From: a virus
Virus record (IMG/VR): IMGVR_UViG_3300045988_176782
Span: 1 to 64,000 of that record
Length of the DNA stretch: 64,000 nt
Direction: 5' to 3' (one strand)
This document shows positions 1 to 64,000 of the stretch, piece by piece. How positions within the stretch are numbered: the stretch's first letter is position 1; each line of letters opens with the position of its first letter. Both the position numbers and the translations under genes were made by a program. The notes under the pieces were generated by a model. That model searched no databases, had not been told where the DNA came from, and saw only the letters and a list, made by a program, of their open reading frames with translations.

Positions 1-189
1 ATGTCTACTTCAGTTGTTACAAGAATTATCAAAGAAAATTATAAACCAAATGAAACTAAAATAAAACAAATCCAATTGATCTATAATGGTTTAACACCGC
101 GAGAACCCGAAAAAAAAGAAAAAATAGACTTTAATATTGCTGTAGAAAATTTATACAACGAGGTTAAAAAAAATGGCGGAATACTTTAA
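1..189 (+). CDS. hypothetical protein (short ORF at window edge, possibly 5'-truncated)
   Basis: Open frame from position 1 to a TAA. No recognisable motifs. Confidence 0.3.
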   Translation: MSTSVVTRIIKENYKPNETKIKQIQLIYNGLTPREPEKKEKIDFNIAVENLYNEVKKNGGIL

Positions 190-478
190 AACAGAAGACG
201 ATAAAATGAAGAATACTTATATTCTGCCAACTTCTACATTATTAGAACAATTACAAATGAATCATAAAAGTTGCATATTAGAATTAATGAGTGGATGTTT
301 CAATTACTCATTAGTAGATTTCTTTAGATATTTAATTAATACATACGATGTAAAAATAAATGTTGAAAATACTTACCCGTATTTTTCCATTTATTTCACT
401 CATCTACAAGATGGTATTGAGTTTTGTAAAGAATTAAATTCCCGTTATCAAAATTATTTAATTAATAAAGACCTCTAA
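173..478 (+). CDS. hypothetical protein
   Basis: 101-aa ORF co-oriented with its neighbours, ending in TAA. No motifs recognised. Confidence 0.35.
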   Translation: MAEYFKTEDDKMKNTYILPTSTLLEQLQMNHKSCILELMSGCFNYSLVDFFRYLINTYDVKINVENTYPYFSIYFTHLQDGIEFCKELNSRYQNYLINKDL

Positions 479-526
479 GAATATCTACCTCTCTTCTCTA
501 CATACAAATTGAGGAGGTGGGGATTA

Positions 527-1036
527 ATGAGCGAAACAGTCGCCGCCGCTGGTAATATTTTTAAAAGAATTTGGGAACATCTCGCTGGACGATATAAAAA
601 ATTGACAGAGACTATTGAAAAATTATCTACTACTATTGATAAGTTAGATTTATCTATTCAAGCTATTGAAGTTAGAATTGCTTCAGTAGATAGCAGATTA
701 GAAACAAATACCGCAAATTTAAATTCGTCTGTTGAAAGTATTAATAAACAATTAGATAGAAACACTTAGACGTTGCAAGATTAGGTTAATAAAATTCAAG
801 CACAAGACACAAGACTTGGTAAAATTGAAGTAGGTCTTCAACTTGAGCTATTCCATAGTCTTCAAAATCTTCACGATAAATATTGTAATCGTTCGCCGTC
901 TGGTTGGGCTACCGCAACAGAGAAGGCCGATGCCCAGCGTTTTTATAACCAAATTCATATTCTTGGACAAGATGGATGGAGTAAAAAATATTGGGATGAT
1001 ATTTATAATCTTCCCAACAGTCGTCCATATAATTAA
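527..1036 (+). CDS. coiled-coil protein of unknown function, read through two in-frame TAG codons
   Basis: GAGGAGG lies about 8 nt upstream of ATG 527. The frame of ORF 509..769 stays open through TAG 767-769 and TAG 782-784 up to TAA 1034-1036. The heptad-like N-terminal half continues smoothly (..QLDRNT-x-TLQD-x-VNKIQAQD..). Confidence 0.5.
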
Positions 1037-1126
1037 TTCTGTGAGCAATAGCAATATTGCTCATATTTTTTTTACTTATGTAAATTTTTATGATATAATA
1101 TTTATATAAAAGAAAGGAGATAAAAT

Positions 1127-1678
1127 ATGATTCAACGAAAACTTGAACCGTATGAAATCTATTGTGATGGCTCTTGCAAAGGAAACGGAGCTAAATTAGC
1201 TTTAGGGGCTTGGGCTTATTGCATATTATTTGATAACTCTCTTATTCGCAAAGATTGCGGTGGAATTCCACAAACTACAAATCAACGAATGGAGCTTACT
1301 GCTGCACTTGAGGCAATTAAAGGCGTTTTAGAATTAACAAAATATTCTAAAGGCAACACCTATAACATTTATAGTGACAGCGCTTATTTAATTAACTGTT
1401 ATTCCCAAGGCTGGTATATTGGTTGGGAACAAAATGGTTGGCGAAATGCGGCAAAACAAGAAGTTAAAAATCAAGATTTATGGATTCAGCTTTTACCATT
1501 TTTTAAGAATAAAGATTTTCATTTCTTTAAAGTAAAGGGACATTCCACAAATCATTATAATAATTTCGTAGATAAGATGGCACAAGACGCCGCAAAACAA
1601 TTTGAAAAGAAAGGACTTTCTTATGGTGGCACACCAATTTGGGAGATTGAGGAATTAAAACAATATGTGCAAAGTTAA
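1127..1678 (+). CDS. rnhA: ribonuclease HI
   Basis: RNase H catalytic pattern: YCDGSC.., TNQRMELTAALEAIK, IYSDSAYLINC, VKGHS..N..D. Confidence 0.8.
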   Translation: MIQRKLEPYEIYCDGSCKGNGAKLALGAWAYCILFDNSLIRKDCGGIPQTTNQRMELTAALEAIKGVLELTKYSKGNTYNIYSDSAYLINCYSQGWYIGWEQNGWRNAAKQEVKNQDLWIQLLPFFKNKDFHFFKVKGHSTNHYNNFVDKMAQDAAKQFEKKGLSYGGTPIWEIEELKQYVQS

Positions 1679-1994
1679 AGATACTTATTTAGAACATTTG
1701 GATTTTTATGAGGTTGATAGGGCAGATGCTGTTTCCTATATTTTTCGTTTAAAGGCGCGGCCTCAAATGAAACTAACTCCACAAGAAAACCTTGAAGTTT
1801 CTATGGATATTGAAACTCGTCAATGGCTTTATGGAGTAGAAACTATTGACCTAATGGGACAAAAAGCAAAAAGATACTTTATTTTTGAGTTTCTTGATGA
1901 TAAACTTCTTGGCCCGCACCGAACAGTAAAGAAAATTGAACTGCCTTATGAGCAATATGAAGAATTTATTAAGCGTAGTTTAGGAGAATATTGA
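1665..1994 (+). CDS. hypothetical protein
   Basis: 109-aa ORF that overlaps both neighbours by a few nt, in operon-style packing. Confidence 0.45.
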   Translation: MCKVKDTYLEHLDFYEVDRADAVSYIFRLKARPQMKLTPQENLEVSMDIETRQWLYGVETIDLMGQKAKRYFIFEFLDDKLLGPHRTVKKIELPYEQYEEFIKRSLGEY

Positions 1995-2554
1995 TGATTA
2001 AAAAAATCTTTTTAATCCATGCACCTGCTCGCAGCGGAAAAAACACTTGTGCGGAAGCAATGATGGATTATTACAAGTCTAAAAATAAGCGTTGCTGTAT
2101 TATTGCTTTTGGAGATGTTGTTAAATTTACTTTAGAAAAATATTATGGCGTTACAGATTATAAGTCTGAATGGGGCCGCAGCAATATTCAACATTATGCA
2201 ACAGAACAATGTCGTGGGAAAATTCCAACCTTATGGGCAGATTGGGTTTGCAATTGGATAAAAGCCACTGAAGATGACTGGGATATTATTATTATTCCTG
2301 ATTTGCGTTTTAAAAATGAGTTAGAAACGACAGAAAAAAATTTTCCTTCTATTGTAAGAACAATTAATATAATTCGTCCCGATATTCAAGAATATTCTGA
2401 TTTAACCGAAGAACAAAAACAGCATCAAAGTGAGTCTGAACTTGATAATTATAAAAAATGGAATTATAATATAATTAATCAATCTGGACAGTTTATGACA
2501 ACTATTCAAGAATTATGTGATTTAATAGATAATGAAAGCGAGGAAAATGAATGA
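1991..2554 (+). CDS. P-loop kinase, dNMP-kinase-like
   Basis: N-terminal Walker A (HAPARSGKNT). Its size and position among nucleotide-metabolism genes fit phage deoxynucleotide monophosphate kinases. The assignment is tentative. Confidence 0.4.
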   Translation: MMIKKIFLIHAPARSGKNTCAEAMMDYYKSKNKRCCIIAFGDVVKFTLEKYYGVTDYKSEWGRSNIQHYATEQCRGKIPTLWADWVCNWIKATEDDWDIIIIPDLRFKNELETTEKNFPSIVRTINIIRPDIQEYSDLTEEQKQHQSESELDNYKKWNYNIINQSGQFMTTIQELCDLIDNESEENE

Positions 2555-3687
2555 GCAAAGCAATTGACCTCACTAAGCATCCAAGTGAATGGGAACCGAT
2601 GAAGTATAATACAATTGCGAGTTCCTACTCTAAGGAAATGCGTCGTCAGAAAATTGACAATCTATTGCTTTCTAACGGTTATTGTTTTTCTGAAAAGAAA
2701 GATGGCGATTTGTGTCGTATTGTCTTTGATGATGGATATGCCGTCGCGCAAAGTCGTACAATAAGTAAAAAGACAGGCACTTATGGCGATTTAACTGGAA
2801 AACTTCTTTTTATGGAAAGTATTCAAAATGCTTTCAAGGATACAACTGTGTTGCTTGGAGAGGTTTATATTCCTGGCGGAACAGCTCAGAGTGTTGGGAC
2901 AATTTTACGATGCTTAGATTCTAAAGCCTTAGCACGTCAAGCAGAAAGTCCTGTTCATTATTATATTTTTGATGTTTTATATTACGAAGGACAAGAACTG
3001 ACTCATACTCCTATTGTAGATAGAATTAAATATCTTCCAGAAATTTGTGAAAAGATTAATAATTCTCTCGTATCTTATGCAAAGTATTACAATGCAGATA
3101 TTAATACTTTTTGGGATAAGTTGGATAAAATTTTTTCTGCTGGTGGAGAAGGCGTCGTTCTTTATAAGAAAACTATGCTTCCTTGCGAAGGTCGCACAAG
3201 TGTTTGGGAAACAGTTAAAGTAAAGCGTGAATTAGAGCTTGAGGCTGATTGTATTATTACTGGTATTGAGCCGCCAAAAGAAGATTACACTGGTAAAGAA
3301 ATTACCACTTGGCAATATTGGGAGAATACAAAAACATTAGATAAAATTCAAGGTGCTTATTATCTTGATTTTTACAATGGCGGTACTTTAAGACCAATTA
3401 CAAAATCATATTATTATAATTGGCCTGGAAGTATTGTTTGTAGTGTATTTAATGAAAATGATAAATTGGTTGAATTATGTAAGTGTTCTAACTTAACCGA
3501 GGAATTAATGTGTGGTTTGAGAGATAATTTTGAAGATTATTATATGAAGCCTTGTAAGGTTGATGCAATGATGTTGAGTCAAGATAAAACAGGGCAATGG
3601 TCATTACGTCATCCGAAACTTCTTGAAATTCGTGATGATATTGACATTAATGATTGTACTTTGAGTAAGATTGTTGGAAAGGAATAA
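2551..3687 (+). CDS. lig: ATP-dependent DNA ligase
   Basis: Adenylation motif I KxDG (SEKKDGD), plus LLGEVY, YYIFDVLY, EGVVLYKK and VKVKRE motifs in ligase order. Confidence 0.8.
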   Translation: MSKAIDLTKHPSEWEPMKYNTIASSYSKEMRRQKIDNLLLSNGYCFSEKKDGDLCRIVFDDGYAVAQSRTISKKTGTYGDLTGKLLFMESIQNAFKDTTVLLGEVYIPGGTAQSVGTILRCLDSKALARQAESPVHYYIFDVLYYEGQELTHTPIVDRIKYLPEICEKINNSLVSYAKYYNADINTFWDKLDKIFSAGGEGVVLYKKTMLPCEGRTSVWETVKVKRELELEADCIITGIEPPKEDYTGKEITTWQYWENTKTLDKIQGAYYLDFYNGGTLRPITKSYYYNWPGSIVCSVFNENDKLVELCKCSNLTEELMCGLRDNFEDYYMKPCKVDAMMLSQDKTGQWSLRHPKLLEIRDDIDINDCTLSKIVGKE

Positions 3688-3690
3688 ATA

Positions 3691-4104
3691 ATGTATAGAA
3701 CCTTTGATGAAGTAAAAAAAGATTATCCCATTGGAAAAATTATGACTAATGGTATAGAACAATATTATAATTGTAAATTAAATTCCGCGAATTTTCAGGA
3801 TTTTATTAAACGTTTTCAAAATAATGATTTTGTTGTTTCAATGAAAAATACAAATGGAATTGTGTCTGTTATTACTCGCTATCCTCATGTAGAATATAAT
3901 ATCATTGATTATGGGTATATCGCTTCAAAGAATATTTGGTTTCCAATTACTGCTTATACTTATGATTTTGAACATTTTTTATATGACGATGAATTGACGT
4001 ATGATGAATTTGATGGATCAGCATATCCCAAGACTTATAATGAAGTTATAGATTCTATTAAAAAATCCAATAAAACAATTCTAAGTAATACTGTTGAGGA
4101 ATAA
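3691..4104 (+). CDS. hypothetical protein
   Basis: 137-aa ORF ending in TAA. Confidence 0.45.
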   Translation: MYRTFDEVKKDYPIGKIMTNGIEQYYNCKLNSANFQDFIKRFQNNDFVVSMKNTNGIVSVITRYPHVEYNIIDYGYIASKNIWFPITAYTYDFEHFLYDDELTYDEFDGSAYPKTYNEVIDSIKKSNKTILSNTVEE

Positions 4105-4239
4105 ATGTCTTTATCTACTAAAATAAAAAATTATCTTCTTGGAATTTTACTTACATTCTTTTCTATTATATACTTAATTGTAATGGCTATTTGGTGTTTA
4201 ATTAGTTGGCCATTTAAAGCAATCTTTAAAAAAAATTAA
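4105..4239 (+). CDS. small hydrophobic (single-pass membrane) protein
   Basis: The ATG directly abuts the upstream TAA. The 44 codons contain a hydrophobic core (LLGILLTFFSIIYLIVMAIWCLI). It is not in the ORF track because it is under 60 aa. Confidence 0.35.
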   Translation: MSLSTKIKNYLLGILLTFFSIIYLIVMAIWCLISWPFKAIFKKN

Positions 4240-4244
4240 ATTCT

Positions 4245-4493
4245 TTCGCAAGAAAAGTAAAACTCGCCGTGAAGTAGACTGCGTTAATGGTCTGGTTAGT
4301 TCTAGCCAAGAGCCTTGAGAGAAGTAGAGCCGTTTATGATTGACATCTTAAATGTCATGAGGACGTCATCCCCTGTTTAATACACAGAGGTAAGAACTTA
4401 TGCGGTTCAGTTAGTATTTGGTGTGGTAAAGTCTGCTATTGTCGGGCAAGTGTAGCAATAGCCTTAGCCTTCTTTTGAAGGAGCGCTTGCGAA
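4245..4493 (+). ncRNA. candidate structured RNA of unknown class in a ~430-nt non-coding gap
   Basis: An 8-bp closing helix pairs TTCGCAAG (4245-4252) with CTTGCGAA (4486-4493). Nested perfect hairpins are 4341-4346/4352-4357, 4435-4441/4456-4462 and 4468-4472/4477-4481. The region is locally GC-richer than its surroundings. The strand is assumed from context. Confidence 0.25.
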
Positions 4494-4529
4494 CGCGGCA
4501 GAATTCTATCTTTTTTTAAGCAAATAAAA

Positions 4530-4558
4530 TTGACAAAAAAGAAATTTTTACTTATAAT
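4530..4558 (+). promoter_or_regulatory. sigma-70/sigma-A consensus promoter
   Basis: TTGACA (4530-4535), 17-nt spacer, TATAAT (4553-4558). Confidence 0.6.
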
Positions 4559-4670
4559 TATAAAAAATAAAAGAATGCTGCTTGTCTGAACACTCCCTGC
4601 TTCGCCGGTCGTGTTCATTCAAGTCAGCGCGCCCGCGGCAAAGCCGCAAGGGCGCAAGGAAACTTAAAAA

Positions 4671-4874
4671 ATGGAAATGCAAAAATATGCTTTGTTGGCG
4701 ATGGAAAGCAAAATGTTGATTGATGAAAATTTATGTTTCATTGAATCACAAATAAACAGTTTAAAAAGTAAAGGTTGTATAGTTGAAGTTTATGTATTTG
4801 ATAATATAATTGACAAACATCTTACACGTATTGACTTGCTTAAGCATAACTATACAATTTTTGAAGTATTTTAA
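4671..4874 (+). CDS. hypothetical protein
   Basis: 67-aa ORF downstream of the promoter and a GC-rich leader hairpin. Confidence 0.4.
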   Translation: MEMQKYALLAMESKMLIDENLCFIESQINSLKSKGCIVEVYVFDNIIDKHLTRIDLLKHNYTIFEVF

Positions 4875-4889
4875 TGGAGGACCTTATAT

Positions 4890-5510
4890 ATGGGTTTGAT
4901 TCCTATTGATTTATCTGAATTAGTTGCCTCTGGTGGAATGAATGCGATACAGTATCAATATTTTAATCAATTAATGAATCATAGAACTATCGTGTTAAAT
5001 GATGAAATTGATGGTTGTTTAATTGAAACTGTTATTTTACCTTTAAAGGACTTTGAAGAAGACGATAGCAATGCTTCAGTGACTCTAATCTTGAACAGTC
5101 CTGGCGGCTCCGTAGGGGATGGTTTATCCCTCGTGAATATTATTGATAACTATAAGAAGCCCCTTAACATTATCGTATATTCTTATGCTTGTAGTATGGG
5201 CACAATTATTCTTTGTGCAGGTAATAAGAACCCTAATGTTAAGAAATATTGTTATCCTTTTACCTTCTTCTTATTTCATTGTGGGCATCTAACATTATCT
5301 GATGATGCAAACAGCGCTCGTGATTATTTAGATTTTTCTGAGCATCAGGATGATACGATTAAGGATTATATTTTCTCTAATACAAATATCACAAAAGATG
5401 AGTGGGATAGTCATAATCGTCGTCAATGGTATTTTGGCGCGAAAGAAGCTAAAGAACTTGGTTTGATTGATAAAATTATTGGAGAAAATACCATTAAAAT
5501 TACAGATTAA
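4890..5510 (+). CDS. ClpP-family (S14) serine protease-like protein
   Basis: LNSPGGSVGDGLSLVNII...YSYACSMGTIILCAG matches the ClpP SPGG...SMG core. An RBS GGAGG lies upstream. Confidence 0.7.
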   Translation: MGLIPIDLSELVASGGMNAIQYQYFNQLMNHRTIVLNDEIDGCLIETVILPLKDFEEDDSNASVTLILNSPGGSVGDGLSLVNIIDNYKKPLNIIVYSYACSMGTIILCAGNKNPNVKKYCYPFTFFLFHCGHLTLSDDANSARDYLDFSEHQDDTIKDYIFSNTNITKDEWDSHNRRQWYFGAKEAKELGLIDKIIGENTIKITD

Positions 5511-5525
5511 GGTGTTGAAATATTA

Positions 5526-6761
5526 ATGAATATTTTAAAAGTATATGACACCTCGGCTTTATTAACTTTGAATGATACTTTACAATTAGATGAAAATTGT
5601 TATATTAGTTTAATTGTTATTGGTGAGTTAGAAAATATTAAAACATCCGCGGCAAAAGACGAAGAAGTAAAACAAGCCGCGAGAAAAGTCGTGAATATTA
5701 TTAAAAATTCTAAATGCTTAACTACAGTTTTTAATAAGAAAGATTATGACTCTTTTATGAAAAAATATAGTTATGCTTTAGAAGAAAAGAATGATACTCG
5801 CATTATTTTTGAAGCAGGTTTATTATCTCAAAAAAATAAAGTTATTTTTCATACTGGCGATTATGCCCAATATTTACTTTTAACAAAAATTTTTCCTCAA
5901 ATTGAGGCACATCTTTTTAGTAAAGAAAGTAAAGAAAGATTTTGGGACGGCTATCAACGAATTGTTCCCACAGAAAAACAGTGGGATGATTTATATAATA
6001 TTGCTTGTCACGACAATATTTTTAATTTAGATATTAATGAATACGGTATTTTAACTGACCCAGATGGTAAAGAGCATATCGTTCGTTGGGATGGAAAAGA
6101 ATATGTTAGATTAGGTTTTGAAACACTTCAATCTAATCTATTCGGGAAAATTAAACCACGTTCTGATGAGCAGCAGGTTTATGCAGATTTATTACAAAAT
6201 CCTGCTATTCCAATCATTTCTTGTTTTGGCCGACGAGGTAGTGGTAAAACTTTCCTTGCTATTGCTACAGGTTTAACTCTAACTGAAAAAGGCCAATATA
6301 ATAAGGTATTGTATCTTCGTAATAATTGGTCTTTGAAAGGTTCTCAAGAAATTGGTTATTTACCTGGGACCGCAGAAGAGAAAATCTATCCATATTGCGG
6401 CCCAGTTATTGATGTAGTTGGCGGCCCAGAAATTTTTGATGAACTAATGGAGCGCGGAGTATTAGATTTCTTCCCTTTGAACTTTATTCGTGGTCGTAGT
6501 CTTAACAATGTTTTCTGTGTATGCGATGAAGCGCAAAATTTAACTCGCGAGATGCTTGCTGCAATTGTTTCACGTATTGGAGAAAATAGTAAATTAGTTC
6601 TTTGTTCAGATTATAAACAAATTGATAATAAATTATTTGAACGTTCTAATGGCGTTTTACGAATGAATAAGGTTTATCGCGGCAATCCATTGTATGGACA
6701 AGTGCGTTTGGAGCAAGTAGAGCGTTCTAAAGTTTGCGAATTAGCAGAGCTATTAGATTAA
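5526..6761 (+). CDS. phoH: PhoH-family ATPase with N-terminal PIN domain
   Basis: PIN-like N-terminus (VYDTSALL..), Walker A GRRGSGKTFLA, Walker B CDEAQNLT. Confidence 0.85.
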   Translation: MNILKVYDTSALLTLNDTLQLDENCYISLIVIGELENIKTSAAKDEEVKQAARKVVNIIKNSKCLTTVFNKKDYDSFMKKYSYALEEKNDTRIIFEAGLLSQKNKVIFHTGDYAQYLLLTKIFPQIEAHLFSKESKERFWDGYQRIVPTEKQWDDLYNIACHDNIFNLDINEYGILTDPDGKEHIVRWDGKEYVRLGFETLQSNLFGKIKPRSDEQQVYADLLQNPAIPIISCFGRRGSGKTFLAIATGLTLTEKGQYNKVLYLRNNWSLKGSQEIGYLPGTAEEKIYPYCGPVIDVVGGPEIFDELMERGVLDFFPLNFIRGRSLNNVFCVCDEAQNLTREMLAAIVSRIGENSKLVLCSDYKQIDNKLFERSNGVLRMNKVYRGNPLYGQVRLEQVERSKVCELAELLD

Positions 6762-6765
6762 ATTT

Positions 6766-6796
6766 AAGCGGTCGTAAATGACCGCTTATTTTTTTT
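6766..6796 (+). terminator. intrinsic terminator
   Basis: AAGCGGTC-GTAAAT-GACCGCTT hairpin followed by a T-run. Confidence 0.7.
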
Positions 6797-6822
6797 ACAA
6801 AAAAGAAAAATTATAGTATAAT
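6794..6822 (+). promoter_or_regulatory. sigma-70-like promoter
   Basis: TTTACA, 17-nt spacer, TATAAT (6817-6822). Confidence 0.5.
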
Positions 6823-6847
6823 ATAGAAAAAGAAAGGGAATAAGAAA

Positions 6848-7336
6848 ATGAAAGATGATGTCGTAATTTTAAACGAACTTAAAACTAAGCAACCTAATTT
6901 ATTTAAATATCTTAAATATCGTAAGTATATCATGGATTTCCCTTGCGCTTATAATGAATGTAAAGATTGTCCTCTTGATAAATGGTGTAATTATCATATG
7001 CGTTTTCAAGGGCCATTTGACTGGTTAAATTGTTTTTGGTATGATATTATCACACGGCCTCTTGGGAATTGGTTTAGTAAAACGATTTTAAAGAATAAGA
7101 TTTACATTTGTTCTGTTTGCGGCCTTATGGAAAAACCATTAGATGGCTCAATTTGCGATGAATATGGTTGGAAAAAAGAAAATGGTAAATATATTTGCCA
7201 TCACTGTGCTTATCATCAAAATGATAATTGCGATATTTCTACTCAAGGTGAAGTTCTTCGTATAAGTCATGAAGCATATCAACGCCATTGGCAACATTTT
7301 GTAGAAGAAAATAATAAAAAGTATGAAAGGAAGTAG
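6848..7336 (+). CDS. cysteine-rich (zinc-binding?) protein
   Basis: Multiple CxxC pairs. The ORF ends at TAG 7334-7336. If TAG is sense, it extends 5 codons to TGA 7349-7351. Confidence 0.45.
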   Translation: MKDDVVILNELKTKQPNLFKYLKYRKYIMDFPCAYNECKDCPLDKWCNYHMRFQGPFDWLNCFWYDIITRPLGNWFSKTILKNKIYICSVCGLMEKPLDGSICDEYGWKKENGKYICHHCAYHQNDNCDISTQGEVLRISHEAYQRHWQHFVEENNKKYERK

Positions 7337-7340
7337 AATA

Positions 7341-7649
7341 ATGGGACTTGATATGTATTTAATTCGGCGTAACAAAGCTAAAGATTTAGAAGTAGAAATT
7401 TACTATTGGAGAAAATTTTGGGACTTATATGAATATATTTGGAAGGAATTTGACCCAAAAGAAACAGATATTAATGGACAAGAAGTTCATGTAGATAAAG
7501 AGCTGTTTGAAAAAATCTTTAAATTCTGTTGCTATCACTCTGATTACTTTGATACATTTAATAGTCTTCCAAAATTAGCAGAAGAATTACATTACTTTGA
7601 TGAGCGAACAGAAGAAGGTTGGACATATTATTTTATGGGAGATTATTGA
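7341..7649 (+). CDS. hypothetical protein
   Basis: ATG 7341 is preceded by GAAAGGAAG. This is the ORF-track frame 7323..7649. Confidence 0.4.
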   Translation: MGLDMYLIRRNKAKDLEVEIYYWRKFWDLYEYIWKEFDPKETDINGQEVHVDKELFEKIFKFCCYHSDYFDTFNSLPKLAEELHYFDERTEEGWTYYFMGDY

Positions 7650-7786
7650 ATAAAAACATAAGAAACCATTAATGCAAATGGTATAATAATTTTTGATGAT
7701 TGGGGATAATTTTATAATTTATATAAAACTCCAAAAGAAAGGTTATTATTTTCTATTACTTATATAATGTGCCACCAAAATAAAAT

Positions 7787-7815
7787 TTGACACTTATAAA
7801 AATTCTTAGTATAAT
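7787..7815 (+). promoter_or_regulatory. sigma-70 consensus promoter
   Basis: TTGACA (7787-7792), 17-nt spacer, TATAAT (7810-7815). Confidence 0.6.
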
Positions 7816-7837
7816 ATATTGAAAGAAAGAAAGGAGA

Positions 7838-9530
7838 GTGAAAACTGAGTTGGCTTATGATATTAATTCAATTCAAAGTCTAACTTTCCGCGAAGGTGTG
7901 CGTCAAAGAATTTCTATGTATTTAGGAACAGATGATATTGAAGGCGCATATCAAGCAATTAAGGAAATATTAAATAATAGCACGGATGAAGCACTTGCGG
8001 GATATGGCAAACAAATTGACATCACTTTAAATTACGATGATAATAGTATCGCAATCCGAGACTTTGGAAGGGGTGTCCCATTTGGTATTAAATCCGATGG
8101 AGAAAATGTTTTAGTTTCGGTCTATACAAAATCTCATACTGGTGGTAAGTTTGATAAAAATAGTTATAAGAACTCATCAGGATTAAACGGTATTGGCGGT
8201 AGTTGCGTATGCTTAAGTTCTAAGTTTTTTAAAGTGATTAGTGTGCGTGATGGTGTCGCGGCAGAAGCTTCATTTATAGAAGGTAATTTACAAAATTATA
8301 AGGAAAGCAAAACTAAAGATAAGAATGGAACTTATGTTGAGTTTATTCCAGATGAAAAAGTTTTTTCAAACGGTGAAATTCAATATGATTATGACAGAAT
8401 TTGTCGTGATGTAAAAGATATTTCCTATCTTTATAGTGGCATCACTTTTAATGTAGATTGTTGTTATGAAGGAGAAAAAATTCATAATACTTATTGTGCA
8501 AAAAATGGTATTCTTGATTTCGTTAAAGAAAACAATGAAAATCCTCTTCATAAAACAATCTTAACTGCGCACGTAGAAGATGAAAATGATCAACTTGATA
8601 TTGCTTTTCAATGGGGAAAAAATAAAGAACAAGGTTATGTTTTCGTAAATGGATTACGAGTGCCAGAAGGCGGCTCACCAATTACTGGTGCAAAAGCGGC
8701 AATTACAAAAACTTTTAATAATTTAGCTAATGCTAAATTTGATGGCGATAGAATTAGAGATGGTTTGTTTTATGTAATAAATTGCAAAGTAACTAATCCT
8801 TCTTTCGCAAATCAAACTAAAAGTAAAATTAATAATCCAAATCTACGGACGCTTGCATCAAATGCTTTTACAGAAGCTTTAAAGAAAATGTCTACAGATT
8901 TTCCAAATGAATTTAAATCAATTGTAGACTTAATGAGTAAAATTGCAAAAGCAGACGCTGCGGCTGAAAAAGCGCGAGAAGCAATTCTAAATCACGAGAA
9001 AAAAGAAGCCACCTCTCGTCGTAAGAAAGTCTTAATGCCAGAAAAGTTTAAAGACTGTGAAAAGCACGGTGAAAATAGCACTTTAATCATTACAGAAGGC
9101 AATTCTGCTCTTGCTGGTTTGAATCCTGCTCGTAATGTAGAAACCGATGCCCTCTATGCTGTGCGAGGAAAAATTAAAAATCTTTTAAAGCATCCTGTTG
9201 AAGAATGTTTGGAAAATCAAGAAGTTAGTGACATTATTACTCTTCTTGGCTGTGGCATCATGGACAAATACAATAGTAAGAAGTTAAATTATGGCAAGGT
9301 TGCCATCGCTTCCGATGGAGACATAGACGGACTTAACATTATGTGTCTTGTTGCGACTTTGTTTATGGTTTTAATTCCAGATTTTGTCAAAGAAGGCCGT
9401 TTATGTTGGCTTCGCGCTCCACTTTATCGCATTAACAATTGTGGAACAAAGTATTACGCATATAATGATAATGAATTGCAAGAGTTTAAAATGAAATTTC
9501 CAAAAGCAGAAATTGGAAGATATAAAGGGT
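7838..9530 (+). CDS. type II DNA topoisomerase ATPase subunit (GyrB/ParE/T4 gp39-like), exon 1
   Basis: GHKL ATPase and Toprim motifs (EILNNSTDEA, GLNGIG, EGNSA, DGDIDG). The ORF breaks inside the conserved ..RYKG|LGEM.. motif. Confidence 0.85.
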
Positions 9531-10582
9531 AAGAGATAGTCTGGCCCTTACTGCCTTTTCCTCTTATCAGAGGGGTCATAAGTAATTATGGCTAACGAGG
9601 GAGCCGTATAAAAATTATAAATAATTAAAAAAGTTCTAACGAAAAAGGACTTGGTGAAATTACTTATAATATGAAAGGTAATCTCGTGGGAAGCAAACTA
9701 CAATATTACCTTATCAAATGAGAAGGTGATATTAATGATTGGAATTTATAAAATTACAAATAAAATAAATAATAAATGTTATATTGGACAATCCACTAAT
9801 ATAGAAGAACGTTGGAAAGCGCATAAAAAGAAAGCTTTCTCTGGAAATGAAGAATCAAATAAAGAATATAATAAAGCTTTGTACAAAGCTTTTAGAAAGT
9901 ATGGAATAGACAATTTTGATTTTTCTGTATTAGAAGAATGTCCACAAACTCAATTAGGTGAGCGAGAAGCTTATTATATTGATTTATATAAAGCAAACTC
10001 AAATCATCATGGATATAATGAAACATCTGGATATGAATATTCTTCTTACGGTATGAGAGAAGAACAACATCCTAATCATAAACTTACTGCTAATGAAGTC
10101 TATTATATTAGAGAATGCTATAATCAACATAAAGATAAGAATGAAGTTTATGAAGAATTTCAAGACAAAATTAATCTAACTGGTTTTCATAAGATTTGGA
10201 ACAATTTTACTTGGAAAAATATCCATCAAGATGTTTATACTGAAGAAAATAGAAGATATTATTTATTTAAACGTAATTCTCATCCAGGCTCAAAAAATCC
10301 AAGAGCGAAATTAAATGAACAACAAGTTTATCAAATTCGTTTAAGAAAGAAAAATGGAGAAAATTGCAAAGATGTATATAAAGATTATAAATATACAACA
10401 ATAACTTATCGCAGTTTTCAACAAGTCTGGAATTATCAAAATTGGAAGAATATTGTAGTTTGAACCTGTAACGACCATCTCCGTTGTTGGAGAGTACATT
10501 TTCTATTGATACGAAAATGGAAACAGGCAGCCACTTAAGTGGAAGAAATGGTCTGTACCATTAGAAATAATGGAATAATATG
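9531..10582 (+). mobile_element. group I intron carrying a GIY-YIG homing endonuclease
   Basis: The exon ends in U and the intron ends in G. P1 pairs exon AAGGGU with intron GCCCUU (about 9546). Joining 9530 to 10583 restores RYKG-LGEM. Confidence 0.8.
9735..10463 (+). CDS. GIY-YIG homing endonuclease (intron-encoded)
   Basis: IGIYKITN...CYIGQS...ERWKAH motifs, with an RBS before ATG 9735. Confidence 0.85.
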   Translation: MIGIYKITNKINNKCYIGQSTNIEERWKAHKKKAFSGNEESNKEYNKALYKAFRKYGIDNFDFSVLEECPQTQLGEREAYYIDLYKANSNHHGYNETSGYEYSSYGMREEQHPNHKLTANEVYYIRECYNQHKDKNEVYEEFQDKINLTGFHKIWNNFTWKNIHQDVYTEENRRYYLFKRNSHPGSKNPRAKLNEQQVYQIRLRKKNGENCKDVYKDYKYTTITYRSFQQVWNYQNWKNIVV

Positions 10583-10770
10583 TAGGCGAAATGCGTCCAG
10601 AAGATGTTGAAGAATCAATGTTTCACACTGAGAATCAGCACTTAGAGTGTCTTACCATTGATGATTTTGAGCAAACATATCAAACTCTTGTTATGCTTAT
10701 GGGCAAAGAAGTAAGCCCGCGTAGAGACTATCTTTTTGAAAATGTTGACTTTAGCGTATTAAATAATTAA
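10583..10770 (+). CDS. type II topoisomerase ATPase subunit, exon 2
   Basis: Encodes (L)GEMRPEDVEES..LMGKEVSPRRDYLFEN, the canonical GyrB C-terminus. Confidence 0.8.
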
Positions 10771-10783
10771 GGAGAGTGTTAAA

Positions 10784-12772
10784 TTGATTACTCAGGTTGA
10801 TTTTGAAAATTCAATACAAGATGCTTTCCTTGAATATGGCGCGTCAGTAGCGCAGGAAAGAGCAATTGCTGATGTACGAGATGGTTTAAAAATTGGTTTA
10901 CGACAAGGTTTATATGCACAATACACAAATAAACTTACTCACAATAAACCATATAAAAAAGCATTAAAGTCCGTAGCCGCGGCAACATCACAATCTTATG
11001 TTCATGGCGATAAGGCTATTTACGATACTTTTGTGCGTATGGCTAAACCTTGGGCGGCGCGCTACTTACTAGAAGATGCTCAGGGTGCAGTCGGCTCTCC
11101 TTGTGCTCCTGATGACCATACTGCTTCTCGTTATTTGGAGATGCGGGCCAGTGAGCTATCAGACATTTTCTTTGATGGTTTAAAGAAAAACGCTATTGGA
11201 AATGAGTGGTATAATAATTATGATGATACGGAAAAAATTCCAAGTGTTTTTCCTTCTATTGGCTTTTGGAATATTGTAAATGGTTGCACTGGTATCGCGG
11301 TGGCTATGAGTACAAATATTCCGCAATTTAACCTAAAAGAAGTTAACCAAGCTTTAATTAAATTGATTCAGAATAAAGATATTAATTTTGATGAAATTTA
11401 TTGCCCTCCAGATTTCGCAACTGGCGGTACAATTACAAATGCCAAAGAAGTAAAAGAAAGTCTTGAAAAAGGTAAGGGTACTTCTATTCGGTTGCGCGCA
11501 GATTTAATTTATCATCAAAAAGATAATGTTATTATTGCCTCACATTTACCTTACGGTGTTTATACTAATACTGTAATTAGCCAACTTGCTTCTTTAACAG
11601 AAGAAGACGAAAACTACGGTATTGCGAAAGTAATTGACCATACTAAAAAAGAAGCTGATATTCGTATTTATCTTACTAAAGCTGCTAATCCAACGGTAAT
11701 GATTCAAAAGCTTTATAAAGATACCTCTCTTGAAAGTTGGTTTGGAATCAATATGATTATGCTTGACCATGGCCGTTTTCCTAAAGTATTTGGGTGGCGT
11801 GAAGCTTGCCAAGCATATATTAACCATATTAGAGAATGTAAGAAACGGGAACTTCAATATGATTTAGATGCTCTTGTTGCTCGCAATCATATTTTAGAAG
11901 GATTGTTAATTGCAATCGCACATATTGATGAAGTTGTTGCTTTAATTCGTCATAGTGAAAGTGCAGCAGATGCTAAACAAGCATTAATGAAGAATTATAA
12001 TTTAGATGAAGAACAGGCGAAAGCCATTCTTGATTTAAAACTTCAACGACTTGCAAACTTAGAAGCAATTAAAATTAATAAAGAATTAGAAGAAAATCAA
12101 GTTGAAATTAATAAGTTAAACAACATCTTATCTAATCCTCTTGAGATTGATAAAATTCTTATTAATATTCTTGATGAAGTAGCTAAAAAATTTGGTGATG
12201 TTCGTCGCACAAAAATCACTAACGTCATTGACGCGGATGAAGAAGAAGAAGAAGAAATCCCTGTAATTGTCCGTATTAAGGATGGAAAGATTAGTTTATG
12301 TGAAAAACTTCTAAGCGGTCAAAATATTAAAACGACAAATAAAGATACTCTAATTGGTTTTGCCGAAAACGGTAAAATGTATAAAGTTGCAATTAAAGAA
12401 TTAACTGATAAACAAATTGCAATTAGCACATTATTTAAAACTCATGATATTATTGCAATTAATAGCGTAAGTTCTTTAAAAGAAGACGGCATTATTACAT
12501 TCATTACTAAAGATGGATATGTAAAGAAAACTAAAATGTCAGAGTATAGTTGGCCTGCGCGGGCAAATACAGTATCTTTTAAACTTCAACAAAATGATGA
12601 AATTAAAGCAATAGATTTTAATGACACTCAAGAATTTACTTTAAAAATTGGTGACAAAGAACAAGTTATTAATTGTAAAAACTACAAAATCTTGCCTTCT
12701 GGCAAACAAGCAAAGGGCAAAAAAGTAATTCAAGAAAATGAACAAATTGATTCTGTAATATGGAGTGTATAA
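10784..12772 (+). CDS. type II DNA topoisomerase cleavage subunit (GyrA/ParC/T4 gp52-like)
   Basis: DGLKIGLRQ, HGDKAIYDT.VRMA..W and the active-site SRY region. Confidence 0.85.
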   Translation: MITQVDFENSIQDAFLEYGASVAQERAIADVRDGLKIGLRQGLYAQYTNKLTHNKPYKKALKSVAAATSQSYVHGDKAIYDTFVRMAKPWAARYLLEDAQGAVGSPCAPDDHTASRYLEMRASELSDIFFDGLKKNAIGNEWYNNYDDTEKIPSVFPSIGFWNIVNGCTGIAVAMSTNIPQFNLKEVNQALIKLIQNKDINFDEIYCPPDFATGGTITNAKEVKESLEKGKGTSIRLRADLIYHQKDNVIIASHLPYGVYTNTVISQLASLTEEDENYGIAKVIDHTKKEADIRIYLTKAANPTVMIQKLYKDTSLESWFGINMIMLDHGRFPKVFGWREACQAYINHIRECKKRELQYDLDALVARNHILEGLLIAIAHIDEVVALIRHSESAADAKQALMKNYNLDEEQAKAILDLKLQRLANLEAIKINKELEENQVEINKLNNILSNPLEIDKILINILDEVAKKFGDVRRTKITNVIDADEEEEEEIPVIVRIKDGKISLCEKLLSGQNIKTTNKDTLIGFAENGKMYKVAIKELTDKQIAISTLFKTHDIIAINSVSSLKEDGIITFITKDGYVKKTKMSEYSWPARANTVSFKLQQNDEIKAIDFNDTQEFTLKIGDKEQVINCKNYKILPSGKQAKGKKVIQENEQIDSVIWSV

Positions 12773-13191
12773 TGAAACTAACACAACAATATAAAGATTT
12801 GTTTGCCTTAGTTGCTCGTAATGGAGCAATTAATGGTGAGAAAGCAATGGATGTTATTTCTGAAAAGAATCCAGAAGAAGATCTAACCAACACTAAGAAA
12901 ATGACTCAAGATTTTCGCGACCTTGAAGATAAGATTTATGCCGATGAAGAACTAACTCTTCTTGATTTCGTTCATCTTTGGGTTGGAGCATCTATTAGCC
13001 GAACAGTTATTGCAAAAAATGTAAATACTTGGATAGCGGTAGTAAAGGCTTATGATGAAGATTTGATTCCCAAGCTATATGAAATAGCGCAAAGTTCTAA
13101 TGATGATGTTAAATGGCAAGAATTAGTTGAAGAATATTTTTGTAAGAATTTGAGTGAAAATTCAGACGAAAATAAAATTGACAAAGAATAA
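12760..13191 (+). CDS. hypothetical protein
   Basis: 143-aa ORF that overlaps the upstream gene by 13 nt. Confidence 0.45.
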   Translation: MECIMKLTQQYKDLFALVARNGAINGEKAMDVISEKNPEEDLTNTKKMTQDFRDLEDKIYADEELTLLDFVHLWVGASISRTVIAKNVNTWIAVVKAYDEDLIPKLYEIAQSSNDDVKWQELVEEYFCKNLSENSDENKIDKE

Positions 13192-13206
13192 ATTTTAATC
13201 TATAAT
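13178..13206 (+). promoter_or_regulatory. sigma-70 consensus promoter
   Basis: TTGACA (13178-13183), 17-nt spacer, TATAAT (13201-13206). Confidence 0.55.
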
Positions 13207-13230
13207 AAATTAAACATTGAGGGTATAAAA

Positions 13231-13587
13231 ATGCGACCAAATTCAGAAAAAGTGCTCGCTTTTTTACAAGAGCATTCTAACAAAGAATACACTAAACAAG
13301 ATTTAGTAGAAGAACTTGATGTCTCAATGGCGACAGTAACTGGTTCGGTAAATGGATTGGTTAAAAAGGGATTAGCGACTGAACGCATTGAAGAATACGC
13401 TCCTCTTGCTGCTGGTAGCAAACCAACAGTTATTCGTTGGATTCAAATCACAAATGAAGGATTAAAATTTGACCCTGTTCAAGAAGAGCGTCGTTTGGCG
13501 CGTGAAAAAGCAGAAGCGACTGCTGCACGAAAGGCCGCGAGAGCAAAAGAAAAAGCGGAACGTGCCCGTAGAAACTCTGTATTATAA
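13231..13587 (+). CDS. winged-helix DNA-binding protein with basic K/R/A/E-rich tail
   Basis: MarR-like HTH segment (DLVEELDVSMATVTGSVNGLVKKGLA) followed by a charged helical tail. Confidence 0.4.
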   Translation: MRPNSEKVLAFLQEHSNKEYTKQDLVEELDVSMATVTGSVNGLVKKGLATERIEEYAPLAAGSKPTVIRWIQITNEGLKFDPVQEERRLAREKAEATAARKAARAKEKAERARRNSVL

Positions 13588-13636
13588 TCTATTTTATTTA
13601 TTTTATTTTATTTAATTATTAGGAGAAAAGATATAT

Positions 13637-14590
13637 ATGAGTAAGTCAATTCAAAATCCTGCAAAGAATGAAGTTTCTATTACTGGTACTCTACATAGTG
13701 TAGTAATTCGTGACGGTGTTGCAAAGGGCAGCGGCAAGCCTTATCGTTCTGGTACAGTTACTCTGCGTGTAAATCAACATTATGGCGCGAACGGCGGCGT
13801 TGATGAAATTAGTGAAATTCCTGTAAGTTTTGTTGCTATGAAGTTTAAGCGTGATGGTTCTCAAAATCCTGCTTATGATAATTTAAAGGAATTTATGGAA
13901 GGCGGTTCTTATCATAGTATTCAAGAAGTTGGTCTTGAACACGCAACTCGTCTTCGTGTAAGTGGTAAGTATGGTAATTTAAGTGAAAATATGTTCGTTG
14001 GCCGTGATGGTGAAACTATCAATTCTGGTTGGCGTGTAAATTCCAGTTTCTTTGGTGTAGTTCGTGGTAATGGTGAAGCAAGTCCCAGCAATGGCGATAG
14101 CGCGACTTTTAGCTCTGATATTTTCATTATGAGTATTGATGATGAAGTAACTGCTGAAGGCGAAGCTACTGGTCGTCTACATATTCGTGGTGCAATTGTT
14201 CAGTATGGTCAGCGTTTGGATGTTATGGATTTCTATGCCGAGAATCCTGGTGTTGTGGATTTTATGTCTCGTAATTATAATGTAAATGATACTGTTAATG
14301 TTGTAGGTCGTATTCGTTATACTTCTACTGTAGAAGAAACTCACGAAGAAAGCTCTTGGGGCGAAGTTATTCCTAAGTCTACTACTCGCACTAAGCGCGA
14401 ATTAATTCTTGTAAATGGTGCGGATGAAGTATTTGACGATGAAATGGCTTACGATCCTGCTGATATTGCAACTCTAAATGCTGATCGTAATAGTCGTCGT
14501 GAGCAGTTGAAGATTGATGCTCGCAATAAGGCCGCGGCTTCTAAGGCAGCAAAGGCCCCTGTAGATAATGGTGGTTATGATTGGGAGTAA
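13637..14590 (+). CDS. possible single-stranded DNA-binding protein
   Basis: Sits immediately upstream of the Sak4-like ATPase. Its codon usage is markedly G/C3-richer than its neighbours. It has an acidic/aromatic C-terminus (GGYDWE). The assignment is tentative. Confidence 0.35.
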   Translation: MSKSIQNPAKNEVSITGTLHSVVIRDGVAKGSGKPYRSGTVTLRVNQHYGANGGVDEISEIPVSFVAMKFKRDGSQNPAYDNLKEFMEGGSYHSIQEVGLEHATRLRVSGKYGNLSENMFVGRDGETINSGWRVNSSFFGVVRGNGEASPSNGDSATFSSDIFIMSIDDEVTAEGEATGRLHIRGAIVQYGQRLDVMDFYAENPGVVDFMSRNYNVNDTVNVVGRIRYTSTVEETHEESSWGEVIPKSTTRTKRELILVNGADEVFDDEMAYDPADIATLNADRNSRREQLKIDARNKAAASKAAKAPVDNGGYDWE

Positions 14591-14677
14591 TTCCCAATCA
14601 TAACTTGATTAAGAAATAATATAACTATATAATTATAAATACTGACAACAGATTTAAGATTAGGAGATAAATATAAT

Positions 14678-14761
14678 ATGGCTATTGATATTTTTAATAT
14701 TCAACCTTCTAAAATTTCTCGAGACCTTAAGGGAAAATATCTGTTGATTTACGGTGCGCCT
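14678..14761 (+). CDS. Sak4-like AAA (AAA_24/RecA-like) ATPase, exon 1 (28 codons)
   Basis: RBS AGGAG precedes the ATG. Encodes MAIDIF...LLIYGAP, ending in the middle of Walker A. Confidence 0.7.
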
Positions 14762-15819
14762 AAAGTTTTGGGCCGTATGTAAGTAATTATATACGATAAT
14801 TGCTGGAAAAACTGGAAACCTGAAATGGTAATCAGAGCGGAAGTTATAATATAAAAGTTATAACACGCACAACGACTAGGAAAATTAAACATTAAGGAGT
14901 GATTGCGATTGTTATGCGCATCAGAAATAATTAAAAAATATTTACAAGGTGCAAGTTTAGCATCATTAGGTAGAGAATATAATTGCAATTCTTTAAAAAT
15001 TCGTAAATTATTATGTGATAATGGAATTCAAATTCGCTCTCAAAAAGAACAGAATAAATATTCTCCTCAAAATCAAAGAAAATATATTATTAATGATGAT
15101 TACTTAAATTGTATTGATTCTTCTGACAAAGCTTATTTTTTAGGATTTTTTGCCGCGGATGGGACTGTACGAAAAGATGGTAGTTGTAAAATTGGATTGA
15201 GTTCAATAGACAAAAATCTTTTAGAGCAATTTCAAAAAGCATTAGAAACAAACTATCCAATTCGCGATTATATGACTAAAGATGGTTTTGCAGTATCAGA
15301 ATTTTGTTTTAGAAGTTCTAAAATTGTTCAAGAATTTTCTAAATATGGAATTATTAATAATAAAACTTATTCTTTGAGATTTCCTAAAAATATTCCTTCT
15401 AAATATATTATTGATTATATTCGTGGTTTTTGGGACGGAGATGGTACAATTTGTAAATCTGGTGATTATGCAAGAGCATCTCTTTGTGGATATAATAAAG
15501 AATTTCTTGAAGATGTCTTAAATATTTTAGAACAGAATTATGGAATTCCTCGTGTGAATATCTTACAAGTAAAAGATAAACACGCCTATTATTTTCAGTA
15601 TGCTTCCTACGCTACGGAAAGATTATATCATTGTTTTTATAAAAACAAAGATTCTAATCAATTATATTTAAATCGTAAATATTTAAAATTTAAAGAACTC
15701 TTTGGTGAAATAAATTCCCATGAGCCAGTAACTTCCCAAGCGGAAGAAAAGATAGTCTGACCTTACAAGAAAAAAATTGTAAGAATTATAGGATAAAGAG
15801 CCTATAAGATAACATATTG
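14762..15819 (+). mobile_element. group I intron carrying a LAGLIDADG homing endonuclease
   Basis: P1 pairs exon GCCU with intron GGGC (14770-14773). The intron ends in G at 15819. Splicing restores GAP|KTGKST (GxxxxGKS/T). Confidence 0.75.
14903..15760 (+). CDS. LAGLIDADG homing endonuclease (intron-encoded)
   Basis: Two LAGLIDADG motifs: FLGFFAADGTV and IRGFWDGDGTI. Confidence 0.85.
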   Translation: MRLLCASEIIKKYLQGASLASLGREYNCNSLKIRKLLCDNGIQIRSQKEQNKYSPQNQRKYIINDDYLNCIDSSDKAYFLGFFAADGTVRKDGSCKIGLSSIDKNLLEQFQKALETNYPIRDYMTKDGFAVSEFCFRSSKIVQEFSKYGIINNKTYSLRFPKNIPSKYIIDYIRGFWDGDGTICKSGDYARASLCGYNKEFLEDVLNILEQNYGIPRVNILQVKDKHAYYFQYASYATERLYHCFYKNKDSNQLYLNRKYLKFKELFGEINSHEPVTSQAEEKIV

Positions 15820-16725
15820 AAAACTGGTAAATCAACCTTTGGCAGCAAGCTTCCTCGTAGTTTATTTCTTCAATTTGAACAGGGCACTAACGCCTTAGAC
15901 GGCATTCGTGGCGTTCCCATGCTAAAATGGACGGATATGAAACAAGTTCTTCGTCAGTTACGCGACCCTCGTGCGCAAGAAATGTATGATTCAATCGTAG
16001 TAGATACGGTTGGTATTGCTTGGTCTCTTTGTGAAAATTATATCTGCTCTCAAAACGGAGTTTCTCAGATTAACGAAATTCCTTGGGGCGGTGGATTTAA
16101 GCTTGTAAAACAAGAGTTCCAAGAAGTCTGGCGTGAAATAACGCTACTTGGTTATGGTATCCTTTTTATTGCTCACGAAAAAGAACGCACAACTGAAATG
16201 CGTGATGCTGATGGTGAGCAAATTCGTGCGGTTGCGCCAGACCTTCCCAATGCGCCTTATTCTATTATTAATAGTCTGGTTGACATTATTGGGTATTTAT
16301 CTACTCAAATGAATGCTGATGGGACTACTGAACGATATTTATATACTCGTGCAACTCCTCATGTGTTTGCGGGCTCTCGTTATAAGTATATCGCACCTCG
16401 CATTTCTTTTAATAATGACGGCTATACTGAGTTAGTTAATGCAATTGGTGACGCAATTGACCGCCAAGTCCAAGATGATGGCGCACAAGTAACCGACCAC
16501 ACTGAACTACCAATGCCCTCTAATGTTCGTTCTTTTAATGAAACAATGAATGAAGCTCGTGAATTATGGAACAAGATTGTTGCTGCACGAGGCGATGAGG
16601 GCAAAAATAAGATGCACGAAATTATAACTAATGTCTTTGGTCATGATGTTCAATTATCTAAAGTAACAGAAGACCAACAAGATTTCGTTGAACTTGTTAT
16701 TGATGATTTTAAGAAATTAATTTAA
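15820..16725 (+). CDS. Sak4-like AAA ATPase, exon 2
   Basis: Begins KTGKSTF (second half of Walker A) and contains Walker B-like IVVDTVG. Confidence 0.75.
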   Translation, partial: KTGKSTFGSKLPRSLFLQFEQGTNALDGIRGVPMLKWTDMKQVLRQLRDPRAQEMYDSIVVDTVGIAWSLCENYICSQNGVSQINEIPWGGGFKLVKQEFQEVWREITLLGYGILFIAHEKERTTEMRDADGEQIRAVAPDLPNAPYSIINSLVDIIGYLSTQMNADGTTERYLYTRATPHVFAGSRYKYIAPRISFNNDGYTELVNAIGDAIDRQVQDDGAQVTDHTELPMPSNVRSFNETMNEARELWNKIVAARGDEGKNKMHEIITNVFGHDVQLSKVTEDQQDFVELVIDDFKKLI

Positions 16726-16740
16726 TTAAGAAACAATATA

Positions 16741-16771
16741 AACCTCGGATATATTCCGAGGTTTATTTTTT
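16741..16771 (+). terminator. intrinsic terminator
   Basis: AACCTCGGA-TATAT-TCCGAGGTT hairpin followed by a T-run. Confidence 0.65.
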
Positions 16772-16798
16772 GACTTTTATAAAAAATTGTGCTACAAT
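16770..16798 (+). promoter_or_regulatory. sigma-70-like promoter
   Basis: TTGACT, 17-nt spacer, TACAAT (16793-16798). Confidence 0.55.
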
Positions 16799-16823
16799 AC
16801 ATAAAGAAAGGTGAGTTGATAGC

Positions 16824-17312
16824 ATGATAATTTGTAAAGAATGTGGGAAAGTTATAAATGAATCAACTAATTATTTTTGTCTTGAGCCAACTTTTTCATA
16901 TTTATGTTCAAAAGAATGTAGTTCTAAATATGCCAAAAAGGAAAAGGAAAAAGAAGACAGAAATAGATTATATAAACAGGTTAGTAATTTGTTTCATATA
17001 AAATTTCCTGGCCCACAAATGTTGGCGGAAATAAAAAGATATAAAGAAAAAGGAAACTTATCTTACTCTAATATGTCCGCGACATTACACTATATTTATG
17101 ATATTTTAGGAAAAACTCCATATGGAACTTCTTTATATTTAATTCCGCAATATGCAGACGCGGCAAAAGAATATTATCAAGCGAATAAAATAAGAAATCT
17201 TGAAGCTTTAGAAAAATTAGATAAAGAGCCAGAGGTTTCAAGAGTAATAATTCCTTCTCATAAAGGAAAGACAAAAACGACAGTTAAAATGATAAGTCCA
17301 GATGATGTATAA
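16824..17312 (+). CDS. hypothetical zinc-ribbon protein
   Basis: N-terminal CKECG...C..C cysteine pairs. Confidence 0.4.
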   Translation: MIICKECGKVINESTNYFCLEPTFSYLCSKECSSKYAKKEKEKEDRNRLYKQVSNLFHIKFPGPQMLAEIKRYKEKGNLSYSNMSATLHYIYDILGKTPYGTSLYLIPQYADAAKEYYQANKIRNLEALEKLDKEPEVSRVIIPSHKGKTKTTVKMISPDDV

Positions 17313-17324
17313 GGAGAGATTGGT

Positions 17325-18947
17325 TTGACATTTGATAATATTGAATTATATTGTCAAGTTCTTGGCAGTGTGATGAAAGAGCCAGTCCTTCTACATAATA
17401 CTCCCAACCCTATTACGATTAACGATTTTAGTAAAAATAATGTAATTGCAAGAACAATTTTCTTTGCGGTAAATAATATTGCGAATAATGAAAGTCGTTT
17501 TATTTCTAACGATATGATTATCGCGTATTTAAATCAATATGATAATTTAAAAGGTAATTATAATCGTTATAATGGGTCAGAATTTGTTCAAATGTGTTTA
17601 GACAAAGGAAGCCCAGAAAATTTTAATATCTTTTATAATCAACTTAAAAAAACATCATTGTTGGTTGAATTAAAGTCAAGAGGTTTTAATATTATTCCCT
17701 ATGACTTTGAAGCTGCGGCAGAGCGTTATGGCGGCGGTTCTCGCAAAGAATTAGAATGTATTGAACGATATGAAAATGCAACTGAAGAAGAAATTCTTGG
17801 GTATGTAGAACGACAATTTGAAGAATTAAGAACTAACTATATTTCTGGTGGCATTGGTGGCGGCGATATTTCAGATGGAATAGATGAGTTACTTGAAAAT
17901 TTAGGCGATAAGGGAGATTATGGACTTCCTATTCGTGGTGAAATGTTTAACTCAATAGTCCGTGGCGCGCGTTTAGGATGTATGTATTTAAGGTCTGCTG
18001 GGACTAATGCAGGTAAGACAAGAAATAGTGTGTTTGATGCTTGTGAAGGAGTTTATCCAATTATTTATGATTTAAGAAAAAATTGCTTTACTTATAATAA
18101 ATCAATTGTTCCAGTTAAAACTCTTTTTATTGCAACAGAGCAAACAAGTAATGAAATTAAGATGATGGTTTTAGCGTATATTTCTGGTATAGAAGAAAGT
18201 CGTATACGCGCAAATATTATAACTCCTGGAGAACGAGAAAGATTAAGAATTGCCGCAAAAATAATGAAACATTTTGATGGATATTTTAAATGGGAAGAGA
18301 TTAATGATCCAAATTTGACGAATGTTCAAAATGTTATTAAGAAACATGTTATTCAAAATGGGATTAAGTATATTTATTATGACTATATTTTTTCTTCTCC
18401 ATCTTTGGTGTCTGATATGAAGGGCCTGCGAGAAGATGTAACTCTTATGTTACTCTCCAACCAACTCAAAGAAATCGCCAAGACATATAATATTTTTATT
18501 ATGTCTTCCACGCAGTTAAATGGTGAGGGTCTTGTAAGTGGACGAAAACGCGACCAAAGTATGATTCGTGGCAGTAAAGCAATTGCAGACAAAGCAGATA
18601 TTGGCTGTATTATTGCCCCAGTAGATGAAGCAGAAATGGAACAAGTAAAAACTATTGTAGACAAAACAGGTCTTGCACCAACCCATGTTATTGATGTTTA
18701 TAAAATTCGTAGCGGTCGTTTTCGAGGAGTAAGAATTTGGACAAGAATTAATTTAGGTAATGGAAGGCAAGAAGATTTATTTATTACTGATTCAGATAAT
18801 AACTATTTGACTTTTGATGCAGGAGAAAGAATAGATTCTTTAAGAAAGTTTTCTGAAGCAGTTTCATTAGAAGGAATAGATAATTTTATTGATTCAATTC
18901 CAGTAGATGCTGAGATAATAGATGTTGGAAAGGACAATGATTTCTAA
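17325..18947 (+). CDS. DnaB-like replicative helicase
   Basis: RecA-like C-terminal domain (RSAGTNAGKT Walker A, FIATEQ, YYDYI, SSTQLN). Its position next to the primase supports the call. Confidence 0.6.
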   Translation: MTFDNIELYCQVLGSVMKEPVLLHNTPNPITINDFSKNNVIARTIFFAVNNIANNESRFISNDMIIAYLNQYDNLKGNYNRYNGSEFVQMCLDKGSPENFNIFYNQLKKTSLLVELKSRGFNIIPYDFEAAAERYGGGSRKELECIERYENATEEEILGYVERQFEELRTNYISGGIGGGDISDGIDELLENLGDKGDYGLPIRGEMFNSIVRGARLGCMYLRSAGTNAGKTRNSVFDACEGVYPIIYDLRKNCFTYNKSIVPVKTLFIATEQTSNEIKMMVLAYISGIEESRIRANIITPGERERLRIAAKIMKHFDGYFKWEEINDPNLTNVQNVIKKHVIQNGIKYIYYDYIFSSPSLVSDMKGLREDVTLMLLSNQLKEIAKTYNIFIMSSTQLNGEGLVSGRKRDQSMIRGSKAIADKADIGCIIAPVDEAEMEQVKTIVDKTGLAPTHVIDVYKIRSGRFRGVRIWTRINLGNGRQEDLFITDSDNNYLTFDAGERIDSLRKFSEAVSLEGIDNFIDSIPVDAEIIDVGKDNDF

Positions 18948-20062
18948 TGAAATATTTTTTACAAGGTAATTTTGACGACATTGCAATTAAAAATGCAATG
19001 TCAGTTAAAGAAATTATTGAATCTTTAACACTTGAAGATATTCATCAGTTTCTTTTAAGTTTAGGGGTAGATGACAATGATATTGATGTGCAAGATGATT
19101 ATTTAATTTGTCCAACAATTTGTCATAATCCAATAGAAGAAGCAACAAGTATGAAACTTTATTATTATGACCAAAATAAGAGCTTTCATTGTTATACTCA
19201 ATGTAGTGAAAATTTTAACATAATTGAACTTTATATGCGATATATGGAGCTGAATCATTATAAGATTTTTTATAGTGATGCAGAAGATTATATTCGTCAG
19301 TTTGTTGGACAATTACAAGAAGTCATTGTTAATGAACCAACTTTTCATTATGAAAAAACAGTTAGGTCAGAAGATTTTATTGATTTGCCTCCATATAATC
19401 CAAATGTGTTAGATTGTTTTGTTGATTATCCTCATCCCTTATGGTTAGGTGATGGAATTTCAGAAAGAAGTATGAAGAAATTCCATATAGGTTTTTCATT
19501 AAATCAAAATCGTATTACTATTCCACACTATGATTATCGTGGTTTTTTAATTGGTGTACGAAGTCGCGCACTAGAGGAAAAGGATTTAGAATTTGGTAAA
19601 TATAGACCAATGATGGTTGGAGATAAAATGTATAATCATCAATTAGGTTTTAATTTATATGGTATATATGAAAACAAAGAAGCAATCAAACGTTTTAAAC
19701 GAGCAGTAATTTTTGAAGGTGAGAAAAGTGTCTTATTATCTGACACTTTTTATGAAAATTATAGTGTCGCAGTGGCAACTTGCGGTTCACAACTAAATCG
19801 TTTTCAAATTAATTTGTTAGTTAAAAAATACGGTGTATCAGATATAACTTTAGCCTTTGATAAAGAATTCAAAAATTTAAATGACCCAGCTTGTAGAACA
19901 TACAGAAAGAAATTAATTGATAAATGTTTAAAATATCGCGGTTTGGCCAATTTTTATTACATTTTTGATGAACATAATTTACTTCAACAAAAAGATAGCC
20001 CGATTGACCGCGGAGTAGAAGTATATGAAAAATTAATGAAAAAAAGAATTAAAATAAATTAA
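18947..20062 (+). CDS. DNA primase (zinc finger plus Toprim)
   Basis: CPTICHN...HCYTQC zinc-finger-like region, EGEKS Toprim glutamate and a later D.E/D motif. Confidence 0.55.
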   Translation: MKYFLQGNFDDIAIKNAMSVKEIIESLTLEDIHQFLLSLGVDDNDIDVQDDYLICPTICHNPIEEATSMKLYYYDQNKSFHCYTQCSENFNIIELYMRYMELNHYKIFYSDAEDYIRQFVGQLQEVIVNEPTFHYEKTVRSEDFIDLPPYNPNVLDCFVDYPHPLWLGDGISERSMKKFHIGFSLNQNRITIPHYDYRGFLIGVRSRALEEKDLEFGKYRPMMVGDKMYNHQLGFNLYGIYENKEAIKRFKRAVIFEGEKSVLLSDTFYENYSVAVATCGSQLNRFQINLLVKKYGVSDITLAFDKEFKNLNDPACRTYRKKLIDKCLKYRGLANFYYIFDEHNLLQQKDSPIDRGVEVYEKLMKKRIKIN

Positions 20063-20073
20063 GAAGGTTATTT

Positions 20074-21345
20074 ATGAACTATAAACTAAAATACAATCTA
20101 CCCCATGACCCAACAACTTGTTTAGGATGGTTATTAGACGCGCGAGGAGTAGAAGATCCAGAAGCATATGTTTATCCAAGTAAGGAAAATGAATTAAATC
20201 CTTGGCTATTGGATAACATTGATGAAGCCGCACAATTGTTAATTTGGCATCTACAGGCAGGAGACGAAGTTTTATTCATAGTGGATTCGGATGCGGACGG
20301 ATTTACCTCCAGCGCTATGCTCTGGAATTACATTAAAGAAATTAGACCAGATGCTAAATTATCATATGTAATGCATGAGCATAAAGGTCATGGTTTAGAC
20401 GATTTAATTGATAGAGTATTAGAAAACAGTGCAAAGCTTGTAATTTTAGCAGATGCCGGCAGCAACGATTATGTTCAACATAAGCAACTTAAAGATGCAG
20501 GTAAAGAAAGTATTTGTCTTGACCATCACGTTGTTGATCATGGTTATAGTAAAAATTCTGTTGTAGTTAATAATCAACTTTCCTCTAATTATTCTAATAA
20601 ATGGCTTTGCGGTGCAGGTGTTGTTTATAAGTTTTTGTTTGTTTTAGATAAATACTTTCAAGTTCATAATGCAGAAAAATATATGGACTTATGTGCGGTC
20701 GGCAACATTGCAGATATGATGAGTCCAAGCAATGCAGAAACTCGTTATTATACTGTAGAAGGTCTAAAGCATATAAATAATGGTGGTTTAAAAGCACTTT
20801 TAAATGCACAATCCTTTTCCCTTTATCGTAATAGCCAAGGATTAAATTATACAAAAATTGCTTTCTACATCGCTCCAATTATAAATGCAGTAATTCGTAT
20901 TGGAACGATGGAAGAAAAGAAACTTTTATTTGAAGCTTTTATTAATCCTGATGAACTTGTGCAAAGTGATAAACGCGGCGCTAAAGCAGGAGATATGGAA
21001 ACTCTTGCTACACAGGCTGCCAGAAAAGCCATTAATGCGCGAGCGCGGCAAAATCGTGTTAAGGACAAGGCAACAGATTTAATTGATTTTAGAATCCAAA
21101 AAGAGGGACTTTTAGACAATAAAATTATTGTTGTTGAAATTTATGAAGAAGATAATATTCCTCAAGAACTAACTGGTTTATTGGCAACACAATTTGTTAA
21201 TAAATATCAGCGACCTTGTATTATTGTAAGGAAAAATCCTCAAGGTTTTTTGCGAGGTAGTATTAGAGGTAATGATAGTTTTGAAGAGGTCCCAGATTTA
21301 AAAGACTTCTTGGAATCATCCGGATTTACTGAATATGTGCAGGGT
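20074..21345 (+). CDS. DHH-family phosphoesterase (RecJ-like exonuclease), exon 1
   Basis: DSDADG, LADAGS and LDHH motifs. The ORF breaks just before the DHHA1 GHxxAAG motif. Confidence 0.8.
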
Positions 21346-22414
21346 TAACTAAATGGCCCTTCATTCTTTTCCAGTTCATCACTGGGGTCACAAGCGTGGC
21401 TAACGGTCTATCGTAATAAGATGGTAAGAAAAGCTAAACCGAAAGGCAGAGCTAATACCGTGAAGGTTATAACTAATGGGAAAATACATTTATCAAATTA
21501 TCAATGATATTAATAATAAGCAATATATTGGACAAGCAAACAATCCTCAACGACGTTTTACTGAACATTGTAAGCAATCTGAAAATAGTGTAATTCATAA
21601 AGCAATCGTAAAATATGGAAAAGAACACTTTCATATGAATTTATTAGGATATTTTGAAAATTATAATGAAATGGAAAAATATTATATTAAAGAATATAAT
21701 ACTTTAATTCCAAATGGTTATAATGTTATGGTCGGTGGAGAAGAGCCACCTGTTCTAAAAGGGGAAAAAAATCCCGCAGCAGTTATTACAGAAGAAGTAG
21801 CGCGAAAAATTCAACAAGATTTATTAAATCCAGATATTTTACGAAAAGATATAAAAAAGCGATATGGAGTTTCAGAAAACATTATTCGTCATATAAACGA
21901 AGGAAGTAGTTGGCGAATTGATGAATATAACTATCCATTGCGCCCCTCAGAAGCACAACTGATTGAAGAAAAAGTCAAACAGGTAAAGCGTTTATTAAAA
22001 GAAACTTCGCTTACACAAAAAGAAATTGCAGAAAAATTTGGTTTTAAGCGTTCCTTTGTAACAATGATTAATATTGGACAAAATCATTACGATGCGACAG
22101 AGAATTATCCTATTCGTAAGCGTGATGTAAGACGCACCGCGCCAGTTGAAAGAATTATTGAGCTACTTCAAACAACTAATATTCCTATGAATAAGATTGC
22201 TGAACAATTACAAATTAAAAAAGATATTGTTTATAATATTAATTCTGGTAAAACCTATCATAATGATAGTTTGAATTATCCTATTAGAAAATAACTTTTG
22301 TAACGACTATCCGCGAGGAGTAAGACTACTATTGATACGTAGTTTGAAATGAGAATGGTATTTATAAAAATACTAAGAGCTAGTCTGGCTTTATGGAAAC
22401 ATAAAGATAAAACG
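21346..22414 (+). mobile_element. group I intron carrying a GIY-YIG homing endonuclease
   Basis: P1 pairs exon AGGGU with intron GCCCU (about 21356). The intron ends in G at 22414. Splicing gives YVQG|HKNAAG. The core resembles the intron at 9531. Confidence 0.8.
21476..22294 (+). CDS. GIY-YIG homing endonuclease (intron-encoded)
   Basis: YIYQIIN...QYIGQA...RRFTEH motifs, plus repeated HTH-like modules at the C-terminus. Confidence 0.85.
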   Translation: MGKYIYQIINDINNKQYIGQANNPQRRFTEHCKQSENSVIHKAIVKYGKEHFHMNLLGYFENYNEMEKYYIKEYNTLIPNGYNVMVGGEEPPVLKGEKNPAAVITEEVARKIQQDLLNPDILRKDIKKRYGVSENIIRHINEGSSWRIDEYNYPLRPSEAQLIEEKVKQVKRLLKETSLTQKEIAEKFGFKRSFVTMINIGQNHYDATENYPIRKRDVRRTAPVERIIELLQTTNIPMNKIAEQLQIKKDIVYNINSGKTYHNDSLNYPIRK

Positions 22415-22876
22415 CATAAAAATGCCGCTGGAATTTCCATTCACGAAAAGCAATTAGAATCTTTAATTAATTATGCAAATTTTAACATTTCTGATAAAGG
22501 CTTAGAAAGTTGTTATTATGTTGACTATATTTTTAAAGCAAATGAAAATTTTTCTCAACTTGCTTTAACAATTGCAGACAACGAAGACCTTTGGGGTAAC
22601 GATATTAGTGAACCGCACGTTATTGTTGAAGATATTCCGCTCTCTTCTAGCCAACTTTTTATTATGGGAGAAAATAAAGATTCTGTAAAATGGACTTTAA
22701 ATGGAGTAGAATACGTAAGGTTTAAAGATGCAGATTTTGTTGATACCTTACAACAGTATGGTTTGTTTAATATTACAGTTTATGGTAAATTTGCAAAGAA
22801 CACTTGGCAAGGGAAGACTACCAGCCAGTTAATCATTGAGGACTTTAATATTGAAGATGCTTCAGATGAATTTTGA
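22415..22876 (+). CDS. RecJ-like DHH protein, exon 2
   Basis: Starts HKNAAGISI (DHHA1 motif), in frame with ORF 22349..22876. Confidence 0.75.
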   Translation, partial: HKNAAGISIHEKQLESLINYANFNISDKGLESCYYVDYIFKANENFSQLALTIADNEDLWGNDISEPHVIVEDIPLSSSQLFIMGENKDSVKWTLNGVEYVRFKDADFVDTLQQYGLFNITVYGKFAKNTWQGKTTSQLIIEDFNIEDASDEF

Positions 22877-22901
22877 CAGTTAATAAAAAATATTGTATAA
22901 T
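22873..22901 (+). promoter_or_regulatory. sigma-70 consensus promoter
   Basis: TTGACA (22873-22878), 17-nt spacer, TATAAT (22896-22901). Confidence 0.6.
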
Positions 22902-22931
22902 ATATTAAAAATAAAGGAGAGTGGTTAAGTA

Positions 22932-25456
22932 GTGCAGAAGTATCCCGGAAGTATTCATTGCCATACCGATTATAGCAATATACGGCTTCGTGATAGTATT
23001 AATAAAATGCCAGATTTAATTAATTATGCAATTGAATTAGGGCATAGTTGTATTGGCATTACTGACCATGAATGTCTATCAAGTTTTGTAGATGTTGAAA
23101 ATTATGTTGAATCTTTAAAGAAAAAAGCTCAAAAAAATAATGAAGAATTTTCTTTTAAAGTTATTCGTGGAAATGAGATTTATTTAACTCGTAATGGTCT
23201 ATCTGCTTCTAACTTTAACAAGGAGCGTGGAGATGATTATTATCACTTCATTCTTCTTGCTAAAGATTTAGAGGGATACCATCAGCTTTGTGAGTTATCA
23301 ACTCGCGCATGGATGCGGTCTTATGTATCACGACGTATGAGACGAGTTCCAACTTATTATCAAGATTTAAAAGATATTGTAAAAACTAATCCTGGACATT
23401 TAATCGCCAGCACAGCTTGTTTAGGTGGCCAGCTTCCAAAATTTTTATTAAAGTTTAGAGAAACACAAGACCAAAAATATTATGAAACTGCAAAAAAATG
23501 GTGCTGTTATATGCAAGATATTTTTGGAGTAAATGATTTCTATTTGGAAATGCAACCTTCTGATAAAAATGAACAAACATATGTTAATAAAATGTTGCTT
23601 CAATTGAGCAATGAATTAGATATTCCATATATTATCACCAATGATGCGCATTATTTAAAAAAAGAAGAAGCACCACTACATGAAGCATATCTTAATTCAC
23701 AAGATGGTGATCGCGAAGTTAAATCATTTTATGAATTTACTTATCTTATGAGTTCAGAAGAAATTAGTTATTATTTTAAATATTTATCTCCTGAACAATT
23801 AGAATATGCTTTTAAAAATATTGAAGAAATCGCAAATAAATGCCAGGAATATTCTATTAAGAAACCTTTAAAAATTCCTCAGTTGCCTTGGTTAAAACAT
23901 CAACAGTTTTCTCAAGAAATTAAACAATCATACATCAATCAAATTCCAACTTTAAAAGAATTTGAAAATTCTACCTATGTTGGCGATAAAGAACTTGTAA
24001 ATGCAATTATTGAAGGCATTCAAAAACATAAAGACATCCAAAACGAAAAAGCATATACTGCATTAGAAGAATGTTTGCAATTAACTTGGGTATCAAGTGA
24101 AGTAAATAAAGCGCATTGGAGTGCATATTATTTAAATCTTCAAAAAATTATTGAAGAATGTTGGAATGCAGGTTCTATTATCGGTCCCGCTCGTGGTTCT
24201 GGCGGCGGATTTTTGTTATTATATTGTTTGGATATTATCCAAATGAATTGTCTCCGCGAGAAAACTAAAATGTATCCTTGGCGTTTCTTAAATCCACAAC
24301 GTGTTAGTGTGCTTGATATTGACTTCGATATTAGTGGATTAAAAAGACAAGACGTATTAAAGCATCTAATTGATACTTACGGACGAGATAAAGTTTGTAA
24401 TGTTTTAACTTTAAGAACTGAAAAATCTAAAAGCGCAATTTTAACTGCTGCTCGTGGTTTGGAACTGCCTCCAGAAGAAGGCTCATATTTAGCTTCATTA
24501 ATTGGAGCTGAACGTGGTCAACTTTATTCTTTAAAACAAATGTATTATGGTAGTGAAGAAGATGGCTTAAAACCAAATAGTACATTTGTAGAAGAAATGA
24601 ATAAACGACCACAGTTATGGGCATTAGCTCAACGCATTGAAGGCGTTATTTGTGGTGCTGGTATTCACGCGGGTGGTGTGGTATTTGTTGATGAACCTTT
24701 TACAAAAAGTTGCTCATTAATGCGAGCGCCTGATGGAACAGTTATTAGTGGTTATGACCTTCATCGTTTGGAAGAATGTTCTTTGATTAAGTATGATGTT
24801 CTTTCCGTTGAAGGCGAAGACCGTATTCAAACTTGTTTAGAACTTTTAATAAAATATAGTTATGTGCAGCCAGAAAAAACATTAAAAGAAACTTATGAAA
24901 AGGTCATAGGTATTTATAATCTTGAGCGTGATGACCCAAAAATGTGGGAAATGATTCATCAGCACAAAATTGTAAGTTTATTTCAAATGGAAAAATCTTC
25001 TGGTATTCAGGGTATTGCCGCAACTAATCCCGAAAGTGTTGATGACCTCGCCGCGTTAAATTCTGTTATTCGTTTGATGGCTCAAGAGAAGGGCGGTGAA
25101 AGTCCAATTGATAAATTTGCACGATTTAAAAAAAATCCTCAATTGTGGGAAGAGGAAATGATTCAATATGGTTTAACACCAGAAGAACGCCAACTTCTTC
25201 ATAATGAATTAGATATTACTTATGGACTTTGTATTAGTCAAGAACAATTTATGATGTTGGTTCAATTGCCAGAATTAGGCGGCTATGATTTGCAATGGGC
25301 AGATAAATTAAGAAAATCTATTGCAAAAAAGAATCCTAAAGCATATATGGAACTTTCAAAAGAATTTTTAGAGAATATAGATAAAAAACATCTTTCTCGG
25401 AAACTTTGTGAATACACTTGGAATGTTCTAATAGCGATGAATAAAGGCTACGGCTT
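22932..25456 (+). CDS. dnaE: DNA polymerase III alpha subunit (DnaE-type), exon 1
   Basis: PHP domain (HCHTDYS, ITDHE), the polymerase core, and a break inside the GYGF|N.SH motif. Confidence 0.85.
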
Positions 25457-26597
25457 TAAATATTGGAGCCACTATGTAGTAATATATAGTTAAAAATTCT
25501 TTAAATTGCGGGAACTCCCTTAGAGCCTTAATAACTAAGTAAATATAGCGATATATTTATGGCGTTCAGTAACGGGAACGGTATAGTAAAATCATTAAGG
25601 ATTGGGTAATCTAACGCAGCGAAATCTCTAAGGAAAAAATAAACTAAAAAAAGAAATCTATTGAAAACCATATCCCTCCAATTACATAAATGATGGAGGT
25701 GGTTCTAATGAGCGCGAAGATTTTATCAAATGAACAAGAACTACAATTAGTACAAGAATATCTCAACGGAGAAAGTGTTATTAATCTACAAAAAAAATAT
25801 GGTTATAAATCTAAAAAATCTATTCTTGATAAGATTAAAAAGCACTTAGGACGCGCTTTAAGTGAAGAAGAACTTAAAGAAATTCATGACAAACGTAAAG
25901 GGTATTCAGTAGATTTCTCAAAAATTAATAATCCCTTTAATGCGTATTTTATTGGTTTAATGCTAACAGATGGGTATATTTGTGATAATAATAAATTTGG
26001 TATTGACTTAACAGATGAAGATGCAATTGCTTTTTTATCTGACACAATTGGAAAAACTTATACAAGTTATACATCTGAAGATGAAAACCGCAAAATAAGA
26101 TATAGATTGATTTTATCAGATGCTTCTCAAGTTGAAGCATTAAAACGATATGATATTGTGCAACGTAAGTCAAAAATATTGTCAGGTTTTGAGCTATTGG
26201 AAGAAGAAGAAGTTTATTTGCCATATTTAATTCGTGGAATTATTGATGGTGATGGTTGTATTTATACAACTTCTTATGGCAAACCTGCATTCTTCATTGT
26301 GACCGCTTCAAAAAAATTCGCGGATTGGCTAACTTATATTTTATCACATCGTTTTTATATGAAAGATATTCATCCATATCAAACTACTAATGGCATTTGG
26401 CGAATTGATACAGCATTAGAATATAATATAAGGATTTTAAAAGATATTATTTATGACCAGCCTTATGGTATGGCTCGTAAATATAATAAACTTAGAGAGA
26501 CGTTCAACGACTATAATAAGAACATCCAAGAATAATTTGGATGATGGTATAGTCTAGACCACAACTTTTAAAGGCTTATGAAAGTAAGTGTGGTAAG
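25457..26597 (+). mobile_element. group I intron carrying a LAGLIDADG homing endonuclease
   Basis: P1 pairs exon GGCUU with intron GAGCC (about 25467). The intron ends in G at 26597. Splicing gives GYGF-NASHTSGYS. Confidence 0.8.
25708..26535 (+). CDS. LAGLIDADG homing endonuclease (intron-encoded)
   Basis: FIGLMLTDGYI and IRGIIDGDGCI motifs. RBS GGAGGTGG precedes ATG 25708. Confidence 0.85.
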   Translation: MSAKILSNEQELQLVQEYLNGESVINLQKKYGYKSKKSILDKIKKHLGRALSEEELKEIHDKRKGYSVDFSKINNPFNAYFIGLMLTDGYICDNNKFGIDLTDEDAIAFLSDTIGKTYTSYTSEDENRKIRYRLILSDASQVEALKRYDIVQRKSKILSGFELLEEEEVYLPYLIRGIIDGDGCIYTTSYGKPAFFIVTASKKFADWLTYILSHRFYMKDIHPYQTTNGIWRIDTALEYNIRILKDIIYDQPYGMARKYNKLRETFNDYNKNIQE

Positions 26598-28071
26598 CAA
26601 TGCAAGTCACACCAGTGGGTACAGCTTGGTCGCATTACAAGAGATGAACCTTGCTTACAAATATCCAATTATTTTCTGGAACACCGCAAACTTAATTGTG
26701 GATAGCGCGGGGCTTCCTGAAACAGAAGAAGATGACCCAGAAACATTAAAGACAGAACTTGAAGATGACGAAGAAGAACAAATCGTAGATATTTATGAAC
26801 CAGAAGATTGGGAAGAATATGATTATGAAGATTTACCAGATAAAAGCGCAAAAAAGAAAAAGAAAGTAAAGAGTGTAGATTTTGGTAAAATCGCCGCGGC
26901 AATTGGTAAATTTCAACAAGAGGGAATTACAATTTTGCCGCCAGATATTAATAAAAGCGAATATAGTTTTACTCCTATTGTAGAAGAAAACGCAATTGCT
27001 TCTGGTCTAAGAGGCTTAACAAGAATTTCAGCGGATTTAGTTAAAACTATTATTACAAATCGTCCTTATGTTTCTATTGACGATTTTATGGAAAAAGTTA
27101 AAGTTAATAAGCTTCAAATGTTAACTTTAATTAAATGTGGTTCATTTGATACCTTATATCCAAATAGGATGGGATTGCTGAATCAATATCTTGGAAAAAT
27201 TGCCGGAACAAAAAATAATTTAACTTTAGCAAATGTGCCAATGTTAATTAAATATGATGTTTTTCCTGATGGTTGTGAAGAGTATATTGAACTTTACCAT
27301 TTTAATAAATTTATTAGGAAATTCTTAAATAAAGAAACTGGAATAATTAGTTTGCCAGAAAAAGCATTAAATCACTTTTGTGAATATTATGATATAGATT
27401 TATTAATTGATGGTAATACTTTAAGATTAAAGGATTGGGAAAAACTTTATAAGAAACAAATCGCGCCTTTAACTGATTTTATTAAGGAAAATAAAGATTG
27501 TTTATTAGAAGATTTAAATCGTAAAATTGTTGAAGAAATGTGCGAAATAAATATAAGCGGCAATATTTCTCATTGTGAAATGGAAGCTATGTCATTTTAT
27601 TATCATGACCATGAATTAGCTAATTTAAATAGAAATCTTTATAACTTAGAAAATTTCCAAAATATTTCTGAAAATCCAGAAGTAGATAGAATTTTTAATA
27701 CTAGAGATGGCAAAGAAATTACTTTGTATAAATTACACTATATTGCTGGAACAGTATTGGATAAAAATAAAATGAAAAACTCTATAACGCTACTAACCCC
27801 TGATGGCGTAGTGATTGTAAAGATTTGGAAAAATCAATATGCAAAATATGATAAACAAATTAGTATTGTTGGTGATGATGGTAAGAAAAAAATTATGGAA
27901 CGTAGTTGGTTTAAACGTGGAACTTTATTATTTCTTCAAGGTATTCGTCGCGGCAACAATTTTATTCCAAAAGCCTACAAAGGTAGCCCATATCGTGTTC
28001 CAATTATGAAAATTTTAGAAGTTAATGATGATGGCACAATAATATTTACTAATAAGCGATTTGATGAATAA
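26598..28071 (+). CDS. dnaE: DNA polymerase III alpha subunit, exon 2
   Basis: Continues NASHTSGYSLVALQEM.. and carries an OB-fold-like C-terminus. Confidence 0.8.
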
Positions 28072-28145
28072 GGAGGTGAGGAAGTATTATTGGGATTGTT
28101 GATTTTGACTTCATTACAAATTCTCGTGGGCTTCCCACTCCTTCA

Positions 28146-29153
28146 TTGGTGGCGATGAAACTGTCAAGTTATTATAAACGAAATGAACCTAAAGAACATA
28201 TTCGCTTGCTAACAGATACGGTGCAAATGATGAATTGTGATTTAGTGTATTTTTTGAGTAATAAACTTCTTGAGGAAATTCCAGATGAAATTTTTATGAC
28301 AGAAAATATAAAATTCTATGGTAAATACCTTCCAGACGATATACCAAATCTCATCCATCATATGCCACCTGATGTATCTATTTATAATGAAGTTGTCCAA
28401 AAACGATTAACTGACGATAAAGTCGGCACAGCAAAAGCGCTAAGTTTCTTAGACTCTATTTACTATCAAGCTTTCGTAAACGACCAATTAATTCCTGTTC
28501 CACCCATGGCGCCAAAAAACAGAGTTTATTTATATGACAAGGATATTTTAGGTAATGAAAAATGCTGGGAAGTGTTTGATTCTATTATAAAAAAACGTCC
28601 ATCTACTATTTGTTGTGTAGAACCAATTCAATGTCATACAATTTCTCAGTTTTTATATTTGCGTGAAGAATATGAAAAGGTTAGCCGTGCTAATAAAATA
28701 ATTTTAGATTATTATGTGCCGCCGCATCAATTTGAGAAATACTTTGGAAAATATAAGTTAAAGTTACTTGGTGAAATAACCACTAATTCTAATATTTCTA
28801 TTTATTTAGGCAAGAATTATGGCGCAGATTCCTATACTTCAACTTTTTATATACGAAATATTGCTTATTGTATAAATCTTTTATTTAGTTATTATTCTCG
28901 TAACATCCCCATATTTTCAGAAATTTACTATCCACCGACAAAAGAACTTAATCCTTATATTGAAATCTATAAAGCAATCCGTAGTTGGTCAAATAGTGAT
29001 AATAAAGATTTAACTTTTGAGCAAGCTTTTAGAACAAAAAAGCAAAAAGAAATTCTTCAAACTTTAATTGAAAAGAATCCAATTTTTAAAGGCTTTTTAT
29101 CTTATTCAAAAAATATGTTAATAAAAACTAAAGGAATGTGGAGAGTGATTTAA
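28146..29153 (+). CDS. hypothetical protein (start uncertain)
   Basis: 335-aa ORF. The frame is open from about 28082 and a strong RBS lies at 28072, so the true start may be upstream and non-canonical. Confidence 0.45.
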   Translation: MVAMKLSSYYKRNEPKEHIRLLTDTVQMMNCDLVYFLSNKLLEEIPDEIFMTENIKFYGKYLPDDIPNLIHHMPPDVSIYNEVVQKRLTDDKVGTAKALSFLDSIYYQAFVNDQLIPVPPMAPKNRVYLYDKDILGNEKCWEVFDSIIKKRPSTICCVEPIQCHTISQFLYLREEYEKVSRANKIILDYYVPPHQFEKYFGKYKLKLLGEITTNSNISIYLGKNYGADSYTSTFYIRNIAYCINLLFSYYSRNIPIFSEIYYPPTKELNPYIEIYKAIRSWSNSDNKDLTFEQAFRTKKQKEILQTLIEKNPIFKGFLSYSKNMLIKTKGMWRVI

Positions 29154-29378
29154 ATGAATAATTTTGAAGTAAAAGAACAATTAAAAACTTTACAAGACGA
29201 ATTTATACGAGTATTAAATGATACCAATAATATTTTTGAACTTAATCCTCGCATTAAAGAATTAAAGAAAGAAATTGATAATTGCGCAGCTCAATGCACT
29301 CATACAAATGAAGATGGGACAAGTGCCTTTAATGGTGAAGGTATTTGTAGTTTTTGTGGAGCGCGAAATGAGAAATAA
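29154..29378 (+). CDS. hypothetical small Cys-containing protein
   Basis: 74-aa ORF abutting the previous stop codon. Confidence 0.4.
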   Translation: MNNFEVKEQLKTLQDEFIRVLNDTNNIFELNPRIKELKKEIDNCAAQCTHTNEDGTSAFNGEGICSFCGARNEK

Positions 29379-29568
29379 GTTCTATCATATTAATTCTCCT
29401 GTTTGCCGCACAATGAAGCAAGTATTGGATGAATATAATATTCAATACGAAGAAATAACAGATGTAGAACAAATTTATAATGATGGTATTTTAATTGTTC
29501 CATCGTTTTGCTGGAGCGATGGAACAATTGATACATTCCAAACAATAACTAAAACCTTAAATTGCTAA
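29368..29568 (+). CDS. glutaredoxin/NrdH-like small redox protein (degenerate active site)
   Basis: 66 aa beginning at the internal ATG of ORF 29275..29568. It has a thioredoxin-fold spacing pattern (SPVC...IQYEEI...VPSF) and lies directly upstream of nrdD. Confidence 0.3.
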   Translation: MRNKFYHINSPVCRTMKQVLDEYNIQYEEITDVEQIYNDGILIVPSFCWSDGTIDTFQTITKTLNC

Positions 29569-29582
29569 TGGAGTTGAATTAA

Positions 29583-31760
29583 ATGAATTTATGTATTATT
29601 AAGCGTAATGGTGATATTAAACCTTTTGATAAAGAAAAGATTGTTTTAGCAATTTCAAAGGCTTATCATGGAGAAGATATTCCAAATTATGTTTATGCTA
29701 TTGCAGATAAGATTGAAGCAATGGCGACAGAAAGCGAAGATTATTTGTCTGTTGAAGAAATTCAGGACAAGGTTGAAAATCTTCTTATGGAATTTGATAA
29801 AGAAACTGCGAGAGAATATATTAGATATAGATTTCAAAGAGAAATTCGCCGCGCGACCACTGATAAAGCCATTTTATCTTTAATGTCTGGGACAAACGAT
29901 TATTGGAATAAAGAAAATTCTAATAAGGATGCGGTTGTTGTTACTACACAACGAGATTATTTAGCGGGCATTACGAGCACAGATATTGCAAAACGATTTT
30001 TATTACCTGAAGAAGTAGTTTATGCTCATGAAGAAGGTATTATTCATGAACACGATATGGATTATATGGCACAAAATGCATTAACAAATTGTTGTCTTAT
30101 TAATCTTGAAGATATGCTTCAAAATGGTACAGTAATGAATGGTGTTCATATTAATAAACCTCGTCGCCTGCTTACTGCCACTACAATTGCAACTCAAATT
30201 ATTACCGCAGTAGCAAGTTCACAGTATGGCGGGACTACAATTTCCTTAACTCATTTAGCTCCATTCGTTAGAAGTAGCTATGAATATTATTGTAAAAAAT
30301 ATCAACAAAGAAACTTTTCTAATGAAGAAGTAGAAAAATATGCTTTAGAAGATTTAAATAAAGAAATTTCTGATGCAGTTCAAACTTTTAATTATCAAAT
30401 TAATAGTATGAGTACAACTAATGGGCAGGCGCCATTCTTATCTGTAAATATGTGGGTTAGTGAAAACCCAAAATATGCTAAAGAAACAGCAATGCTTATT
30501 AAAGAATTTCTACTTCAACGCATTGAAGGAATGCCAAATGAACAAGGAGTAATGACCACTCCCGCTTTTCCTAAATTACTTTATATTTTAGATGAAGATA
30601 ATGTAACCCCTACTTCTCCATATTGGTATTTAACTGAACTTGCCGCAAAATGCACTGCAAAACGAATGGTTCCAGATTATATTTCTGCAAAGAAAATGCG
30701 TGAATATAAAATCAATCGTTTCGGCCAAGGAGATGTCTATCCCTGTATGGGTTGTCGCGCGTTCTTAACTCCTGATAGATGTTCCGAAAATTACGCAAAA
30801 ACTACAGATTATAGTAGCGTCACAGGAAAATACTACGGTAGATTTAATAATGGTGTTACTACAATTAATTTAGCTGATGCAGCTTTTTCTTCTAAAGGTG
30901 ATTTTAAAGAATTTTGGCGTTTAATGGAAGAACGCACAGAACTTTGTCATAAAGGATTAAAAGCGCGACTTGATAGATTAGAGCAAATTACTTCTGACGT
31001 TGCTCCAATCCTTTGGCAATATGGAGCTTTTGCAAGATTAGAAAAAGGTGAAAGTATTAAAGAATTACTCCATCATGGTTATTCTACTGCCTCTCTTGGT
31101 TTCGCAGCGCTTTATGAGTGTGTAAAATATATGACTGGACACTCTCACTCAGATAGTGCAGAAGGTGAGAAATTCGGTTTAGAAGTAATGGAATTTTTAA
31201 ATGCGAAATGTAATCAATGGAGGCAAGCGGAAGATATTGATTATTCTGTGTATGGCACTCCAATTGAAAGCACTACATATAAATTTGCTTCTAATTTAAA
31301 GCGCCGATTCGGTGATGATATATTTATTAAATTAGATGGACATGATAGAAATTATATAACAAATAGTTATCATATACCGGTATTTGAAAAGATTGATGCT
31401 TTTAGTAAATTAGCAATTGAAAGTAAATTCCAACAACTTGCTCCAGGTGGTGCAATCAGTTACATTGAAACCGCTAATTTGACTTCTAATATTGAAGCAG
31501 TAGAACAAGTAATGAAATTTATCTATGACAATATTATGTATGCTGAACTTAATACCAAATCTGATTATTGCCAAGTTTGTGGATATGATGGAGAAATCTT
31601 GGTTGATGATAATATGGAATGGTATTGCCCAAATTGCGGCAATAGAGACCAGCATAAGATGAATGTGGCACGTCGTACATGCGGCTACATCGGAAGTCAT
31701 TTTTGGAACTACGGAAGAACTCAAGAAATTAAAGAACGAGTGGTGCATCTTGGTGAATAA
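29583..31760 (+). CDS. nrdD: anaerobic ribonucleoside-triphosphate reductase
   Basis: N-terminal ATP-cone. The C-terminus has a CxxC...CxxC zinc site and the glycyl-radical motif RRTCGYIG. Confidence 0.9.
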   Translation: MNLCIIKRNGDIKPFDKEKIVLAISKAYHGEDIPNYVYAIADKIEAMATESEDYLSVEEIQDKVENLLMEFDKETAREYIRYRFQREIRRATTDKAILSLMSGTNDYWNKENSNKDAVVVTTQRDYLAGITSTDIAKRFLLPEEVVYAHEEGIIHEHDMDYMAQNALTNCCLINLEDMLQNGTVMNGVHINKPRRLLTATTIATQIITAVASSQYGGTTISLTHLAPFVRSSYEYYCKKYQQRNFSNEEVEKYALEDLNKEISDAVQTFNYQINSMSTTNGQAPFLSVNMWVSENPKYAKETAMLIKEFLLQRIEGMPNEQGVMTTPAFPKLLYILDEDNVTPTSPYWYLTELAAKCTAKRMVPDYISAKKMREYKINRFGQGDVYPCMGCRAFLTPDRCSENYAKTTDYSSVTGKYYGRFNNGVTTINLADAAFSSKGDFKEFWRLMEERTELCHKGLKARLDRLEQITSDVAPILWQYGAFARLEKGESIKELLHHGYSTASLGFAALYECVKYMTGHSHSDSAEGEKFGLEVMEFLNAKCNQWRQAEDIDYSVYGTPIESTTYKFASNLKRRFGDDIFIKLDGHDRNYITNSYHIPVFEKIDAFSKLAIESKFQQLAPGGAISYIETANLTSNIEAVEQVMKFIYDNIMYAELNTKSDYCQVCGYDGEILVDDNMEWYCPNCGNRDQHKMNVARRTCGYIGSHFWNYGRTQEIKERVVHLGE

Positions 31761-32298
31761 TTGGCGATATGCTGATATAAAATTTAATGATTGTGCTAAT
31801 GGCCCAGGAGTGAGAGTATCCTTCTGGGCCCAAGGCTGCACAAATCATTGCTATAATTGTCAAAATCCAGGAACTTGGGAACGAACTGGTGGACAAGAAT
31901 TTACAGAAAAAACTTTACAACTAATTCTTCAAAAGTTAGATGAAAATAATATTGAACGCGGCTTAAGTATTCTTGGTGGGGAACCTTGTACAAAATATAA
32001 TATTGATTTAATATTATATATTATTCAAGCAGTGAAAGATAAGTATCCAAAACGAGATATTTATCTCTGGACGGGCTTTACGCTTGCAGAATTATCCATT
32101 CAATTAACTCTAGAGCAATATACCACTTTAAGCCACAATATAGATTATCTAATTGACGGTCCATATATTGAAGCACAACGCAATATTACTCTACCACTTC
32201 GTGGAAGCGAAAATCAAAGAATTTATCATATAAAACATAATTTATTAGAAAATGGAACTGTTAATTACAAATATGAAGATATAACAGAAAAGTTTTAA
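31750..32298 (+). CDS. nrdG: anaerobic RNR activating protein (radical SAM)
   Basis: NGPGVRVSFWAQGCTNHCYNCQN is the CxxxCxxC cluster motif. The start (TTG 31750 or GTG 31753) is uncertain and overlaps the end of nrdD. Confidence 0.8.
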   Translation: MVNNWRYADIKFNDCANGPGVRVSFWAQGCTNHCYNCQNPGTWERTGGQEFTEKTLQLILQKLDENNIERGLSILGGEPCTKYNIDLILYIIQAVKDKYPKRDIYLWTGFTLAELSIQLTLEQYTTLSHNIDYLIDGPYIEAQRNITLPLRGSENQRIYHIKHNLLENGTVNYKYEDITEKF

Positions 32299-32306
32299 GG
32301 AGAAAT

Positions 32307-32693
32307 ATGGATTTACTAAGACAAAAGAAATGCGCAAAAAGTATAATAATTTATGGATATAATCACGAATGCGATGAGGTCATTCTTACTATTGATAAAG
32401 CTTTTATTTCATACAATTCTATTAGATTAAGTAATCGTGCGAGCTTAAATCAATTAACTTTTCAATTCGCTTGTTTAACTGCGCAAGATTATGAAATTCT
32501 AAAAGCAGCTTGCGAGGAACGACCTTATTGGTCTTTTACTGCTGTGCTTAAAGAAATTTGGAATTCTGTTACAACAGATGAAGAAAGAATTATTGAGCGC
32601 AAGTATGGTCCATTTAATAGTATTCAATTAAGTTATGAACTTGACAACGAAACTCCAGCAGCGATATATACTCTAATTTTAAACAACAACTAA
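32307..32693 (+). CDS. hypothetical protein
   Basis: 128-aa ORF followed by a terminator. Confidence 0.45.
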   Translation: MDLLRQKKCAKSIIIYGYNHECDEVILTIDKAFISYNSIRLSNRASLNQLTFQFACLTAQDYEILKAACEERPYWSFTAVLKEIWNSVTTDEERIIERKYGPFNSIQLSYELDNETPAAIYTLILNNN

Positions 32694-32694
32694 T

Positions 32695-32721
32695 AAGAGG
32701 CTTTATGCCTCTTATTTTTTT
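32695..32721 (+). terminator. intrinsic terminator
   Basis: AAGAGGC-TTTAT-GCCTCTT hairpin followed by a T-run. Confidence 0.7.
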
Positions 32722-32730
32722 AGAAAAAAT

Positions 32731-32759
32731 TTGACAAAAAATATTTTTTAATTTATAAT
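32731..32759 (+). promoter_or_regulatory. sigma-70 consensus promoter
   Basis: TTGACA (32731-32736), 17-nt spacer, TATAAT (32754-32759). Confidence 0.6.
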
Positions 32760-32786
32760 AAGAAAAAAGGTTAGGGAGTAATCAAT

Positions 32787-33794
32787 ATGGCGCCTGGATG
32801 GATTGTGGTTATATGTATTGTTGGATTTTGGATAATATCAACAACGGTTTTTAGTGTTTATTTATTTAAAAGTCTTAAGAAAGATAAACAACTCAAACAA
32901 ACAATACAAGAAAAAGAAGAATATCTTGAAAAATTAGATTCTCAAATAAATAGCTTACATTTACAACTTACTGATTTAACTAATAGTTATAATTGTATTT
33001 GTGTAGATAAGCAATATGCTAATGATGAATTGCAACAACTTGTGCAACGATGCGACATACAATAGATTCAATTAAATAATCTTAATTCTACCATTAAAGA
33101 AAAGAAAGATTTTATTGAAAATGGAATTGAGTAGTTAGCCACGGCAAAGCATAATGAATTAAAATTACGCTTAGAAAACGAAACTAAAGAAGCTGACGAA
33201 AAAATTACAAAAGCACGATAGGATTGCGAATTATTAATTGCTAAATATACTTATGCCGCAAAAGACGCAAAAGATTAGTATCTTGCAGTTATAAGTGCGT
33301 TAAATAAAGTTGAAGAAAATTTAGTTAATATAATTAATATTTCTGATGCAGATAAATCAGACATAGAATTATTAACAACTTATGTAATTCCAAAAATTCA
33401 ACATACTGATACAATCTATAAATTGATTTGGTCAGAATATTATCAAACTCCGACAAACGAACTCTTAACAAATATTCTTCCAAATAATGATTGCTCTGGT
33501 ATTTACAAAATTACGAATTTAGAAAATAAAAAATGCTATATTGGCCGCTCCACAAATGTAAAGCGTCGTTTAATTGACCATATTAAAAGTTCTATTGGAA
33601 TCGGTACTATAGCAAATCAAAAAATACACGATGTAATGCGAGAAGAAGGGTTATGGAATTTCTCTTTTGAGCTTCTTGAAGAATGTGCAAAAGACCAATT
33701 AGGCGATAGAGAAAAATATTATATTGACTTCTTCCAGTCTAACCAGCCGCAATTTGGATATAATGTTGTGTCTGGTAGCGCATTTAAGGGGTAA
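32787..33794 (+). CDS. membrane-anchored coiled-coil protein with C-terminal T5orf172/GIY-YIG-like domain (DUF4041-like architecture), read through 4 in-frame TAG codons
   Basis: ORFs 32787..33065 and 33423..33794 are in the same frame. The 357 nt between them contain only TAG stops (33063, 33132, 33219, 33276) and read as coiled coil. The C-terminus has GIYKITN..CYIGRS.. Confidence 0.6.
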
Positions 33795-33796
33795 CA

Positions 33797-34213
33797 ATGC
33801 TTATACAACAATCAAAACCAGCAGAAAAAGATACCCAACTTTATATTAATGGAAACAATATTTCGTACTTTATTTCAGAACGCGGAGAAGGAAAAACCGC
33901 GGAAACTTTACGGCAAGCCATTTATCGTGGAAATGTTATTGTTGCACCTTGGGAAAAACCTTATGAACAATACGGTTTTAATAGATTTTGCGATAACGTA
34001 GTAAAACGAGACTATAAAATTACTTATTTAACACTTCATCAAATGGAAAAAATAAATGAAGAGGGCTTAGAAGAAAAATACAGTGAAAACCACCCTTTAG
34101 AAGTTTGTGTTGATGAAGGTCGTATTTTACTTCAAGAACTTTTACGAGAAAAAATTGGTGTGCCAGTTAAAGTTAATTTTATGGCTTTAGACACAGGAGA
34201 TATTGATACATGA
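33797..34213 (+). CDS. hypothetical protein
   Basis: 138-aa ORF. Confidence 0.45.
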   Translation: MLIQQSKPAEKDTQLYINGNNISYFISERGEGKTAETLRQAIYRGNVIVAPWEKPYEQYGFNRFCDNVVKRDYKITYLTLHQMEKINEEGLEEKYSENHPLEVCVDEGRILLQELLREKIGVPVKVNFMALDTGDIDT

Positions 34214-34518
34214 ATGAAACTGATTTTCAGAATTTACCTGAAATTACTGTCGCAGAAGCTACAGAAAAAGGATTAACCTCTATTGTGAATGCTGAGGATG
34301 CCGCGCCACCTCCTGATGTGTGGGTTCCCAATCGTGCAGAACGAAGGGCAATGAAGAAAAATTCTAAGAAAGCAATTAATAATATGCTTGCAGGAAATAA
34401 GTTTGCTCGCGGTTCAGCATTAGTGGATAAGAATACACGACAAGAACTTTATAAGGCCGCGTATGATAAATTAAAGGATTTTAAAACTGAAGAATATAGA
34501 CATCAAGCGAAAGGATAA
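34210..34518 (+). CDS. hypothetical protein
   Basis: 102-aa ORF with a 4-nt overlap onto the upstream gene. Confidence 0.45.
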   Translation: MNETDFQNLPEITVAEATEKGLTSIVNAEDAAPPPDVWVPNRAERRAMKKNSKKAINNMLAGNKFARGSALVDKNTRQELYKAAYDKLKDFKTEEYRHQAKG

Positions 34519-34527
34519 GATAAGATT

Positions 34528-34743
34528 ATGGTAGGAGTATCTGAACTAATTAAGGAAACTAAGACTTGGCGTGTTGAACATGAAGAAGATGCAATTGAAT
34601 TAATTAATGATTGGAAAGAAAATGCTGTTGATGGTGGCTATATTGTTAAAAAGTCTGGTTATGTGATTAAACAAAAGAAGTCAAAGGGCGAGATAGTTAG
34701 TGAATATTTTCTCGTGACCGTAGAAGTAAGTTATGAACTATGA
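34528..34743 (+). CDS. hypothetical protein
   Basis: 71-aa ORF. Confidence 0.4.
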   Translation: MVGVSELIKETKTWRVEHEEDAIELINDWKENAVDGGYIVKKSGYVIKQKKSKGEIVSEYFLVTVEVSYEL

Positions 34744-34753
34744 GGTATAAAAC

Positions 34754-35334
34754 ATGGATGAATTAGTTGCAATGATTGAACAATTACTTCAACTTGAAGA
34801 TTCAGTATTTAATGCTTCTCGTGAATTAATTGAAAAACGTATTCTTGAATCTCTTAGCGGCCCAGAAGGTGAGAAAGCAATTCACGCTACTGCGAATGTT
34901 TTCCGTCAAGAAGGATACAGCCGTATGGAAACTGTTCAAGCTTTAGAAACATTAAAAGAGAATTATGCTAATTTATTAGACTCTTTTAAAGGAAAAACCG
35001 AAAGCGAAGAAAAGAAGAAGTTTTTGGACAATCTAAAAGCCTCTTCGGTAGCATATTTTAATGCAGTTCTTCCCGTTTATGAAGCAGAACATCCCACAAT
35101 TTCTATTCAACTTCTGCGAGAAAGTGCAAAAGTCCCAACCTACGCGCATCATGGTGACCAAGGTTGCGATATTTACGCCGTAGAAGATACAATAGTAAAA
35201 CCGCGTACTTATGGTAATTTAATTCACACAGGAATTAAATTAAATATTCCACAAGGATGGGCCGTGGCGATTCGTCCTCGTTCAGGAATGAGTAAAAAAA
35301 CTCCTCTACGCTTGAGCAATTGCGTAGCAACCAT
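34754..35334 (+). CDS. dut: dUTPase with ~110-aa N-terminal extension, exon 1
   Basis: dUTPase motifs 1-2 (AHHGDQGCDIYA, RPRSG). The ORF breaks inside motif 3 (..SNCVATI|DSGYRGE). Confidence 0.8.
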
Positions 35335-36606
35335 AAACTAAAAAGGTTAAAAATAATGGCAAATTATTTACAAGGCTTAGATGATTTTATTCTTCAATAT
35401 TATCAAACTCTAAATACAAAACAAATCGCAGAAGCTTTCTCTTGTGACCCTGGAACAGTAAGAAAACATAAACAAAAATTAGGTATTTCTACTGAGCAGG
35501 AAAGAATTAAAAAATTACGAGAACAAACAGAATATATTTGTTCTCAATATGGAAAAAAGACAAGCACTGTATTAAGTAAAGAATTATCTTGTTCTACTTC
35601 TTTTATCTTTAAGATTTGGACAGAAAATCACTTGAGCGGGTCTATTTCAACAATATATTATTCTGATGAACAGCAATTTGAAACTATAGACACTCCTGAA
35701 AAAGCTTACTGGATTGGCTATATTGCTGCAGATGGTTGTTTATATGATAGACAAGGGCACCAGTCTTTACTTTCTTTATCAGTAGAGCAAACAGACGAAG
35801 AACTACTTCTAAACTTTAAAGAATTTTTACATAGCGAAAAACCCATAAAAACAGTTAAAGACGCTCGCAGAAATACTTATATGAGCTCATTGCAAATTAC
35901 AAGCAATAAAATAGGCAATGACTTAAAAAATATTGGAATTATTCCACAAAAAACTTGGGCAATTGATTTAAATGCAGTATTATCTCATATTCCAAATAAA
36001 TATTTCAGTGCATTTTTATTAGGATATATGGATGGTGATGGCAGTATTACTCGCGTTAATACTTCCAATACAATTTCTAAATGCCGAATCGCTATTGTTG
36101 GTCCAACAAGTTCTATGCAAGTTATTGCAAAGAAACTAACTGAATGGGGCATTGATGCTCATATAAATGAATTAAAAAGAGAGAAATATTCTAACTCTTT
36201 TAGCGAATTAAGTTTAACAAATAGTTCTGAAAAATATTGTTTTTTAAAATTGCTTTATACATACAACATTCCTTGTTTAAAACGAAAACAAGAAAGAGCG
36301 AATGAATTAATGCGAAGAATAAAAGAAAATGTTACTAATCGCGCGGAAAATAAAGAAGCCATTAAAAAGTATCAATCTGTGGTTGTAAAATGGGAAGAAT
36401 TGCTGGAAGCCTGAAATGGTAATCAGCAGCCGAGCCTAAAGCGTCAATAAATAACTTTAGGAAGGTTCAACGACTAACTGGTGAGTTAAGACAAACAATA
36501 ATCCAGACACGAGCATCCCACATCGTAAGATGATGATATAGTCTGAACAATAGAGAATAATAATCTATTGAAGTAAAAATTAAATGTTTTTACGATAACA
36601 TAATTG
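35335..36606 (+). mobile_element. group I intron carrying a LAGLIDADG homing endonuclease in the P1 loop
   Basis: Exon CAACCAU pairs perfectly with GUGGUUG at 36379-36385 (U.G at the splice site). The intron ends in G at 36606. The core motifs AATTGCTGGAA, AATCAGCAGCC, GGTTCAACGACTA and GATATAGTCTGAAC all lie downstream of the ORF. Confidence 0.8.
35356..36414 (+). CDS. LAGLIDADG homing endonuclease (intron-encoded)
   Basis: WIGYIAADGCL and LLGYMDGDGSI motifs. ATG 35356 is 21 nt into the intron. Confidence 0.85.
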   Translation: MANYLQGLDDFILQYYQTLNTKQIAEAFSCDPGTVRKHKQKLGISTEQERIKKLREQTEYICSQYGKKTSTVLSKELSCSTSFIFKIWTENHLSGSISTIYYSDEQQFETIDTPEKAYWIGYIAADGCLYDRQGHQSLLSLSVEQTDEELLLNFKEFLHSEKPIKTVKDARRNTYMSSLQITSNKIGNDLKNIGIIPQKTWAIDLNAVLSHIPNKYFSAFLLGYMDGDGSITRVNTSNTISKCRIAIVGPTSSMQVIAKKLTEWGIDAHINELKREKYSNSFSELSLTNSSEKYCFLKLLYTYNIPCLKRKQERANELMRRIKENVTNRAENKEAIKKYQSVVVKWEELLEA

Positions 36607-36802
36607 AGATAGCGGCTATCGCGGAGAAATTTGTGTGCTCTTTGATAATTTTTCTGATGAAGAAATAACAATACATCAAGGAGACCGAATTGCACAATTT
36701 ATTTTAGAAAAATGTTATAATGCTGATTTTGAACAAGTTACTGAAATTGCAGAAGATGAAACCGAACGTGGTTCAGGCGGTTTTGGGAGCTCAGGAAACT
36801 AA
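36607..36802 (+). CDS. dut: dUTPase, exon 2
   Basis: Encodes (I)DSGYRGEICVLF...GDRIAQ...RGSGGFGSSGN (motifs 3-5). Confidence 0.8.
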
Positions 36803-37530
36803 TGGCAATTAATATTTATACCGTCCAAAGCGATGCTATGGCTAATGGTTGGATTGTTTTGGACGAAGAATATAAAAATCTTAAAACCCCTATGAAGTGG
36901 TAGTGTCCGAAAGGGCATATCACTTCATAGACTTATGAAGATTGGAGAAAAAAACATCGGTGCGTAGAATGTGAAGAAGGCGGTTTATTTATTGCAAGAA
37001 ATAAGATTCTCCCACCAACTTCAGGCGTTTATCGTGTTTTATCTCTTGATGCTGCAACAGGAACAACAGGATGGTCAATTTTTGATAATAAGAAATTAAC
37101 TTCTTATGGAACCTTTTCAACAAATTCAGAACATTCAGCGACTGAGCGCATTAATGAAGTTAAAAAATGGTTAGCAAATAATTTAAAAATTTGGCAACCC
37201 AATGGCGTTGGAGTTGAGAATATTTAGTATCAACAACAACGTGGAGTCAAAACTTTTCAAACTTTAGCCAATCTCCAAGGCGTTTTAGTAGATTTTTTAT
37301 ATGAAAATGGATACAACTATTTACTTGCAGGTTCCTCCACTTGGCGCTCATATGTTGGTTTAAATCACGGCGATAAGCGAGAAACTGCAAAACAAGCAAC
37401 TCAAAATTGGATTTTATCACAATACAATATTTCAGCAACTCAAGATGAAGCTGATGCAATAGCGATGGGAGTTTATTTTTCTCATCAATTATATGATAAA
37501 AAGAAAATTACCTGGGGCGAAGAAATTTAA
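36802..37530 (+). CDS. ruvC: RuvC-like Holliday junction resolvase with N-terminal zinc ribbon, read through 3 in-frame TAG codons
   Basis: The ATG overlaps the dut TAA (TAATG). RuvC motifs are VLSLDAATGTTGWSIFD, GVENI(TAG)YQQ and DEADAIAMG. In-frame TAGs are at 36901, 36928 and 37225. The gene ends at TAA 37528-37530. It is absent from the standard-code ORF track. Confidence 0.7.
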
Positions 37531-37908
37531 ATGAAGATTACTTTGTATAATTTAATGCAATCAATGCCAATTTTCCAAAAGTTAGTCATCCAACCTTTCC
37601 CAGCTAAACAGGCTTTTTTATTAGCACGTTTAACAAAAAAGTTAGACGAGGAAATGACTAACTTCAATGATTGTCGCCGCGAACTTATTTTAAAGTATGC
37701 ACAAAAAGACGTAAATGGCGAAGCAATTTTTGAGAATGATTCTGTTAAATTAATGGAAGGCAAGGAAGCAGATTTTCAAAAGGAAAGTATTGATTTACTA
37801 AACACTGAAATTGAATTAGCCATTACTCCTATTAAGTTAGATTGGTTAGAAAATGCAACTTTAACTCCTCAAGAAATGGCAACTATTGAACCTTTTATTG
37901 AAGAATAA
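37531..37908 (+). CDS. hypothetical protein
   Basis: 125-aa ORF, the last gene of the + module. Confidence 0.45.
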   Translation: MKITLYNLMQSMPIFQKLVIQPFPAKQAFLLARLTKKLDEEMTNFNDCRRELILKYAQKDVNGEAIFENDSVKLMEGKEADFQKESIDLLNTEIELAITPIKLDWLENATLTPQEMATIEPFIEE

Positions 37909-37916
37909 AAAAATAA

Positions 37917-37947
37917 AGAGGGTAGCAGAAATGCTACCCTCTTTTTT
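37917..37947. terminator. bidirectional intrinsic terminator between convergent modules
   Basis: AGAGGGTAGC-AGAAAT-GCTACCCTCT hairpin flanked by an A-run upstream and a T-run downstream. Confidence 0.75.
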
Positions 37948-40900
37948 ATGCTTCAACTAATTTTACAGTTTTTCCTTTACTTGTGATTGTCCCATCATAA
38001 TATAAGACAAATTCTGCTTGACTTGCATCTTGGCTACCAGCCATTAATACAACATCTTTAGCGTTCTTTGCGGTGCCGTTTAGGCATACATAACCTTCAC
38101 CGCTACCAATGGTTAATTTTCCCGTTAAATGTAAATTACCATTCTAATCAGTGTATAATGTTTTCTATTTACTCGTATTATACATCGCTAAACCATACTA
38201 AGAATTAGCATCAGTAGTTCCAGTGTAATGGCGGCCTAATTGGACTAAACGATTACCAGACTAATCATAGACTTCAAAACCATTTTCACTTGTAATACGA
38301 ACAGAATTATTTTGCGCGCCAATCCTTAATCCATTCCAATCTAAGGAAAGTAATTCTGTTCCCTTTTTCTGGAATAATAAGCCATTCTCATTGAATCTTA
38401 CGAAAGTTGTAGTATCAATATTTAAAGCATTATTAGTAGAGCTAACAGTAGTATCATCGCCAAAGGCATACAAGCCACTTTCATTCCATTGGAAACGAGT
38501 TTGATCACCGCTAAGAATACGAATAAATTTAGTATCAATTTGACCTGCGGTAATAAGCGAGGCGTTAATGCCTTTTGGTGTAATGCCCGTACTCCAAATT
38601 CGTTCGCCTTCTGCGTCAACAGAGTCAGAACAGAAGATGCCACCACCAATTAACTTAATCTAACCATAAACTCCATTGCGATAAGAGCTTTCATTGGTAA
38701 TAATCATACCGCCAGATTTATCTAAGGTAAGAGTGTTATTACCAAATTCAAAGTGCGCATTTGTGTTATCTAAAGTTTGTTGTAGTGTTTCTTGCGCAAT
38801 TTCGCCATTAGAAGTAAATGCCTATGCCGCAATATTATATTGAGTTTGATTTTGCTTCATTGCTTCATTTTGAGCAGAAATTGAAGAAAACAAATCTTCA
38901 AATTTTGTCTTATAATTAGCAATAGTGATTGTATCTTTAGAGGGCTAATCTAATTGATATTTTATGCCAGAAACATAACCACGCTCACGTTCAGCATCAA
39001 TTGTCCAGTCACAAACATAAACAAGTTGGCCAAGTTCAATATGTTCCATTTCGTCAGGAATATTTCCTATTTCAACTTCATAAGAATATTTAGGCTTGGA
39101 ATTATCCTTTGCAACTTGCCGCGCATCCAAATATAGCATCTCATTCGCACGAGAAACCTAATAAATAATATTATAATCAAAATCAAGAATATATTTAATT
39201 AGATTATTGTTTGTAACTTTTAAAGTAATATATGGTCGCCCTTCACGAAGCATAATTTGGTAATCTTCGTATTTAATTAAATCAGGATTATTTTCTACTT
39301 CGCCTTCAGCATTAATAGTATGCGTAGCATTACAATGAACAACTAAATTATCAGAATTATAATTAACATTTCTATAATCTAATTTAACTCGTGGATAAAC
39401 AATAGGATATTGAGTTATGTCATTAGAGGTAATTGTTAATTTTGGGTTATATTGTCGTACTGCTGTTGCGGACGCAGCATAAGATACTTGAGTGTAATTC
39501 TCATAATTAATGTCTGTAGCATTAAGTAATGCAACTGGAATAATATGAGGATTATCTTTATCCTTACTTGTATTTAAGAAAGAGAAAATGAAACCGCCAT
39601 TATTATAAAGACTTCTTACGCCTAAAAATTGTTGTAAGCCTGCAAAACGAGAGGTAATGTCGATTGCCAAAGAAGAAGCTTCCTCTTTAGATAACCATAA
39701 AATAGGTCGTAATGTTGTATTTGTGGGAGTATTATAATATAATAAAACTTTTCTAATATAACCAAAAATAGGAGTATTGTCTACAACGCCAGTATCACCT
39801 GGGTCTAATTTTAAATATAAATGCGAACCTTTAGGCAAAGTATCCGGAAGATTAAAATAGAAGAAATCAGAGTTATAACAAATTCTATATTGCTGAGTTT
39901 TTGTTAATCCAGATTCTTCCGTAATCTCTGCGCTAAATTCAGGATGCTCAAGTTCAATAACAAATTCTTCAACATTATCTAAAGCGTTAGACTGATATAA
40001 TTCTGAAAGATCAATATAAGGGTAATATTTATTTTCGTATTTTACCGCAGTTTCTGTATTAGCAATTACATAATAATTCTTCTATTCGTCCTCAAATAAT
40101 TTATCATCAAAAATATAATAAGTATTTGTTTCAGGATGACTATTCTCTCTTGAAAATACAGTATTAATGCCTTGGCCTGGATCTTCATAATCTTCTGCTT
40201 GCCAATATCCTTCACGAACCGCGGGGCCAAGTAAGCGTTCAAATTGGTAATTTAAATCTTCTTTTTCTTTCTATAATTCTTCACGAGCAAGAGTATTATT
40301 TTGTATCTATTGATTTAAACCGCATTTGGTAATGTTTGGATCTTCGTGGTCAATCTTTTCTTCAAGAAGTTTAATGGCATCTTCTTTTTCCACAATTGTT
40401 GCTTCAAAGCGCGTGCAAATTGCTGCATATTTATTCTTTGGCCAATAAGATAGTTTGAAATACACAATGGCGCCAGTTGAAAAATTATCAAAACCAGTTT
40501 GACTATTCTCTAAAGAAGTATAAACTGTGCTTGGGAAACCATCTTCATCAGTCATAATAAACCAATCATTAGGTAAAGAAGCGGCTTGCCCTGGAGAAGA
40601 TTTTACAAAATAAGGCGCCGGTATATTAGGGTCTGTGCTACCATATTTAAATAAACATTTTTTGCCTTTAGAAGGATTGTGTTCGTAGGCAGAATTGTTA
40701 TAGCATTCAATCGTAGAAGCATCAATACCAGTAACTCTAAATGTACCTTGGTTTATATTTGAAGCTGTTTGTGGAACAAGCGTAACAGAATAAGAGTTAT
40801 GCTCATCTTTTACAACGGGCTGTTTATAAGTATCATTATCGCGTAAAGTTTGATAATTGCCTAATTGCTCTTGTGCGCTTGCTAATTCCGCTTTTGCAGT

Positions 40901-42346
40901 AGCCAATTCTGCTTGAGTGTCATTTAAGGAAATAGTTAAATCATTATAATCTTGCTCTAATTTAATATACGCGCGATTGATGATATTTAACTATGTTTTA
41001 TAAGTATGTTCAATCCAATCATATTGTTCATCAGTGACTGAACCAATAGAATGAAGATAATCAAAGTTAAGAATAAATTCATCCAGTAAAGGATTACTTG
41101 GTGTATCCGCAATACTAACATAACCAGTATCAGAAATTTCAGACTGTAAAGGAGTTACATACAATTTCGTATAAATTTCACTGCTATCAATAGTGCGGCT
41201 AATAGACTGCAAATTATGTTGATAATTAATCGTATATGGGTCATCAGTTTTAATCGCGCGATTATAAAATACAACTCGTTTGCCTGTCCAAACGCGGCCA
41301 ATCTCATCCCAATAGGTGCCACGAAAATAGCCGTGGTCATCTACTTCATACTCATAAGTACAAAATACGCCAAAAGCTTCTGCAATGTCTTGGGTAATAT
41401 TATATTTATTGCTATTAGAACAATTTACATAACGCGCTTTTTCTTCAAAAGAGGTTACTTTTGTGGGTACTAATTGTTCATATAAAACTTTGTCATTTTT
41501 ATCTTTTACTGGCCAAGTAATCCAATTGGTAACATAAGCATCTTCGTAAATAGTTTCTTCATCACGAATTTGATACAACTATCTACTTGAGCCAGAATTA
41601 ATAACTAACCAATTTTTATCCTTATTATTTAATGTTTCTGCCGCGCCGCGTGCATTATAAAAACTACATCCATCTAATTGTGCGGCCATACCACCGTCAA
41701 TAAGGAAGTCACTTACATCCTAAAAATAACCGCGCCAGTCCATACGGATTTCATAACTCCAAGGAGTAAGCCAACGAATGACATTACCAGCTTCATCGCG
41801 GATATTCGGAAACACTTTATCTAGCCAATAATTAATATTGGCGACAGTATCACTATCTTTAGCAAAATCAATTTCTAATGTGTCTGCGGTTAGTTCAAGT
41901 TTATAACCAATTTTACCCAATTCGGCAAAAGCCAATCCATTACCAGTGACTTCTTTATAAACTCCAAAACTATTATCACGCCGATTTACAATTTTATCAA
42001 TAATGAAAGGAAAAACTTTTGTAATATAACCATCTTCAACAGAATCATCAGCGAATTGAATACTAACTTTTAATACTCGTGTATTTTCTGCTAATATTCC
42101 AGTTTCAATGTCTTTCCATCTTGGATTAGTAATTCGTTCATTAGGAACTTCACTAATGAAATATTTTGGAATTTTTAATGTTAAGGTCTGCGTTCCATCA
42201 TCCTTTATCTCCATCGCCGGTTCTACGACTTGACCCAAATAGTGGTCGTCATAGGACTACAAGTTTCCGATAAAATTGTCTTGTAGTCCATAGACGTCAA
42301 TCTTATATGGGCGGGATTTTTGAGATAGATTAAATTTAACGCTCAA
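37946..42346 (-). CDS. Tal-like tail tip/tail-associated protein (~1466 codons), read through many TAG codons
   Basis: RBS GGAGGG plus TTG 42346. The N-terminus (SVKFNLSQKSRPYKIDVYGL..EIKDDGTQTLTLKIP) resembles prophage tail endopeptidase/Tal proteins. Fragments 41720-42238, 40991-41578, 40307-40906, 39158-39838, 38945-39139 and 38261-38473 all share one frame and are separated by TAG. I hand-translated 37946-38263 (TAGs at 38144, 38165, 38198) down to TAA 37946-37948. Confidence 0.65.
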
Positions 42347-42368
42347 TTAAATCCCTCCAATACTCTTT

Positions 42369-44051
42369 TTAAATGTAAGTATATTTATATTTTAATGTAG
42401 CGGTTTCAACAGTAAAAGTAGAATTACCTTTTTTAAAAATTAGATAATGGAAGGAATTGATTTTTCCTGTTTTTTTATCTAATGTGTCTCCACCATCTAA
42501 CATTAAGTAAGGGGACAAAGCCATATTACTGCAATTTTCTTTGATAGATGTTAAACATTGTAAGCCGCCAAGTAGGTCATTATTATATTTATAATCTACA
42601 GTACAAACTCCAAGTTCGCTATCAAAAGTTAAAGTATAATCATAAAAAGAATTAGTTAGAAATGTTTCATCCGTGAAATCATCAGATTTACGATTCGTAT
42701 TTGGACTTTCTCTACCATTGTAATCCGCAAACATACACAACATAATAACATTAAAGAAACCAAACCAATTTACTTCAATCTAAGCATTATTTCCAACTGG
42801 TCCAGTATAAATCTTAATCTTATTATTTGTAAAAGTATTAGTCCCTTCATTCTCATCTACTGTTTCACTTTCTGGAATGTAAAGTTGAGGGGATTTTTGC
42901 TTGCCATCATAACTCATAATAGTTTGAATTGCATTGGCGGCCCAACTTAATACTTTGCCATTAACAAGTTCTTCCCTTAATCTTTCTTCTAATGATACTG
43001 CGGCAGTAATTTCTTCTTGCTCATAGTAATCGTGTGCAATTTTTATTGCTTTATTTACTTGTTCAAAAGTTTCAGGCAAAGAAAATTTAAAGGTCTAACT
43101 TAATTGTTGGTTAGCTAAATCCCCTGTTGAAGAAGCTAATACAGAATAAGTTGTACCAATAACATTATATGGAGGTTCGGCAAATAAACTGCCAGATAAT
43201 TCCGCGGCGGTATTGTATTCATCATTTATTTCATTAAAATAAATCGGCTCGCAATTAGCAGATAACTATGGTAGCAATTCACTATTAACGGCGTGTCGCA
43301 AAGAAAAGCGAAGCACGGATTCACTATTATAAGTAGAAGGATTATAATAACGAAAAGAGCTACATTGAGTAAAAATGATGTCTTTAAAAGTGCCTTTCTG
43401 ATTAATTAACTAATTTGCGCCAATACAACAGTCCCCAATACCAGACCAACTATCTCGTGCAGGAATATTACTATGATACATCATACGAAGTGCAGCCTAT
43501 TGATTATCATTTGTTTTTGCAGTAGCTAAGTCTTTTATCGTGCTATCTAAAACGTGCTAGAAAGCGAACTAAAAAGGCTTATCCTAAATTAAGGTTAGCT
43601 TACATTCACCTTTATAAATTCTTGTTTTAAGTGGAATACCAGCAATAGTATCTTCCGTAAGAAAAGGAATAAAGGTAAAATTAACTACACTTTCAATTCT
43701 AACATAACAATAGCGGTCCCACCAAGTATCCTCATAAAATTGCCCATAATATCCTGGTCGGAAGAGCCGCTTAAATTCACTAAATTGCTGTTCTGTCATA
43801 CCATCTGTTGCTAGATTGTATGTATATTTTTTTGTCTTAATTGCTGTTCCCCAATAATATTGTCCCATAACGCCATTAATGGTTGATGTTTCATCTTCAA
43901 ATTCCGGTGAACCATCAAAAGAGTACCGGTCGCTACTTGTTGTAGCGACCAGTCCAAATTCACTAATGTGATGGCCATTGAAACTAAAATCAATGAACTC
44001 TTTTTCCCAAGGCATTAGGTTTTTAGTAAGTTCTTCAACCTAAATACCCAT
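42369..44051 (-). CDS. Dit-like distal tail protein with long C-terminal extension (~560 codons), read through ~9 TAG codons
   Basis: RBS GGAGG plus ATG 44051. FNGHHISEFGL... is a siphovirus tail-component-like N-terminus. Fragments 43584-44015, 42780-43079 and 42369-42743 share a frame. I hand-translated 43386-43586 and found only TAG interruptions. The gene ends at TAA 42369-42371. Confidence 0.6.
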
Positions 44052-44057
44052 AATCCT

Positions 44058-47000
44058 TTACCTCCGAGAAACACTGCGACTTGAGGATTTCGCAGCAATA
44101 GAATACATACGGTCCATAATGTCATTGGAGATGTCTTCAATGTCATAAGAATCGTTAAGCTTCGCGACGGAGATTTGAATGGCTCCATCGGAAATGTTGA
44201 TAGAGTTAGAGTTTGAAGTTGTATAATTTTGAGAAGCAAGATTACCAGCAAAAGAATCGTAATGAGCTTTTAAGACATTTACAAAGTCAGGATTCTTTTG
44301 AGTAAAGGCAACAAGTTGTTCTAAGCCGCGAGTCTGATTAGCATTTAAGATATATTCAGGATTTTGGGGAGTGCCATGTAACATTGCTAATCCAGTTTCA
44401 GAATTCATACCACCTGTAGAATATCCACGAATTTTTTTCTATATAGAATTAATACGTGCTCTACCTACAGTAGTTTTTTTATCATCAGCTTTAGCAGACG
44501 TTCTTGTGCCAGTCCCATTTTTAGTAAGTCCCTCTGCTGCTAATTTCTTGGCATCTGCATAAGAAACTGTAACTGTTTCACCAGAAATCATCGTTACTTT
44601 ACGATTAGAACCAGAGCCAAAAGAAGACTTACTAGAAGAGCTACTTCCACCAGAAGATCCACTAGAACTTCCACTACCAGAACTATTATTAGTCTAATTC
44701 TTTGCTTTCTCATTATCCTCGCGACGTTTCTTTTCTTGAGCAATATGTTCAAAGAAACTTTGTTCCGCTAAACGAGAAGCCTCTTTCTAAGCCGCAGCAA
44801 TCTATTCATCAGAACTTTGACCATTAATGTTCTTAAGCATATAAGAATTATAAGTGTCTAAGTAATCTCTATCCCACCCCATGCGGGTTGCGGCATCAAC
44901 GGAATCATAAACATTCTTATAGCCTTCTTTCCACTTAGAAGCGTCACTTGTGTTACCCTTTAATGTTTCAAAAGCAGGTTCAGCATACTTATTAGAAAGC
45001 ATAGTAGAACGTTCGTTTTCACTATATAAGCCAATCTTGAATGCCCATTCTTCTAGCATTTTCTTTTGTTCTAAGTTTGCTTTTTCTAAGAAACTATCCG
45101 CGCCAGCACCACTTAAGAAATCAAGCATAAAGGCGTTACCCTAATCCATGATTTCATAAACCTTAGTCCATAATATGCCATTTTCTTTTTCGTAATCTAA
45201 AGTATCTTGAAGTAATTGGACTTGCTGTTCCATTAGTTCAGTTTGCTTAGTATTGGCATCCTTAATAACCTCAAGCGCATCTTCTTGCTTTTGGAAGTAT
45301 TCGTCTTTTAGCTTTTCACTAATAGTTTTTTCTAAGTTCTAAATCTCACTTGCACTACCGCCACTACGACGAAGTAGAGAAAGTTGTCGTTGTAAGGTTT
45401 CCCGTTCAGCAATGTTTTGATTAGTAGAATATTGATTCTTTTCTTTCGTGATTGCATTTTGAATTGAATCAGCGTATGCTTTGTTCGCGTCGGTAATAAG
45501 TTTATTGGATTCTTTTAAATCTTTAATGACTTTTTCCTTAACTTGAACAATTGCATCATAAATCATTTGGCTAACTTCAATTTCATTATCACGAATTTCA
45601 TCATTAACTTTTTGAATTTCTTCTGCTAAGCTTTCTAATTTTTCCTCTGTCTCTTGTACAGAATCACGAAGACCATCATAATCATCAATTGGTTCTTGCA
45701 AAGCACTAAAGAATTCTTGAACATACTCTTCATCTGTCCATTCTTTCTTAGTGTATTCGCCATTACCAACTGTTTTACCGTTTTCATCTTCGGTTTGACC
45801 TTCTTCCCAAGTGAAGCCGCGTTTAAATTGACCATTAGTTACTTTCTCAATCCAAGCAACCTAATCTTTAATGGTATAGCGTTCAGGATTATCGCCCATA
45901 TCATTAAGTTCTTGTAAAACTTCAAGGGCGCCTTTACCACCATTAGTCTCATTGCCTTCAACATATTGTAATACGCCATCTGCGCCAACTTTATAGAACT
46001 TGCTAATCCAGTTGGAAGAATCATTAATTGCGTCAGCTTGACGCTTTAATTCATCTTGTTGATAACGGTACAAATCACGTTGAGTATTGAGTTGGTCTTC
46101 AAGTAAAGCTTGACTTTCTTTTAGATTGCGGAGATAAGCGGCACCTTGGTCAAAACCTTTAGAGAGATTATTGCGTTGCGCAACAAGAGTATTGATGCGA
46201 TTCTCAAGATCAACAATTTGTCTTGAAAGGTTATACCATTCTTGTAAATCTGCAATATAAGGTTTGAGGCTGGCGTTCTTTCCACTACCGCCACCTCCAC
46301 CTCCCCCGTCGCCACCAAGCATATCGGCAGCAGATAGAGAGTTAAGTAGATTTGTCCAAATTGATTTTGCACGACGAACTGCAGCAAGAGCAGAACCAAT
46401 ACCACCAGCATAAGCATTACCTTCAACAAGAGCATTTCCACTATACATTGAAGCACGTTTATAGGCAGCATTAAGTTGAGTGCCACGAATTTTATCAACC
46501 TTTCCATCAATAATACCTTGAGTTTGAAGATGATTAAAAACGATTGCATCAGAAGGCAGATTTACAAATTCTGCGCCATCTTCGCCAAGTAGATGATATT
46601 TATTATCATAAACTGCTAACTCCGGGCCAAGTTCGCCAACAAGAGTTTTACCTGCCAAAGCAGCACCATAAATTTGACCATTTACAAGAGCTTTACCATC
46701 TACATTGCCTGTATAATATGGCAAGTCGACATTTAAACCTGCACCACTCGGTGCAAGAGGCTTCCCACCAGTTTTTTTAACACTAACTGTGCCAGTGAAA
46801 CTGGTATTTACACTTTTAGGAATTTCAGCAATGATTTTTTTAACTCGTTCTACAACTGAAATTATATTCCCTACTATACCACTAAAAGAAGTCTCATGAC
46901 TTGAAGGAACAGATTCAACAGAACTAGTAATATCTTTTGCAGTTTTATCTACATTTTCATCTTTTGCAGAAAAAGTGGTTTCTACTGTAGCGTTTTCTGC

Positions 47001-50000
47001 ACTCATATTTCCAAGTAAGAACTACAAAGCAGAAGAAATTAAATCAATACCATTAATTGTAAAGTTAACGTTGATGTCTTTATTTTTTCCTGCAATAGCG
47101 TCTAACTCACCTGCGACCTTATCTAACTTACTTTCTGCTATTCCAGCATTAGAAGCAATTGTAGCAATTGAAGCTGCGACAACAGCTAAGCCTAAAGCAG
47201 AAGTAGAAATAGTAGATAATGCAGTAGAAATTGCATTTAAAGGCTCAGCATCTAAATTAGAAAAATCTAATTTAAAAGCGTCGCCAGACATTAGGTCAGA
47301 AATGGACTGTAGAGTGGCAACAATTTTATTTAGACTGACTTCAACAGAATCAAAAACAGTATAAGTAACATTACCAGTATCAGAAATAGTTATTGGCTTT
47401 CCTAAGTCCTTAGTAAGCTAATCTTCTGCTTCCTTCCTTAATTCATCAGAAAGAGGAGCGCCATTGGGACCTTCAACCTTAAGCTATCCTTCTTCTACAG
47501 TAAGTGTAATTGTACCAAAAGGAGGCGGGATAGTTTCGTCAGTACCAGTACCAGTTATATCAGCAATTTTTCTTTCTATTTTTGTGCCAATTCTATAAGT
47601 TACTGTTTCTTCACCGACATCTACAATATAAGATTGGTCAGATTCTAAAGAAGCGCCATAAACGGAATTAAGATAATCTTCTATGGTTGCACGATTGCTC
47701 TTATCTTTATTAATATAATCAACTAAATTTTCTCCTGTTAATTCATTGCCTTTATCGTCAACTAATATTAAACCACCAGGAGTTAATTTAATTTGTCTAT
47801 CAACGGTAGCCTCGCCATCTTTTAGCTTAATATTACTAATAGCTTTTCCGCCAGCTTCTGAAAGCATTTTAGAATACTATTCAAAATTGGCTTGTTGATC
47901 TAACAGCTTGGCAAATTTTGTAGGATCGCCAAATAAATCTAAGAAAAACTACTGTGCCTTAGCGGGATCTGTGAAGATAGCTTTGCCATCTTTAAATTCC
48001 CATTCAAGACCGGCTTTGCGCATGTCAGAAGCAAGTAAATCAAGCATTCCTTGAATGCCTTCCGCACCTAAATCTGACATTGTAACAAAGAAATCACTAC
48101 CAATTAAAAACTTCTCTGGATTAAATTTGCCGTCTGTGAAGAACATTGATTCAAAAAATTTATCTTCATCAAAACCAAAGTTCTAACCAAAAGTATTTAA
48201 TCTGTTAGCAATATCTGTTAAACCAGCATTACCTTTATCCCAAGCTACTCCTAAAACAAACTATAGTTCTTTTTTAACATCTTCATTGTCTTTGTTGGCA
48301 TTCCAGAAATCAACTAAATCACGGTAAGTTTCAATTGTCTCGCCTTTTCCATCCCCATCAACATCAATTCCGATGCCTAAGTTAAGCTTAACATCACCAA
48401 TATCTTCCAGTGATTGCATGGCAAGAAGCATTTGTTCTATACCATTTAAATAATCAATTTGTTGTTTAGCAACCTCTTTTAGGCCATCAGTCATTCCGGT
48501 TGCCATAGAAGATGCCGCGGCGCTAATATCAATCCCAACATCAACGAAGCCTTTTGCGTCAACTTTACCAATAGTCTCACTGGCAGCAACGACCTTATTG
48601 GCCCAATCTTGAATAGTCTGTCCAGATTTAAGCCATTCATCCTATCCAACATTACTTAAGAAAGAACCTGCTTGACCTAATCTATCAATTTGGTCAATAA
48701 TATTATAAAAATCCTTAACTCCCATTTCACCGCTTTTTGCAAAGCTTTGAAGGGAGCTCTTAAAGGTATCAATGTTATCAACTAATTGCGTCCAATGTTC
48801 TTGTTGTCTATTTGCAAATGGGTCTTGGCCCATAAAATCAAATTCAGCACTATCAGCAGATTCTTTCGCTGCGGATGCAGCAGCTTGAAGAGCCTGAGCA
48901 TAGCTCCACGCTTCTTGCGCTGCTTCACCAGTAGCGTCTCCCATAGCTTGAGCAGCGGCAAACGCTTCTTTTGCTGCATCTTCGGCATCTTGATAACTCT
49001 TATATAAAGGATTGTCAGAATCTTGCCACAAATTCCATAGTTCTTGGCCAAACTCGCCAACACCAGTTAAGCCAAAAGTATCTTGAACTTGGCGGCTCAT
49101 TTTTGCAATTAAAGCCTGTTGATTTTGAGAACCTAAAGTAATACCTTTGTAAGAAGAAATATTACCACGAGAATTTAATCCATATTGTTTTGCTAAAGAA
49201 AAGAATTCAGAATTAGTTAATTCACCAGAAATGCCTTTTCCTAATGCGTCAAGATTAGAAGAAAGAGAGTCACGAATAGCATCTAAGATAAGTTGAATAA
49301 TTTCAGTATATTTTTCTTGAACAATAGAAGCATCAATTGTACCAGCAGATACCGCTAAATCCATCTAACCTACAAGATAATTTAAAATACTTTCCAAACT
49401 ACCAGAAGTTAAAGTTGCGATTGCTTCCTGAGTTTGACGTAAGCCCATCTTATCTAATAAGCTTTGAGCATCACTTACACTCATCTTTTCGCCAGAAGCA
49501 GCTTGTTCTAAAGCAGAACTTACAGAAGACATATAATCTTCCGTTGCAGCTTGAACGGAAATCTTGGCTTGTTCAATTATTCTCTCACTATATGCTTGCG
49601 CGCCAGCAACATCACTAATACTGGATAGATTTTCTTCAAGTTTTCCAACATTTAGACGATACTTGCCATCTTCGCCAAGTTGTAAAGCATTATGATAATA
49701 TTGGCTAACTTTTTCACCAAAGGTAAGATAAATGTCTGCTAAAGCATCAACTAAGTCAGAAGCAGAGATACCTTCTGCACTTGTTGAAAGTTTTTCATAA
49801 GCAGAATCTAAACCTTCAATTTGGTCAGTAGTATATTCTTTAGCAATATCAGAAAAGCCTTCACCAAACTAATTAACTATCCCATCATAATCTAATGCAC
49901 GCTTAAATGCAGCAGAAGCAGTAGATTTAGCATCAGAATAAGAAATATCATGATCTGTAAGAGCTTCACGTGTTTTGGTTAATAATGAATTTACCGCGCC

Positions 50001-53000
50001 TTGAAGATCATTTTGGACATCTTTTAAAAATTCTTGAACTTTATTCTTATATTCGCCTTCATCAAGTTTATCTATGTCTGCTTGAGTGAATTCACCAGAA
50101 ATGATGTCAGCGGAAGTAGAGAGAACACTTTGTAAACGATAAACATAAGATTCTAAAATATTATCTGCCCAGCGTTCTGGGTCTTGAATATTAGATTTCT
50201 CAGCTATCGTGATTAAGCCATTTTTGCGAGACTGCGCCCAAGTCTCAGTTTGCTGGCCACTTAAAATATCTTCTAAGAAAGTTTGTTCATCTTGAGTTAA
50301 ATTTTTGTAAACATCAGTTCCTAATGCACTTTCAATGTCGGCCTAAGTAATATTTTTTTCAGCAGAAGACTCAGCCAAATCTTTCGCAGCAGATAATAAA
50401 CTATCAGAAGTAGATTGAAGAGTATTAACAAAAAGTTGCACAATTGTATCAACTGCAGATTGTTCAATTCCTGGTATTTGCGTTAAAATATCTTTAAAAT
50501 CGTTTTCAGTTAACTTTACATCGCCAAAAGCGTTAGTAGCAATTTCAGGTAATGAGTCAATTTGTTCCTTACTTAGTCCTGCCGTAGCTAATGCATTTTT
50601 TAAAGACTCAAGAGTTAACTGTCCACCTTGTGCTAAACTTTTAAAAGTGTCAGTTATCTCGAAACCCTCAAGAGTTTTTTCTCCAAAATGCTCAGAAAGC
50701 GCTAAATCAGCTTCTAATTTTTTAGTTCTATATTCTAATTGAGCATTAATTGTATCGCTAAAAGTGTTATTTAGATATTCTAAATACGCAGTAGCCTTAG
50801 TAGAATCAGTTGCATCTTCTGTTTCAGCTACTTTCTTAAAGGTTTGTTCAGCTTCATTTAATAAGTTAGAATCTTTACCTAATAAAGAAGTCAATAACAT
50901 ATCTGCAGCAGAAGAATACTATGCAATCAATTGTGTACTTTCTGCTTGTTTAGAAAGTTCTTGTTCTTGCTCCTCCAAACTCTAAATAGTAGAATCATAA
51001 TACCCTTCAACTTCAAGAGAAGTTCTATTACGCTCTATGCCTTCGCGAGTTTTATTTAAAGCTTCTTCACGTTTTTTAATATCATCAGCACTTAAATTAT
51101 CAGATTCATTAATAAGTGTAATCTAATCATCAATATAACCAGAATATTCTTCTTGCCAATTATCAAAATCTTTAGATAAAACTTTATTTAAAGTTTCTGC
51201 CGCGCCTATATAAGTGTAAGTACCTTTATCAAAATCAAAGAAATTAGTATCAGCTAAAGAAACCCCCAATTTTTTTGCAAGTTTCTAAGCTTCGCTAAAA
51301 TCCATCTAAGAAGAAACGATATCAAATTCTTTAATAGTATCATCCATTTTTTCGGCTATGCCGTCAACAAAAGCATTAATAGATGTTACCATATTTTCAG
51401 CATAAGGAGCCATTTCATTTAAGCCAGAACTCTTAATTGCTGTTTCGTCGATACCAGCTCTCTTTAACTACTCTTTAGCTTCTTTAATACCAGAATGAGA
51501 AGTTAAGTCCGCTTCAGCAATGATGTTAACTGCCTTTTCTCCCTATTGCGCGGCCCAAGACCAAAGTGTATCTTGAGCTTGCATTAATTCGCTTGCTTTT
51601 GCAGAAGTCATTCTGCCAGATACAACCTAATCACGAAGTTGCTTAGCATAAGAAGTGATTACAGATTGATAAATTTGTGGGACATTTTGACTTAAAGAAT
51701 TGGCTACTTCGCCAAAACCGTGTGCTGTCAAAGCTTTAGAGGTTAAATCAGCTACTTTAGAAAATTCTTCTTCGTAGGTTGCAGAAAATGCTTCAGGAAG
51801 TTTAATTCCTAAGTCTTCTATTTGACTTAAAAATTGTTGATAAGTAGTCTTTCCAGCGATGAGTCTTTGAACTGCATCATTATAATTGTCAACTTCACCT
51901 AATGTGACTAAAGAATCATATAGCCCAGAAATGGTAGAATCTAAATCTTCTAAACCATTATCAATAGTTGTATCATCTAATTTACTCCAATCGCCGTCTG
52001 CCCAACGAAGCAAGATTTTAGAAACAACTTCATCTGCACCGGTCAATTGCTCATAAGCTTGGCCGATTAAATCTCCTTCTAAAATTCTGTCCTAAATTTT
52101 AGAAGTAATTTGTGCTTGTGCAATTTTCGGTTCAGTAGTTTCAATAACAGCTTTTTGAGTGGCAATTTTCTATTCTAATATATTAGACTATTCGATGAAA
52201 TCTCGCCAAGAAGATGCAGAAGAACCTTTAATAATTGCTCTTGTATCCTAATCACGGTATTTATCTTTAATGGCATAAACGCCCGCGGATTTTAATAGTT
52301 CTAAGAAGTCTCCATAAAAACCTGCATTAGTATTATTATAACTTTTCTCGAAGAAATCATGAACAGCTTGATTATTAAAATCTAATATTTTAGTAATATT
52401 ATATTTTATTGCTGAGGCGGAAGAATATTTTCCATTATTAGTCTTTTTGAAAATAGGAATTTCTTCCGCAGAACTATAACCTAATTGTGCCGCAGTTGCA
52501 TTCCATTCTTCATTATTGGTAGGCAAACGAACAGAATTTACACCAGGCCCATAAGCACGTCGGGTTCCTAATAATTCTTCTTGCTCTGCTTCATATTTAG
52601 CTAAATCTTTCTAAGCTTTTTTTAACTCTGCTTTTGCAGAATCAATTGTAACCTGAGCGCTTTGCTTACGAGCAGCCGCCAAAGTGTTCTCAGCACTTGT
52701 TAAATCAATTATAGCATTTCCAGCAGCATCAAAAGAAGCACTTAATTCTGGTACAGATTCAAATAAAGAATTATTTGCATCAATCCATTCTTTACGAGCT
52801 TCTTCACTATCATATTGAGTGCTTTGTAAAGATTTAAGCTTTTCAATACCTTCTTCTAGTGTAGAAACTTTTTGTTTTGCTTCCGCTCGTTTCAAATTAG
52901 CTTCGTCATATTTCTCTGTAGCTTTTTGAGCTTCTTCTTGAGCTTTTTCTACTTTAGAAGGAATTGAGGAAATAAAACTAATTAAACCACCTAAGGCCCC

Positions 53001-54026
53001 TACTGCAATACCAATAGGACCCGCGGCACCAGCTAAGGTAGGGATTGCTGAAGCTAAAATAGATGCTGTAGAACCGATAGATAAAGCGTTACCAGCACCT
53101 GAAAATGCCGCGCCTAAAGTCTGATTACTTTTTGCAGCGTAAGATCCTATTGCAGAAAGAACACCGCCACCAACTTGGGCACCGATTAAAAGGCCACGAT
53201 GCTATTGAGCGAAAGTCAAATTCTAAGTAGAACCACCTTGACTATCAGTAATAGGCATCCACTACATTTTACCTGTTTGTGGATTCTAACTTACTTGCCA
53301 ACTGGTGGGAACATTTGACTAAGTTTGTACTCTAACGCCATTAGCAAATGATTGAGCGTTAGTTTTTCCGCCTTCTTCGCTAACAGTACGCATATTTTCT
53401 AACATACTTTTGTAGTTCATACGAACTTCACCAAAAGCATTAGCAAATGCACTTATACCTAAACTACCAATTAATTTAATAGCAGAAATAATTCCTGCTA
53501 CATTTAATAATGCAGTAGGTTTAGAAAGTTTGTTAAATCCTTCTAATACTGAATTTAAACCATCAAGAAAACCCTTAAAAAAGTCTCCATTGAAAATATC
53601 CATGTAAAATTGTTGGAAACTTGTTTTTAAATTTGCTTGCTTACTTTCCAAACTTTCCAAAGTTTTACTATATTGAATTAATCCCGCATCTTCTGAATCT
53701 TCTGCGGCGGTTGCAACTTCGCGTAAGCGCTTGCCATTACTGACCAGAGCGATAAAACGGGACTATTGACGGTTACCTGCTGCAATAGTTGCAACATAGC
53801 GTTGAGAACTCTTATCTAAAGTATCCCATTTATCAGCTAATTCAAAGATTACATCGTCAAAATCTCTAAATTGGCCTTGGGTATCCAGCAAAGAAACGCC
53901 AACAGAAGCAAGAGCAGTTTGGACTTTGTTTACATCTATAAGTTCGCCGTCTTCGTCAAAAGCGGAACCTTTCTTCATCTCGCCAAAACGGGAGATAATA
54001 CTCTTAAGGGCGGAACCAATGTTTTC
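44058..54026 (-). CDS. tape measure protein, exon 2 (3322 codons plus stop), dense in-frame TAG
   Basis: Twenty track fragments between 44058 and 53978 share one frame. It continues the TP901-type TMP core (ENIGSALKSIISRF...ATIAAGNRQ) and has a conserved C-terminal block (LVGELGPELAV..GAEFVNLPSDAIVFNHLQT). A poly-Gly/Ser stretch is present. The exon ends at TAA 44058-44060. Confidence 0.7.
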
Positions 54027-54366
54027 CCTTTATGTTACGAAAAGATTCGCTATATCTTTCCTTCTACAGGCTTTCCCTGTAGAGCAGACTATATATTCAT
54101 CCTTGTTTTACAAGGCGGGAGCCTTTTCAGACCGCTTGGCCTTACGAGAGCGTAACTCTCTAGTCGTTGAACCTTCTTCTTGCGAAGCTTGGCTGCGGGT
54201 TAAGCAATCTTTAACTTTTTTACTGTACCAAAGCCACTACACTTTGCCGCATATTTTTGATATGTTTAGTAGTCAAAGCTCTAAGCCTTTCCCCGTCAAT
54301 TAAACTCCATTCATATTAAGGATTGCTCCTTAACGACCCTAATTCAAGAAACCTTGAAATTTAAGG
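54027..54366 (-). mobile_element. ORF-less group I intron in the tape measure gene
   Basis: On the - strand it contains AATTGACGGGGAAAGGCTTAGAGC, GGTTCAACGACTA, ATATATAGTCTG and the ..CGTAACATAAAGG 3' end, which are family motifs shared with the other introns. The reading frame shifts between its flanks, and splicing joins ..EATRES|ENIGSALK... The junction is accurate to about 3 nt. Confidence 0.7.
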
Positions 54367-56427
54367 ACTTTCACGCGTTGCCTCTACCATAGTAGCGATC
54401 ATCGCGGTTGTATTTTCAAAACTACTACCAACGTTTGCTGCGCCGGAAGCAGTTTTAGACATGGCTTCAATTAAGTCTTGCGTATCAGACGCAGTTTTCG
54501 CAGCTACATTACTGTAAACATCCGTAACATGAGCTGCGTCAGTCATATCCATGTTGAACGCACGAATAGCTACAGTCATACCATCTGCAGCATCACTGTA
54601 AGAAATACCAGCAATACGAGCCATCTTTAATGTCTCGGTTGTTGTTGCCATTACATCCGCAGTTCCCAAGCCTTGTTGGTAATAAAGTTGTGTTACTTCA
54701 TAAACACCTTGGGTAGTTACACCATATTGTTTTGCGATGGCCATATAATCATTAATTTGGCCCCATAAATCCTCAACACTAAAATCAGTAACTACCGCAA
54801 TGTTAGTCATTGCTTTATCAAGATTTTGAATATCATTATAAGCTTCGCGGATACCCTATCTAATATAACTTACAATTTCTCTGGCACCCATCCAACGAGC
54901 AATAGACATTTGTAAATTACGCTTAAACATTTCTGCTTCATTTTGAGCTTGCTATGCCGCAGCGTTAAGGTCACCTTGTGCACGTAAATTATCTTCTGTT
55001 CCAGTACGATAATCTCTAATATTAGAATCAATACTCGTTGCGCCGCCAGTTTTTCTGACGCGAAGAGCATCTTGGTATCCTTGCTATTCTTGAGTTAAAC
55101 TATTTAATTTATCTTGTAATTCTTGTATTGTTTGAGCTTTTAGAATAGTAGAAAGATTCTCAAATTCTGTAGCAAGACTTCGTAAAGAAGGAATTAAAGT
55201 AGAAGTTATGCTAGTAATATCATTTTGGATATTAGCATACTCTTGTTCCTAAGTATTTAACTTCCCCTAATTTGCGCGGATATAAGTGTCTGCTTCATTT
55301 AATTGAGTTTGCGCAGTAGTGTAACGGTCAACGGATTGTTGAACCATAAATTTATTTGCGTAATTACGGCCCCAAGCGCTAACTTTTTGAACTTTCTCTA
55401 CACCTTCAACACCAAGGCCAATTCCATCATTTTCTAATTGAATGGCTTTAGCAATCGCGGCCATAATACTGTCTTTTAAACCAGCAACTGGGCCACTAAT
55501 TACAGATTGAATTTCGGCATTATCAATCTTAAATGCCTGCATCATCTATGTTACTACGTCTCTACCGACATCAGTTAGAGTATTGGAAGATTTATTGTAG
55601 TAATCAGTATTACTTGTAATTTCTTTTTGAATAGAATTAAGAACATTTCTTGCTGTATAATTCGCTGTCAAACCACTAACAGTTGTCGCTTGCGCTATAC
55701 TTGAAGCAAAGCGACTTCTATTATAAGTTTGACTGGTTACACCCATTTCAGTCTAAGCAGAAGTTCGTTTTGTCTATGCTGCAGCCATTCCTTGACGCAA
55801 TGGCGCTAATTTAGCCATAACATCAGATGCTTTTTGCTCTAAACTAGCAAGCTATTTTTCTGCATCACTAATACCAGCTCTAAATGCAGCAGCATTAGCA
55901 CTTAAAGATTTATCTGCATTAAAACCTTTAAGTTTAGTGGCAGTAGCATCTGCCAAAATAGAGCGGCCTGTTCTTCCTTTACCATCGTCATAAGTTTCTA
56001 AAAACTCTCGGCTATTTTTCTTTGGCTCTGCGCCGCCTTCAACAGCACGCAAATCCTTTTTAATGGCAGAAATTTTATTAGCAAAAGTATTTAAGTCTCG
56101 CTTTTCTGCATCGGTTAAAATAAAATTACTTAATCCCGCGTTTTGGACTTGTCGTGCGGAATTTTGAACGGTATCATAAAAAGATTCAACCTAACGAGTA
56201 GCTTTTTTTAATTGGTTGCTATCCACCATTGGTCCTGCTAATGTGTCAGCAAATTCTTGCGCTTTAGCTTTTAATTGGTCAAGCGTTTTAGACATACTGG
56301 TATACAAAGCAGTGCCAGGATTCATCTAAGCTAATTGAGATTCAAATTGTTGAACAATTTGATCCATTTGCTTTTTATTTGCAACGAAATCAACAGCTAC
56401 TGTATAACTTCTTGGTCCTGTGGCCAT
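54367..56427 (-). CDS. tape measure protein, exon 1 (687 codons, 11 in-frame TAG by hand translation)
   Basis: RBS AAAGGAG plus ATG 56427. Fragments 55852-56052, 55546-55746, 55267-55545 and 54361-54810 share a frame. The TP901-family TMP core is present (AKTASDTQDLIEAMSKTASGAANVGSSFENTTAMIATM). Confidence 0.7.
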
Positions 56428-56461
56428 ATTTCTTCTCAACTCCTTTTACCCAAAAAAATAA

Positions 56462-56481
56462 GTGCTCCCGAATGGGAGCAC
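56462..56481 (-). terminator. intrinsic terminator/attenuator upstream of the tape measure gene
   Basis: On the - strand, GTGCTCCC-ATTC-GGGAGCAC followed by TTATTTTTTT, located between the tube paralogue stop and the TMP RBS. Confidence 0.6.
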
Positions 56482-56484
56482 ATA

Positions 56485-57300
56485 TTATATACCAGAGATG
56501 TCTTCATCAAGATATTGTATTTCGCATACAACATCATCTCTTCCTTCCTTTGTCTCTGGCTACGCTATAACTCTAAAAGTAGACACCATAGGGTCTGCTC
56601 TTTCTCCCATTCTCAAATTAATATTACTCAATATACGAATTTTAGGCATACGCAAATAACCTGTGCGTAGTAAGCCCTCATTCTCATCCTTCATTTGAAA
56701 AGTGGCTTCAAGAGTATATAAATTCGTAAATCTCTCACGATTCATAGAATAAGTTATTATATCTTTTTTATATTCAAAATAATAATCGCACATAATGGTT
56801 TGGTCGGCAAATTCTTTTCCAAAATCAATCTTTAAATTGTCAATTAAAATAGGAAAAATGCGGCCTTGAATATTGTTGAAATCATAAGTAAAGAAAAAGT
56901 TTTTATATTCTATATCATTCAAAATAGGATGATACTTTAAATACCCTTTTCCATTCTCATCCAACATAATAACTTCATTATATGGTAAAATATTGTCGTC
57001 TACTTTATTTAACATATTCGCGCCAAGAAGTAGGTTAAAACTTATTGTATTTATCGTTCCATTAGAAAACGCAAATGTTGTTTCTTGACGGTCCTCCCAA
57101 ATAACGCGAGGTTCATTATGCCAACCGCCACGAGCCATAATAGGGCGGACATTTTCAGAAAGAAGCGCAATTTGTAAGTTATCAAAATAAATGACTGGTT
57201 CGCCTGCTTCAAGTAATCTTTCTCCGAAGGCGACTTCATTTTTTGTTTTTATACAAACGCGCTCAAGATTTTTTATACCAAGTTCTTCAAGAGTGTTCAT
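56485..57300 (-). CDS. tail tube-like protein, paralogue of the major tail protein (246 aa to TAG, 271 aa if TAG is read through)
   Basis: RBS GGAGGT plus ATG 57300. It shares LGIK.. and A.GGW.N....W.. blocks with the intron-split gene upstream. TAG at 56560 is followed by 24 more sense codons to TAA 56485-56487. Confidence 0.55.
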
Positions 57301-57328
57301 TATTTACCTCCGAAGATAAAAAAATAAA

Positions 57329-57356
57329 GGGAGCAGGCGGATTAACGCCCGCTCCC
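57329..57356 (-). terminator. intrinsic terminator after the major tail protein gene
   Basis: On the - strand, GGGAGCGGGCG-TTAATC-CGCCTGCTCCC followed by TTTATTTTTTT. Confidence 0.7.
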
Positions 57357-57396
57357 GCGGTTAGTTTCATTTTTAGTGTGCGTAAAGCACTTACCA

Positions 57397-57463
57397 TCAA
57401 TATTTTACTAGAGAGAACATGTTTCCATCATTATCGCGGAGCACATTCAAAGTCATACTAAAT
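57397..57463 (-). CDS. major tail (tube) protein, exon 6 of 6
   Basis: Encodes (T)FSMTLNVLRDNDGNMFSLVKY, ending at TGA 57397-57399, about 40 nt before the terminator. Confidence 0.55.
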
Positions 57464-57602
57464 CATTTTTCTTGCGTTGTATCGCTACTACAACTCTTAT
57501 AATTTCTTATAAGATGAGACTATATCATTCATCAATTTCTTGATTTAACTGCTCTTTCGAGTGCGCTTACACCCTACTTCCTTACGGAATAGTCGTTGAA
57601 CC

Positions 57603-58322
57603 TTAATCCAAAAATTTCCATTTATATCCAAAAGTGGTGATTCGTTTTCCTTCACATACCGCACGAATATTACGACCAGCCGCCGTAGGTTTGCCTAAAG
57701 CTCTTGCCGCCTCATTGGCTGAAGAAAAAGTGGCTATTAAATTTCCTTCTAAATCATATTGTCCAGTTTTTCGTCCGTGTGTTTTCTTGGCATTAACTGG
57801 AATAACACAATTATCTTCTTTATATTTATAAATTGAGTCTTTATAATGCGTAATCTCCCCACGACAATTCTGCGAAACAGCTTGATAGGGTATACCCATT
57901 TTTCTTGCGCATTCTTTTATAGATGCGAAACTTTCAATAAAAATCCCTTCTAAATTATAACGAGAAACTTCACGTTTTAAGCTACAAGTATTAGCTATAT
58001 ATTCTACTGCTCCTCCTGGTTTAATATTATAACCATATTGAGGATTTTGCGTTTTATACAATTGAATATAATATTTTTCTTTATCATTTAAATCTTCATA
58101 AGGGACTTCTTCTAAAATTTCTACAATAAAATTTTCATAACCATACTTTTCAAAAGCTCGCATAAGTGCCGTACAATTTCGATACCCTTTTCCGTCTTTT
58201 CCTGCACGAATTTTTAAAGACTCAATTGTTTTACCGACATATTTTTTATTAGATGGAGAAGTATAGCAATAAATAAAGCCATGATTTTCTTTTGGACGCT
58301 GTTTTAATAATTCTGTATTCAT
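57603..58322 (-). CDS. GIY-YIG homing endonuclease (intron-encoded)
   Basis: GFIYCYTS..KYVGKT..KIRAG motifs plus repeated C-terminal DNA-binding modules (..GYKWKFLD). It contains no TAG. Confidence 0.85.
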   Translation of the reverse strand: MNTELLKQRPKENHGFIYCYTSPSNKKYVGKTIESLKIRAGKDGKGYRNCTALMRAFEKYGYENFIVEILEEVPYEDLNDKEKYYIQLYKTQNPQYGYNIKPGGAVEYIANTCSLKREVSRYNLEGIFIESFASIKECARKMGIPYQAVSQNCRGEITHYKDSIYKYKEDNCVIPVNAKKTHGRKTGQYDLEGNLIATFSSANEAARALGKPTAAGRNIRAVCEGKRITTFGYKWKFLD

Positions 58323-58343
58323 ATTTTCCTTTCTTGGATTCTT

Positions 58344-58452
58344 GGCTGCTGATTGCCCAATCCTATTTTATGTTACTACAAATTTTTATATTTGTCAAAT
58401 TATTACTAATTTGTTGAGTTAAATAGGCTCTAAGGGGATTCCAGCAATTAAG
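58344..58452 (-). repeat. intron-internal repeat, copy A (intron 5)
   Basis: About 109 nt, near-identical to 60667-60774. On the - strand it includes TTGACA-N17-TAACAT and a palindrome ACAAAT..ATTTGT. Confidence 0.7.
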
Positions 58453-58498
58453 CAGTTTTTACTTCCACATTTAAGCCGTGACTTTTCGGATTAGGTTC

Positions 58499-58631
58499 GT
58501 GGAAGGATCGCCTTCTGCCTGCATGGTTAAGGTTACTTCGCTCAACATCTTAGCCTTGTTGATGATGAATTGGAAAGCTTCATCCTTACCAGTGGCTTCA
58601 GAACGAATTAGAGCATCGCCTACAACCTTGT
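58499..58631 (-). CDS. major tail (tube) protein, exon 5 of 6
   Basis: Encodes (Y)KVVGDALIRSEATGKDEAFQFIINKAKMLSEVTLTMQAEGDPS(T). Confidence 0.55.
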
Positions 58632-59749
58632 CATTTTTATTATCGTTTCCTAAACTTCTTATATTTTCATATAAGATTAGACTATATCTTCACACAAATT
58701 ATTTGAGTGTTCGGCACTAACCTCAAGGAATTTAGAGGTATTTAGTCGTTGAGCCTTGAGCAAGTTTTCCATTTAAATCCATAAGCCGTATTGGTATCTT
58801 TATCTAATACTTTACGAATTAAACTTGTTTCCTTTCCGAGACTTTTCGCCGCGGCAGTAATGGAAGGGAAAACTTGGATAATCTTCTTTGTTATTGGGTC
58901 AATTTGTTGAATTTGCTTCGCAGTGTTATTATATTTTTTAACCATTAAAATTTCTGTGCATTCCCAACGATAACCATAAGCACTTTTTAATTCATTACGA
59001 CAACAACGACGAATTGCAGAACGTTCACCGTTCACTGCTCTCGCCGCTTCTGCTAAAGAAGGAAAAGTGTTTATCAATATCCCGTCTAGAGAAAATTGCT
59101 TAATCTTTTTTTCACTATTATCTACAATTCTTTCATGAATAGGGAATCTATTTAATTTTTCATAGCTCCAACAAAAATTATATTGGGTATATACTTTATT
59201 TTCTAAACAACCTTGAAAAGTTTGAGGAACTGTATTAAAAGCTTTTGCAACTTCTGATATATTTTCCCACTCTCTTATAAAAGAACCGTTTTGACTTGAA
59301 TATTGATATACTTTTTTACGTTCTTTAGACCAGCCTTTTTGACCACCATCGGTTAAATTATAACCATTTGGCGCTAAAGTATTAAATAATTGAATATACT
59401 TTTTTTCAGCCTAGTCTAATTGGTTTTTTGGGACTTCTGCTAAAATTTCAACAGTAAAATTAGAAAAGCCATATTTTTGAATTGCTTTATAAAATAAATC
59501 ACACCCTTTATAGCATTTTCCATTATGGCCCGCTCTTTCTTGCAGAGAACGAGTTGTTTGCCCAACATAAGAAGAACCAGATGGAGATGTATATTTATAA
59601 ATAAATCCATAACCACTCTTTGGTCGTTTTTCCATTTTAATACTCCTTGGTTGCTGATTGCCGGCCATTTCAGGCTACGGTTTCCAGCAATTCACCGAAT
59701 TGATTTGCATTTTTTAACTCCCCGCGTGGAGCCCTACAATGTTGAGGAA
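58632..59749 (-). mobile_element. group I intron 4 of the major tail protein gene, with GIY-YIG HEG
   Basis: P1 pairs exon GGAACCU with GGGCUCC (one mismatch). The intron ends ..CGATAATAAAAATG. Core motifs are present. An alternative junction 9/11 nt away is also in frame. Confidence 0.6.
58742..59635 (-). CDS. GIY-YIG homing endonuclease (intron-encoded) with one in-frame TAG
   Basis: RBS AAGGAG plus ATG 59635. GFIYKYTS..SYVGQT..QERAG motifs. ORFs 59411..59668 and 58742..59077 are in the same frame. I hand-translated the whole gap and the only interruption is TAG 59411-59413. Confidence 0.75.
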
Positions 59750-60220
59750 AGGTTCCAGGGAATGTAGAAGGACTAATAACGATTTCAGAAGCGGTGCCTT
59801 CTTCAACTACTTCCTCTTCCCAGAAGAAACGAATCTTAGTGATTTCGGTGGCGGCATCAGCAAAAGGCTTAGTGCCAGTCTTTAAAGTAACAGTGAATTT
59901 CGCGGGATCGCTGCCATCATTAGTTACAGTATCAACTTCGCCAGAGCCACGTAGGCCGTGAGTCATGTCAACCCACTTAAACTTGAAGCCAGCCTTTACA
60001 ACATCCTCACCAGGGAAGTTGTTCTTACCGCCCATAGTCTTCCCATCACCCATTGGGAAGGTAAAGGTTTCACCAACCTTAAAGTTGCGTTCAGCGTTCT
60101 TATAAATAGTAACAGTGTGTTCGTCAGTGGACTTATTATACATCGCACCACCCATGATAATGCGTAGTTCTTCCCAAGATACTACAGCATCTTCTAGGGT
60201 TACATTGATGTCCTTACCAT
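59750..60220 (-). CDS. major tail (tube) protein, exon 4 of 6
   Basis: Carries most of ORF 59670..60155 (..DINVTLEDAVVSWEELRIIMGG...FTVTLKTGTKPF..). Confidence 0.6.
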
Positions 60221-60468
<248 letters not shown>

Positions 60469-60493
60469 AGTCCCAAGTGACCAATTTAGGATT
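60469..60493 (-). CDS. major tail (tube) protein, exon 3 of 6 (25-nt micro-exon)
   Basis: AATCCTAAATTGGTCACTTGGGACT encodes NPKLVTWD plus 1 nt and lies between two intron cores. A 13-nt version that starts after ..AAATTG is also in frame. Confidence 0.55.
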
Positions 60494-60813
60494 CATTGTG
60501 TTCCACATAGTTCGCTAATCTATGCGCGGATTTCTCCTGCTTATGATTTCTCATAATGTTCAGACTATATCTTCATCTTTAGATGGGTCTAAAGAGTCCC
60601 CTGTTTCGTGAGGCTTCTCACTACAATTAGTCGTTGAACCTTTCTCTTTTGGCCTTAAGAGATTTGGCTGCTGATTATCCAATCTTGATTTATGTTACTA
60701 CAAATTTTTACATTTGTCAAATTATTACTAATTTGTTGAGTTAATCAAGCTCTAAGGACGTTCCAGCAATTAAGAGGATTTTTCCGTTGAGGCAAACCTA
60801 AGTATGTATGTCA
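60494..60813 (-). mobile_element. ORF-less group I intron 2 of the major tail protein gene (320 nt)
   Basis: 8-bp P1 pairs exon GUUGGGGU with GCCUCAAC. Family core motifs are present. It shares a ~108-nt near-identical segment with intron 5. Confidence 0.7.
60667..60774 (-). repeat. intron-internal repeat, copy B (intron 2)
   Basis: See copy A. Only a handful of substitutions are visible by eye. Confidence 0.7.
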
Positions 60814-60960
60814 ACCCCAACCGCCCTGAGCTGAAACATTTTCAGCAGTAGTTTCTACAGTAGAAACCTTTAGGGTATTTAAATAAAGTACAATATCGCC
60901 GGCTTTGATGTCTCCTTCGTCGGCTAGAGCTTGGAAATAAACGTTAGCTACTTCCTTAAT
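60814..60960 (-). CDS. major tail (tube) protein, exon 2 of 6
   Basis: Encodes IKEVANVYFQALADEGDIKAGDIVLYLNTLKVSTVETTAENVSAQGGWG. It aligns with IKNLERV...ARGGWHN of the paralogue. Confidence 0.6.
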
Positions 60961-61783
60961 CAATTATGTTACGATTGAACCTGTTATCAATCTCTTATAG
61001 TTTCCTATAAGTTCAGACTATATCTTCATCCGATTTCTCGGAGTCTTGCACAGGAGAAGCAGGATTTTCTTCTCGCTTAGTCGTTGAGCTTTCTAAAAAG
61101 TATTTCCAAACATATCCTCCCGCAGTTTTTCGCTTGCCACGAACACATTGCGTAATAGAACTACGACAAGTTCCAGTCTATTCACTTGCCTCACGTTGAG
61201 AATCATAAACTTTTAACAAATGGCCCTCTAAATCATATTGTGCTACTTTTATTTTAGACGCTTCCGCACCTAAAGGCTGAACCTTTTCAACCCATTCTTT
61301 TACACTTTCTTCACGATGTTTCCCAGAAAAACTATGTTTAGTATTTTCAGAATAAGTAGTCCATTCTAAATTATTAACACAATTATTAGATTTATTAAAA
61401 TCTTTATGATTTACAACAGGATAATTATTTGGATTACTAATAAAAGTAGAAGCTATAATTCTATGAGCACGATATAAATGTCGAGATAAAGATACTAATA
61501 AATAACCATCTTTGTCTTTCCATTGTGAAACAAGTTCTTTTGTGCTTTTATCACGAATTTGCCCATTCTCACAAGCTTCATAATTATTATCAACGGGAAC
61601 TGTTTTCCACATTATTTATTGTCTCCTTTTTAGCTTAGTTGCTGATAGCCCATTGTTGCATCTTATTATTTTTTAAACATTCACGCTTGCATTTGCACGC
61701 TTCGTTGTAGTAAATAAGCTTTAGGGCGTTCCAGCAATTCACAAGAATTGTCAGTAAGAATTGCTCCTTACAGTGGCATTTCT
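60961..61783 (-). mobile_element. group I intron 1 of the major tail protein gene, with HNH HEG
   Basis: The 3' end ..CGTAACATAATTG matches the family. P1 is short (exon UGGU with GCCA). An alternative 5' junction 12 nt downstream is also in frame. Confidence 0.6.
61013..61612 (-). CDS. HNH homing endonuclease (intron-encoded) with one in-frame TAG
   Basis: RBS AAAGGAG plus ATG 61612. HNH_3-type motif VVNHKDFNKSNNCVNNLEW. TAG 61178-61180 is followed by a typical C-terminal DNA-binding module (..CVRGKRKTAGGYVWKY). The frame then runs into the intron core to TGA 61013. Confidence 0.7.
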
Positions 61784-61813
61784 ACCATAACGTTCAAAGA
61801 TGTTAATGGCCAT
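61784..61813 (-). CDS. major tail (tube) protein, exon 1 of 6 (10 codons)
   Basis: RBS AAGGAGG plus ATG 61813, encoding MAINIFERYG. The junction YG|IKEV mirrors LGIKNL in the paralogue. Confidence 0.5.
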
Positions 61814-61827
61814 ATTAAACATCCTCC

Positions 61828-62592
61828 TTATTTAAAAGTCATTGTTTTTATCCAATGAGAGAGTTTGTCTTTTCCTATTTTTGCTCCCGCCATTGCGGCG
61901 CGAGTATTTATATTAAACTCTTCGTGCCAACCCATACGCTTAAGTTGGTCTTGAAAAGCATAATAACTCAATTTCATAACAGATTGAAGCGTATATCCTG
62001 AAGTTCCAATTGGAAGAGAAGCTACCAAATCAGAAAAGTTAATTGTACTTTTATCTGATTTCTTTTGCTTTTCTTTTAGTTCTTTTCGTTTTTTTCTACC
62101 CTCAAGCATTTGGAGCTTTAGCTCTCTTACTTTTTGGGAGTCTGTATCTAAAAACTCTATACGCTCTTCTGAATAATCTTCCATCGCACAAGCTAAACCA
62201 ATATATGTTTGGAAATCATAGAAGTTATCTTTTGTTAAAATGCGTTTTTCAGATGGGTCGCCTAAAATAATACTTGAAGTTTCCAAAGAAATAATAATAG
62301 AATCTTGAGTAAATAAATAAAACGCTTCTTCTAACATTTTCTTTGTTTCTGACTCCATAGAACAAACAAGTAACAAATATTCAAAATCACTTAAATTTTT
62401 TAATACATCATTAACTTCTTTTTCTTCTACAAAAGGTTTCTCAATTAATAATAGAGAAATATCTTTATAAAATTTAGACAAACCAACAGAAATTATATCT
62501 TCTAATATAGGAGAATATATTAAACAAATATCTTTAAAAATTAACGGCTTACCACACAATAAACGCAATTTATCATCATCAATTAAAGTCAT
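61828..62592 (-). CDS. hypothetical structural-module protein
   Basis: 254-aa ORF with no TAG, ending at TAA. Its stop overlaps the RBS of the major tail protein gene. Confidence 0.5.
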   Translation of the reverse strand: MTLIDDDKLRLLCGKPLIFKDICLIYSPILEDIISVGLSKFYKDISLLLIEKPFVEEKEVNDVLKNLSDFEYLLLVCSMESETKKMLEEAFYLFTQDSIIISLETSSIILGDPSEKRILTKDNFYDFQTYIGLACAMEDYSEERIEFLDTDSQKVRELKLQMLEGRKKRKELKEKQKKSDKSTINFSDLVASLPIGTSGYTLQSVMKLSYYAFQDQLKRMGWHEEFNINTRAAMAGAKIGKDKLSHWIKTMTFK

Positions 62593-63070
62593 TAATCTAA
62601 TAATACATCGTATAGCCGCCCATCTAAGGAGAAAGGGTCAATGGAACACACTATACAAACTGTAAATTACCCAAACCACTAAGTTTCGCTTGATTAAATA
62701 GACTATCAATTTCCTACATTAATAAATAAGGCCGCAAATTACCTTCATCAACAATCCATTCTGTATAAGGACAAACAACCTCAAAGCGCACAGTAGAATA
62801 TTTGAAATCTGGATTTTGCGGATTGATAATATATTTATCAAATATAATTGTTATATAGGAGCGCTCTATATTATCAATTTCAGGATACTTTGGAACAATA
62901 ATGAAATTCTCATTCAACAAAGATAACCCATCTACATCCGGAAGTGTAGGGTCAAACGGATTAGAATTTTGATATTTAAGTAGACGACAAATGCGCTAAT
63001 TAGTCGTTAACTTATTAATAATCTTATATAAGTTTTCGCCCATTACGGCGAATCTGCGTTGTGTCGCCAT
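62579..63070 (-). CDS. hypothetical structural-module protein (163 codons) read through 5 in-frame TAG codons
   Basis: RBS AGGAGG 8 nt before ATG 63070. I hand-translated it through TAGs at 62996, 62714, 62650, 62623 and 62597 down to TGA 62579-62581, which overlaps the next gene's start. Confidence 0.55.
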
Positions 63071-63072
63071 AA

Positions 63073-63807
63073 TTAAGCCTCCTACCATAAAGCATAAATA
63101 TCAATTGATTTAGTGTAAGATTGACCATTATATTCTGTAGAAAGAATAACTTTGCCAAGTTTATTACGTTCATTTGCTTTGACAATACATTTATTGCCTT
63201 GATTCTGTATAGAAGCAAGAACTGTATTATCAATAACAAAATCTGTTTCAACTGCACCAATATCTGGCATAACTAATTCATAGGAAGCAGAGCGTCCCAT
63301 CCGAATAAAATTGTCGCCGTTGATATAACCAATCGGCGCGGCACCACCAATGATAACTTTAAGCGTAAGCATTAAGTTTTCATAAGTAAGCAATAATTCA
63401 GTTTCGCCCGCTTCAGTGGCAATTAATTCACCATTTTCATTGTATGATATTTTTTCACTTGGAACTAAAGTTGCTTTAAGGTCTTTTTGAATAACGCCAT
63501 TTTTTAATAAAGTATAAATAGGATTAATAATTTCTCCTACTTCTACTGATAATTGTAATGGAGCATTAATACTCCAAACTTGCAATTTATCAATATTAGC
63601 AATTTGTTCTTGTACGCTATCTCGCAATTCATTTACTTTACTTTCAGTAAAAGATAAGTAAATTGTGCCTGGAACAGATACACGGTCATATTCAATTAGT
63701 TCCCAAGCTTCATCATATAAAATGATTTCTGTTGATTTTTCAATTGGTTGATAAGGCATCAATACTTCCATAAACTTATTTGGCTGGGGCGTAATAAGCT
63801 CGTTCCA
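63073..63807 (-). CDS. 3' exon of a structural protein with Ig-like (Big_2-like) repeats; 5' exon lies beyond the window
   Basis: The ORF 63082..63810 frame begins right at an intron 3' end. Beta-rich Ig-like segments are present (..LQLSVEVGEII.., ..KCIVKANERNKLGKVILSTEY..). TAG 63082 is followed by 2 codons and TAA 63073. Confidence 0.5.
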
Positions 63808-64000
63808 CAATAGACTATATCTTCATCCATTTCTGGAGGCCACCACTTCGGCATTTGCCTACTCCTTTACGGATAGTCGTTGAACTTTACCTTTCGGTCT
63901 TAGCTGCTGATTGTTTATTTTCATCTGGCTTTTAGGATTACTCCATAAGCTATCTTTTCTTTTTTTTCTGCTTTCGCGGCATTCGCATTTAAGCCAAAAT
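63808..64000 (-). mobile_element. 3' part of a group I intron (truncated by window edge)
   Basis: On the - strand it contains AATCAGCAGC, AGTTCAACGACTA and GATATAGTCT in family order, immediately upstream of the exon. A short open frame ending at TGA 63921-63923 enters from outside the window and may be the tail of a HEG. Confidence 0.6.

Follow-up and report, generated by a model that had tools for sequence, protein, structure and literature searches.

Twelve inserts in the genes of an uncultured phage with a genome of ~167 kb can be assigned with high confidence to two structural types of mobile group I intron that have colonized phage genes. The window analyzed here, a stretch of 64,000 nt (IMGVR_UViG_3300045988_176782, positions 1–64,000), contains 9,666 nt of mapped intron (n = 12), or 15.1% of its length, in agreement with the initial annotation, which had counted at least 12 introns over ~9.7 kb (~15%). 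Every interruption proposed there was present, and the remapped positions differed by 0–3 nt wherever a boundary had been given. Ten introns share one common group I core (the main type), and the two in the topoisomerase B and RecJ genes form a second type. Endonuclease genes are present in eight introns and missing from four.

In silico splicing yielded open products throughout and restored invariant motifs. The five rejoined motifs proposed previously, RYKG|LGEM, GAP|KTGKS, VQG|HKNAAG, GYGF|NASH and ATI|DSGYRGE, were all recovered, and the exons of the tail and tape measure genes joined at ERYG|IKEV, GGWG|NPKL, TWD|Y, PGT|Y, ST|F and RESP|ENIG. The rule that the 5′ exon ends in U with one exception also held, with 10 of the 11 in-window 5′ splice sites following U and one following C (intron 57464–58498); the count is 11 since the twelfth 5′ splice site lies beyond the window end. 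The terminal nucleotide is G in all twelve introns, as had been noted. The proposed guide pairing of 4–8 bp with a U·G pair could be read as P1 in ten introns, but that of the tape measure intron is weak (3–4 bp). For 11 of the 12 introns, a sister phage or a distant homologue has an intron-free allele with exactly the predicted junction; the upstream exon of the twelfth is outside the window.

The RNA cores were searched for with the Rfam group I intron model RF00028 (gathering score, 50 bits), a check that the initial annotation had suggested. The model matched eight of the twelve introns, three above the gathering score (78.5, 71.9 and 65.5 bits; E down to 3e-18) and one, in the dUTPase gene, at 49.6 bits; four endonuclease-bearing introns scored 22–39 bits on one half. 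No RF00028 match was obtained for the cut-off twelfth intron or, when the whole window was scanned, for the DnaE intron. ORF-less sister-genome orthologues of three low-scoring introns reached 75–87 bits, two of them scoring 75–78. In addition, a sequence profile built only from the introns of relatives recovered nine of the ten main-type introns, with no other hit in the window. The core strings TCAACGACTA (up to one mismatch) and AATTGCKGGRA occurred 12 and 16 times in the window, versus 3.0 and 5.8 expected, counts that 0 of 100 shuffles reached for either string. The core strings previously ascribed to most of the introns are carried, in the correct order, by ten of the twelve, but are absent from the two of the second type. 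Rfam structure alignments and the ordered strings together support the main-type core helices P3–P9.

For the second type, RF00028 found no match in the topoisomerase intron region searched alone, or at the RecJ intron in the whole-window scan. The second-type structure comprises ten helices in which 97.1% of the cells are paired, versus 31–45% with the partners slid. Compensatory changes occur in 29 of 49 pairs, including the P3/P7 pseudoknot, a result equaled in 0 of 500 shuffles. The P3 sequence differs in all five sequences aligned, P7 reads ACGACUA/UAGUC in the RecJ copy versus ACGACCA/UGGUC in the topoisomerase copy, and covariation extends to the hairpins that occupy the P7.1 and P7.2 positions. 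In the 5′ half, P3 and J3/4 are separated by two additional hairpins, an arrangement that we could not match to a named subgroup. In the P4 region the type may resemble the T4 td intron (subgroup IA2).

Five introns lie in early genes on the plus strand, and each spliced protein gave one uninterrupted tblastn match over its junction in at least two relatives. The second-type intron of the topoisomerase II B-subunit gene (9531–10582) carries a GIY-YIG ORF (9735–10463; Pfam E 1.4e-13) within the loop closed by a 13-bp stem, forms P1 as AAGGGU/GCCCUU with a U·G pair, and is missing in the sister genome L017, where tblastn gave one match spanning the junction. Its counterpart in the RecJ-like DHH gene (21346–22414), with P1 AGGGU/GCCCU and a GIY-YIG ORF (21476–22294; E 1.8e-11), is missing from two sister genomes at the exact junction. 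The intron in the Sak4-like AAA_24 ATPase gene (14762–15819), the most divergent main-type copy, interrupts the Walker A motif (GAP|KTGKS). Its core strings lie at 14798, 14869 and 15750, its LAGLIDADG ORF (14903–15760; LAGLIDADG_3 E 2.6e-15) is placed between P7 and P7′, and RF00028 gave it only 13.3 bits; four relatives lack it, each with a single match across the junction. Its P4 has one mismatch on manual reading. The main-type dnaE intron (25457–26597; P1 GGCUU/GAGCC), with a LAGLIDADG ORF (25690–26535; LAGLIDADG_3 E 1.8e-6) inside the P6 stem, was matched by the relatives-only profile at 25478–25632 (E 1.6e-16), and DnaE is continuous over the site in four relatives (L003, L004, L005 and L008). 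The main-type dUTPase intron (35335–36606; RF00028 E 1.4e-9) has a double-motif LAGLIDADG ORF (35356–36414; LAGLIDADG_3 E 5.4e-11) in the P1 loop and its ribozyme core at 36327–36570. The locus differs in length by exactly 1,272 nt from those of two sister genomes, and tblastn gave a single match across the junction. The guide of this intron follows its endonuclease ORF and pairs as CAACCAU/GUGGUUG.

The remaining introns lie in structural genes on the minus strand. The tape measure gene (~4,010 codons; exons 56445–54364 and 54026–44058, which match tape-measure PHROGs) contains an ORF-less intron at 54027–54363 (65.5 bits). Its location had been given correctly as 54027–54366, but the 5′ boundary was 3 nt off, as determined from the sister genome L001, which is uninterrupted at this site (AGTCCC|GAAAAC, encoding RESP|ENIG). 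The tail-gene locus (57397–61813; 4,417 nt) has six exons (61813–61784, 60960–60814, 60493–60469, 60220–59750, 58631–58499 and 57463–57397) separated by five introns, and splicing gives a stop-free coding sequence of 873 nt (290 codons). The spliced protein matched phrog_2729 end to end (E 2.9e-47), versus E 0.004 for the largest exon alone, and the search for homologues returned over 2,000, nearly all of the 120 listed covering 97–100% of the protein. The earlier label "major tail protein" goes beyond this match, which identifies a virion protein, probably the tail tube.

Intron 1 of the tail gene (60961–61783) carries an HNH/NUMOD ORF (61013–61612). Both of its halves were matched by the relatives-only profile (E 1.9e-27 and 1.4e-29), its orthologue in the sister genome L002 is ORF-less (75 bits), and homologues read a continuous ERYGIKEV at the site. 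Intron 2 (60494–60813; 78.5 bits) is ORF-less, and both of its ends are fixed since homologues read GGWG|NPKL; its true P1 is GUUGGGGU/GCCUCAAC, Rfam having placed P1 too far upstream. The likewise ORF-less intron 3 (60221–60468; 71.9 bits) has P1 GGGACU/GGUCCC, and homologues read a continuous TWDYGKD. Intron 4 (58632–59749; 38.9 bits), with a GIY-YIG/NUMOD ORF (58742–59668), is missing in L002 and has an ORF-less orthologue in L001 (77.9 bits). Intron 5 (57464–58498; 29.4 bits on the 3′ half), with a GIY-YIG-type ORF (57603–58322), is the one with the sole 5′ exon ending in C, which forms a C–G pair in a 7-bp P1 (CUUCCAC/GUGGAAG). Its site is empty in L001 and L002, homologues read GDPSTF(N/S)MTL, and the relatives-only profile matched both halves (E 2e-22 and 2e-9). 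The twelfth intron, which interrupts the next upstream structural gene, is represented by its 3′ part (63808–64000, running beyond the window), its 5′ part being cut off by the window end. It has the P7 string at 63883 and P7′ at 63821, was matched by the relatives-only profile (E 1.2e-15), and is 80% identical to an L001 intron scoring 86.7 bits.

Conceivably, although we consider it unlikely, some of these genuine group I introns, namely the twelfth, the one after C and that of Sak4, splice inefficiently and leave their hosts impaired or helper-dependent. The twelfth lacks the P9 hairpin and the GIY-YIG endonuclease gene present in its orthologue, the Sak4 scores are weak, and tail-gene intron 5 has C at position −1, a substitution for U that weakens cleavage at the 5′ splice site in the Tetrahymena ribozyme. 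Splicing confined to infected cells is also known in other phages: four of nine predicted introns of Bacillus phages self-spliced in vitro, and eight of the nine were spliced in infected cells (PMC11878797). However, the interrupted genes are of an essential type (virion structural protein, recombination ATPase) and their exons are intact and conserved; therefore, the mRNAs are presumably still repaired.

Some of the genes might instead be fractured, with a free-standing homing endonuclease gene splitting the host gene into halves that are translated separately and assemble as subunits. The topoisomerase of phage T4 (gp39/gp60) is such a case. Here, the downstream topoisomerase exon starts near an in-frame ATG (GEM), itself preceded by a weak AGG, and Rfam left the topoisomerase, RecJ and DnaE inserts unrecognized and gave the Sak4 insert only 13 bits. 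Nevertheless, all five early inserts start right after U, end in G and have a P1 pairing, and they contain P3, P4, P6, P7, P8 and P9 elements with covariation. Moreover, several upstream exons would serve no purpose by themselves (28 a.a. of the Sak4 Walker A region; tail-gene exons of 10 and 8 a.a.), and the exons are devoid of their own start codons or ribosome-binding sites. We regard gene fracture as very improbable, and retain the assignment to group I introns.

The eight endonuclease ORFs reported in the initial annotation were confirmed by Pfam, and comprise four GIY-YIG, three LAGLIDADG and one HNH enzyme. In the ORF of tail-gene intron 1, the HNH_3 and NUMOD1 match runs across a TAG codon, which lies inside the NUMOD1 domain. 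The ORFs of introns 4 and 5 matched NUMOD1 (E 1e-16, downstream of an in-frame TAG, and 5e-11, respectively); their GIY-YIG motif was read by eye, with weak Pfam support. In-frame TAG codons thus occur in two late-gene intron endonucleases, those of tail-gene introns 1 and 4, whereas the five early-gene endonuclease ORFs are TAG-free. Many in-frame TAG codons are found across the late region, fragmenting its ORFs under the standard code, and the late genes read TAG as glutamine. The recoding of the whole late region and the TAG codons in endonuclease ORFs had been missed previously. The chance that the inserts are inteins, or artefacts of reading this TAG-rich region with the standard code, is negligible, because they carry frame changes, TAA and TGA stops even with TAG as sense, and RNA cores that match an RNA family, while relatives lack them as precise blocks, the spliced tail coding sequence has zero TAG, and a Hint/intein domain search gave nothing significant (one Intein_splicing match in GyrA, 17 bits versus a cut-off of 35.8). 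Inteins had also been excluded in the initial annotation, on the grounds of stops and of ORFs in other frames.

We next consider the distribution of the introns among related genomes. Seven of the window introns are missing at exactly these points in sister genomes, which in turn carry introns at no fewer than eight sites that are empty in the window. Between the window and two sister genomes (91–96% identity), at least 15 intron sites are variably occupied, and some introns occur both with and without their ORF. This presence/absence polymorphism and the endonuclease ORFs suggest that the introns spread by cleavage and homing. In the mechanism that we propose from sequence, each intron would be transcribed within its host gene, and the RNA would fold into a P1–P9 ribozyme core, with the internal guide pairing with the final bases of the upstream exon. 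Two guanosine-initiated transesterifications would then remove the intron and rejoin the exons exactly within the conserved motif, producing functional topoisomerase B, Sak4 ATPase, RecJ, DnaE, dUTPase, tape measure protein and tail-tube-like protein. In mixed infections, the endonucleases predicted in eight introns would cleave the corresponding uninterrupted gene of a related phage, whose repair would copy the intron in. Four introns have no endonuclease gene, one having clearly lost it along with P9.

A more speculative proposal, which we rate as doubtful, is that there is a functional link between the code switch and the intron load. Since the late-intron endonuclease genes contain in-frame TAG codons, they might be translated only after TAG-to-Gln suppression is on, in which case DNA cleavage and homing would be timed to late infection. 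The recoded late genes might then be a protected niche in which selfish introns accumulate (five in one 290-codon gene, and at least seven sites across three sister genomes), and expression of the tail-tube-like protein, needing five successive ribozyme reactions, could serve as a checkpoint.

For annotation, the consequence is that standard gene callers shatter this genome twice, at the recoded TAG codons and at the introns; about one-sixth of the window DNA is ribozyme and endonuclease. The gains and losses at 15 or more sites, the versions with and without ORFs and the copy without P9 amount to a natural experiment that provides material on the homing cycle. The window also offers a panel of predicted homing endonucleases with target sites in conserved motifs, as well as compact predicted ribozymes of 248–337 nt. 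How a transcript with five introns folds and splices correctly is a question that the tail gene raises; its five predicted group I introns in 873 nt of coding sequence exceed any count that we found in the literature for a phage gene.

Self-splicing group I introns of subgroup IA are known from T4 (td, nrdB and nrdD) and the Staphylococcus phage Twort (orf142). As in those phages, the introns here interrupt nucleotide-metabolism and structural genes at conserved motifs, with endonuclease ORFs looped from peripheral stems and, in the second type, hairpins at the P7.1/P7.2 positions. However, those phages carry fewer: T4 has three over 169 kb, and no Twort gene is known to have more than three, as against twelve in 64 kb and five in one gene here. 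In the Bastillevirinae introns, of IA2/IA3 type, the ribozyme signature is cut in two by an ORF of the HNH, GIY-YIG or LAGLIDADG family, and in 10 cases one ribozyme half was undetectable by covariance models (PMC11878797), as in the ORF-split introns here; no gene of those phages has more than three introns and no genus-level genome set more than six, and their genetic code is the standard one (PMC11878797), unlike in this recoded phage with its five-intron gene. In the Jug (jumbo gut) phages, numerous group I introns and homing endonucleases likewise break up essential genes (terL, nrdD and DNA polymerase), and metatranscriptome reads support the splicing of 37 of 76 predicted introns (PMC12363816). 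Their introns, mostly ~206 nt and ORF-less, average 18.5 per 360–402 kb, roughly a quarter of the density in the window, and they have no alternative genetic code (PMC12363816). An intron-encoded homing endonuclease with in-frame recoded stop codons has been described in Agate phages, where recoding is proposed to hold back translation of the enzyme until the code has switched (Borges et al., bioRxiv 10.1101/2021.08.26.457843). The recoded stop there is TGA and the intron is in an early gene, whereas here the codon is TAG (Gln) and the two endonuclease genes containing it both lie within one late structural gene. The closest precedent for the combination of high intron density and late-gene recoding is the Zeta group of crAss-like phages (Yutin et al. 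[quoted passage not shown] The present phage is not crAss-like: it encodes DnaE instead of PolA/PolB and a tape measure of ~4,010 codons, no inteins were seen in the window, and its 12 introns fall within 64 kb, five of them in one short coding sequence. Since both the density and the late-gene recoding have been published for the Zeta group, the window is a new and unusually dense instance of a phenomenon already established in stop-codon-recoded gut phages.

The window, with a G+C content of 30-39%, carries its genes on the + strand as far as ~37 kb, beyond which they switch to the - strand. The + strand holds a replication module (RNase H, ligase, PhoH, topoisomerase II B and A subunits, a Sak4-like ATPase, DnaB helicase, primase, RecJ, DnaE, NrdD/NrdG and dUTPase), and the - strand a structural block comprising the tape measure gene, two phrog_2729 virion proteins and large distal tail proteins. 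Two IMG/VR genomes, IMGVR_UViG_3300045988_170892 and _173030 (166 and 168 kb; hereafter the sister genomes), are 84-96% identical to it over most of its length. Among GenBank phages, megablast of DnaE and of the tail region revealed no close relatives, and tblastn of the largest tail exon gave no match.

Under the standard code the - strand region fragments into short ORFs. Since this fragmentation has two causes, the introns needed to be separated from a recoding that the initial annotation had overlooked: in the late genes TAG is a sense codon. Read as sense, it yields - strand ORFs of 3,323, 1,466, 694 and 562 codons, containing 37, 15, 11 and 9 in-frame TAGs, respectively. Of the 42 differences between TAG codons and the aligned sister-genome codons, 34 have CAA or CAG as the partner, indicating that TAG encodes glutamine. 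The early ORFs are intact under the standard code, with TAG as the terminator in one of 31. The late-gene region in which TAG is sense spans 37946-63822 (-), and two + strand genes by the strand switch (32697-33794 and 36802-37530), for a membrane/coiled-coil protein with a GIY-YIG domain at its end and for a RuvC-like protein, likewise contain in-frame TAGs. The search for a suppressor tRNA found no tRNA of any sort in the window or ten related loci.

The assignment of the interruptions to group I introns was borne out directly by the Rfam model (RF00028) for only part of the set. The search of the window produced three matches above threshold, all on the - strand (60540-60866, 78.5 bits; 60253-60478, 71.9 bits; 54064-54359, 65.5 bits), and five more under relaxed conditions (36327-36570, +, 49.6 bits; and, on the - strand, 58658-58874, 38.9 bits; 60994-61175, 36.4 bits; 57496-57681, 29.4 bits; 59481-59739, 22.1 bits), but none for the topoisomerase, RecJ or DnaE introns. 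The weaker matches are intron halves separated by endonuclease ORFs. The Sak4 intron region, searched alone, had no significant match to the model. The core strings by which the introns had been recognized are strongly over-represented and occur in the correct order in ten inserts (the main type), but are missing from the topoisomerase and RecJ inserts. Instead of a family-specific covariance model, we used an nhmmer profile made solely from ORF-less introns of the sister genomes, which detected nine of the ten main-type introns (E 4e-53 to 2e-7) and gave zero further matches in the rest of the window, and thus no additional main-type introns were seen there.

In silico splicing of the five interrupted early genes as originally predicted produced open frames and restored the motifs RYKG|LGEM, GAP|KTGKS, VQG|HKNAAG, GYGF|NASH and ATI|DSGYRGE, and in all five, as had been proposed, the upstream exon ends in T and the insert in G. 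Each spliced early protein gave a single tblastn match spanning the junction in at least two relatives. The RecJ, Sak4, dUTPase and DnaE inserts are absent as exact blocks from both sister genomes, the dUTPase length difference being exactly 1,272 nt, and the topoisomerase insert is absent from one. The interruption of the tape measure gene also stood, but its 5' splice site moved by 3 bases: one sister genome is uninterrupted at this site and reads ...GAAAGTCCC|GAAAACATC... (RESP|ENIG), which places the 5' splice site at 54364|54363. The tape measure gene (44058-56445, -), when spliced and with TAG read as Gln, is exceptionally long at ~4,010 codons; should the usual length-ruler rule apply, the tail would be very long as well.

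The most heavily interrupted gene contains introns 1 (60961-61783), 2 (60494-60813), 3 (60221-60468), 4 (58632-59749) and 5 (57464-58498), all on the - strand. Predicted splicing joins the exons 61813-61784, 60960-60814, 60493-60469, 60220-59750, 58631-58499 and 57463-57397 (-) into a CDS of 873 nt (290 codons), free of stops and of TAG, so that introns make up 80% of the 4,417-nt locus. The spliced product matched phrog_2729 ('virion structural protein') end to end with an E-value of 2.9e-47, compared with 0.004 for the largest exon alone. Its homologues in the database number over 2,000, and of the 120 listed nearly all form one continuous protein of 265-300 aa that spans 97-100% of the query. 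In an alignment with nine homologues, every junction lies within an invariant block (ERYG|IKEV, GGWG|NPKL, TWD|YGKD, FPGT|Y(K/R)V and GDPST|F(S/N)MTL). An alternative 3' end of intron 2 at 60536, adding 14 residues including a TAG, was rejected because the uninterrupted homologues make these residues intronic, placing the end 42 nt further on at 60494. Similarly, the P1 that Rfam proposed for intron 2 falls inside the exon and was replaced by an 8-bp P1, GUUGGGGU/GCCUCAAC, consistent with the homologues.

One sister genome lacks intron 4 and the other lacks intron 5. Intron 1 is ORF-less in one of them (75 bits there) and intron 4 in the other (77.9 bits). A U.G wobble is near-universal at the group I cleavage site, and the single intron described at the outset as lacking the preceding U proved to be intron 5, with C at -1. 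The only junction that restores S-T-F with a terminal G leaves this C, indicating that the 5' exon indeed ends in C; the P1 is a perfect 7 bp with a C-G pair at the cleavage site.

The label 'major tail protein' given to this gene was not established; the phrog_2729 match identifies a virion structural protein. A tail tube protein is our tentative identification, to which the location just upstream of the tape measure gene, a neighbouring intron-free paralogue and PDB sequence matches contribute; the label is tentative because a profile search of PDB sequences reached tail tube proteins only at E ~0.45, and the AlphaFold model of a homologue (mean pLDDT 55.9, conserved core <50) was too poor for structure search. 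An intron-free paralogue (56485-57303, -; phrog_2729 E 2.5e-15) lies immediately downstream, between the five-intron and tape measure genes.

The twelfth intron, of the main type, runs from 64000 down to 63808 (-), with its 5' part outside the window. The P4'-P6-P7-P8-P7' part is present and ends in ...GATATAGTCTATTG|TGGAAC. Its orthologue in a sister genome (locus L001, 1645-2423) is 80% identical, scores 86.7 bits, and has a P9 hairpin and a ~770-nt GIY-YIG gene after P7', followed by the same 3' junction. In the window copy, P7' leads almost directly to the 3' splice site (63808-63821, GATATAGTCTATTG|), indicating that both elements have been lost. This copy appears to have been caught at a deletion stage of the homing cycle.

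The topoisomerase and RecJ introns constitute a second type. They had no RF00028 match in the whole-window scan, nor did the topoisomerase region alone, and they are similar to each other and to three inserts in related loci, located in a DnaB helicase gene, at another topoisomerase site (DADD|DGAH) and in a thymidylate-synthase-like gene. These five inserts were aligned after ORF removal. RNAalifold predicted 47 pairs and showed compensatory changes in 28. An explicit structure including the P3/P7 pseudoknot had 97.1% of cells paired, compared with 31-45% when the partners were slid by 1-3 columns, and 29 of its 49 pairs have changed on both sides, which none of 500 shuffles equalled. As read from the sequences, all five have a P1 U.G pair at the splice site. 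P4 occurs as CGAG/CUCG, CGGU/ACCG and CGGG/CCCG, the endonuclease ORF sits within a long stem, and P7 is ACGACUA/UAGUC (ACGACCA/UGGUC in the topoisomerase copy). Two covarying hairpins between P7 and P3' occupy the P7.1 and P7.2 positions, followed by P8, P9 and the terminal G. This predicted structure places the second type among group I architectures of the IA kind, presumably resembling the T4 td intron. Two hairpins between P3 and J3/4 fit no subgroup that we could name. For the second type as such, blastn against GenBank phages gave just one match, of 57 nt, located where Enterococcus phages EF1 and EF5 have an unannotated gap.

Pfam confirmed the families of the homing endonuclease ORFs reported within the introns: GIY-YIG in topoisomerase and RecJ, LAGLIDADG in Sak4, DnaE and dUTPase, HNH with NUMOD domains in tail-gene intron 1, and NUMOD-bearing ORFs of the GIY-YIG type in introns 4 and 5. 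Their sites vary, being the P1 loop in dUTPase, between P7 and P7' in Sak4, and the P6 loop in DnaE, topoisomerase, RecJ and tail-gene intron 1. The early-gene endonuclease ORFs are TAG-free, and two of the three late-gene ones (intron 1, 61013-61612, -; intron 4, 58742-59668, -) contain an in-frame TAG. In the former the TAG is at 145, within the NUMOD1 match (residues 121-157), and in the latter the NUMOD1 domains lie downstream of the TAG, so that both proteins are fully translatable only under the recoded late code. Judged from these reading frames, the two endonuclease genes are written in the late code of the phage. A similar case involving TGA is an Agate phage, for which recoding was proposed to delay endonuclease production (Borges et al., bioRxiv 10.1101/2021.08.26.457843).

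Intron content differs at many sites between the window and the two sister genomes. Of the window introns, seven are missing from one or both sister genomes, and at least eight sites that are unoccupied in the window hold introns in the sister genomes (related loci L001, L002, L003, L004, L014, L017 and L019). The sister-genome inserts correspond to window positions 3565/3626 (ligase), 18437/18438 (DnaB), 20287/20290 and 20445/20461 (RecJ), ~34738 and two further tape-measure sites, one at 54499/54500 and one 18 nt upstream of the tape-measure intron of the window; there are also a tail-gene site at MQA|EGD, a DnaE site at residue ~450, a probable nrdD insert and a second topoisomerase site at the Toprim DxD motif. 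Across the three genomes, at least six different intron sites fall in the tail gene alone. Over 129 nt, the core of the window DnaE intron is 96% identical to a RecJ intron in a sister genome, indicating that one intron lineage occupies different genes. Megablast against GenBank phages found only 33-47-nt intron-core matches of 94-100% identity to window 60241-60287 and 58658-58690. They lie in LR756504.1 (an uncultured phage of 636 kb), a phage contig from human faeces and Flavobacterium phage FPSV-D18; matches in such unrelated phages indicate that related introns circulate widely among them.

Comparison of window 7838-10775, 14678-16725, 22932-28071 and 34754-36801 with the related loci L003, L004, L017, L019 and L020 showed that intron-bearing genes are far more diverged from the intron-free sister alleles than the flanking DNA (88-95% identity). 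The amino acid identities are ~55% for Sak4, 47% for DnaE, 61% for topoisomerase B and 73% for dUTPase, with RecJ (97%) as the exception. From the alignments, this divergence looks like allele replacement travelling with the introns.

Group I membership, the junctions and the polymorphism are observed, and a conventional account of self-splicing and homing is the best supported for them. The introns would act as group I ribozymes, self-splicing or protein-assisted, that restore the mRNAs, and would spread by endonuclease-driven homing during co-infection; the ORF-containing, ORF-less and degraded copies would represent different stages of the homing cycle. Catalysis and homing are what we infer from these features.

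Gut phages whose late genes are recoded are already known from published work to have a high intron density, and the window phage represents the same phenomenon in kind. Possession of DnaE and a tape measure gene shows that it is not crAss-like. In the window, introns occupy 15% of the DNA at one per 5.3 kb, whereas Jug phages have a mean of 18.5 introns across 360-402 kb (PMC12363816). Three introns is the most in any Bastillevirinae gene (PMC11878797), compared with five in a 290-codon gene here, a number of ribozymes in one gene that exceeds any figure from the phages compared.

Follow-up and report, generated by a model that had tools for sequence, protein, structure and literature searches.

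The 64-kb stretch of viral DNA analysed here (the window) carries a replication and nucleotide-metabolism module on its plus strand (1-36.4 kb) and a tail and virion module on its minus strand (Table 1). When TAA and TGA alone were treated as stops, the minus strand yielded four long ORFs. The minus-strand genes between 37946 and 63822 (12 genes) contain 81 in-frame TAG in 7,823 codons and not a single TAA or TGA interruption, as compared with 10 TAG in 11,363 codons for 40 genes on the plus strand (Fisher p = 8e-22).

Table 1. Features of the window and of the suppressor tRNA locus in related contigs.
Feature	Position	Strand	Size	TAG	Remarks
Early-module gene, function not assigned	527..1036	+	169 aa	2	
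Sole candidate for a TAG terminator	6848..7351	+			TAG at 7334-7336, then 4 codons, then TGA
Free-standing GIY-YIG homing endonuclease	32787..33794	+	335 aa (public call)	4	replication module; PF01541
RuvC-like resolvase	36802..37530	+	242 aa	3	
Tal-like tail protein	37946..42214	-	1,422 aa	14	stop TAA; PF06605 Prophage_tail, 34.9 bits
Tail gene at position expected for Dit	42369..44051	-	560 aa	9	
Tape measure exon 2	44058..54026	-	3,322 codons + stop	37	
Tape measure intron	54027..54363	-	337 nt		group I, no ORF; Rfam Intron_gpI, 65.5 bits, above gathering score
Tape measure exon 1	54364..56427	-	688 codons	11	several PHROG tape measure families; PF10145 on public gene call
Tail tube protein	56485..57300	-	271 aa	1	YomU_Tube family; phrog_2729; PF27173 on public gene call
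Tube paralogue (second tube-like gene)	57397..61813	-	292 aa spliced	0	6 exons: 61813-61784, 60960-60820, 60505-60469, 60220-59750, 58631-58499, 57463-57397; group I introns of 823, 314, 248, 1,118 and 1,035 nt
GIY-YIG homing endonuclease	57603..58322	-		0	in tube paralogue intron 5; phrog_314, E = 8e-23
GIY-YIG homing endonuclease	58742..59710	-		2 (1 if start 59635)	in tube paralogue intron 4; phrog_314, E = 2e-25
HNH homing endonuclease	61013..61612	-		1	in tube paralogue intron 1; phrog_59, E = 2e-39
YomV-like virion protein	61828..62592	-	254 aa	0	phrog_4051, PF27211
YomW-like virion protein	62579..63088	-	163-169 aa	5	phrog_6123, PF27256
Late gene	63073..63771	-	228-232 aa	1	TAG three codons ahead of TAA
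TAA/TGA-only ORF	37946-42346	-	1,467 codons	15	code 11: 16 segments, 8 of at least 60 aa
TAA/TGA-only ORF	42369-44057	-	563 codons	9	code 11: 10 segments, 3 of at least 60 aa
TAA/TGA-only ORF	44058-54029	-	3,324 codons	37	code 11: 38 segments, 19 of at least 60 aa
TAA/TGA-only ORF	54361-56445	-	695 codons	11	code 11: 12 segments, 4 of at least 60 aa
Long-variable-arm suppressor allele	L038:1766-1856		91 nt		ARAGORN anticodon cta; Rfam tRNA, 57 bits
Intron-split suppressor allele	L023:10490-10833				insert matches Intron_gpI, 45.9 bits, E = 1e-10

In the tail module TAG serves as a sense codon, and only read-through yields the genes there. The longest stretch free of TAA and TGA spans 3,323 codons, whereas 200 shuffles of the same region averaged 135 and never exceeded 218, which excludes a chance origin. 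The tape measure, Tal-like, tube and YomW-like genes hold between 1 and 48 TAG each without TAA or TGA, and the density is highest in the window in the YomW-like gene. TAG is never required as a terminator in the window; all 52 gene ends are TAA (40) or TGA (12). An earlier note on this DNA had proposed the sense reading of TAG, and it is borne out by the ORFs, the shuffles, the family matches and the conserved TAGs. The same note had allowed one gene, as 6848..7336, to need a TAG terminator, and a TGA follows in frame shortly after. Its counts of 20, 6 and 3 fragments agree with the code-11 segmentation, and each gap that it had translated by hand falls within a TAA/TGA-free ORF.

If the TAGs were real stops, the region would consist of degraded pseudogenes or of numerous short genes, or would be an artefact of assembly, and under code 11 there are indeed short ORFs only. 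However, a run of this length is beyond chance, and the read-through products matched PF10145 (tape measure), PF06605 (Tal-like) and YomU_Tube, with matches spanning the TAG positions. The same TAGs are also seen again in independently assembled genomes from many samples (139 of the 161 TAG sites of this genome are TAG in at least one relative), and human gut metagenomes contain this lineage in abundance. Together these four observations effectively refute the reading of TAG as a stop, whose probability we put close to nil.

The Tal-like product agrees with an identical call in the public collection. Its neighbour, which the earlier note took for Dit, gave no match in family searches (PHROG, Pfam); relatives have it at 94-97% identity and conserve its TAGs.

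Not every interruption is due to TAG. The earlier note had each chain of fragments end at a true TAA or TGA gene end and counted a separate gene of 3306 aa. Both points were corrected. The "genes" of 688 and 3306 aa are a single tape measure gene of 4,010 aa with 48 TAG. A group I intron of 337 nt interrupts this gene, and the first three intron bases form the seeming TAA "stop" of the upstream chain (54361-54363). The preceding exon ends in U and the intron in G. The splice junction falls within one PF10145 stretch, and the spliced product aligns without gaps across the junction with the tape measure of PMBT24.

The fragmentation at 57.4-61.8 kb comes mainly not from TAG but from five group I introns in an 879-nt coding sequence and from three homing endonuclease genes inside them. 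The interrupted gene is a paralogue of the tube protein gene, and the alignment of the two is unbroken across three junctions. Its exons were mapped by means of less interrupted alleles in relatives; intron content varies among strains that are about 92% identical. The spliced ORF is clean, and like the spliced tape measure it is gap-free against uninterrupted homologues. All five introns end in G and four follow U, so that with the tape measure intron the counts are six of six and five of six. Rfam group I scores of the five are 78.5, 71.9, 38.9, 38.4 and 29.4 bits; three of the six window introns (78.5, 71.9 and 65.5) lie above the RF00028 gathering score and three below it. The six insertions are predicted to be self-splicing group I introns. 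Several group I introns in one phage gene have a precedent in orf142 of Staphylococcus phage Twort, which has three; in such genes, as here, some introns carry HNH or GIY-YIG genes and essential genes are interrupted, whereas the window phage has five in one gene and a further one in the tape measure.

Recoding is not limited to the tail module, where the earlier note had placed it (37946-63807). The GIY-YIG gene and the RuvC-like gene of the plus strand, as well as the gene at 527-1036, carry TAG and lie beyond those coordinates. In-frame TAG occurs in the genes for tail proteins, portal, terminase and resolvase and in a number of homing endonuclease genes; the products of all these can be made only under TAG suppression. 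The 1-36.4 kb module is nearly TAG-free and is thus translatable under the standard code of the host.

The amino acid inserted at TAG is most likely Gln, as judged from codon comparison with relatives 92-97% identical to the window genome. At aligned TAG sites (161 in all) where a relative has another codon, the counterpart is CAA in 46 cases and CAG in 24 (70 of 119), followed by Lys (14), Glu (6) and Ser (6). The log-likelihood is -248.9 for Gln and -507.4 for Lys, the next best, a gap of about 258 units; R, E, N and H come after. The guess of Gln in the earlier note is supported by this comparison. In an alignment with a standard-code homologue, which the note had suggested, one of the two TAGs in the stretch alignable to the PMBT24 tape measure stands opposite Gln. 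For crAss-like phages, the question of peptides with Gln at TAG positions has been approached by proteomics (PMC9523058).

The note had also called for a scan for a tRNA with a CUA anticodon. None was found by tRNA search of the 64-kb window, and an RNA with this anticodon was found in 11 of the 11 relative contigs examined. It lies at one fixed locus, about 25 kb upstream of the equivalent of window base 1, adjoining a ROOL RNA. Judging from these 92-97% identical relatives, the window genome probably has a suppressor tRNA of its own. The locus holds three interchangeable alleles. One is a long-variable-arm tRNA of 91 nt; in the second, a group I intron separates bases 35 and 36 of the anticodon of this tRNA; the third is a GC-rich RNA that folds as a non-canonical cloverleaf. 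The third, identical across eight contigs, was undetected by ARAGORN and by the Rfam tRNA model. Its minimum-energy and centroid folds are both cloverleaves with the anticodon loop CUCUAAA, although the tRNA alleles reach modest fold z-scores (-1.3 to -2.0). A variant (L051) keeps 25 of 25 base pairs, with five compensatory double changes and no disruptive one. In the GC-rich allele, the acceptor stem has seven Watson-Crick pairs and a mismatched 1:72. Its D stem (5 bp) closes a CGGC loop, the anticodon stem has 6 bp and the T stem 4 bp, the variable region of 21 nt includes a 3-bp hairpin, and position 73 is G.

The shape of these RNAs raises the possibility that TAG is sense and encodes serine, since a long variable arm and G73 are elements for seryl-tRNA synthetase. 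In E. coli, tRNAs shaped like allo-tRNAs place Ser or Ala at UAG. (8/4) allo-tRNAs, reported together with tRNASec-like tRNAs from Clostridia and phages (Mukai et al. 2017, PMC5389517), have a 12-bp acceptor branch (8-bp acceptor plus 4-bp T stem) and G73 or U73, and are predicted Ser acceptors. The GC-rich allele resembles them in its long D stem, tetraloop, 6-bp anticodon stem, long variable arm, 4-bp T stem and G73, and by the criteria of a long variable arm and G73 (PMC5389517) Ser is predicted for the GC-rich and long-variable-arm alleles alike. This prediction conflicts with the codon evidence for Gln, in which Ser is rare and is absent from the leading likelihoods (Q, K, R, E, N, H). 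The eighth acceptor "pair" of the GC-rich allele is mismatched (U.U or A.C), its T loop (AUCGGCA) lacks the TTC motif, and unlike (8/4) allo-tRNAs it shares its locus with an ordinary-looking tRNA(CUA) of sister genomes. All suppressor alleles combine G73 with a weak or mismatched 1:72, as do the ordinary tRNA-Gln genes of phAss-1, whereas the tRNA-Ser of the phage itself has C1-G72. The long-variable-arm allele has a D arm of the tRNA-Gln type, one nucleotide off that of phAss-1 tRNA-Gln(CUG). For the GC-rich allele, a serine identity of the (8/4) allo-tRNA type is not supported by the codon comparisons, indirect evidence that favours Gln, and serine as the meaning of TAG is very improbable.

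TAG might also be read as sense with no suppressor from the phage, by a host that decodes it as Gln, by a host amber suppressor or through disabling of RF1 only. The lack of a tRNA in the window fits such a reading, and a suppressor tRNA was detected in just 40% of TAG-recoded phages (Borges et al., 10.1101/2021.08.26.457843). Against it stands the CUA-anticodon RNA at the locus in every relative contig examined. A host reading TAG as Gln would not be expected to leave replication genes with a more than tenfold avoidance of TAG, and near-cognate read-through at the rates familiar from bacteria is far too weak for 48 TAGs. This reading is very improbable.

The preferred reading, to which we give a probability of nearly nine in ten, is that the window represents 64 kb of a circularly permuted siphovirus genome of about 167 kb from the human gut that uses code 15, with TAG read as glutamine. 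The contigs, 167,214 and 167,278 bp long, have differing break points. The suppressor tRNA would be charged with Gln by the host, would compete against release factor 1 and might thereby act as a timing switch that allows late-protein synthesis. We infer early and late timing from gene function alone. With 48 TAGs to be read in the tape measure gene, suppression would have to be highly efficient; by calculation about 8% of ribosomes complete it at 95% read-through per codon and about 62% at 99%. No release factor, anti-RF1 or synthetase was found among the called genes with listed Pfam names.

TAG recoding of this sort is already known from code-15 phages, and the interest lies in the variants of the suppressor tRNA. 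phAss-1 and the proposed Phassvirus are gut phages with TAG as Gln (Babkin et al. 2023, PMC10607447). Like the window phage, this group has large siphovirus-type genomes in the human gut, in-frame TAG in terminase, portal, tape measure and fibre genes, a tape measure of more than 3,000 aa, and replication genes related to Enterocloster and SPbeta-like phages. The 91-nt tRNA(CUA) of phAss-1, with a long variable arm, is 71% identical to the corresponding allele of the relatives. The window phage differs in genome size (167 kb versus 136 kb), in tRNA count (about 10-12 versus 36), in having one suppressor locus with alternative alleles versus three canonical genes, and in its intron-dense, SPbeta-like structural module (Yom/Yon families). 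Phassvirus members share 80-86% nucleotide identity among themselves. Megablast of the 24-kb late region gave two trivial matches below 50 bp and none at the nucleotide level to phAss-1. On this lack of nucleotide similarity and a DNA polymerase identity of 35.6% (amino acids), membership in Phassvirus was rejected; the window phage is a distant relative.

The clades described by Borges et al. (crAss-like, Lak, Garnet, Agate, Topaz and others; 10.1101/2021.08.26.457843) likewise have a replication module compatible with the standard code, recoded codons concentrated in structural and late genes, and recoded homing endonuclease genes, and a translational timing switch was proposed for them. In contrast to those clades, the most abundant virion proteins here, namely the major-capsid-like YonB, the tube paralogue and YomV, are without any TAG, and the suppressor is of a kind likely to have escaped the tRNA search used for those clades.

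With its counterparts in SPbeta, Enterocloster phages and phAss-1 the DNA polymerase shares about 35% identity, and the tail-tip proteins have no detectable match among GenBank phages. SPbeta-like phages are the nearest cultured relatives. SPbeta/SPBc2 and the Staphylococcus SPbeta-like phages differ in using the standard code, but they share the YorL-type polymerase, a very long tape measure and virion genes of the YomW, YomV, YomU and YonB families in conserved order.

Counting only TAA and TGA as stops, we found four very long minus-strand open frames within 37946-63822 of the window, whose G+C content is 33.5%. The longest TAA/TGA-free run, 3,323 codons, exceeds that of 200 shuffled versions of the region (mean 135, maximum 218 codons), so the chains of TAG-interrupted fragments described in the earlier note are real; its fragment counts agree with the pieces into which the standard code (code 11) cuts these frames (see the table). 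All 52 genes of the window end at TAA (40) or TGA (12), in line with the statement in the same note that, with one possible exception, no gene needs TAG as its terminator. The sole candidate, a TAG at 7334-7336 (+), closes an early gene and is backed four codons later by TGA (to 7351), and the product is nearly identical with TAG as stop or read through. TAG is a sense codon in this phage and is never required as a stop, and the core interpretation made from the sequence alone is confirmed. With TAG read through, the products match tape measure, Tal-like, tube, YomW-like and YomV-like families, and the collection's own gene calls already read it through (1,422-, 3,306- and 688-aa products). 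For the tail region, code 11 produces dozens of meaningless fragments; translated with TAG as Gln (code 15) after removal of six introns, the same region has a normal tail module with a 4,010-aa tape measure. The 560-aa protein previously taken as Dit (42369-44051) had no family match in Pfam or PHROGs, nor did a 232-aa gene.

Open frames, genes and intron-related features of the window
Feature	Coordinates	Strand	Codons	In-frame TAG	Remarks
Open frame	44058-54029	minus	3,324	37	code 11: 38 pieces, 19 of at least 60 aa
Open frame	37946-42346	minus	1,467	15	code 11: 16 pieces, 8 of at least 60 aa
Open frame	42369-44057	minus	563	9	code 11: 10 pieces, 3 of at least 60 aa
Open frame	54361-56445	minus	695	11	code 11: 12 pieces, 4 of at least 60 aa
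Tape measure	54361-56427 + 44058-54026	minus			several PHROG tape-measure families, PF10145
Tal-like protein	37946-42214	minus			PF06605
Tail tube protein	56485-57300	minus			phrog_2729, YomU_Tube
YomW-like protein	62579-63088	minus			family match
YomV-like protein	61828-62592	minus			family match
Free-standing GIY-YIG gene	32787-33794	plus		4	
RuvC-like resolvase	36802-37530	plus		3	
169-aa gene	527-1036	plus		2	
Tape measure intron	54363-54027	minus			337 nt, no ORF, ends in G
Tube paralogue exons	61813-61784, 60960-60820, 60505-60469, 60220-59750, 58631-58499, 57463-57397	minus			
HNH homing endonuclease gene	61013-61612	minus			within tube-paralogue intron
GIY-YIG homing endonuclease gene	58742-59710	minus			within tube-paralogue intron
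GIY-YIG homing endonuclease gene	57603-58322	minus			within tube-paralogue intron

The minus strand carries 81 TAGs in 7,823 codons (12 genes) and the plus strand 10 in 11,363 codons (40 genes), the latter confined to four genes (Fisher p = 8e-22). Recoding of the tail module, as first proposed, stands, and it extends beyond that module: the plus-strand GIY-YIG, RuvC-like and 169-aa genes also contain TAG. Beyond the window, the phage's own genome has 5 TAGs in the portal gene and 2 in a terminase fragment, and a 769-aa early-region gene of a closely related contig has 10. Sequences analysed in addition to the window bear L numbers; L003 and L037 belong to its own genome and L023, L024 and L038, for example, to relatives. 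No TAG was found in YonB (major-capsid-like) and three neighbours (L003:4312-7354, just beyond the window's right end), nor in the YomV-like gene and a paralogue of the tube gene. The replication and nucleotide-metabolism module lies on the plus strand at 1-36.4 kb and includes genes for ligase, PhoH, topoisomerase II, DnaB-like helicase, primase, RecJ, DNA polymerase III alpha-type and NrdD. Judged by gene function, TAG looks avoided both by replication genes and by those virion genes whose expression is highest.

The residue encoded by TAG was assessed by codon-by-codon alignment to relatives of every TAA/TGA-free ORF of the own genome (window, L003 and L037). The standard-code Enterocloster phage PMBT24 is homologous in the tape measure core only, its terminase and portal giving no match to this phage, and the inference is therefore based on close relatives. 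At 139 of 161 own TAG sites at least one relative also has TAG. When the other side differs, the codon opposite TAG is a Gln codon in 70 cases (CAA 46, CAG 24), ahead of Lys (14), Glu (6), Ser (6), Asn (5) and Trp (5). Mutation alone is insufficient to give the CAA pattern, because CAA is two mutations away from TAG. With candidate residues scored by substitution frequencies from the same alignments, the log-likelihood at TAG sites was -248.9 for Gln and -507.4 for Lys, the next best; a smaller first comparison gave the same picture. The earlier suggestion of Gln is thus favoured both by codon counts and by likelihood, and TAG probably encodes Gln, on comparative evidence that is short of proof.

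ARAGORN found no tRNA, and hence no CUA anticodon, in the window. The remainder of the genome was tiled with close relatives and own genome sequence, which gave two small tRNA clusters, none with a CUA anticodon. Tiling of the ~168-kb genome of the closest IMG/VR relative also gave no CUA anticodon by ARAGORN and no extra tRNA by Rfam, and as a positive control ARAGORN detected all three CUA tRNAs of phAss-1, a published TAG-to-Gln gut phage. A lineage without any suppressor was considered, and this was dropped once a CUA tRNA turned up in a 90%-identical relative; alignment of the locus then gave two more forms. A search for a CUA tRNA, which the earlier note proposed for the rest of the genome, was negative in the window and positive at this locus in relatives. 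The locus is flanked by a 99-aa gene and a ROOL RNA, at a position equivalent to ~25 kb before window base 1. The first form is a 91-nt CUA tRNA with a long variable arm in a 173.5-kb relative (L038:1766-1856). In the second (IMG/VR contig 170892) a 253-nt insert separates bases 35 and 36 of the anticodon in the same tRNA; a U precedes the insert, its last base is G, and its score against a group I intron model is 45.9 bits (E = 1e-10). The third is a 90-nt GC-rich element that replaces the tRNA, identical in IMG/VR contig 173030 and seven others, with a variant in a ninth contig, L051.

The minimum-energy fold of the GC-rich element is identical to its centroid fold and is a cloverleaf. The acceptor stem has 7 pairs and a mismatched 1:72 position, with G73 and an encoded CCA; the D stem is 5 bp with a tetraloop, the anticodon stem 6 bp with the loop CUCUAAA, the variable arm long and the T stem 4 bp. 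Ten of the 15 positions that differ in the L051 variant make up five compensatory pairs, and no pair is broken. Neither ARAGORN nor the Rfam tRNA and tRNA-Sec models (E up to 0.1) reported the element. A CUA tRNA form is present in 11 of 11 relative contigs at the locus, the GC-rich form in nine; since all 11 have one, the window's own genome probably carries one of the three alleles.

What is new here is this polymorphic, partly non-canonical suppressor tRNA locus of the relatives. We put at about one in two the probability of the reading that it mostly holds a GC-rich CUA tRNA of tRNASec/allo-tRNA shape, which is missed by ARAGORN and the Rfam tRNA model and apparently delivers Gln, and in sister genomes a long-variable-arm suppressor derived from tRNA-Gln and sometimes split in its anticodon by a group I intron. 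Shape criteria and codon evidence are in tension over the amino acid. Published criteria (PMC5389517) take a long variable arm with G73 as a sign of serine identity, and the GC-rich element is shaped like the (8/4) allo-tRNAs that the same study describes in Clostridia and phages. The codons opposite TAG say Gln. In all suppressor alleles the 1:72 pair is weak or mismatched and base 73 is G, a combination shared with the ordinary phAss-1 tRNA-Gln genes; in the tRNA-Ser of the phage itself this pair is C1-G72. Between the long-variable-arm allele and phAss-1 tRNA-Gln(CUG) the D arm differs at a single base. The GlnRS of E. coli uses a broken 1:72 pair, G73 and U35 as identity elements. The 1:72/G73 pattern and the D arm are a lead that points towards Gln for the suppressor tRNA.

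The suppressor tRNA would be charged with Gln and, in a host with the standard code, may turn on translation of late genes, a role proposed for other recoded phages. Because the tape measure contains 48 TAGs, suppression would have to be ~95-99% efficient per codon. Among the Pfam names listed for called genes there was no release factor or anti-RF1 function. Of the TAG-recoded phages studied by Borges et al., only 40% had a detected suppressor tRNA, and the authors suspected non-canonical ones. The RNAs described here, if functional, would explain this apparent lack in concrete terms and would mean that a non-canonical tRNA body serves for glutamine. The lineage is a testable example, in which a single locus has alternative suppressor genes and standard detection misses two of its three forms.

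Other features surround the locus. The ROOL RNA (~300-310 bits; L024:10872-11442, L038:2083-2651, L023:11122-11696; ~24 kb before the window start) lies directly downstream, and two of three relatives have an abiF RNA motif (41-45 bits) separating it from the suppressor tRNA, the three forming one gene-free block of ~1.1 kb. Close to the locus, also downstream, are a YqeY (GatB C-terminal-like) gene and a 435-451-aa gene (L040:1686-3507, L038:3582-5354, L027:617-1960), whose 435-aa form in L038 matches Pfam RNA_ligase; a kinase (AAA_33/KTI12) and metallophosphatase pair is found elsewhere in the genome. These genes resemble tRNA repair or handling enzymes and might be related to the odd tRNAs.

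The second new feature is the exceptional intron load of the tail genes. Rfam called three group I introns above the gathering score and three weaker ones on the minus strand. Its boundaries were off by ~35-45 nt at several ends, and homology-based junctions were used instead. What had been read as two tape measure genes is one, split by a 337-nt group I intron. Exon 1 ends at U 54364 and exon 2 begins at 54026; the spliced product, joining ...ATRESP to ENIGSALK..., aligns gap-free to the PMBT24 tape measure, and the junction falls within a single PF10145 stretch. On these two grounds we regard the tape measure as a single gene of 4,010 codons with 48 TAGs, for which the usual length-per-residue rule, if it applies, would give a tail of several hundred nm.

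A second tube-like gene (879 nt, 57397-61813, minus strand) lies between the YomV-like and tube genes. Its six exons, mapped with less interrupted alleles of relatives, splice into a clean ORF of 292 aa, a paralogue of the tube protein that aligns with it continuously over three junctions. The spliced product had no Pfam match; precomputed matches of the collection name YomU_Tube on the relatives' alleles. The five group I introns (823, 314, 248, 1,118 and 1,035 nt; 3,538 nt in total) make this phage gene unusually intron-dense; of the endonuclease genes borne by three of them, two contain TAGs. Relatives' alleles have fewer introns, partly at other sites (one or two in ~92%-identical relatives), so intron content varies between strains; their tape measure is split elsewhere, by an endonuclease-bearing insert.

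At least seven homing-endonuclease-like genes were seen in the window. A GIY-YIG ORF (21476-22294) apparently separates the DHH part of RecJ (20074-21348) from its OB part (22349-22876), and a LAGLIDADG-like ORF (25690-26535) apparently divides DNA polymerase III alpha (22932-25493 and 26578-28071), all on the plus strand; no Rfam intron was called at these splits (20074-28071). A second LAGLIDADG-like ORF (35320-36414, plus strand) follows the dUTPase gene. In the own genome a DUF723-type endonuclease gene splits the large terminase gene (L003:561-2352), and the head/packaging region of a close relative has two further group I introns of 96 and 87 bits (L019:7050-7298 and 16844-17161).

Two human-gut contigs from ENA (167,214 and 167,278 bp) encode NrdD and the YomV-like protein with sequences identical to those of the window, and their differing break points fit a complete circular or circularly permuted genome of ~167 kb. 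Relatives of 92-97% nucleotide identity are abundant in gut metagenomes. Among GenBank phages there was no nucleotide-level relative (late-region megablast gave two trivial matches only) and no tblastn match to the Tal-like protein; the DNA polymerase is ~35% identical to the enzymes of SPbeta, Enterocloster phages and phAss-1. TAG-to-Gln recoding of late genes is already known. The phAss-1 group, with tape measures of ~3,150 aa (PMC10607447), is an example, and NCBI taxonomy places phAss-1 in a 'Caudoviricetes code 15 clade'. The present phage is a distant additional lineage, and one very common in human gut metagenomes.

The tRNA arrays of these phages differ in composition among strains, and at one shared position ARAGORN gives the tRNA-Leu anticodon as TAA in one close relative and CAA in another (L025:5729-5814 versus L026:6482-6569). 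Some tRNA-like genes carry a 43-52-nt insert in the anticodon loop (L008:534-649, the same as L024:17813-17928; L007:3704-3820; L011:8059-8178, minus strand), two of them scoring 49-52 bits against the Rfam tRNA model. Having no CTA in loop context, they were rejected as suppressors. The inserts are alike in two unrelated tRNA bodies, with a TCTTG..AAAGA hairpin followed by GCnATTnTT, and are too short for group I introns. A radical SAM peptide maturase and CXXX-repeat target proteins are encoded among the phage tRNA genes (L040:10001-13087 and equivalents), and a second radical SAM gene set lies beside the tail fibre genes (L037:20948 onward).

What the first reader, a model, noticed from the sequence alone, without database searches (positions are those of the whole stretch)
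44058..56427. Giant tape measure protein (~4009 codons)
The two exons (2061 and 9969 nt) are each a multiple of 3 and share TP901-type tape-measure core motifs across the junction. The gene starts at RBS plus ATG 56427 and ends at TAA 44058, immediately before the Dit-like gene.

The classical rule derived from lambda gives about 1.5 Angstrom of tail length per TMP residue. If it holds here, it implies a tail of roughly 600 nm. By my hand translation the first 687 codons alone contain 11 TAGs.
Basis: partly seen in the sequence, partly recalled or inferred. Interest (0 to 1): 0.65.

Follow-up and report, generated by a model that had tools for sequence, protein, structure and literature searches.

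The report
Giant intron-split phage tape measure gene

Summary
On the minus strand, ATG 56427 opens a frame that runs to U54364 (688 codons, 11 in-frame TAG). A second frame runs from 54026 to TAA 44060-44058 (3322 codons, 37 TAG). Neither holds a TAA or TGA, where about 217 are expected.

The 337 bases between them (54363-54027) are a group I intron (Rfam 65.5 bits against a threshold of 50). A U-G wobble sits at the 5' splice site and a G ends the intron.

Splicing gives a 4010-residue protein. Its PF10145 tape-measure core (96 bits) crosses the junction in one piece. The junction ...ATRESP|ENIGSALK is colinear with intron-free alleles. Two relatives carry a single uninterrupted ORF of 3979 and 4040 codons under the same code. 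TAG alternates with CAA/CAG in a relative that is 90% identical in protein, so TAG encodes glutamine.

The gene lies between a tube-like gene and Dit-like and Tal-like genes, in an SPbeta-type late module.

None of this is new in kind:
- Code-15 gut phages with tape measure proteins over 3100 residues are published.
- So are group I introns in tape measure genes.
- A library search found at least 32 related protein clusters of 4000 residues or more, the longest 5744.

The roughly 0.6 micrometre tail is inference only.

The parts
54364..56427 (-). Tape measure exon 1: ATG 56427 to U54364, 2064 nt, 688 codons, 11 in-frame TAG, ending ...ATRESP
   Evidence: Stop-codon map. 688-residue homologues P0013-P0016 at about 90% identity. 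Junction fixed.
54027..54363 (-). Group I intron without an ORF, 337 nt. Its first bases, UAA, are the apparent stop codon of exon 1; its last base is G54027.
   Evidence: Rfam RF00028 hit 54359-54064, 65.5 bits (gathering 50), E 2.3e-14. Fold z-score -2.9. 97.9% identical to the copy in L001, where the flanking exons are only 81-86% identical. The copy in L030 carries a LAGLIDADG ORF.
54335..54368 (-). P1 helix. Exon G54368 and C54366-U54364 plus intron U54363-A54361 pair with the internal guide 54342-54335. The U54364-G54339 wobble marks the 5' splice site. The helix encloses a hairpin UUCAAG-GUUU-CUUGAA.
   Evidence: Minimum-free-energy fold. The two differences from L001 in this helix (A to G) keep pairing as wobbles.
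44058..54026 (-). Tape measure exon 2: 9969 nt, 3322 codons plus TAA 44060-44058, 37 in-frame TAG, beginning ENIGSALK...
   Evidence: Colinear with L009 (87.6% identity over 3345 aligned residues) and with L006 to the last residue.
53799..54735 (-). DNA encoding the PhageMin_Tail (TP901-type) core, residues 565-764 of the spliced protein; the intron interrupts it
   Evidence: PF10145, 96.2 bits, E 3e-27, one stretch covering profile positions 8-192 of 201.
52953..53519 (-). Two hydrophobic Gly/Ala-rich segments (residues 858-887 and 1002-1046)
   Evidence: Kyte-Doolittle 19-residue windows above 1.4.
47130..47234 (-). Third hydrophobic segment (residues 2953-2987)
45864..47021 (-). Conserved module near the C-terminus (residues 3024-3409, includes ...VGELGPELAV...). 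It is shared with hundreds of giant tape measure proteins and always lies about 550-1100 residues before their C-terminus.
   Evidence: phmmer against 1.84 billion representatives: 934 hits at E<=1e-3, most of them 2000-5744 residues long. Two of them (4848 and 4322 residues) have PF10145 near the N-terminus.
56440..56446 (-). Shine-Dalgarno-like AAAGGAG, 12 nt upstream of ATG 56427
   Evidence: Sequence read.
56485..57303 (-). Upstream neighbour: tube-like virion protein, 271 residues
   Evidence: 95% identical to the L001 gene whose product hits PF27173 YomU_Tube. PHROG 2729 'virion structural protein', E 2.5e-15.
42369..44051 (-). Downstream neighbour: Dit-like gene (560 residues, 9 in-frame TAG in its open frame), starting 6 nt after the tape measure stop
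   Evidence: N-terminal 143 residues hit Sipho_tail PF05709 at E 0.018, below threshold. 10 of 13 family members hit it, best E 1e-5. P0125 has a precomputed PF05709 hit. Top fold matches are SPP1 and TP901-1 Dit, but not significant.
37946..42346 (-). Next gene downstream: Tal-like tail protein (1466 residues, 15 in-frame TAG)
   Evidence: PF06605 Prophage_tail, 31.1 bits against a cut-off of 31.3, E 2.5e-7.

Best explanation
[quoted passage not shown] The phage is an uncultured siphovirus-type phage with an SPbeta-like structural module; its closest relatives are 165-178 kb contigs, at least some from gut samples.

Two things must happen before the protein can be made.

1. **Splicing.** The primary transcript carries a 337-nt group I intron without an ORF, inserted in the most conserved part of the gene (the TP901-type core). 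It has to splice itself out. P1 pairs the last exon bases with an internal guide and places a U-G wobble at U54364; G54027 is the terminal G. Ligation gives ...ATRESP-ENIGSALK...

2. **Recoding.** The 48 in-frame TAG codons must be read as glutamine (genetic code 15), presumably by a phage-encoded suppressor tRNA lying outside this window. This restricts translation to late infection, as proposed for recoded phages in general.

**Shown here:** the reading frames, the intron family match, the exact junction, TAG = Gln, one-gene status in relatives, and the tail-module context.

**Inferred:** actual self-splicing, the timing role of recoding, and the ruler function. By analogy with other TMPs, the protein would fill the tail tube lumen and set tail length. 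At 1.4-1.6 Angstrom per residue that predicts a tail of about 560-640 nm.

The intron is a mobile element. A relative carries the same intron at the same site with a LAGLIDADG homing endonuclease ORF, and the intron is far more conserved than its exons.
For: **Frames and codons.** No TAA or TGA in 4010 codons against about 217 expected; 48 TAG in frame.

**TAG = Gln.**
- A TAG aligns with the invariant Q of AGNRQQSRF.
- Against the 90%-identical L009, 11 of the 15 window TAG positions that differ are CAA/CAG, and 9 of 12 in the reverse direction.
- Recoding is confined to the minus-strand late genes. All of them end in TAA or TGA, whereas the plus-strand ORFs read normally.

**Intron.**
- RF00028, 65.5 bits.
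- P1 with the U-G wobble at the homologue-defined junction.
- An uninterrupted allele of the insertion site in L009.
- Intron-free homologues P0001, P0002 and P0004-P0007 are colinear.
- The copy with a LAGLIDADG ORF in L030 hits PF14528 at 30.4 bits.
- Intron identity 97.9% against 81-86% for the exons.

**One gene.** L006 and L008 have single ORFs of 3979 and 4040 codons with no intron and are colinear with ours. The spliced L009 protein is 4022 residues with no stop.

**TMP identity and context.** PF10145 crosses the junction. YomW, YomV and YomU_Tube homologues lie upstream at 88-98% identity to L001 genes. Tal-like and Dit-like genes lie downstream.

**Length rule.** SPbeta has a 320 nm tail (PMC8270828). 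P23-45 has a 5002-residue TMP and an 800 nm tail (10.1101/2022.12.01.518664).
Against: - No suppressor tRNA is present in the 64 kb window or in the 20 kb loci of relatives, so the decoding agent is unseen.
- Splicing is not demonstrated. The Rfam alignment ends at 54064, 37 nt before the 3' splice site that the reading frame requires, so a further 3' hairpin has to be assumed.
- Only about 200 of the 4010 residues match any curated family. Pfam, PHROGs and PDB sequences found nothing else, so the ruler role of the remaining 95% is by analogy.
- Structure prediction of residues 3024-3409 was of low confidence (pLDDT 47).
Confidence: 0.9

Rival explanations
1. Two separate genes. The intron is dead or is never spliced, so the phage makes a 688-residue N-terminal fragment and a separately initiated C-terminal protein of about 3300 residues (a split tape measure).
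For: Gene callers used for public assemblies list two products: 688 residues plus more than 3190. An in-frame ATG exists at 53978.
Against: The split would cut the PF10145 core in the middle. The intron scores above Rfam's gathering threshold, and its P1 wobble sits exactly at the junction. The exons ligate with no gap relative to intron-free alleles. Relatives without the intron have one ORF. The intron is 98% conserved where the exons have diverged to 81-86%, as expected for an active element.
Confidence: 0.04
2. One protein, but not all of it measures the tail. The roughly 1900 unannotated residues in the middle, or the roughly 600 residues after the conserved module, would be a cargo or enzymatic domain ejected into the host, as with the RNA polymerase fused to the P23-45 tape measure. 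The tail would then be well short of 600 nm.
For: Precedent: P23-45 (10.1101/2022.12.01.518664). A 4322-residue relative carries an SH3 cell-wall-binding domain near its C-terminus, so family members do acquire non-ruler domains. Residues about 2700-2950 look beta-rich by eye.
Against: No enzymatic or binding domain was detected in our protein by Pfam, PHROGs or PDB sequence search. Composition is uniform and favours helix throughout, with no internal repeats. Family lengths vary continuously from 2250 to over 4000 residues, as expected of a ruler.
Confidence: 0.15
3. A decayed pseudogene read in the standard code, or an assembly artefact. The TAG codons would be real stops and the long frames accidental.
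For: In the standard code the region breaks into about 50 short ORFs.
Against: Finding no TAA or TGA has a probability of about 1e-97. TAG is interchangeable with CAA/CAG in relatives. The same architecture occurs on many independent contigs.
Confidence: 0.01

Closest known systems
phAss-1 / proposed 'Phassvirus' group of code-15 human gut phages (OQ749652; PMC10607447)
   Same: TAG-to-Gln recoding of late genes, a siphovirus tail module, and relatedness to Spbetavirus-type phages. The tape measure proteins are very long (3149-3209 residues; I measured 3155 codons with 110 TAG in L004). It is the best hit among deposited phage genomes.
   Different: Only 27-31% identity, and only over the core. 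The phAss-1 genome is 136 kb, against 165-178 kb for our relatives. No group I intron was found in the phAss-1 locus. Ours is about 850 residues longer.
Bacillus phage SPbeta structural module (YomU, YomV, YomW ... tape measure YomI)
   Same: Relatives' genes next to the tape measure gene hit the SPbeta-derived Pfam families YonD_N, YonB, YomW, YomV_2nd and YomU_Tube. The window has 88-98% identical copies of the YomW, YomV and YomU genes. SPbeta is a long-tailed siphovirus with a 320 nm tail.
   Different: SPbeta uses the standard code. Its tape measure protein is about 2285 residues (from my own knowledge, not checked here). There is no DNA similarity.
Group I introns in tape measure genes of Bacillus cereus-group prophages (IVS1-3; Tourasse and Kolsto 2008, PMC2504315)
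   Same: Group I introns at several alternative sites in the conserved part of a TMP gene, present in some alleles and absent in others. The same pattern occurs here: site A in L009, site B in the window and L001, site C in L001, and sites A and B together in L030.
   Different: Different phage lineage, standard code, and TMPs of about 1200 residues. I did not test whether the introns are homologous.
Thermus phages P23-45 and P74-26 tape measure protein (5002 residues, tail 0.8-1 micrometre)
   Same: A giant TMP that sets an extremely long siphovirus tail.
   Different: No sequence relationship was found. Their N-terminal part is an RNA polymerase. They infect a Gram-negative thermophile and use the standard code.
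Stop-codon-recoded gut phage clades (Borges et al., 10.1101/2021.08.26.457843; Peters et al., PMC9523058)
   Same: Recoded codons are confined to structural and lysis modules while replication genes stay standard. Intron-borne homing endonucleases are also recoded. TAG = Gln has been validated by proteomics in other phages.
   Different: I did not place this phage in any of the named clades. No suppressor tRNA lies within the window.

Membership tests
TP901-family tail tape measure protein (Pfam PF10145 PhageMin_Tail) | Core domain scores above the curated threshold | tested here: met
   96.2 bits against a cut-off of 33.2; residues 565-764 in one stretch across the splice junction.
TP901-family tail tape measure protein (Pfam PF10145 PhageMin_Tail) | Gene lies in the tail module, after the tube gene and before the Dit and Tal genes | tested here: met
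   A YomU_Tube homologue lies upstream. The Tal-like PF06605 hit is 31.1 bits against a cut-off of 31.3. The Dit-like hit is below threshold. No chaperone gene with a frameshift was looked for.
TP901-family tail tape measure protein (Pfam PF10145 PhageMin_Tail) | Long, mostly helical protein with hydrophobic segments | tested here: inconclusive
   Three hydrophobic segments and uniform helix-favouring composition. The AlphaFold model of residues 3024-3409 is mostly helices but has pLDDT 47.
TP901-family tail tape measure protein (Pfam PF10145 PhageMin_Tail) | Protein length sets tail length | not testable with these tools
   Needs virions and deletion mutants.
Group I intron (Rfam RF00028) | Covariance-model score at or above the gathering score | tested here: met
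   65.5 bits against 50, E 2.3e-14, full-length model match.
Group I intron (Rfam RF00028) | 5' splice site after a U that forms a U-G wobble in P1 | tested here: met
   The U54364-G54339 pair appears in the minimum-free-energy fold. It coincides with the junction derived independently from homologues.
Group I intron (Rfam RF00028) | Terminal G at the 3' splice site, and exon ligation restoring the frame | tested here: met
   G54027 precedes GAAAAC. Ligation gives RESPENIG with no gap relative to the uninterrupted alleles L009, L006, L008 and P0001-P0007. The Rfam alignment ends 37 nt earlier.
Group I intron (Rfam RF00028) | Self-splicing activity | not testable with these tools
   Needs an in vitro transcription and splicing assay, or RNA-seq.
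Genetic code 15 (TAG = Gln) phage | In-frame TAG in genes that otherwise lack stops, with TAA/TGA as terminators | tested here: met
   48 TAG and no TAA or TGA in the tape measure gene. All 12 minus-strand open frames listed end in TAA or TGA, and 9 of them carry in-frame TAG.
Genetic code 15 (TAG = Gln) phage | TAG aligns with Gln codons in homologues | tested here: met
   An invariant Q column. 11 of 15 and 9 of 12 changed positions are CAA/CAG against L009.
Genetic code 15 (TAG = Gln) phage | Phage-encoded suppressor tRNA with a CUA anticodon | tested here: inconclusive
   None in the window or in six relatives' 20 kb loci. The window covers only about a third of a roughly 170 kb genome.
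SPbeta-like phages | Shared structural gene set | tested here: met
   Indirect. The Pfam families YonD_N, YonB, YomW, YomV_2nd and YomU_Tube are on record for L001 genes. The window encodes 88-98% identical copies of the YomW, YomV and YomU genes. These families are not in the local Pfam copy (one search gave no hit for the tube-like protein).

The most novel reading that the evidence does not exclude
Part of the 95% of this protein that matches no curated family may not be ruler. The candidates are the middle stretch of about 1900 residues and the roughly 600 residues after the conserved module. Either could be a cargo or enzymatic domain delivered into the host with the DNA, as the virion RNA polymerase is fused to the P23-45 tape measure. 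Alternatively, the intron and the 48 TAG codons could together act as a deliberate two-step lock on the timing of tail assembly.
Probability: 0.1. Interest if true: 0.55.

Novelty: new member of a known kind. Interest (0 to 1): 0.3.

Why it matters
**For annotation.** In the standard code this 12.4 kb region breaks into about 50 meaningless ORFs. Even code-15 gene callers report two genes. Recognising the intron and the recoding together recovers one 4010-residue protein.

**For biology.** The locus is a clean example of three parasitic or regulatory layers stacked on one essential late gene:
- amber-to-glutamine recoding;
- a mobile group I intron, with a sister copy that carries a LAGLIDADG endonuclease;
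- alternative intron sites within about 20 nt of each other in relatives.

It also adds to the evidence that very long tails (predicted at 0.5 micrometre or more) are widespread among large uncultured phages whose relatives turn up in gut and rumen metagenome bins labelled mostly as Bacillota.

It changes no concept, because each element has published precedent.

Tried and rejected
**Searches and predictions that gave nothing useful**
- Homologue search with the whole 4010-residue protein timed out.
- Megablast of the 12.4 kb region against deposited phages: no match.
- tblastn of the last 904 residues against deposited phages: no match.
- PHROGs on the last 1410 residues: no family.
- PDB sequence search on the same stretch: only low-complexity noise.
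- Word-indexed homologue search with residues 2601-3260: only two fragments.
- The TAG-free 386-residue stretch gave pLDDT 47, so I did not use it for fold search.
- First scan of bacterial genomes with the single protein found nothing.

**Ideas considered and rejected**
It would need a one-residue gap against every homologue, and U54367 is unpaired in P1.
- A 3' splice site at G54064 (the end of the Rfam alignment). It is out of frame, and an in-frame TAA (54032-54030) lies between it and 54026.
- The plus-strand ORF 53806-54303, antisense to the intron, as a homing endonuclease: no Pfam hit.
- Internal tandem repeats as the source of the length: self-BLAST found none.
Full report
**1. What the sequence shows**

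In the standard code the minus strand of 44058-56427 breaks into dozens of short ORFs. Mapping each stop codon separately changes the picture.
- The frame that starts at ATG 56427 has no TAA or TGA until 54363-54361, and holds 11 TAG.
- A second frame has no TAA or TGA from 54029 to the TAA at 44060-44058, and holds 37 TAG.
- From the composition of the gene, about 217 TAA/TGA are expected in 4010 codons and none is found (P about 1e-97). The two other frames of the same DNA hold 138 and 480.

The whole window follows the same pattern.
- The plus-strand genes (1-37.5 kb) read normally. They end in TAA (21), TGA (5) or TAG (1).
- All the minus-strand open frames I listed (38-64 kb) end in TAA or TGA, and 9 of the 12 carry in-frame TAG.

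**2. TAG encodes glutamine**

- One window TAG falls on the invariant second Q of AGNRQQSRF, in an alignment with ten homologues.
- I compared codon by codon with relative L009, which is 90% identical in protein. 33 of the 48 window TAGs are also TAG there. Of the 15 that differ, 11 are CAA or CAG. In the reverse direction 9 of 12 are.

This is genetic code 15. It has been described for gut phages and validated by proteomics in others (10.1101/2021.08.26.457843; PMC9523058).

No tRNA gene lies in the window or in the 20 kb loci of six relatives. The suppressor, if phage-encoded, lies elsewhere in a genome of roughly 170 kb.

**3. The gap is a group I intron**

*Family match and fold.* Rfam's Intron_gpI model matches 54359-54064 (minus strand) over its full length, at 65.5 bits against a gathering score of 50 (E 2.3e-14). 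The fold of 54375-54015 is more stable than all 100 shuffles, with a z-score of -2.9.

*5' splice site.* The fold contains a P1 helix. Exon bases G54368 and C54366-U54364, plus intron bases U54363-A54361, pair with 54342-54335. The U54364-G54339 wobble marks the 5' splice site.

*Independent support for the junction.*
- Intron-free homologues read TTRE(S/A)(P/A)(E/Q)N(I/L)GSA with no gap against ...ATRESP|ENIGSALK.
- L009, whose intron sits elsewhere, has the uninterrupted DNA ...CGTGAAAGTCCC GAAAACATCGGT....

*Resulting coordinates.*
- Exon 1 is 56427-54364: 2064 nt, 688 codons.
- The intron is 54363-54027: 337 nt, ending in G.
- Exon 2 is 54026-44058: 9969 nt including the stop.

*3' end.* The Rfam alignment stops 37 nt before the 3' splice site. 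The extra bases can form one more hairpin (GAAAGAU...AUCUUUUC). A splice at G54064 is excluded, because it is out of frame and an in-frame TAA lies downstream of it.

**4. The intron is a mobile element**

- L001 (ENA ERZ26859181 NODE_9, 174 kb) has the same intron at the same site. It is 97.9% identical over 337 nt, while the flanking exons are only 81-86% identical.
- L001 has a second group I intron about 220 nt further on, after ...DKNSQR.
- L009 has a different group I intron (43.6 bits, below threshold) six codons upstream of our site.
- L030 (IMGVR_UViG_3300045988_170892) has both, only 22 nt apart. There our intron carries a 265-residue LAGLIDADG ORF (PF14528, 30.4 bits), inserted where our copy has a short hairpin.
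- L006, L008 and phAss-1 have none.

Our copy is therefore the form of a homing intron that lacks the ORF. The conserved tape measure core is a hot spot for insertion. The same was reported for prophage tape measure genes of the Bacillus cereus group (PMC2504315).

**5. It is one gene and it is a tape measure**

*Domain.* The spliced 4010-residue protein has a single PF10145 PhageMin_Tail match (96.2 bits) at residues 565-764, crossing the junction at 688|689. The best database homologues are named TP901-family tape measure proteins.

*Intron-free relatives.* L006 and L008 carry single code-15 ORFs of 3979 and 4040 codons.
- L006 aligns with our residues 474-1143 (52%) and 1987-4010 (32%, to the last residue).
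- L008 aligns with residues 9-1155 and 3144-3727.
- The spliced L009 protein is 4022 residues with no stop.

*Neighbours.*
- Upstream are 88-98% identical copies of L001 genes whose products hit YomW, YomV_2nd and YomU_Tube.
- Downstream is a 560-residue protein with weak Dit signals: Sipho_tail at E 0.018, 10 of 13 relatives hitting it, and top fold matches to SPP1 and TP901-1 Dit at E about 0.2.
- Next is a 1466-residue protein that hits Prophage_tail (Tal) at 31.1 bits against a cut-off of 31.3.

*The rest of the protein.* Outside the core, Pfam, PHROGs and PDB sequences find nothing. There are three hydrophobic segments and no internal repeats.

**6. How unusual is it?**

*Deposited phages.* No deposited phage is close: there is no megablast hit. 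The best tblastn hit is phAss-1 at 31%. phAss-1 belongs to a published group of code-15 gut phages, compared with Spbetavirus, whose tape measure proteins are 3149-3209 residues (PMC10607447).

*Related loci.* On 19 related loci from metagenome-assembled genomes (gut and rumen sources where the record titles name one), the tape measure ORF is 2404-3257 residues in standard-code members and 2253-3808 in code-15 members.

*Library search.* I ran a full HMMER search with the TAG-free stretch, residues 3024-3409, against 1.84 billion representative proteins.
- It found 934 relatives at E of 1e-3 or better.
- Most are 2000-5744 residues long, and the match always lies about 550-1100 residues from the C-terminus.
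- At least 32 of the top 150 are 4000 residues or more.
- Two that I checked (4848 and 4322 residues) have PF10145 near the N-terminus.

*Isolated phages.* The record among isolates is the 5002-residue tape measure of P23-45 and P74-26, with tails of 0.8-1 micrometre.

Our gene is therefore near the upper part of a large family's range. It is not an outlier.

**7. Mechanism and tail length**

*Shown:* the gene structure, the code, the intron family and junction, and the genomic context.

*Inferred:* the transcript self-splices, and the 48 TAG codons keep the protein from being made until amber suppression is active late in infection (the model). The protein then lines the tail tube and sets its length.

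SPbeta has a 320 nm tail and a tape measure of about 2285 residues (my own knowledge, not checked here), which gives 1.4 Angstrom per residue. P23-45 gives 1.6. It remains untested. Part of the protein might not act as ruler; one relative carries an SH3 domain.

**8. Verdict**

The finding is a new member of known kinds: a giant tape measure protein of code-15 SPbeta-like gut phages, and a group I intron in a tape measure gene. It is a good annotation case and of modest scientific surprise.

Noticed in passing
window 60253-60866 (minus strand): Two more group I introns (60540-60866 at 78.5 bits, 60253-60478 at 71.9 bits) lie back to back, separated by a 61-nt mini-exon. They sit in a gene whose downstream exon (60155-59748) is 88% identical to a YomU_Tube-type gene of L001.
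   Followed up: partly
window 58513-60155 (minus strand): The same tube-like gene seems to be split a third time. L001 residues 1-136 map to 60155-59748 and residues 137-175 to 58629-58513. The roughly 1.1 kb between holds a GIY-YIG/NUMOD1 endonuclease ORF (58742-59713, 2 in-frame TAG). No Rfam intron hit covers this interval.
   Followed up: partly
window 57603-58367 and 61013-61615 (minus strand): Two further homing-endonuclease-type ORFs lie in the late module: one with a GIY-YIG-like motif (by eye) plus NUMOD1, and one HNH_3 plus NUMOD1. With three introns in 7 kb, the structural operon is heavily colonised by selfish elements.
   Followed up: partly
L030 1560-3000 (IMGVR_UViG_3300045988_170892): Twin group I introns lie 22 nt apart in the tape measure core. 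The second is the window's intron carrying a 265-residue LAGLIDADG ORF, which itself contains in-frame TAG.
   Followed up: yes
window 54027-54363 versus L001 12065-12401: The intron is 97.9% identical between two phages whose flanking exons are only 81-86% identical. This points to recent horizontal spread of the intron.
   Followed up: yes
window 37500-38000: Strand switch and sign change of GC skew between a plus-strand block in the standard code (1-37.5 kb) and the minus-strand TAG-recoded late block. Only 1 of 27 plus-strand ORFs ends in TAG.
   Followed up: partly
window 53806-54303 (plus strand): A 166-codon ORF antisense to the intron and to the start of exon 2. It has no Pfam hit and is probably a chance ORF.
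   Followed up: yes
window 44560-44680 and about 46320 (minus strand): Low-complexity tracts in the tape measure protein: a run GGDGGGGGGGSG near residue 3260, and a Ser/Gly-rich stretch near residues 3790-3830.
   Followed up: no
L012, L015, L017, L024, L029 (genome-contig hits): Contigs of 163-184 kb carrying related tape measure genes are binned into metagenome-assembled genomes labelled Erysipelotrichaceae, Fimenecus, Eubacterium, Mollicutes and Melainabacteria. They are probably whole phage genomes mis-binned with bacteria, so the labels are unreliable as host assignments.
   Followed up: no

What the first reader, a model, noticed from the sequence alone, without database searches (positions are those of the whole stretch)
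60469..60493. 25-nt micro-exon sandwiched between two complete group I intron cores
The 3' end of intron 2 (..GGAACACAATG) and the P1 of intron 3 (exon GGGACU pairing with GGUCCC 13 nt downstream) leave only AATCCTAAATTGGTCACTTGGGACT as exon. This keeps the frame between GGWG and YGKDINV and encodes NPKLVTWD. That matches the ...V.W.. spacing of the paralogue (PRVIWED).

Such a short exon must serve both as the 3' exon of one ribozyme and as the P1 substrate of the next. This raises the question of splicing order or interdependence.
Basis: inference. Interest (0 to 1): 0.7.

Follow-up and report, generated by a model that had tools for sequence, protein, structure and literature searches.

The report
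25-nt exon between two phage introns
A real 25-base exon lies between two self-splicing group I introns in a phage tail-tube gene; both introns look able to splice independently, and the layout resembles the 23-base exon already described in phage Twort.

Summary
On the minus strand, 60493..60469 (AATCCTAAATTGGTCACTTGGGACT) lies between two complete group I introns, 60813..60494 and 60468..60221 (Rfam 78.5 and 71.9 bits; threshold 50).

The boundaries rest on four things:
- P1 helices with a U·G pair at each 5' splice site, plus adjacent P10 pairings.
- A terminal G on each intron.
- The peptide GGWG|NPKLVTWD|YGKDINV, invariant in every uninterrupted homologue aligned. This rejects the 13-nt alternative.
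- Natural alleles carrying only intron 2 (L001, L028) or only intron 3 (L034, L036).

Intron 2 reads exon bases 1-8 and intron 3 reads bases 20-25. The elements do not overlap, so nothing forces a splicing order. Skipping the exon would shift the frame.

The gene encodes a YomU-type tail tube protein of an uncultured phage (relatives' contigs ~165 kb) that reads TAG as sense. It carries five group I introns in an 873-nt coding sequence. The conserved motif is an intron hot spot: relatives have 31-nt and apparently 10-nt exons there.

Precedents exist: Twort orf142 (23-nt exon, exon skipping) and Coxiella 23S rRNA (34 nt). This is a new member of a known kind. Splicing itself is untested.

The parts
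60469..60493 (-). Micro-exon E3, 25 nt, AATCCTAAATTGGTCACTTGGGACT. It encodes NPKLVTWD plus the first base of the Tyr codon.
   Evidence: NPKLVTWD is invariant in the homologues. The same exon is contiguous with E4 in L001 and with E2 in L034.
60494..60813 (-). Intron 2, an ORF-less group I intron of 320 nt. It begins tgacatac and ends ggaacacaatg (terminal G).
   Evidence: Rfam RF00028 at 78.5 bits. P1 appears in the MFE fold. The conserved 3' tail ...GGAAYAYAAUG is shared by all site-2 introns in relatives.
60221..60468 (-). Intron 3, an ORF-less group I intron of 248 nt. It begins taattttacc and ends gtaacataatg (terminal G).
   Evidence: Rfam RF00028 at 71.9 bits, with P1 aligned to GGGACUUAA/UAGGUCCC. 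MFE fold. A presence/absence difference against L001 fixes both ends to the base.
60814..60821 (-). 5' strand of intron 2's P1: the last 8 nt of exon 2, GUUGGGGU, with the splice-site U at 60814.
   Evidence: -12.7 kcal/mol duplex. Exon position -7 covaries with the guide across loci: U-A, A-U and G-C.
60786..60793 (-). Internal guide sequence of intron 2, GCCUCAAC (3' strand of P1).
60794..60801 (-). P10 guide of intron 2, UUAGGUUU, directly 5' of the P1 guide. It pairs with micro-exon bases 1-8 (AAUCCUAA, 60493..60486) with one U-U mismatch.
   Evidence: Read from the sequence. Duplex CCUAA/UUAGG is -4.7 kcal/mol. Relatives have AACCC/GGGUU in the same register.
60469..60474 (-). 5' strand of intron 3's P1: the last 6 nt of the micro-exon, GGGACU, with the splice-site U at 60469.
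   Evidence: Duplex -9.8 kcal/mol.
60450..60455 (-). Internal guide sequence of intron 3, GGUCCC. G at 60455 sits opposite the splice-site U.
60457..60463 (-). P10 guide of intron 3, UUACCAU. It pairs with the first 7 nt of exon 4 (AUGGUAA, 60220..60214).
   Evidence: Read from the sequence. Duplex -7.4 kcal/mol, against 0.5 with the micro-exon start.
60814..60960 (-). Exon 2, 147 nt, IKEVANVYF...AQGGWG.
59750..60220 (-). Exon 4, 471 nt, (Y)GKDINV...SPSTFPGT.
61784..61813 (-). Exon 1, 30 nt, MAINIFERYG. The 5' splice site after TATGGT is inferred from homologues, which lack the RNAT residues of my first model.
60961..61783 (-). Intron 1, a group I intron carrying an HNH/NUMOD homing-endonuclease ORF (61612..61013) with one in-frame TAG.
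   Evidence: Rfam at 36.4 bits, E 2e-6. Pfam NUMOD1, I-HmuI_NUMOD-like and HNH_3..
58632..59749 (-). Intron 4, a group I intron with an endonuclease ORF (59635..58742). The N-terminus has a GIY-YIG-like motif, there are NUMOD1 domains, and there is one in-frame TAG.
   Evidence: Rfam at 38.9 bits.. The intron is absent in L001.
58499..58631 (-). Exon 5, 133 nt, YKVVGDAL...QAEGDPST.
57464..58498 (-). Intron 5, a group I intron with an endonuclease ORF (58322..57603). It has C rather than U at the 5' splice site.
   Evidence: Rfam at 29.4 bits.. The intron is absent in L008.
57397..57463 (-). Exon 6, 67 nt including the stop codon, (T)FSMTLNVLRDNDGNMFSLVKY*.
56560..57300 (-). Paralogous tube-like gene (GGWHNEPRVIWEDRQ) with no introns.
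   Evidence: phrog_2729 at E 1.8e-14.

Best explanation
Two separate group I introns of the phage type, both without an ORF, have inserted 25 nt apart in the most conserved motif (AQGGWGNPKLVTWDYGKDINV) of the major tail-tube gene. The host genome is an uncultured phage (relatives' contigs ~165 kb) that reads TAG as sense.

Each intron carries its own recognition elements:
- Intron 2 pairs the last 8 nt of exon 2 (GUUGGGGU) with its guide GCCUCAAC (P1, U·G at the splice site). It aligns its 3' exon by pairing micro-exon bases 1-8 with UUAGGUUU (P10).
- Intron 3 pairs micro-exon bases 20-25 (GGGACU) with GGUCCC (P1, U·G). It aligns exon 4 through AUGGUAA/UUACCAU (P10).

These elements do not overlap. 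The most likely mechanism is two independent self-splicing reactions in either order, giving E2-E3-E4 and the invariant peptide NPKLVTWD.

Skipping the micro-exon would produce a frameshift (GGWG-MVRTSM-stop). It would arise either through a hybrid fold of the shared core strands or because intron 3's guide can also pair with the GGGGU end of exon 2. It can only be an unproductive side reaction.

Shown here: the anatomy, the boundaries, the pairings, the conservation and the natural single-intron alleles. Inferred: that the introns self-splice, and that they do so independently.
For: - Rfam full-length hits above threshold for both introns.
- MFE folds give both P1 hairpins with U·G at the splice sites, singly and together in the 623-nt precursor.
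- Cognate P1 duplexes are -10.0 and -9.8 kcal/mol, against -4.2 and -6.5 for the crossed pairs. Cognate P10 duplexes are -4.7 and -7.4, against +0.5 and -2.1.
- Exon/guide covariation in intron 2's P1 across eight loci: the Gly wobble base U/A/G at -7 is matched by A/U/C in the guide.
- The spliced CDS of 873 nt is in frame. It matches 1473 homologues, and GGWGNPKLVTWDYGKDINV is invariant in the uninterrupted ones aligned.
- Natural alleles carry intron 2 only (L001/L002 at 95% identity, L028) or intron 3 only (L034, L036). The same 25-nt exon between both introns occurs in a second lineage at about 46% protein identity (L033, L035, L086, L087) and in a 95%-identical relative (L008/L083/L085).
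- Exon skipping by tandem group I introns around 23-34-nt exons is documented (PMC10136302).
Against: - No RNA data: neither self-splicing nor exon inclusion has been observed.
- Intron 2's P10 has a U-U mismatch. P10 energy alone does not separate the 25-nt from the 13-nt 3' splice site (-4.7 against -5.0 kcal/mol); that choice rests on protein conservation and register.
- Intron 3's guide can pair with the end of exon 2 at -6.5 kcal/mol.
- All five introns of the gene share core strings (AAUUGCUGG, AAUCAGCAGCC, CAACGACUA, GAUGAAGAUAUAGUCU). Inter-intron misfolding and some dependence on order or on a chaperone therefore cannot be excluded.
Confidence: 0.8

Rival explanations
1. Splicing is ordered or cooperative. 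The short exon couples the two ribozymes, so that one intron must go first, or the two fold into one large ribozyme. Exon inclusion against skipping would then act as a regulated switch for tail-tube production.
For: Twort orf142 (23-nt exon) and engineered tandem Tetrahymena introns (24-nt exon) show both skipping and inclusion, and a stepwise route in which the second intron re-uses the first junction (PMC10136302). Here intron 3's guide pairs with the end of exon 2 at -6.5 kcal/mol, and the introns share core strands. In relative L023 the exon appears to be only 10 nt, and P10 (AACCC) and P1 (GAAAU) abut.
Against: P10 and P1 targets in the 25-nt exon are 11 nt apart. Both P1 hairpins coexist in the fold. 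Each intron exists alone in natural alleles. Introns 2 and 3 are only about 51% identical overall, unlike the highly similar Twort pair. The skipped product is out of frame, so it cannot be a useful isoform.
Confidence: 0.13
2. The real exon is the 13-nt GTCACTTGGGACT, with intron 2's 3' splice site after ...AAATTG. Alternatively the 25 nt are a pseudo-exon removed with both introns as a composite, side-by-side twintron.
For: The 13-nt choice also keeps the frame and ends in G. Duplex energy of GUCACUUGGG with the guide region is similar (-5.0 kcal/mol). Tandem group I modules that splice as one unit are known in fungal mitochondria (PMC12308204).
Against: N64, P65, K66 and L67 are invariant in every homologue aligned. 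L034 and L036 read ...tggggcAAYCCNAAG... with no intron there. All site-2 introns end in the conserved GGAAYAYAAUG immediately before AAYCC. Removing all 25 nt shifts the frame and stops after 6 codons.
Confidence: 0.03
3. The gene is a decaying pseudogene overrun by selfish introns that no longer splice, and the phage relies on the downstream paralogue.
For: Five introns make up 80% of the locus. Intron 5 has a non-canonical C at its 5' splice site. The two introns flanking the micro-exon have lost their endonuclease ORFs.
Against: All six exons assemble into an uninterrupted 290-aa protein with phrog_2729 at E 3e-45, and the conserved columns are intact. The same double-intron arrangement persists in relatives at 95% and about 73% nucleotide identity with intact exons. 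Both intron cores score above the Rfam threshold. The paralogue is only about 23% identical, and both genes co-occur in intron-free relatives.
Confidence: 0.04

Closest known systems
Staphylococcus phage Twort orf142: three group I introns and a 23-nt exon between introns 2 and 3, with exon skipping (Landthaler & Shub 1999, as summarised in PMC10136302). PMC11878797 states that orf142 encodes a tail tube protein.
   Same: A phage late structural gene for a tail tube. Several IA2-type group I introns in one short gene. A roughly 25-nt exon between introns numbered 2 and 3. Skipping is possible.
   Different: The protein family differs: tblastn of this protein against phage genomes lists no Staphylococcus among its hits. 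There are five introns rather than three. The two flanking introns are only about 51% identical, whereas Twort's pair is described as highly similar. The host phage reads TAG as sense. No RNA data exist here.
Coxiella burnetii 23S rRNA: two group I introns flanking a 34-nt exon, with exon skipping seen by RT-PCR (cited in PMC10136302).
   Same: Two dissimilar group I introns separated by a very short exon in a bacterial-type system.
   Different: It is an rRNA gene in a bacterial chromosome with no reading-frame constraint. The introns belong to subgroups IB2 and IA3.
Engineered tandem Tetrahymena introns flanking a 24-nt exon in lacZ-alpha (PMC10136302).
   Same: Almost the same exon length. 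The exon supplies the 3' splice-site context of intron 1 and the P1 target of intron 2. That work shows distinct P1/P10 elements favour exon inclusion, which is the situation found here.
   Different: It is artificial, the two IC1 introns are identical or near-identical, and it was assayed in E. coli.
Tandem group I modules in fungal mitochondrial genes, for example Ophiostoma cob-201 with two IB introns 18 nt apart, and cox3-640 spliced as one unit (PMC12308204).
   Same: Neighbouring group I introns separated by a very short exon or pseudo-exon, and insertion hot spots in conserved coding sequence.
   Different: These are organellar, with LAGLIDADG endonucleases, and some splice as composites. 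Here the 25 nt are demonstrably coding.
Bacillus phage SIOphi DNA polymerase gene (Bastillevirinae), where 47% of transcripts skipped an exon (PMC11878797).
   Same: A phage group I intron pair that produces skipped and included products.
   Different: It is a replication gene, and I did not read the exon length in that paper. That paper reports introns only in nucleotide/DNA-metabolism genes of that subfamily, whereas this is a tail gene.

Membership tests
Group I intron (Rfam RF00028), intron 2 and intron 3 | Covariance-model score at or above the curated gathering score over the whole core (P1-P9). | tested here: met
   78.5 and 71.9 bits against a gathering score of 50, model positions 1-253, not truncated.
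Group I intron (Rfam RF00028), intron 2 and intron 3 | P1 helix between the 5' exon end and an internal guide, with U·G at the 5' splice site. | tested here: met
   Intron 2 has GUUGGGGU/GCCUCAAC and intron 3 has GGGACU(UA)/(UA)GGUCCC, both with U·G. There is compensatory exon/guide covariation at site 2 in relatives.
Group I intron (Rfam RF00028), intron 2 and intron 3 | Terminal G at the 3' end of the intron, and P10 pairing of the 3' exon adjacent to the P1 guide. | tested here: met
   Both introns end ...AAUG. P10 is AAUCCUAA/UUAGGUUU (one mismatch) for intron 2 and AUGGUAA/UUACCAU for intron 3, each directly 5' of the guide.
Group I intron (Rfam RF00028), intron 2 and intron 3 | Guanosine-dependent self-splicing. 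| not testable with these tools
   This needs in vitro transcription and splicing, or cDNA.
Subgroup IA2 (typical phage group I introns) | P7.1/P7.2 insertion and the IA2 core consensus. | not tested
   A hairpin insertion after CAACGACUA is visible in the Rfam alignments. The nearest BLAST matches are short core segments of phage sequences. No subgroup-specific model was run.
Twort orf142-type tandem introns with a skippable short exon | Two complete group I introns in one gene separated by an exon of a few tens of nt. | tested here: met
   A 25-nt exon between the two Rfam hits.
Twort orf142-type tandem introns with a skippable short exon | The flanking introns are highly similar, allowing a single hybrid ribozyme. 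| tested here: not met
   Global alignment gives 171 identities over 333 columns. Only the core motifs are shared.
Twort orf142-type tandem introns with a skippable short exon | Exon-skipped and exon-included RNAs both observed. | not testable with these tools
   No transcript data. Intron 3's guide pairs with the exon 2 end at -6.5 kcal/mol, which makes skipping conceivable.
Side-by-side twintron (composite intron) | The sequence between the modules is not part of the mature RNA, and the unit is excised as one. | tested here: not met
   The 25 nt encode invariant NPKLVTWD and are needed for the frame. Each module occurs alone in relatives.
YomU-type tail tube protein (PF27173 / phrog_2729), the host gene | Significant full-length profile match. 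| tested here: met
   phrog_2729 at E 3.3e-45 over residues 14-292. Homologues carry PF27173, named YomU_Tube. The local Pfam copy lacks that model and gave no hit. tblastn hits are annotated as tail tube or major tail protein in 130-170-kb Bacillus and Lactococcus phage genomes.

The most novel reading that the evidence does not exclude
The conserved GGWGNPKLVTWDYG motif of this tail-tube family is a multi-site group I intron hot spot. It yields natural exons of 31, 25 and apparently 10 nt between ribozymes. In the shortest case (L023) the upstream intron's P10 target and the downstream intron's P1 target abut and use every base of the exon. In such alleles, and perhaps in the 25-nt one, correct tail-tube synthesis would then depend on an enforced splicing order or on cooperation between neighbouring ribozymes. 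That would make splicing a timing or quality gate for late-gene expression in TAG-recoded phages.
Probability: 0.12. Interest if true: 0.7.

Novelty: new member of a known kind. Interest (0 to 1): 0.42.

Why it matters
A 25-nt exon is easily missed by gene callers. The database ORF P0001 starts at the ATG formed by the last bases of intron 2. The tail-tube gene of this phage group is therefore mis-annotated wherever introns occur.

Biologically, the locus is a natural allelic series: no intron, intron 2 only, intron 3 only, both, and exons of 10, 25 and 31 nt. It could be used to test how tandem group I ribozymes avoid or tolerate exon skipping, a question so far addressed only in Twort, Coxiella and engineered Tetrahymena constructs.

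It also shows group I introns colonising a structural (tail) gene very densely, with five in 873 nt of coding sequence. Their homing-endonuclease ORFs contain in-frame TAG codons, which ties intron mobility to the phage's recoded genetic code.

None of this changes the understanding of group I splicing unless order dependence is shown.

Tried and rejected
- Megablast of 57000-62500 against 50,697 phage records found only 33-47-nt core matches and no close relative. Distant blastn of the two introns found only short core similarities, to cr108_1, Staphylococcus and Bacillus phages.
- My first model of exon 1 (ending ...NAT) was wrong. Homologues lack RNAT, so the 5' splice site was moved to after TATGGT.
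- Rfam's alignment of intron 2 places P1 on an exon hairpin (60866..60840). I rejected this in favour of GUUGGGGU/GCCUCAAC, which the MFE fold and covariation support.
- The 13-nt exon was rejected on protein conservation. P10 energy did not discriminate.
- I considered reading intron 5 as lying after the stop codon, with the unspliced C-terminus NLIRKVTA* resembling the paralogue. I rejected this because homologues end DPSTFxMTLNVLRD...KY, which exon 6 encodes.
- The Pfam scan of the spliced protein gave nothing, because the local copy lacks PF27173.
- The tRNA scan of the window found no suppressor tRNA.
- The Twort paper itself (PMC22036) is not held, so its facts are taken second-hand from PMC10136302 and PMC11878797.
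- The window's own genome was not found in IMG/VR or in the metagenome set. The closest relatives are 95-96% identical.

Full report
**What is there**

The finding's coordinates are correct, but the feature lies on the minus strand. Read 5'->3' on that strand, the sequence is ...cagggcggttggggt | tgacatacatacttaggtttgcctcaacgg...ctatgtggaacacaatg | AATCCTAAATTGGTCACTTGGGACT | taattttaccataggtccccttaatggcgacattaag...aaacgtaacataatg | atggtaaggacatcaatgta....

Rfam's group I intron model matches both flanking elements over its full length and above the curated threshold of 50 bits. The hits are 60540-60866 (78.5 bits, E 3e-18) and 60253-60478 (71.9 bits, E 2.8e-16). Weaker hits mark three more introns in the same gene. 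A sixth, above threshold at 65.5 bits, lies in the tape-measure gene.

**Exon boundaries**

Five lines of evidence agree.

1. *P1.* For intron 3, the Rfam alignment and the MFE fold pair GGGACU, the last six exon bases, with GGUCCC 13 nt downstream. The splice-site U sits opposite G, and a P2 hairpin follows at once. For intron 2, the MFE fold pairs GUUGGGGU, the end of exon 2, with GCCUCAAC at intron positions 21-28, again with U·G. Rfam's own alignment mis-assigned this P1 to a hairpin inside exon 2.

2. *P10.* Directly 5' of each guide lies a stretch complementary to the start of the downstream exon. For intron 2 this is UUAGGUUU against AAUCCUAA (one U-U mismatch). For intron 3 it is UUACCAU against AUGGUAA. 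Both introns end in G.

3. *Protein.* Joining six exons gives an 873-nt in-frame CDS. The exons are 61813-61784, 60960-60814, 60493-60469, 60220-59750, 58631-58499 and 57463-57397. The 290-aa product matches phrog_2729 (E 3e-45) and 1473 database proteins carrying PF27173, YomU_Tube. In the alignment, all 20 uninterrupted homologues read AQGGWGNPKLVTWDYGKDIN without a gap, and N64 to K74 are invariant in all 22 sequences. This rejects the 13-nt alternative, which would delete NPKL.

4. *Natural alleles.* Contig L001 is 95% identical at the protein level. It carries the 3' end of intron 2 (...ggaacacaatg|aatcctaaactggtcacttgggact|atggtaagg...) but not intron 3. This fixes intron 3's ends to the base. 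L034 and L036 carry intron 3 but read ...tggggcAAYCC... straight through site 2. L028 carries only a site-2 intron.

5. *Covariation.* Across eight site-2 introns, the wobble base of the Gly codon at exon position -7 is U, A or G. The guide base opposite it is A, U or C respectively.

**How it probably works**

The 25-nt exon is read by both ribozymes, but at opposite ends. Intron 2's P10 uses bases 1-8 and intron 3's P1 uses bases 20-25, leaving 11 unpaired bases between them.

Several results point to independent folding:
- Both P1 hairpins form together in a fold of the full 623-nt E2-I2-E3-I3-E4 segment.
- Cognate P1 duplexes (-10.0 and -9.8 kcal/mol) are clearly more stable than crossed ones (-4.2 and -6.5). 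Cognate P10 duplexes (-4.7 and -7.4) beat crossed ones (+0.5 and -2.1).
- The introns are only about 51% identical overall and share just the core motifs.

Together with the single-intron alleles, this points to two independent self-splicing events in either order.

The engineered Tetrahymena study found that distinct P1/P10 elements are what enforce exon inclusion (PMC10136302). That is the arrangement seen here.

Skipping remains conceivable. Intron 3's guide can pair with the GGGGU end of exon 2, and all five introns of the gene share core strands. However, the skipped mRNA is out of frame (GGWG-MVRTSM-stop), so it cannot be a useful isoform. None of the splicing chemistry has been observed, so it is inferred.

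**Context**

The gene is the major tail-tube gene. tblastn hits are annotated as tail tube or major tail protein in 130-170-kb phage genomes of Bacillus and Lactococcus, among other hosts, at 31-35% identity. It is followed by an intron-free paralogue, then by a very long frame that is open only if TAG is read as sense.

Eighty percent of the 4.4-kb locus is intron. Introns 1, 4 and 5 carry endonuclease ORFs with NUMOD DNA-binding domains, and intron 1's ORF also has an HNH domain. Introns 2 and 3 have no ORF. In relatives, the introns at these same sites carry large ORFs whose sequences look like HNH or GIY-YIG homing endonucleases; I judged this by sequence resemblance and did not scan them against Pfam. 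That pattern fits the usual gain-and-decay cycle of homing elements.

The conserved motif is an insertion hot spot:
- The same 25-nt exon between two introns recurs in a 95%-identical relative (L008, L083, L085).
- It also recurs in a lineage only about 46% identical in protein (L033, L035, L086, L087).
- In L003 the upstream intron sits 6 nt further 5', giving a 31-nt exon.
- In L023 a site-2 intron is followed by AACCCGAAAT and then an intron carrying an HNH-type ORF. Splicing with that 10-nt exon gives a full-length in-frame protein.

**Comparison with what is known**

Short exons between group I introns are documented:
- Twort orf142: 23 nt, with exon skipping (PMC10136302). The gene is also a tail-tube gene (PMC11878797).
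- Coxiella 23S rRNA: 34 nt (PMC10136302).
- Engineered Tetrahymena constructs: 24 nt (PMC10136302).
- Fungal mitochondria: 18-nt cases (PMC12308204).

This locus belongs to that kind. It is not a twintron, and it does not share Twort's feature of two highly similar introns. New here are the gene family, the intron density, the allelic series and the TAG-recoded host.

**Verdict**

It is a new member of a known kind and of moderate interest.

Noticed in passing
Whole window, e.g. minus strand 56193..54858: TAG appears to be read as sense. Treating TAG as a codon raises the longest open frame from 854 to 3323 aa. In the long frame downstream of the tube genes, the first ten in-frame stops are all TAG. 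No tRNA gene is in the window.
   Followed up: partly
61612..61013 (-) and 59635..58742 (-); L028 2366-2908; L036 2321-2944: The intron-encoded endonuclease ORFs contain in-frame TAG codons: one each in introns 1 and 4 here, and up to six in relatives. They are full length only if TAG is sense. A NUMOD domain hit spans the TAG in intron 1's ORF. The endonucleases therefore seem adapted to the recoded phage.
   Followed up: partly
58499/58498 (-), 5' splice site of intron 5: Intron 5 has C rather than U before the splice site, so the pair with the guide is C-G (CUUCCAC/GUGGAAG). An adjacent P10 (AUUUAG/CUUAAAU) is present. Homologues (DPST|FSM) and the ACA codon of L001 fix the junction. Left unspliced, the frame ends NLIRKVTA*, resembling the paralogue's C-terminus.
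   Followed up: partly
L023 2175-2184: An apparent 10-nt exon, AACCCGAAAT, lies between a 284-nt site-2 intron and an 817-nt intron carrying an HNH-type ORF. P10 (AACCC/GGGUU) and P1 (GAAAU/GUUUC) would use all ten bases. The spliced CDS is full length and in frame.
   Followed up: partly
L003 2720-2750: In a 96%-identical relative, a different upstream intron with a GIY-YIG-type ORF is inserted 6 nt further 5' (GG|WG). This gives a 31-nt exon before the same intron 3.
   Followed up: partly
54064-54359 (-): Another group I intron above the Rfam threshold (65.5 bits) interrupts the long tape-measure-like frame.
   Followed up: no
L001 74-733 (protein P0001, cluster of 267 sequences): The gene caller started this ORF at the ATG formed by the last three bases of intron 2 (M+NPKLVTWD...) and ran it into the next intron. 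This is a systematic mis-annotation of intron-split tail-tube genes.
   Followed up: yes
Introns 1, 3 and 2, 5 of the window: The introns look mosaic. The 3' 160 nt of introns 1 and 3 are 76% identical (110/145). The 5' 120 nt of introns 2 and 5 are 88% identical (72/82). This suggests recombination between introns within the gene.
   Followed up: no
L001 691-1472; L033, L034 and L035 near residue 268; L023 and L033 at residue 42|43: Further intron sites occur in the same gene family: MQA|EGDPS, around residue 268, and 42|43. At least seven distinct insertion sites are seen in a roughly 290-codon gene.
   Followed up: partly
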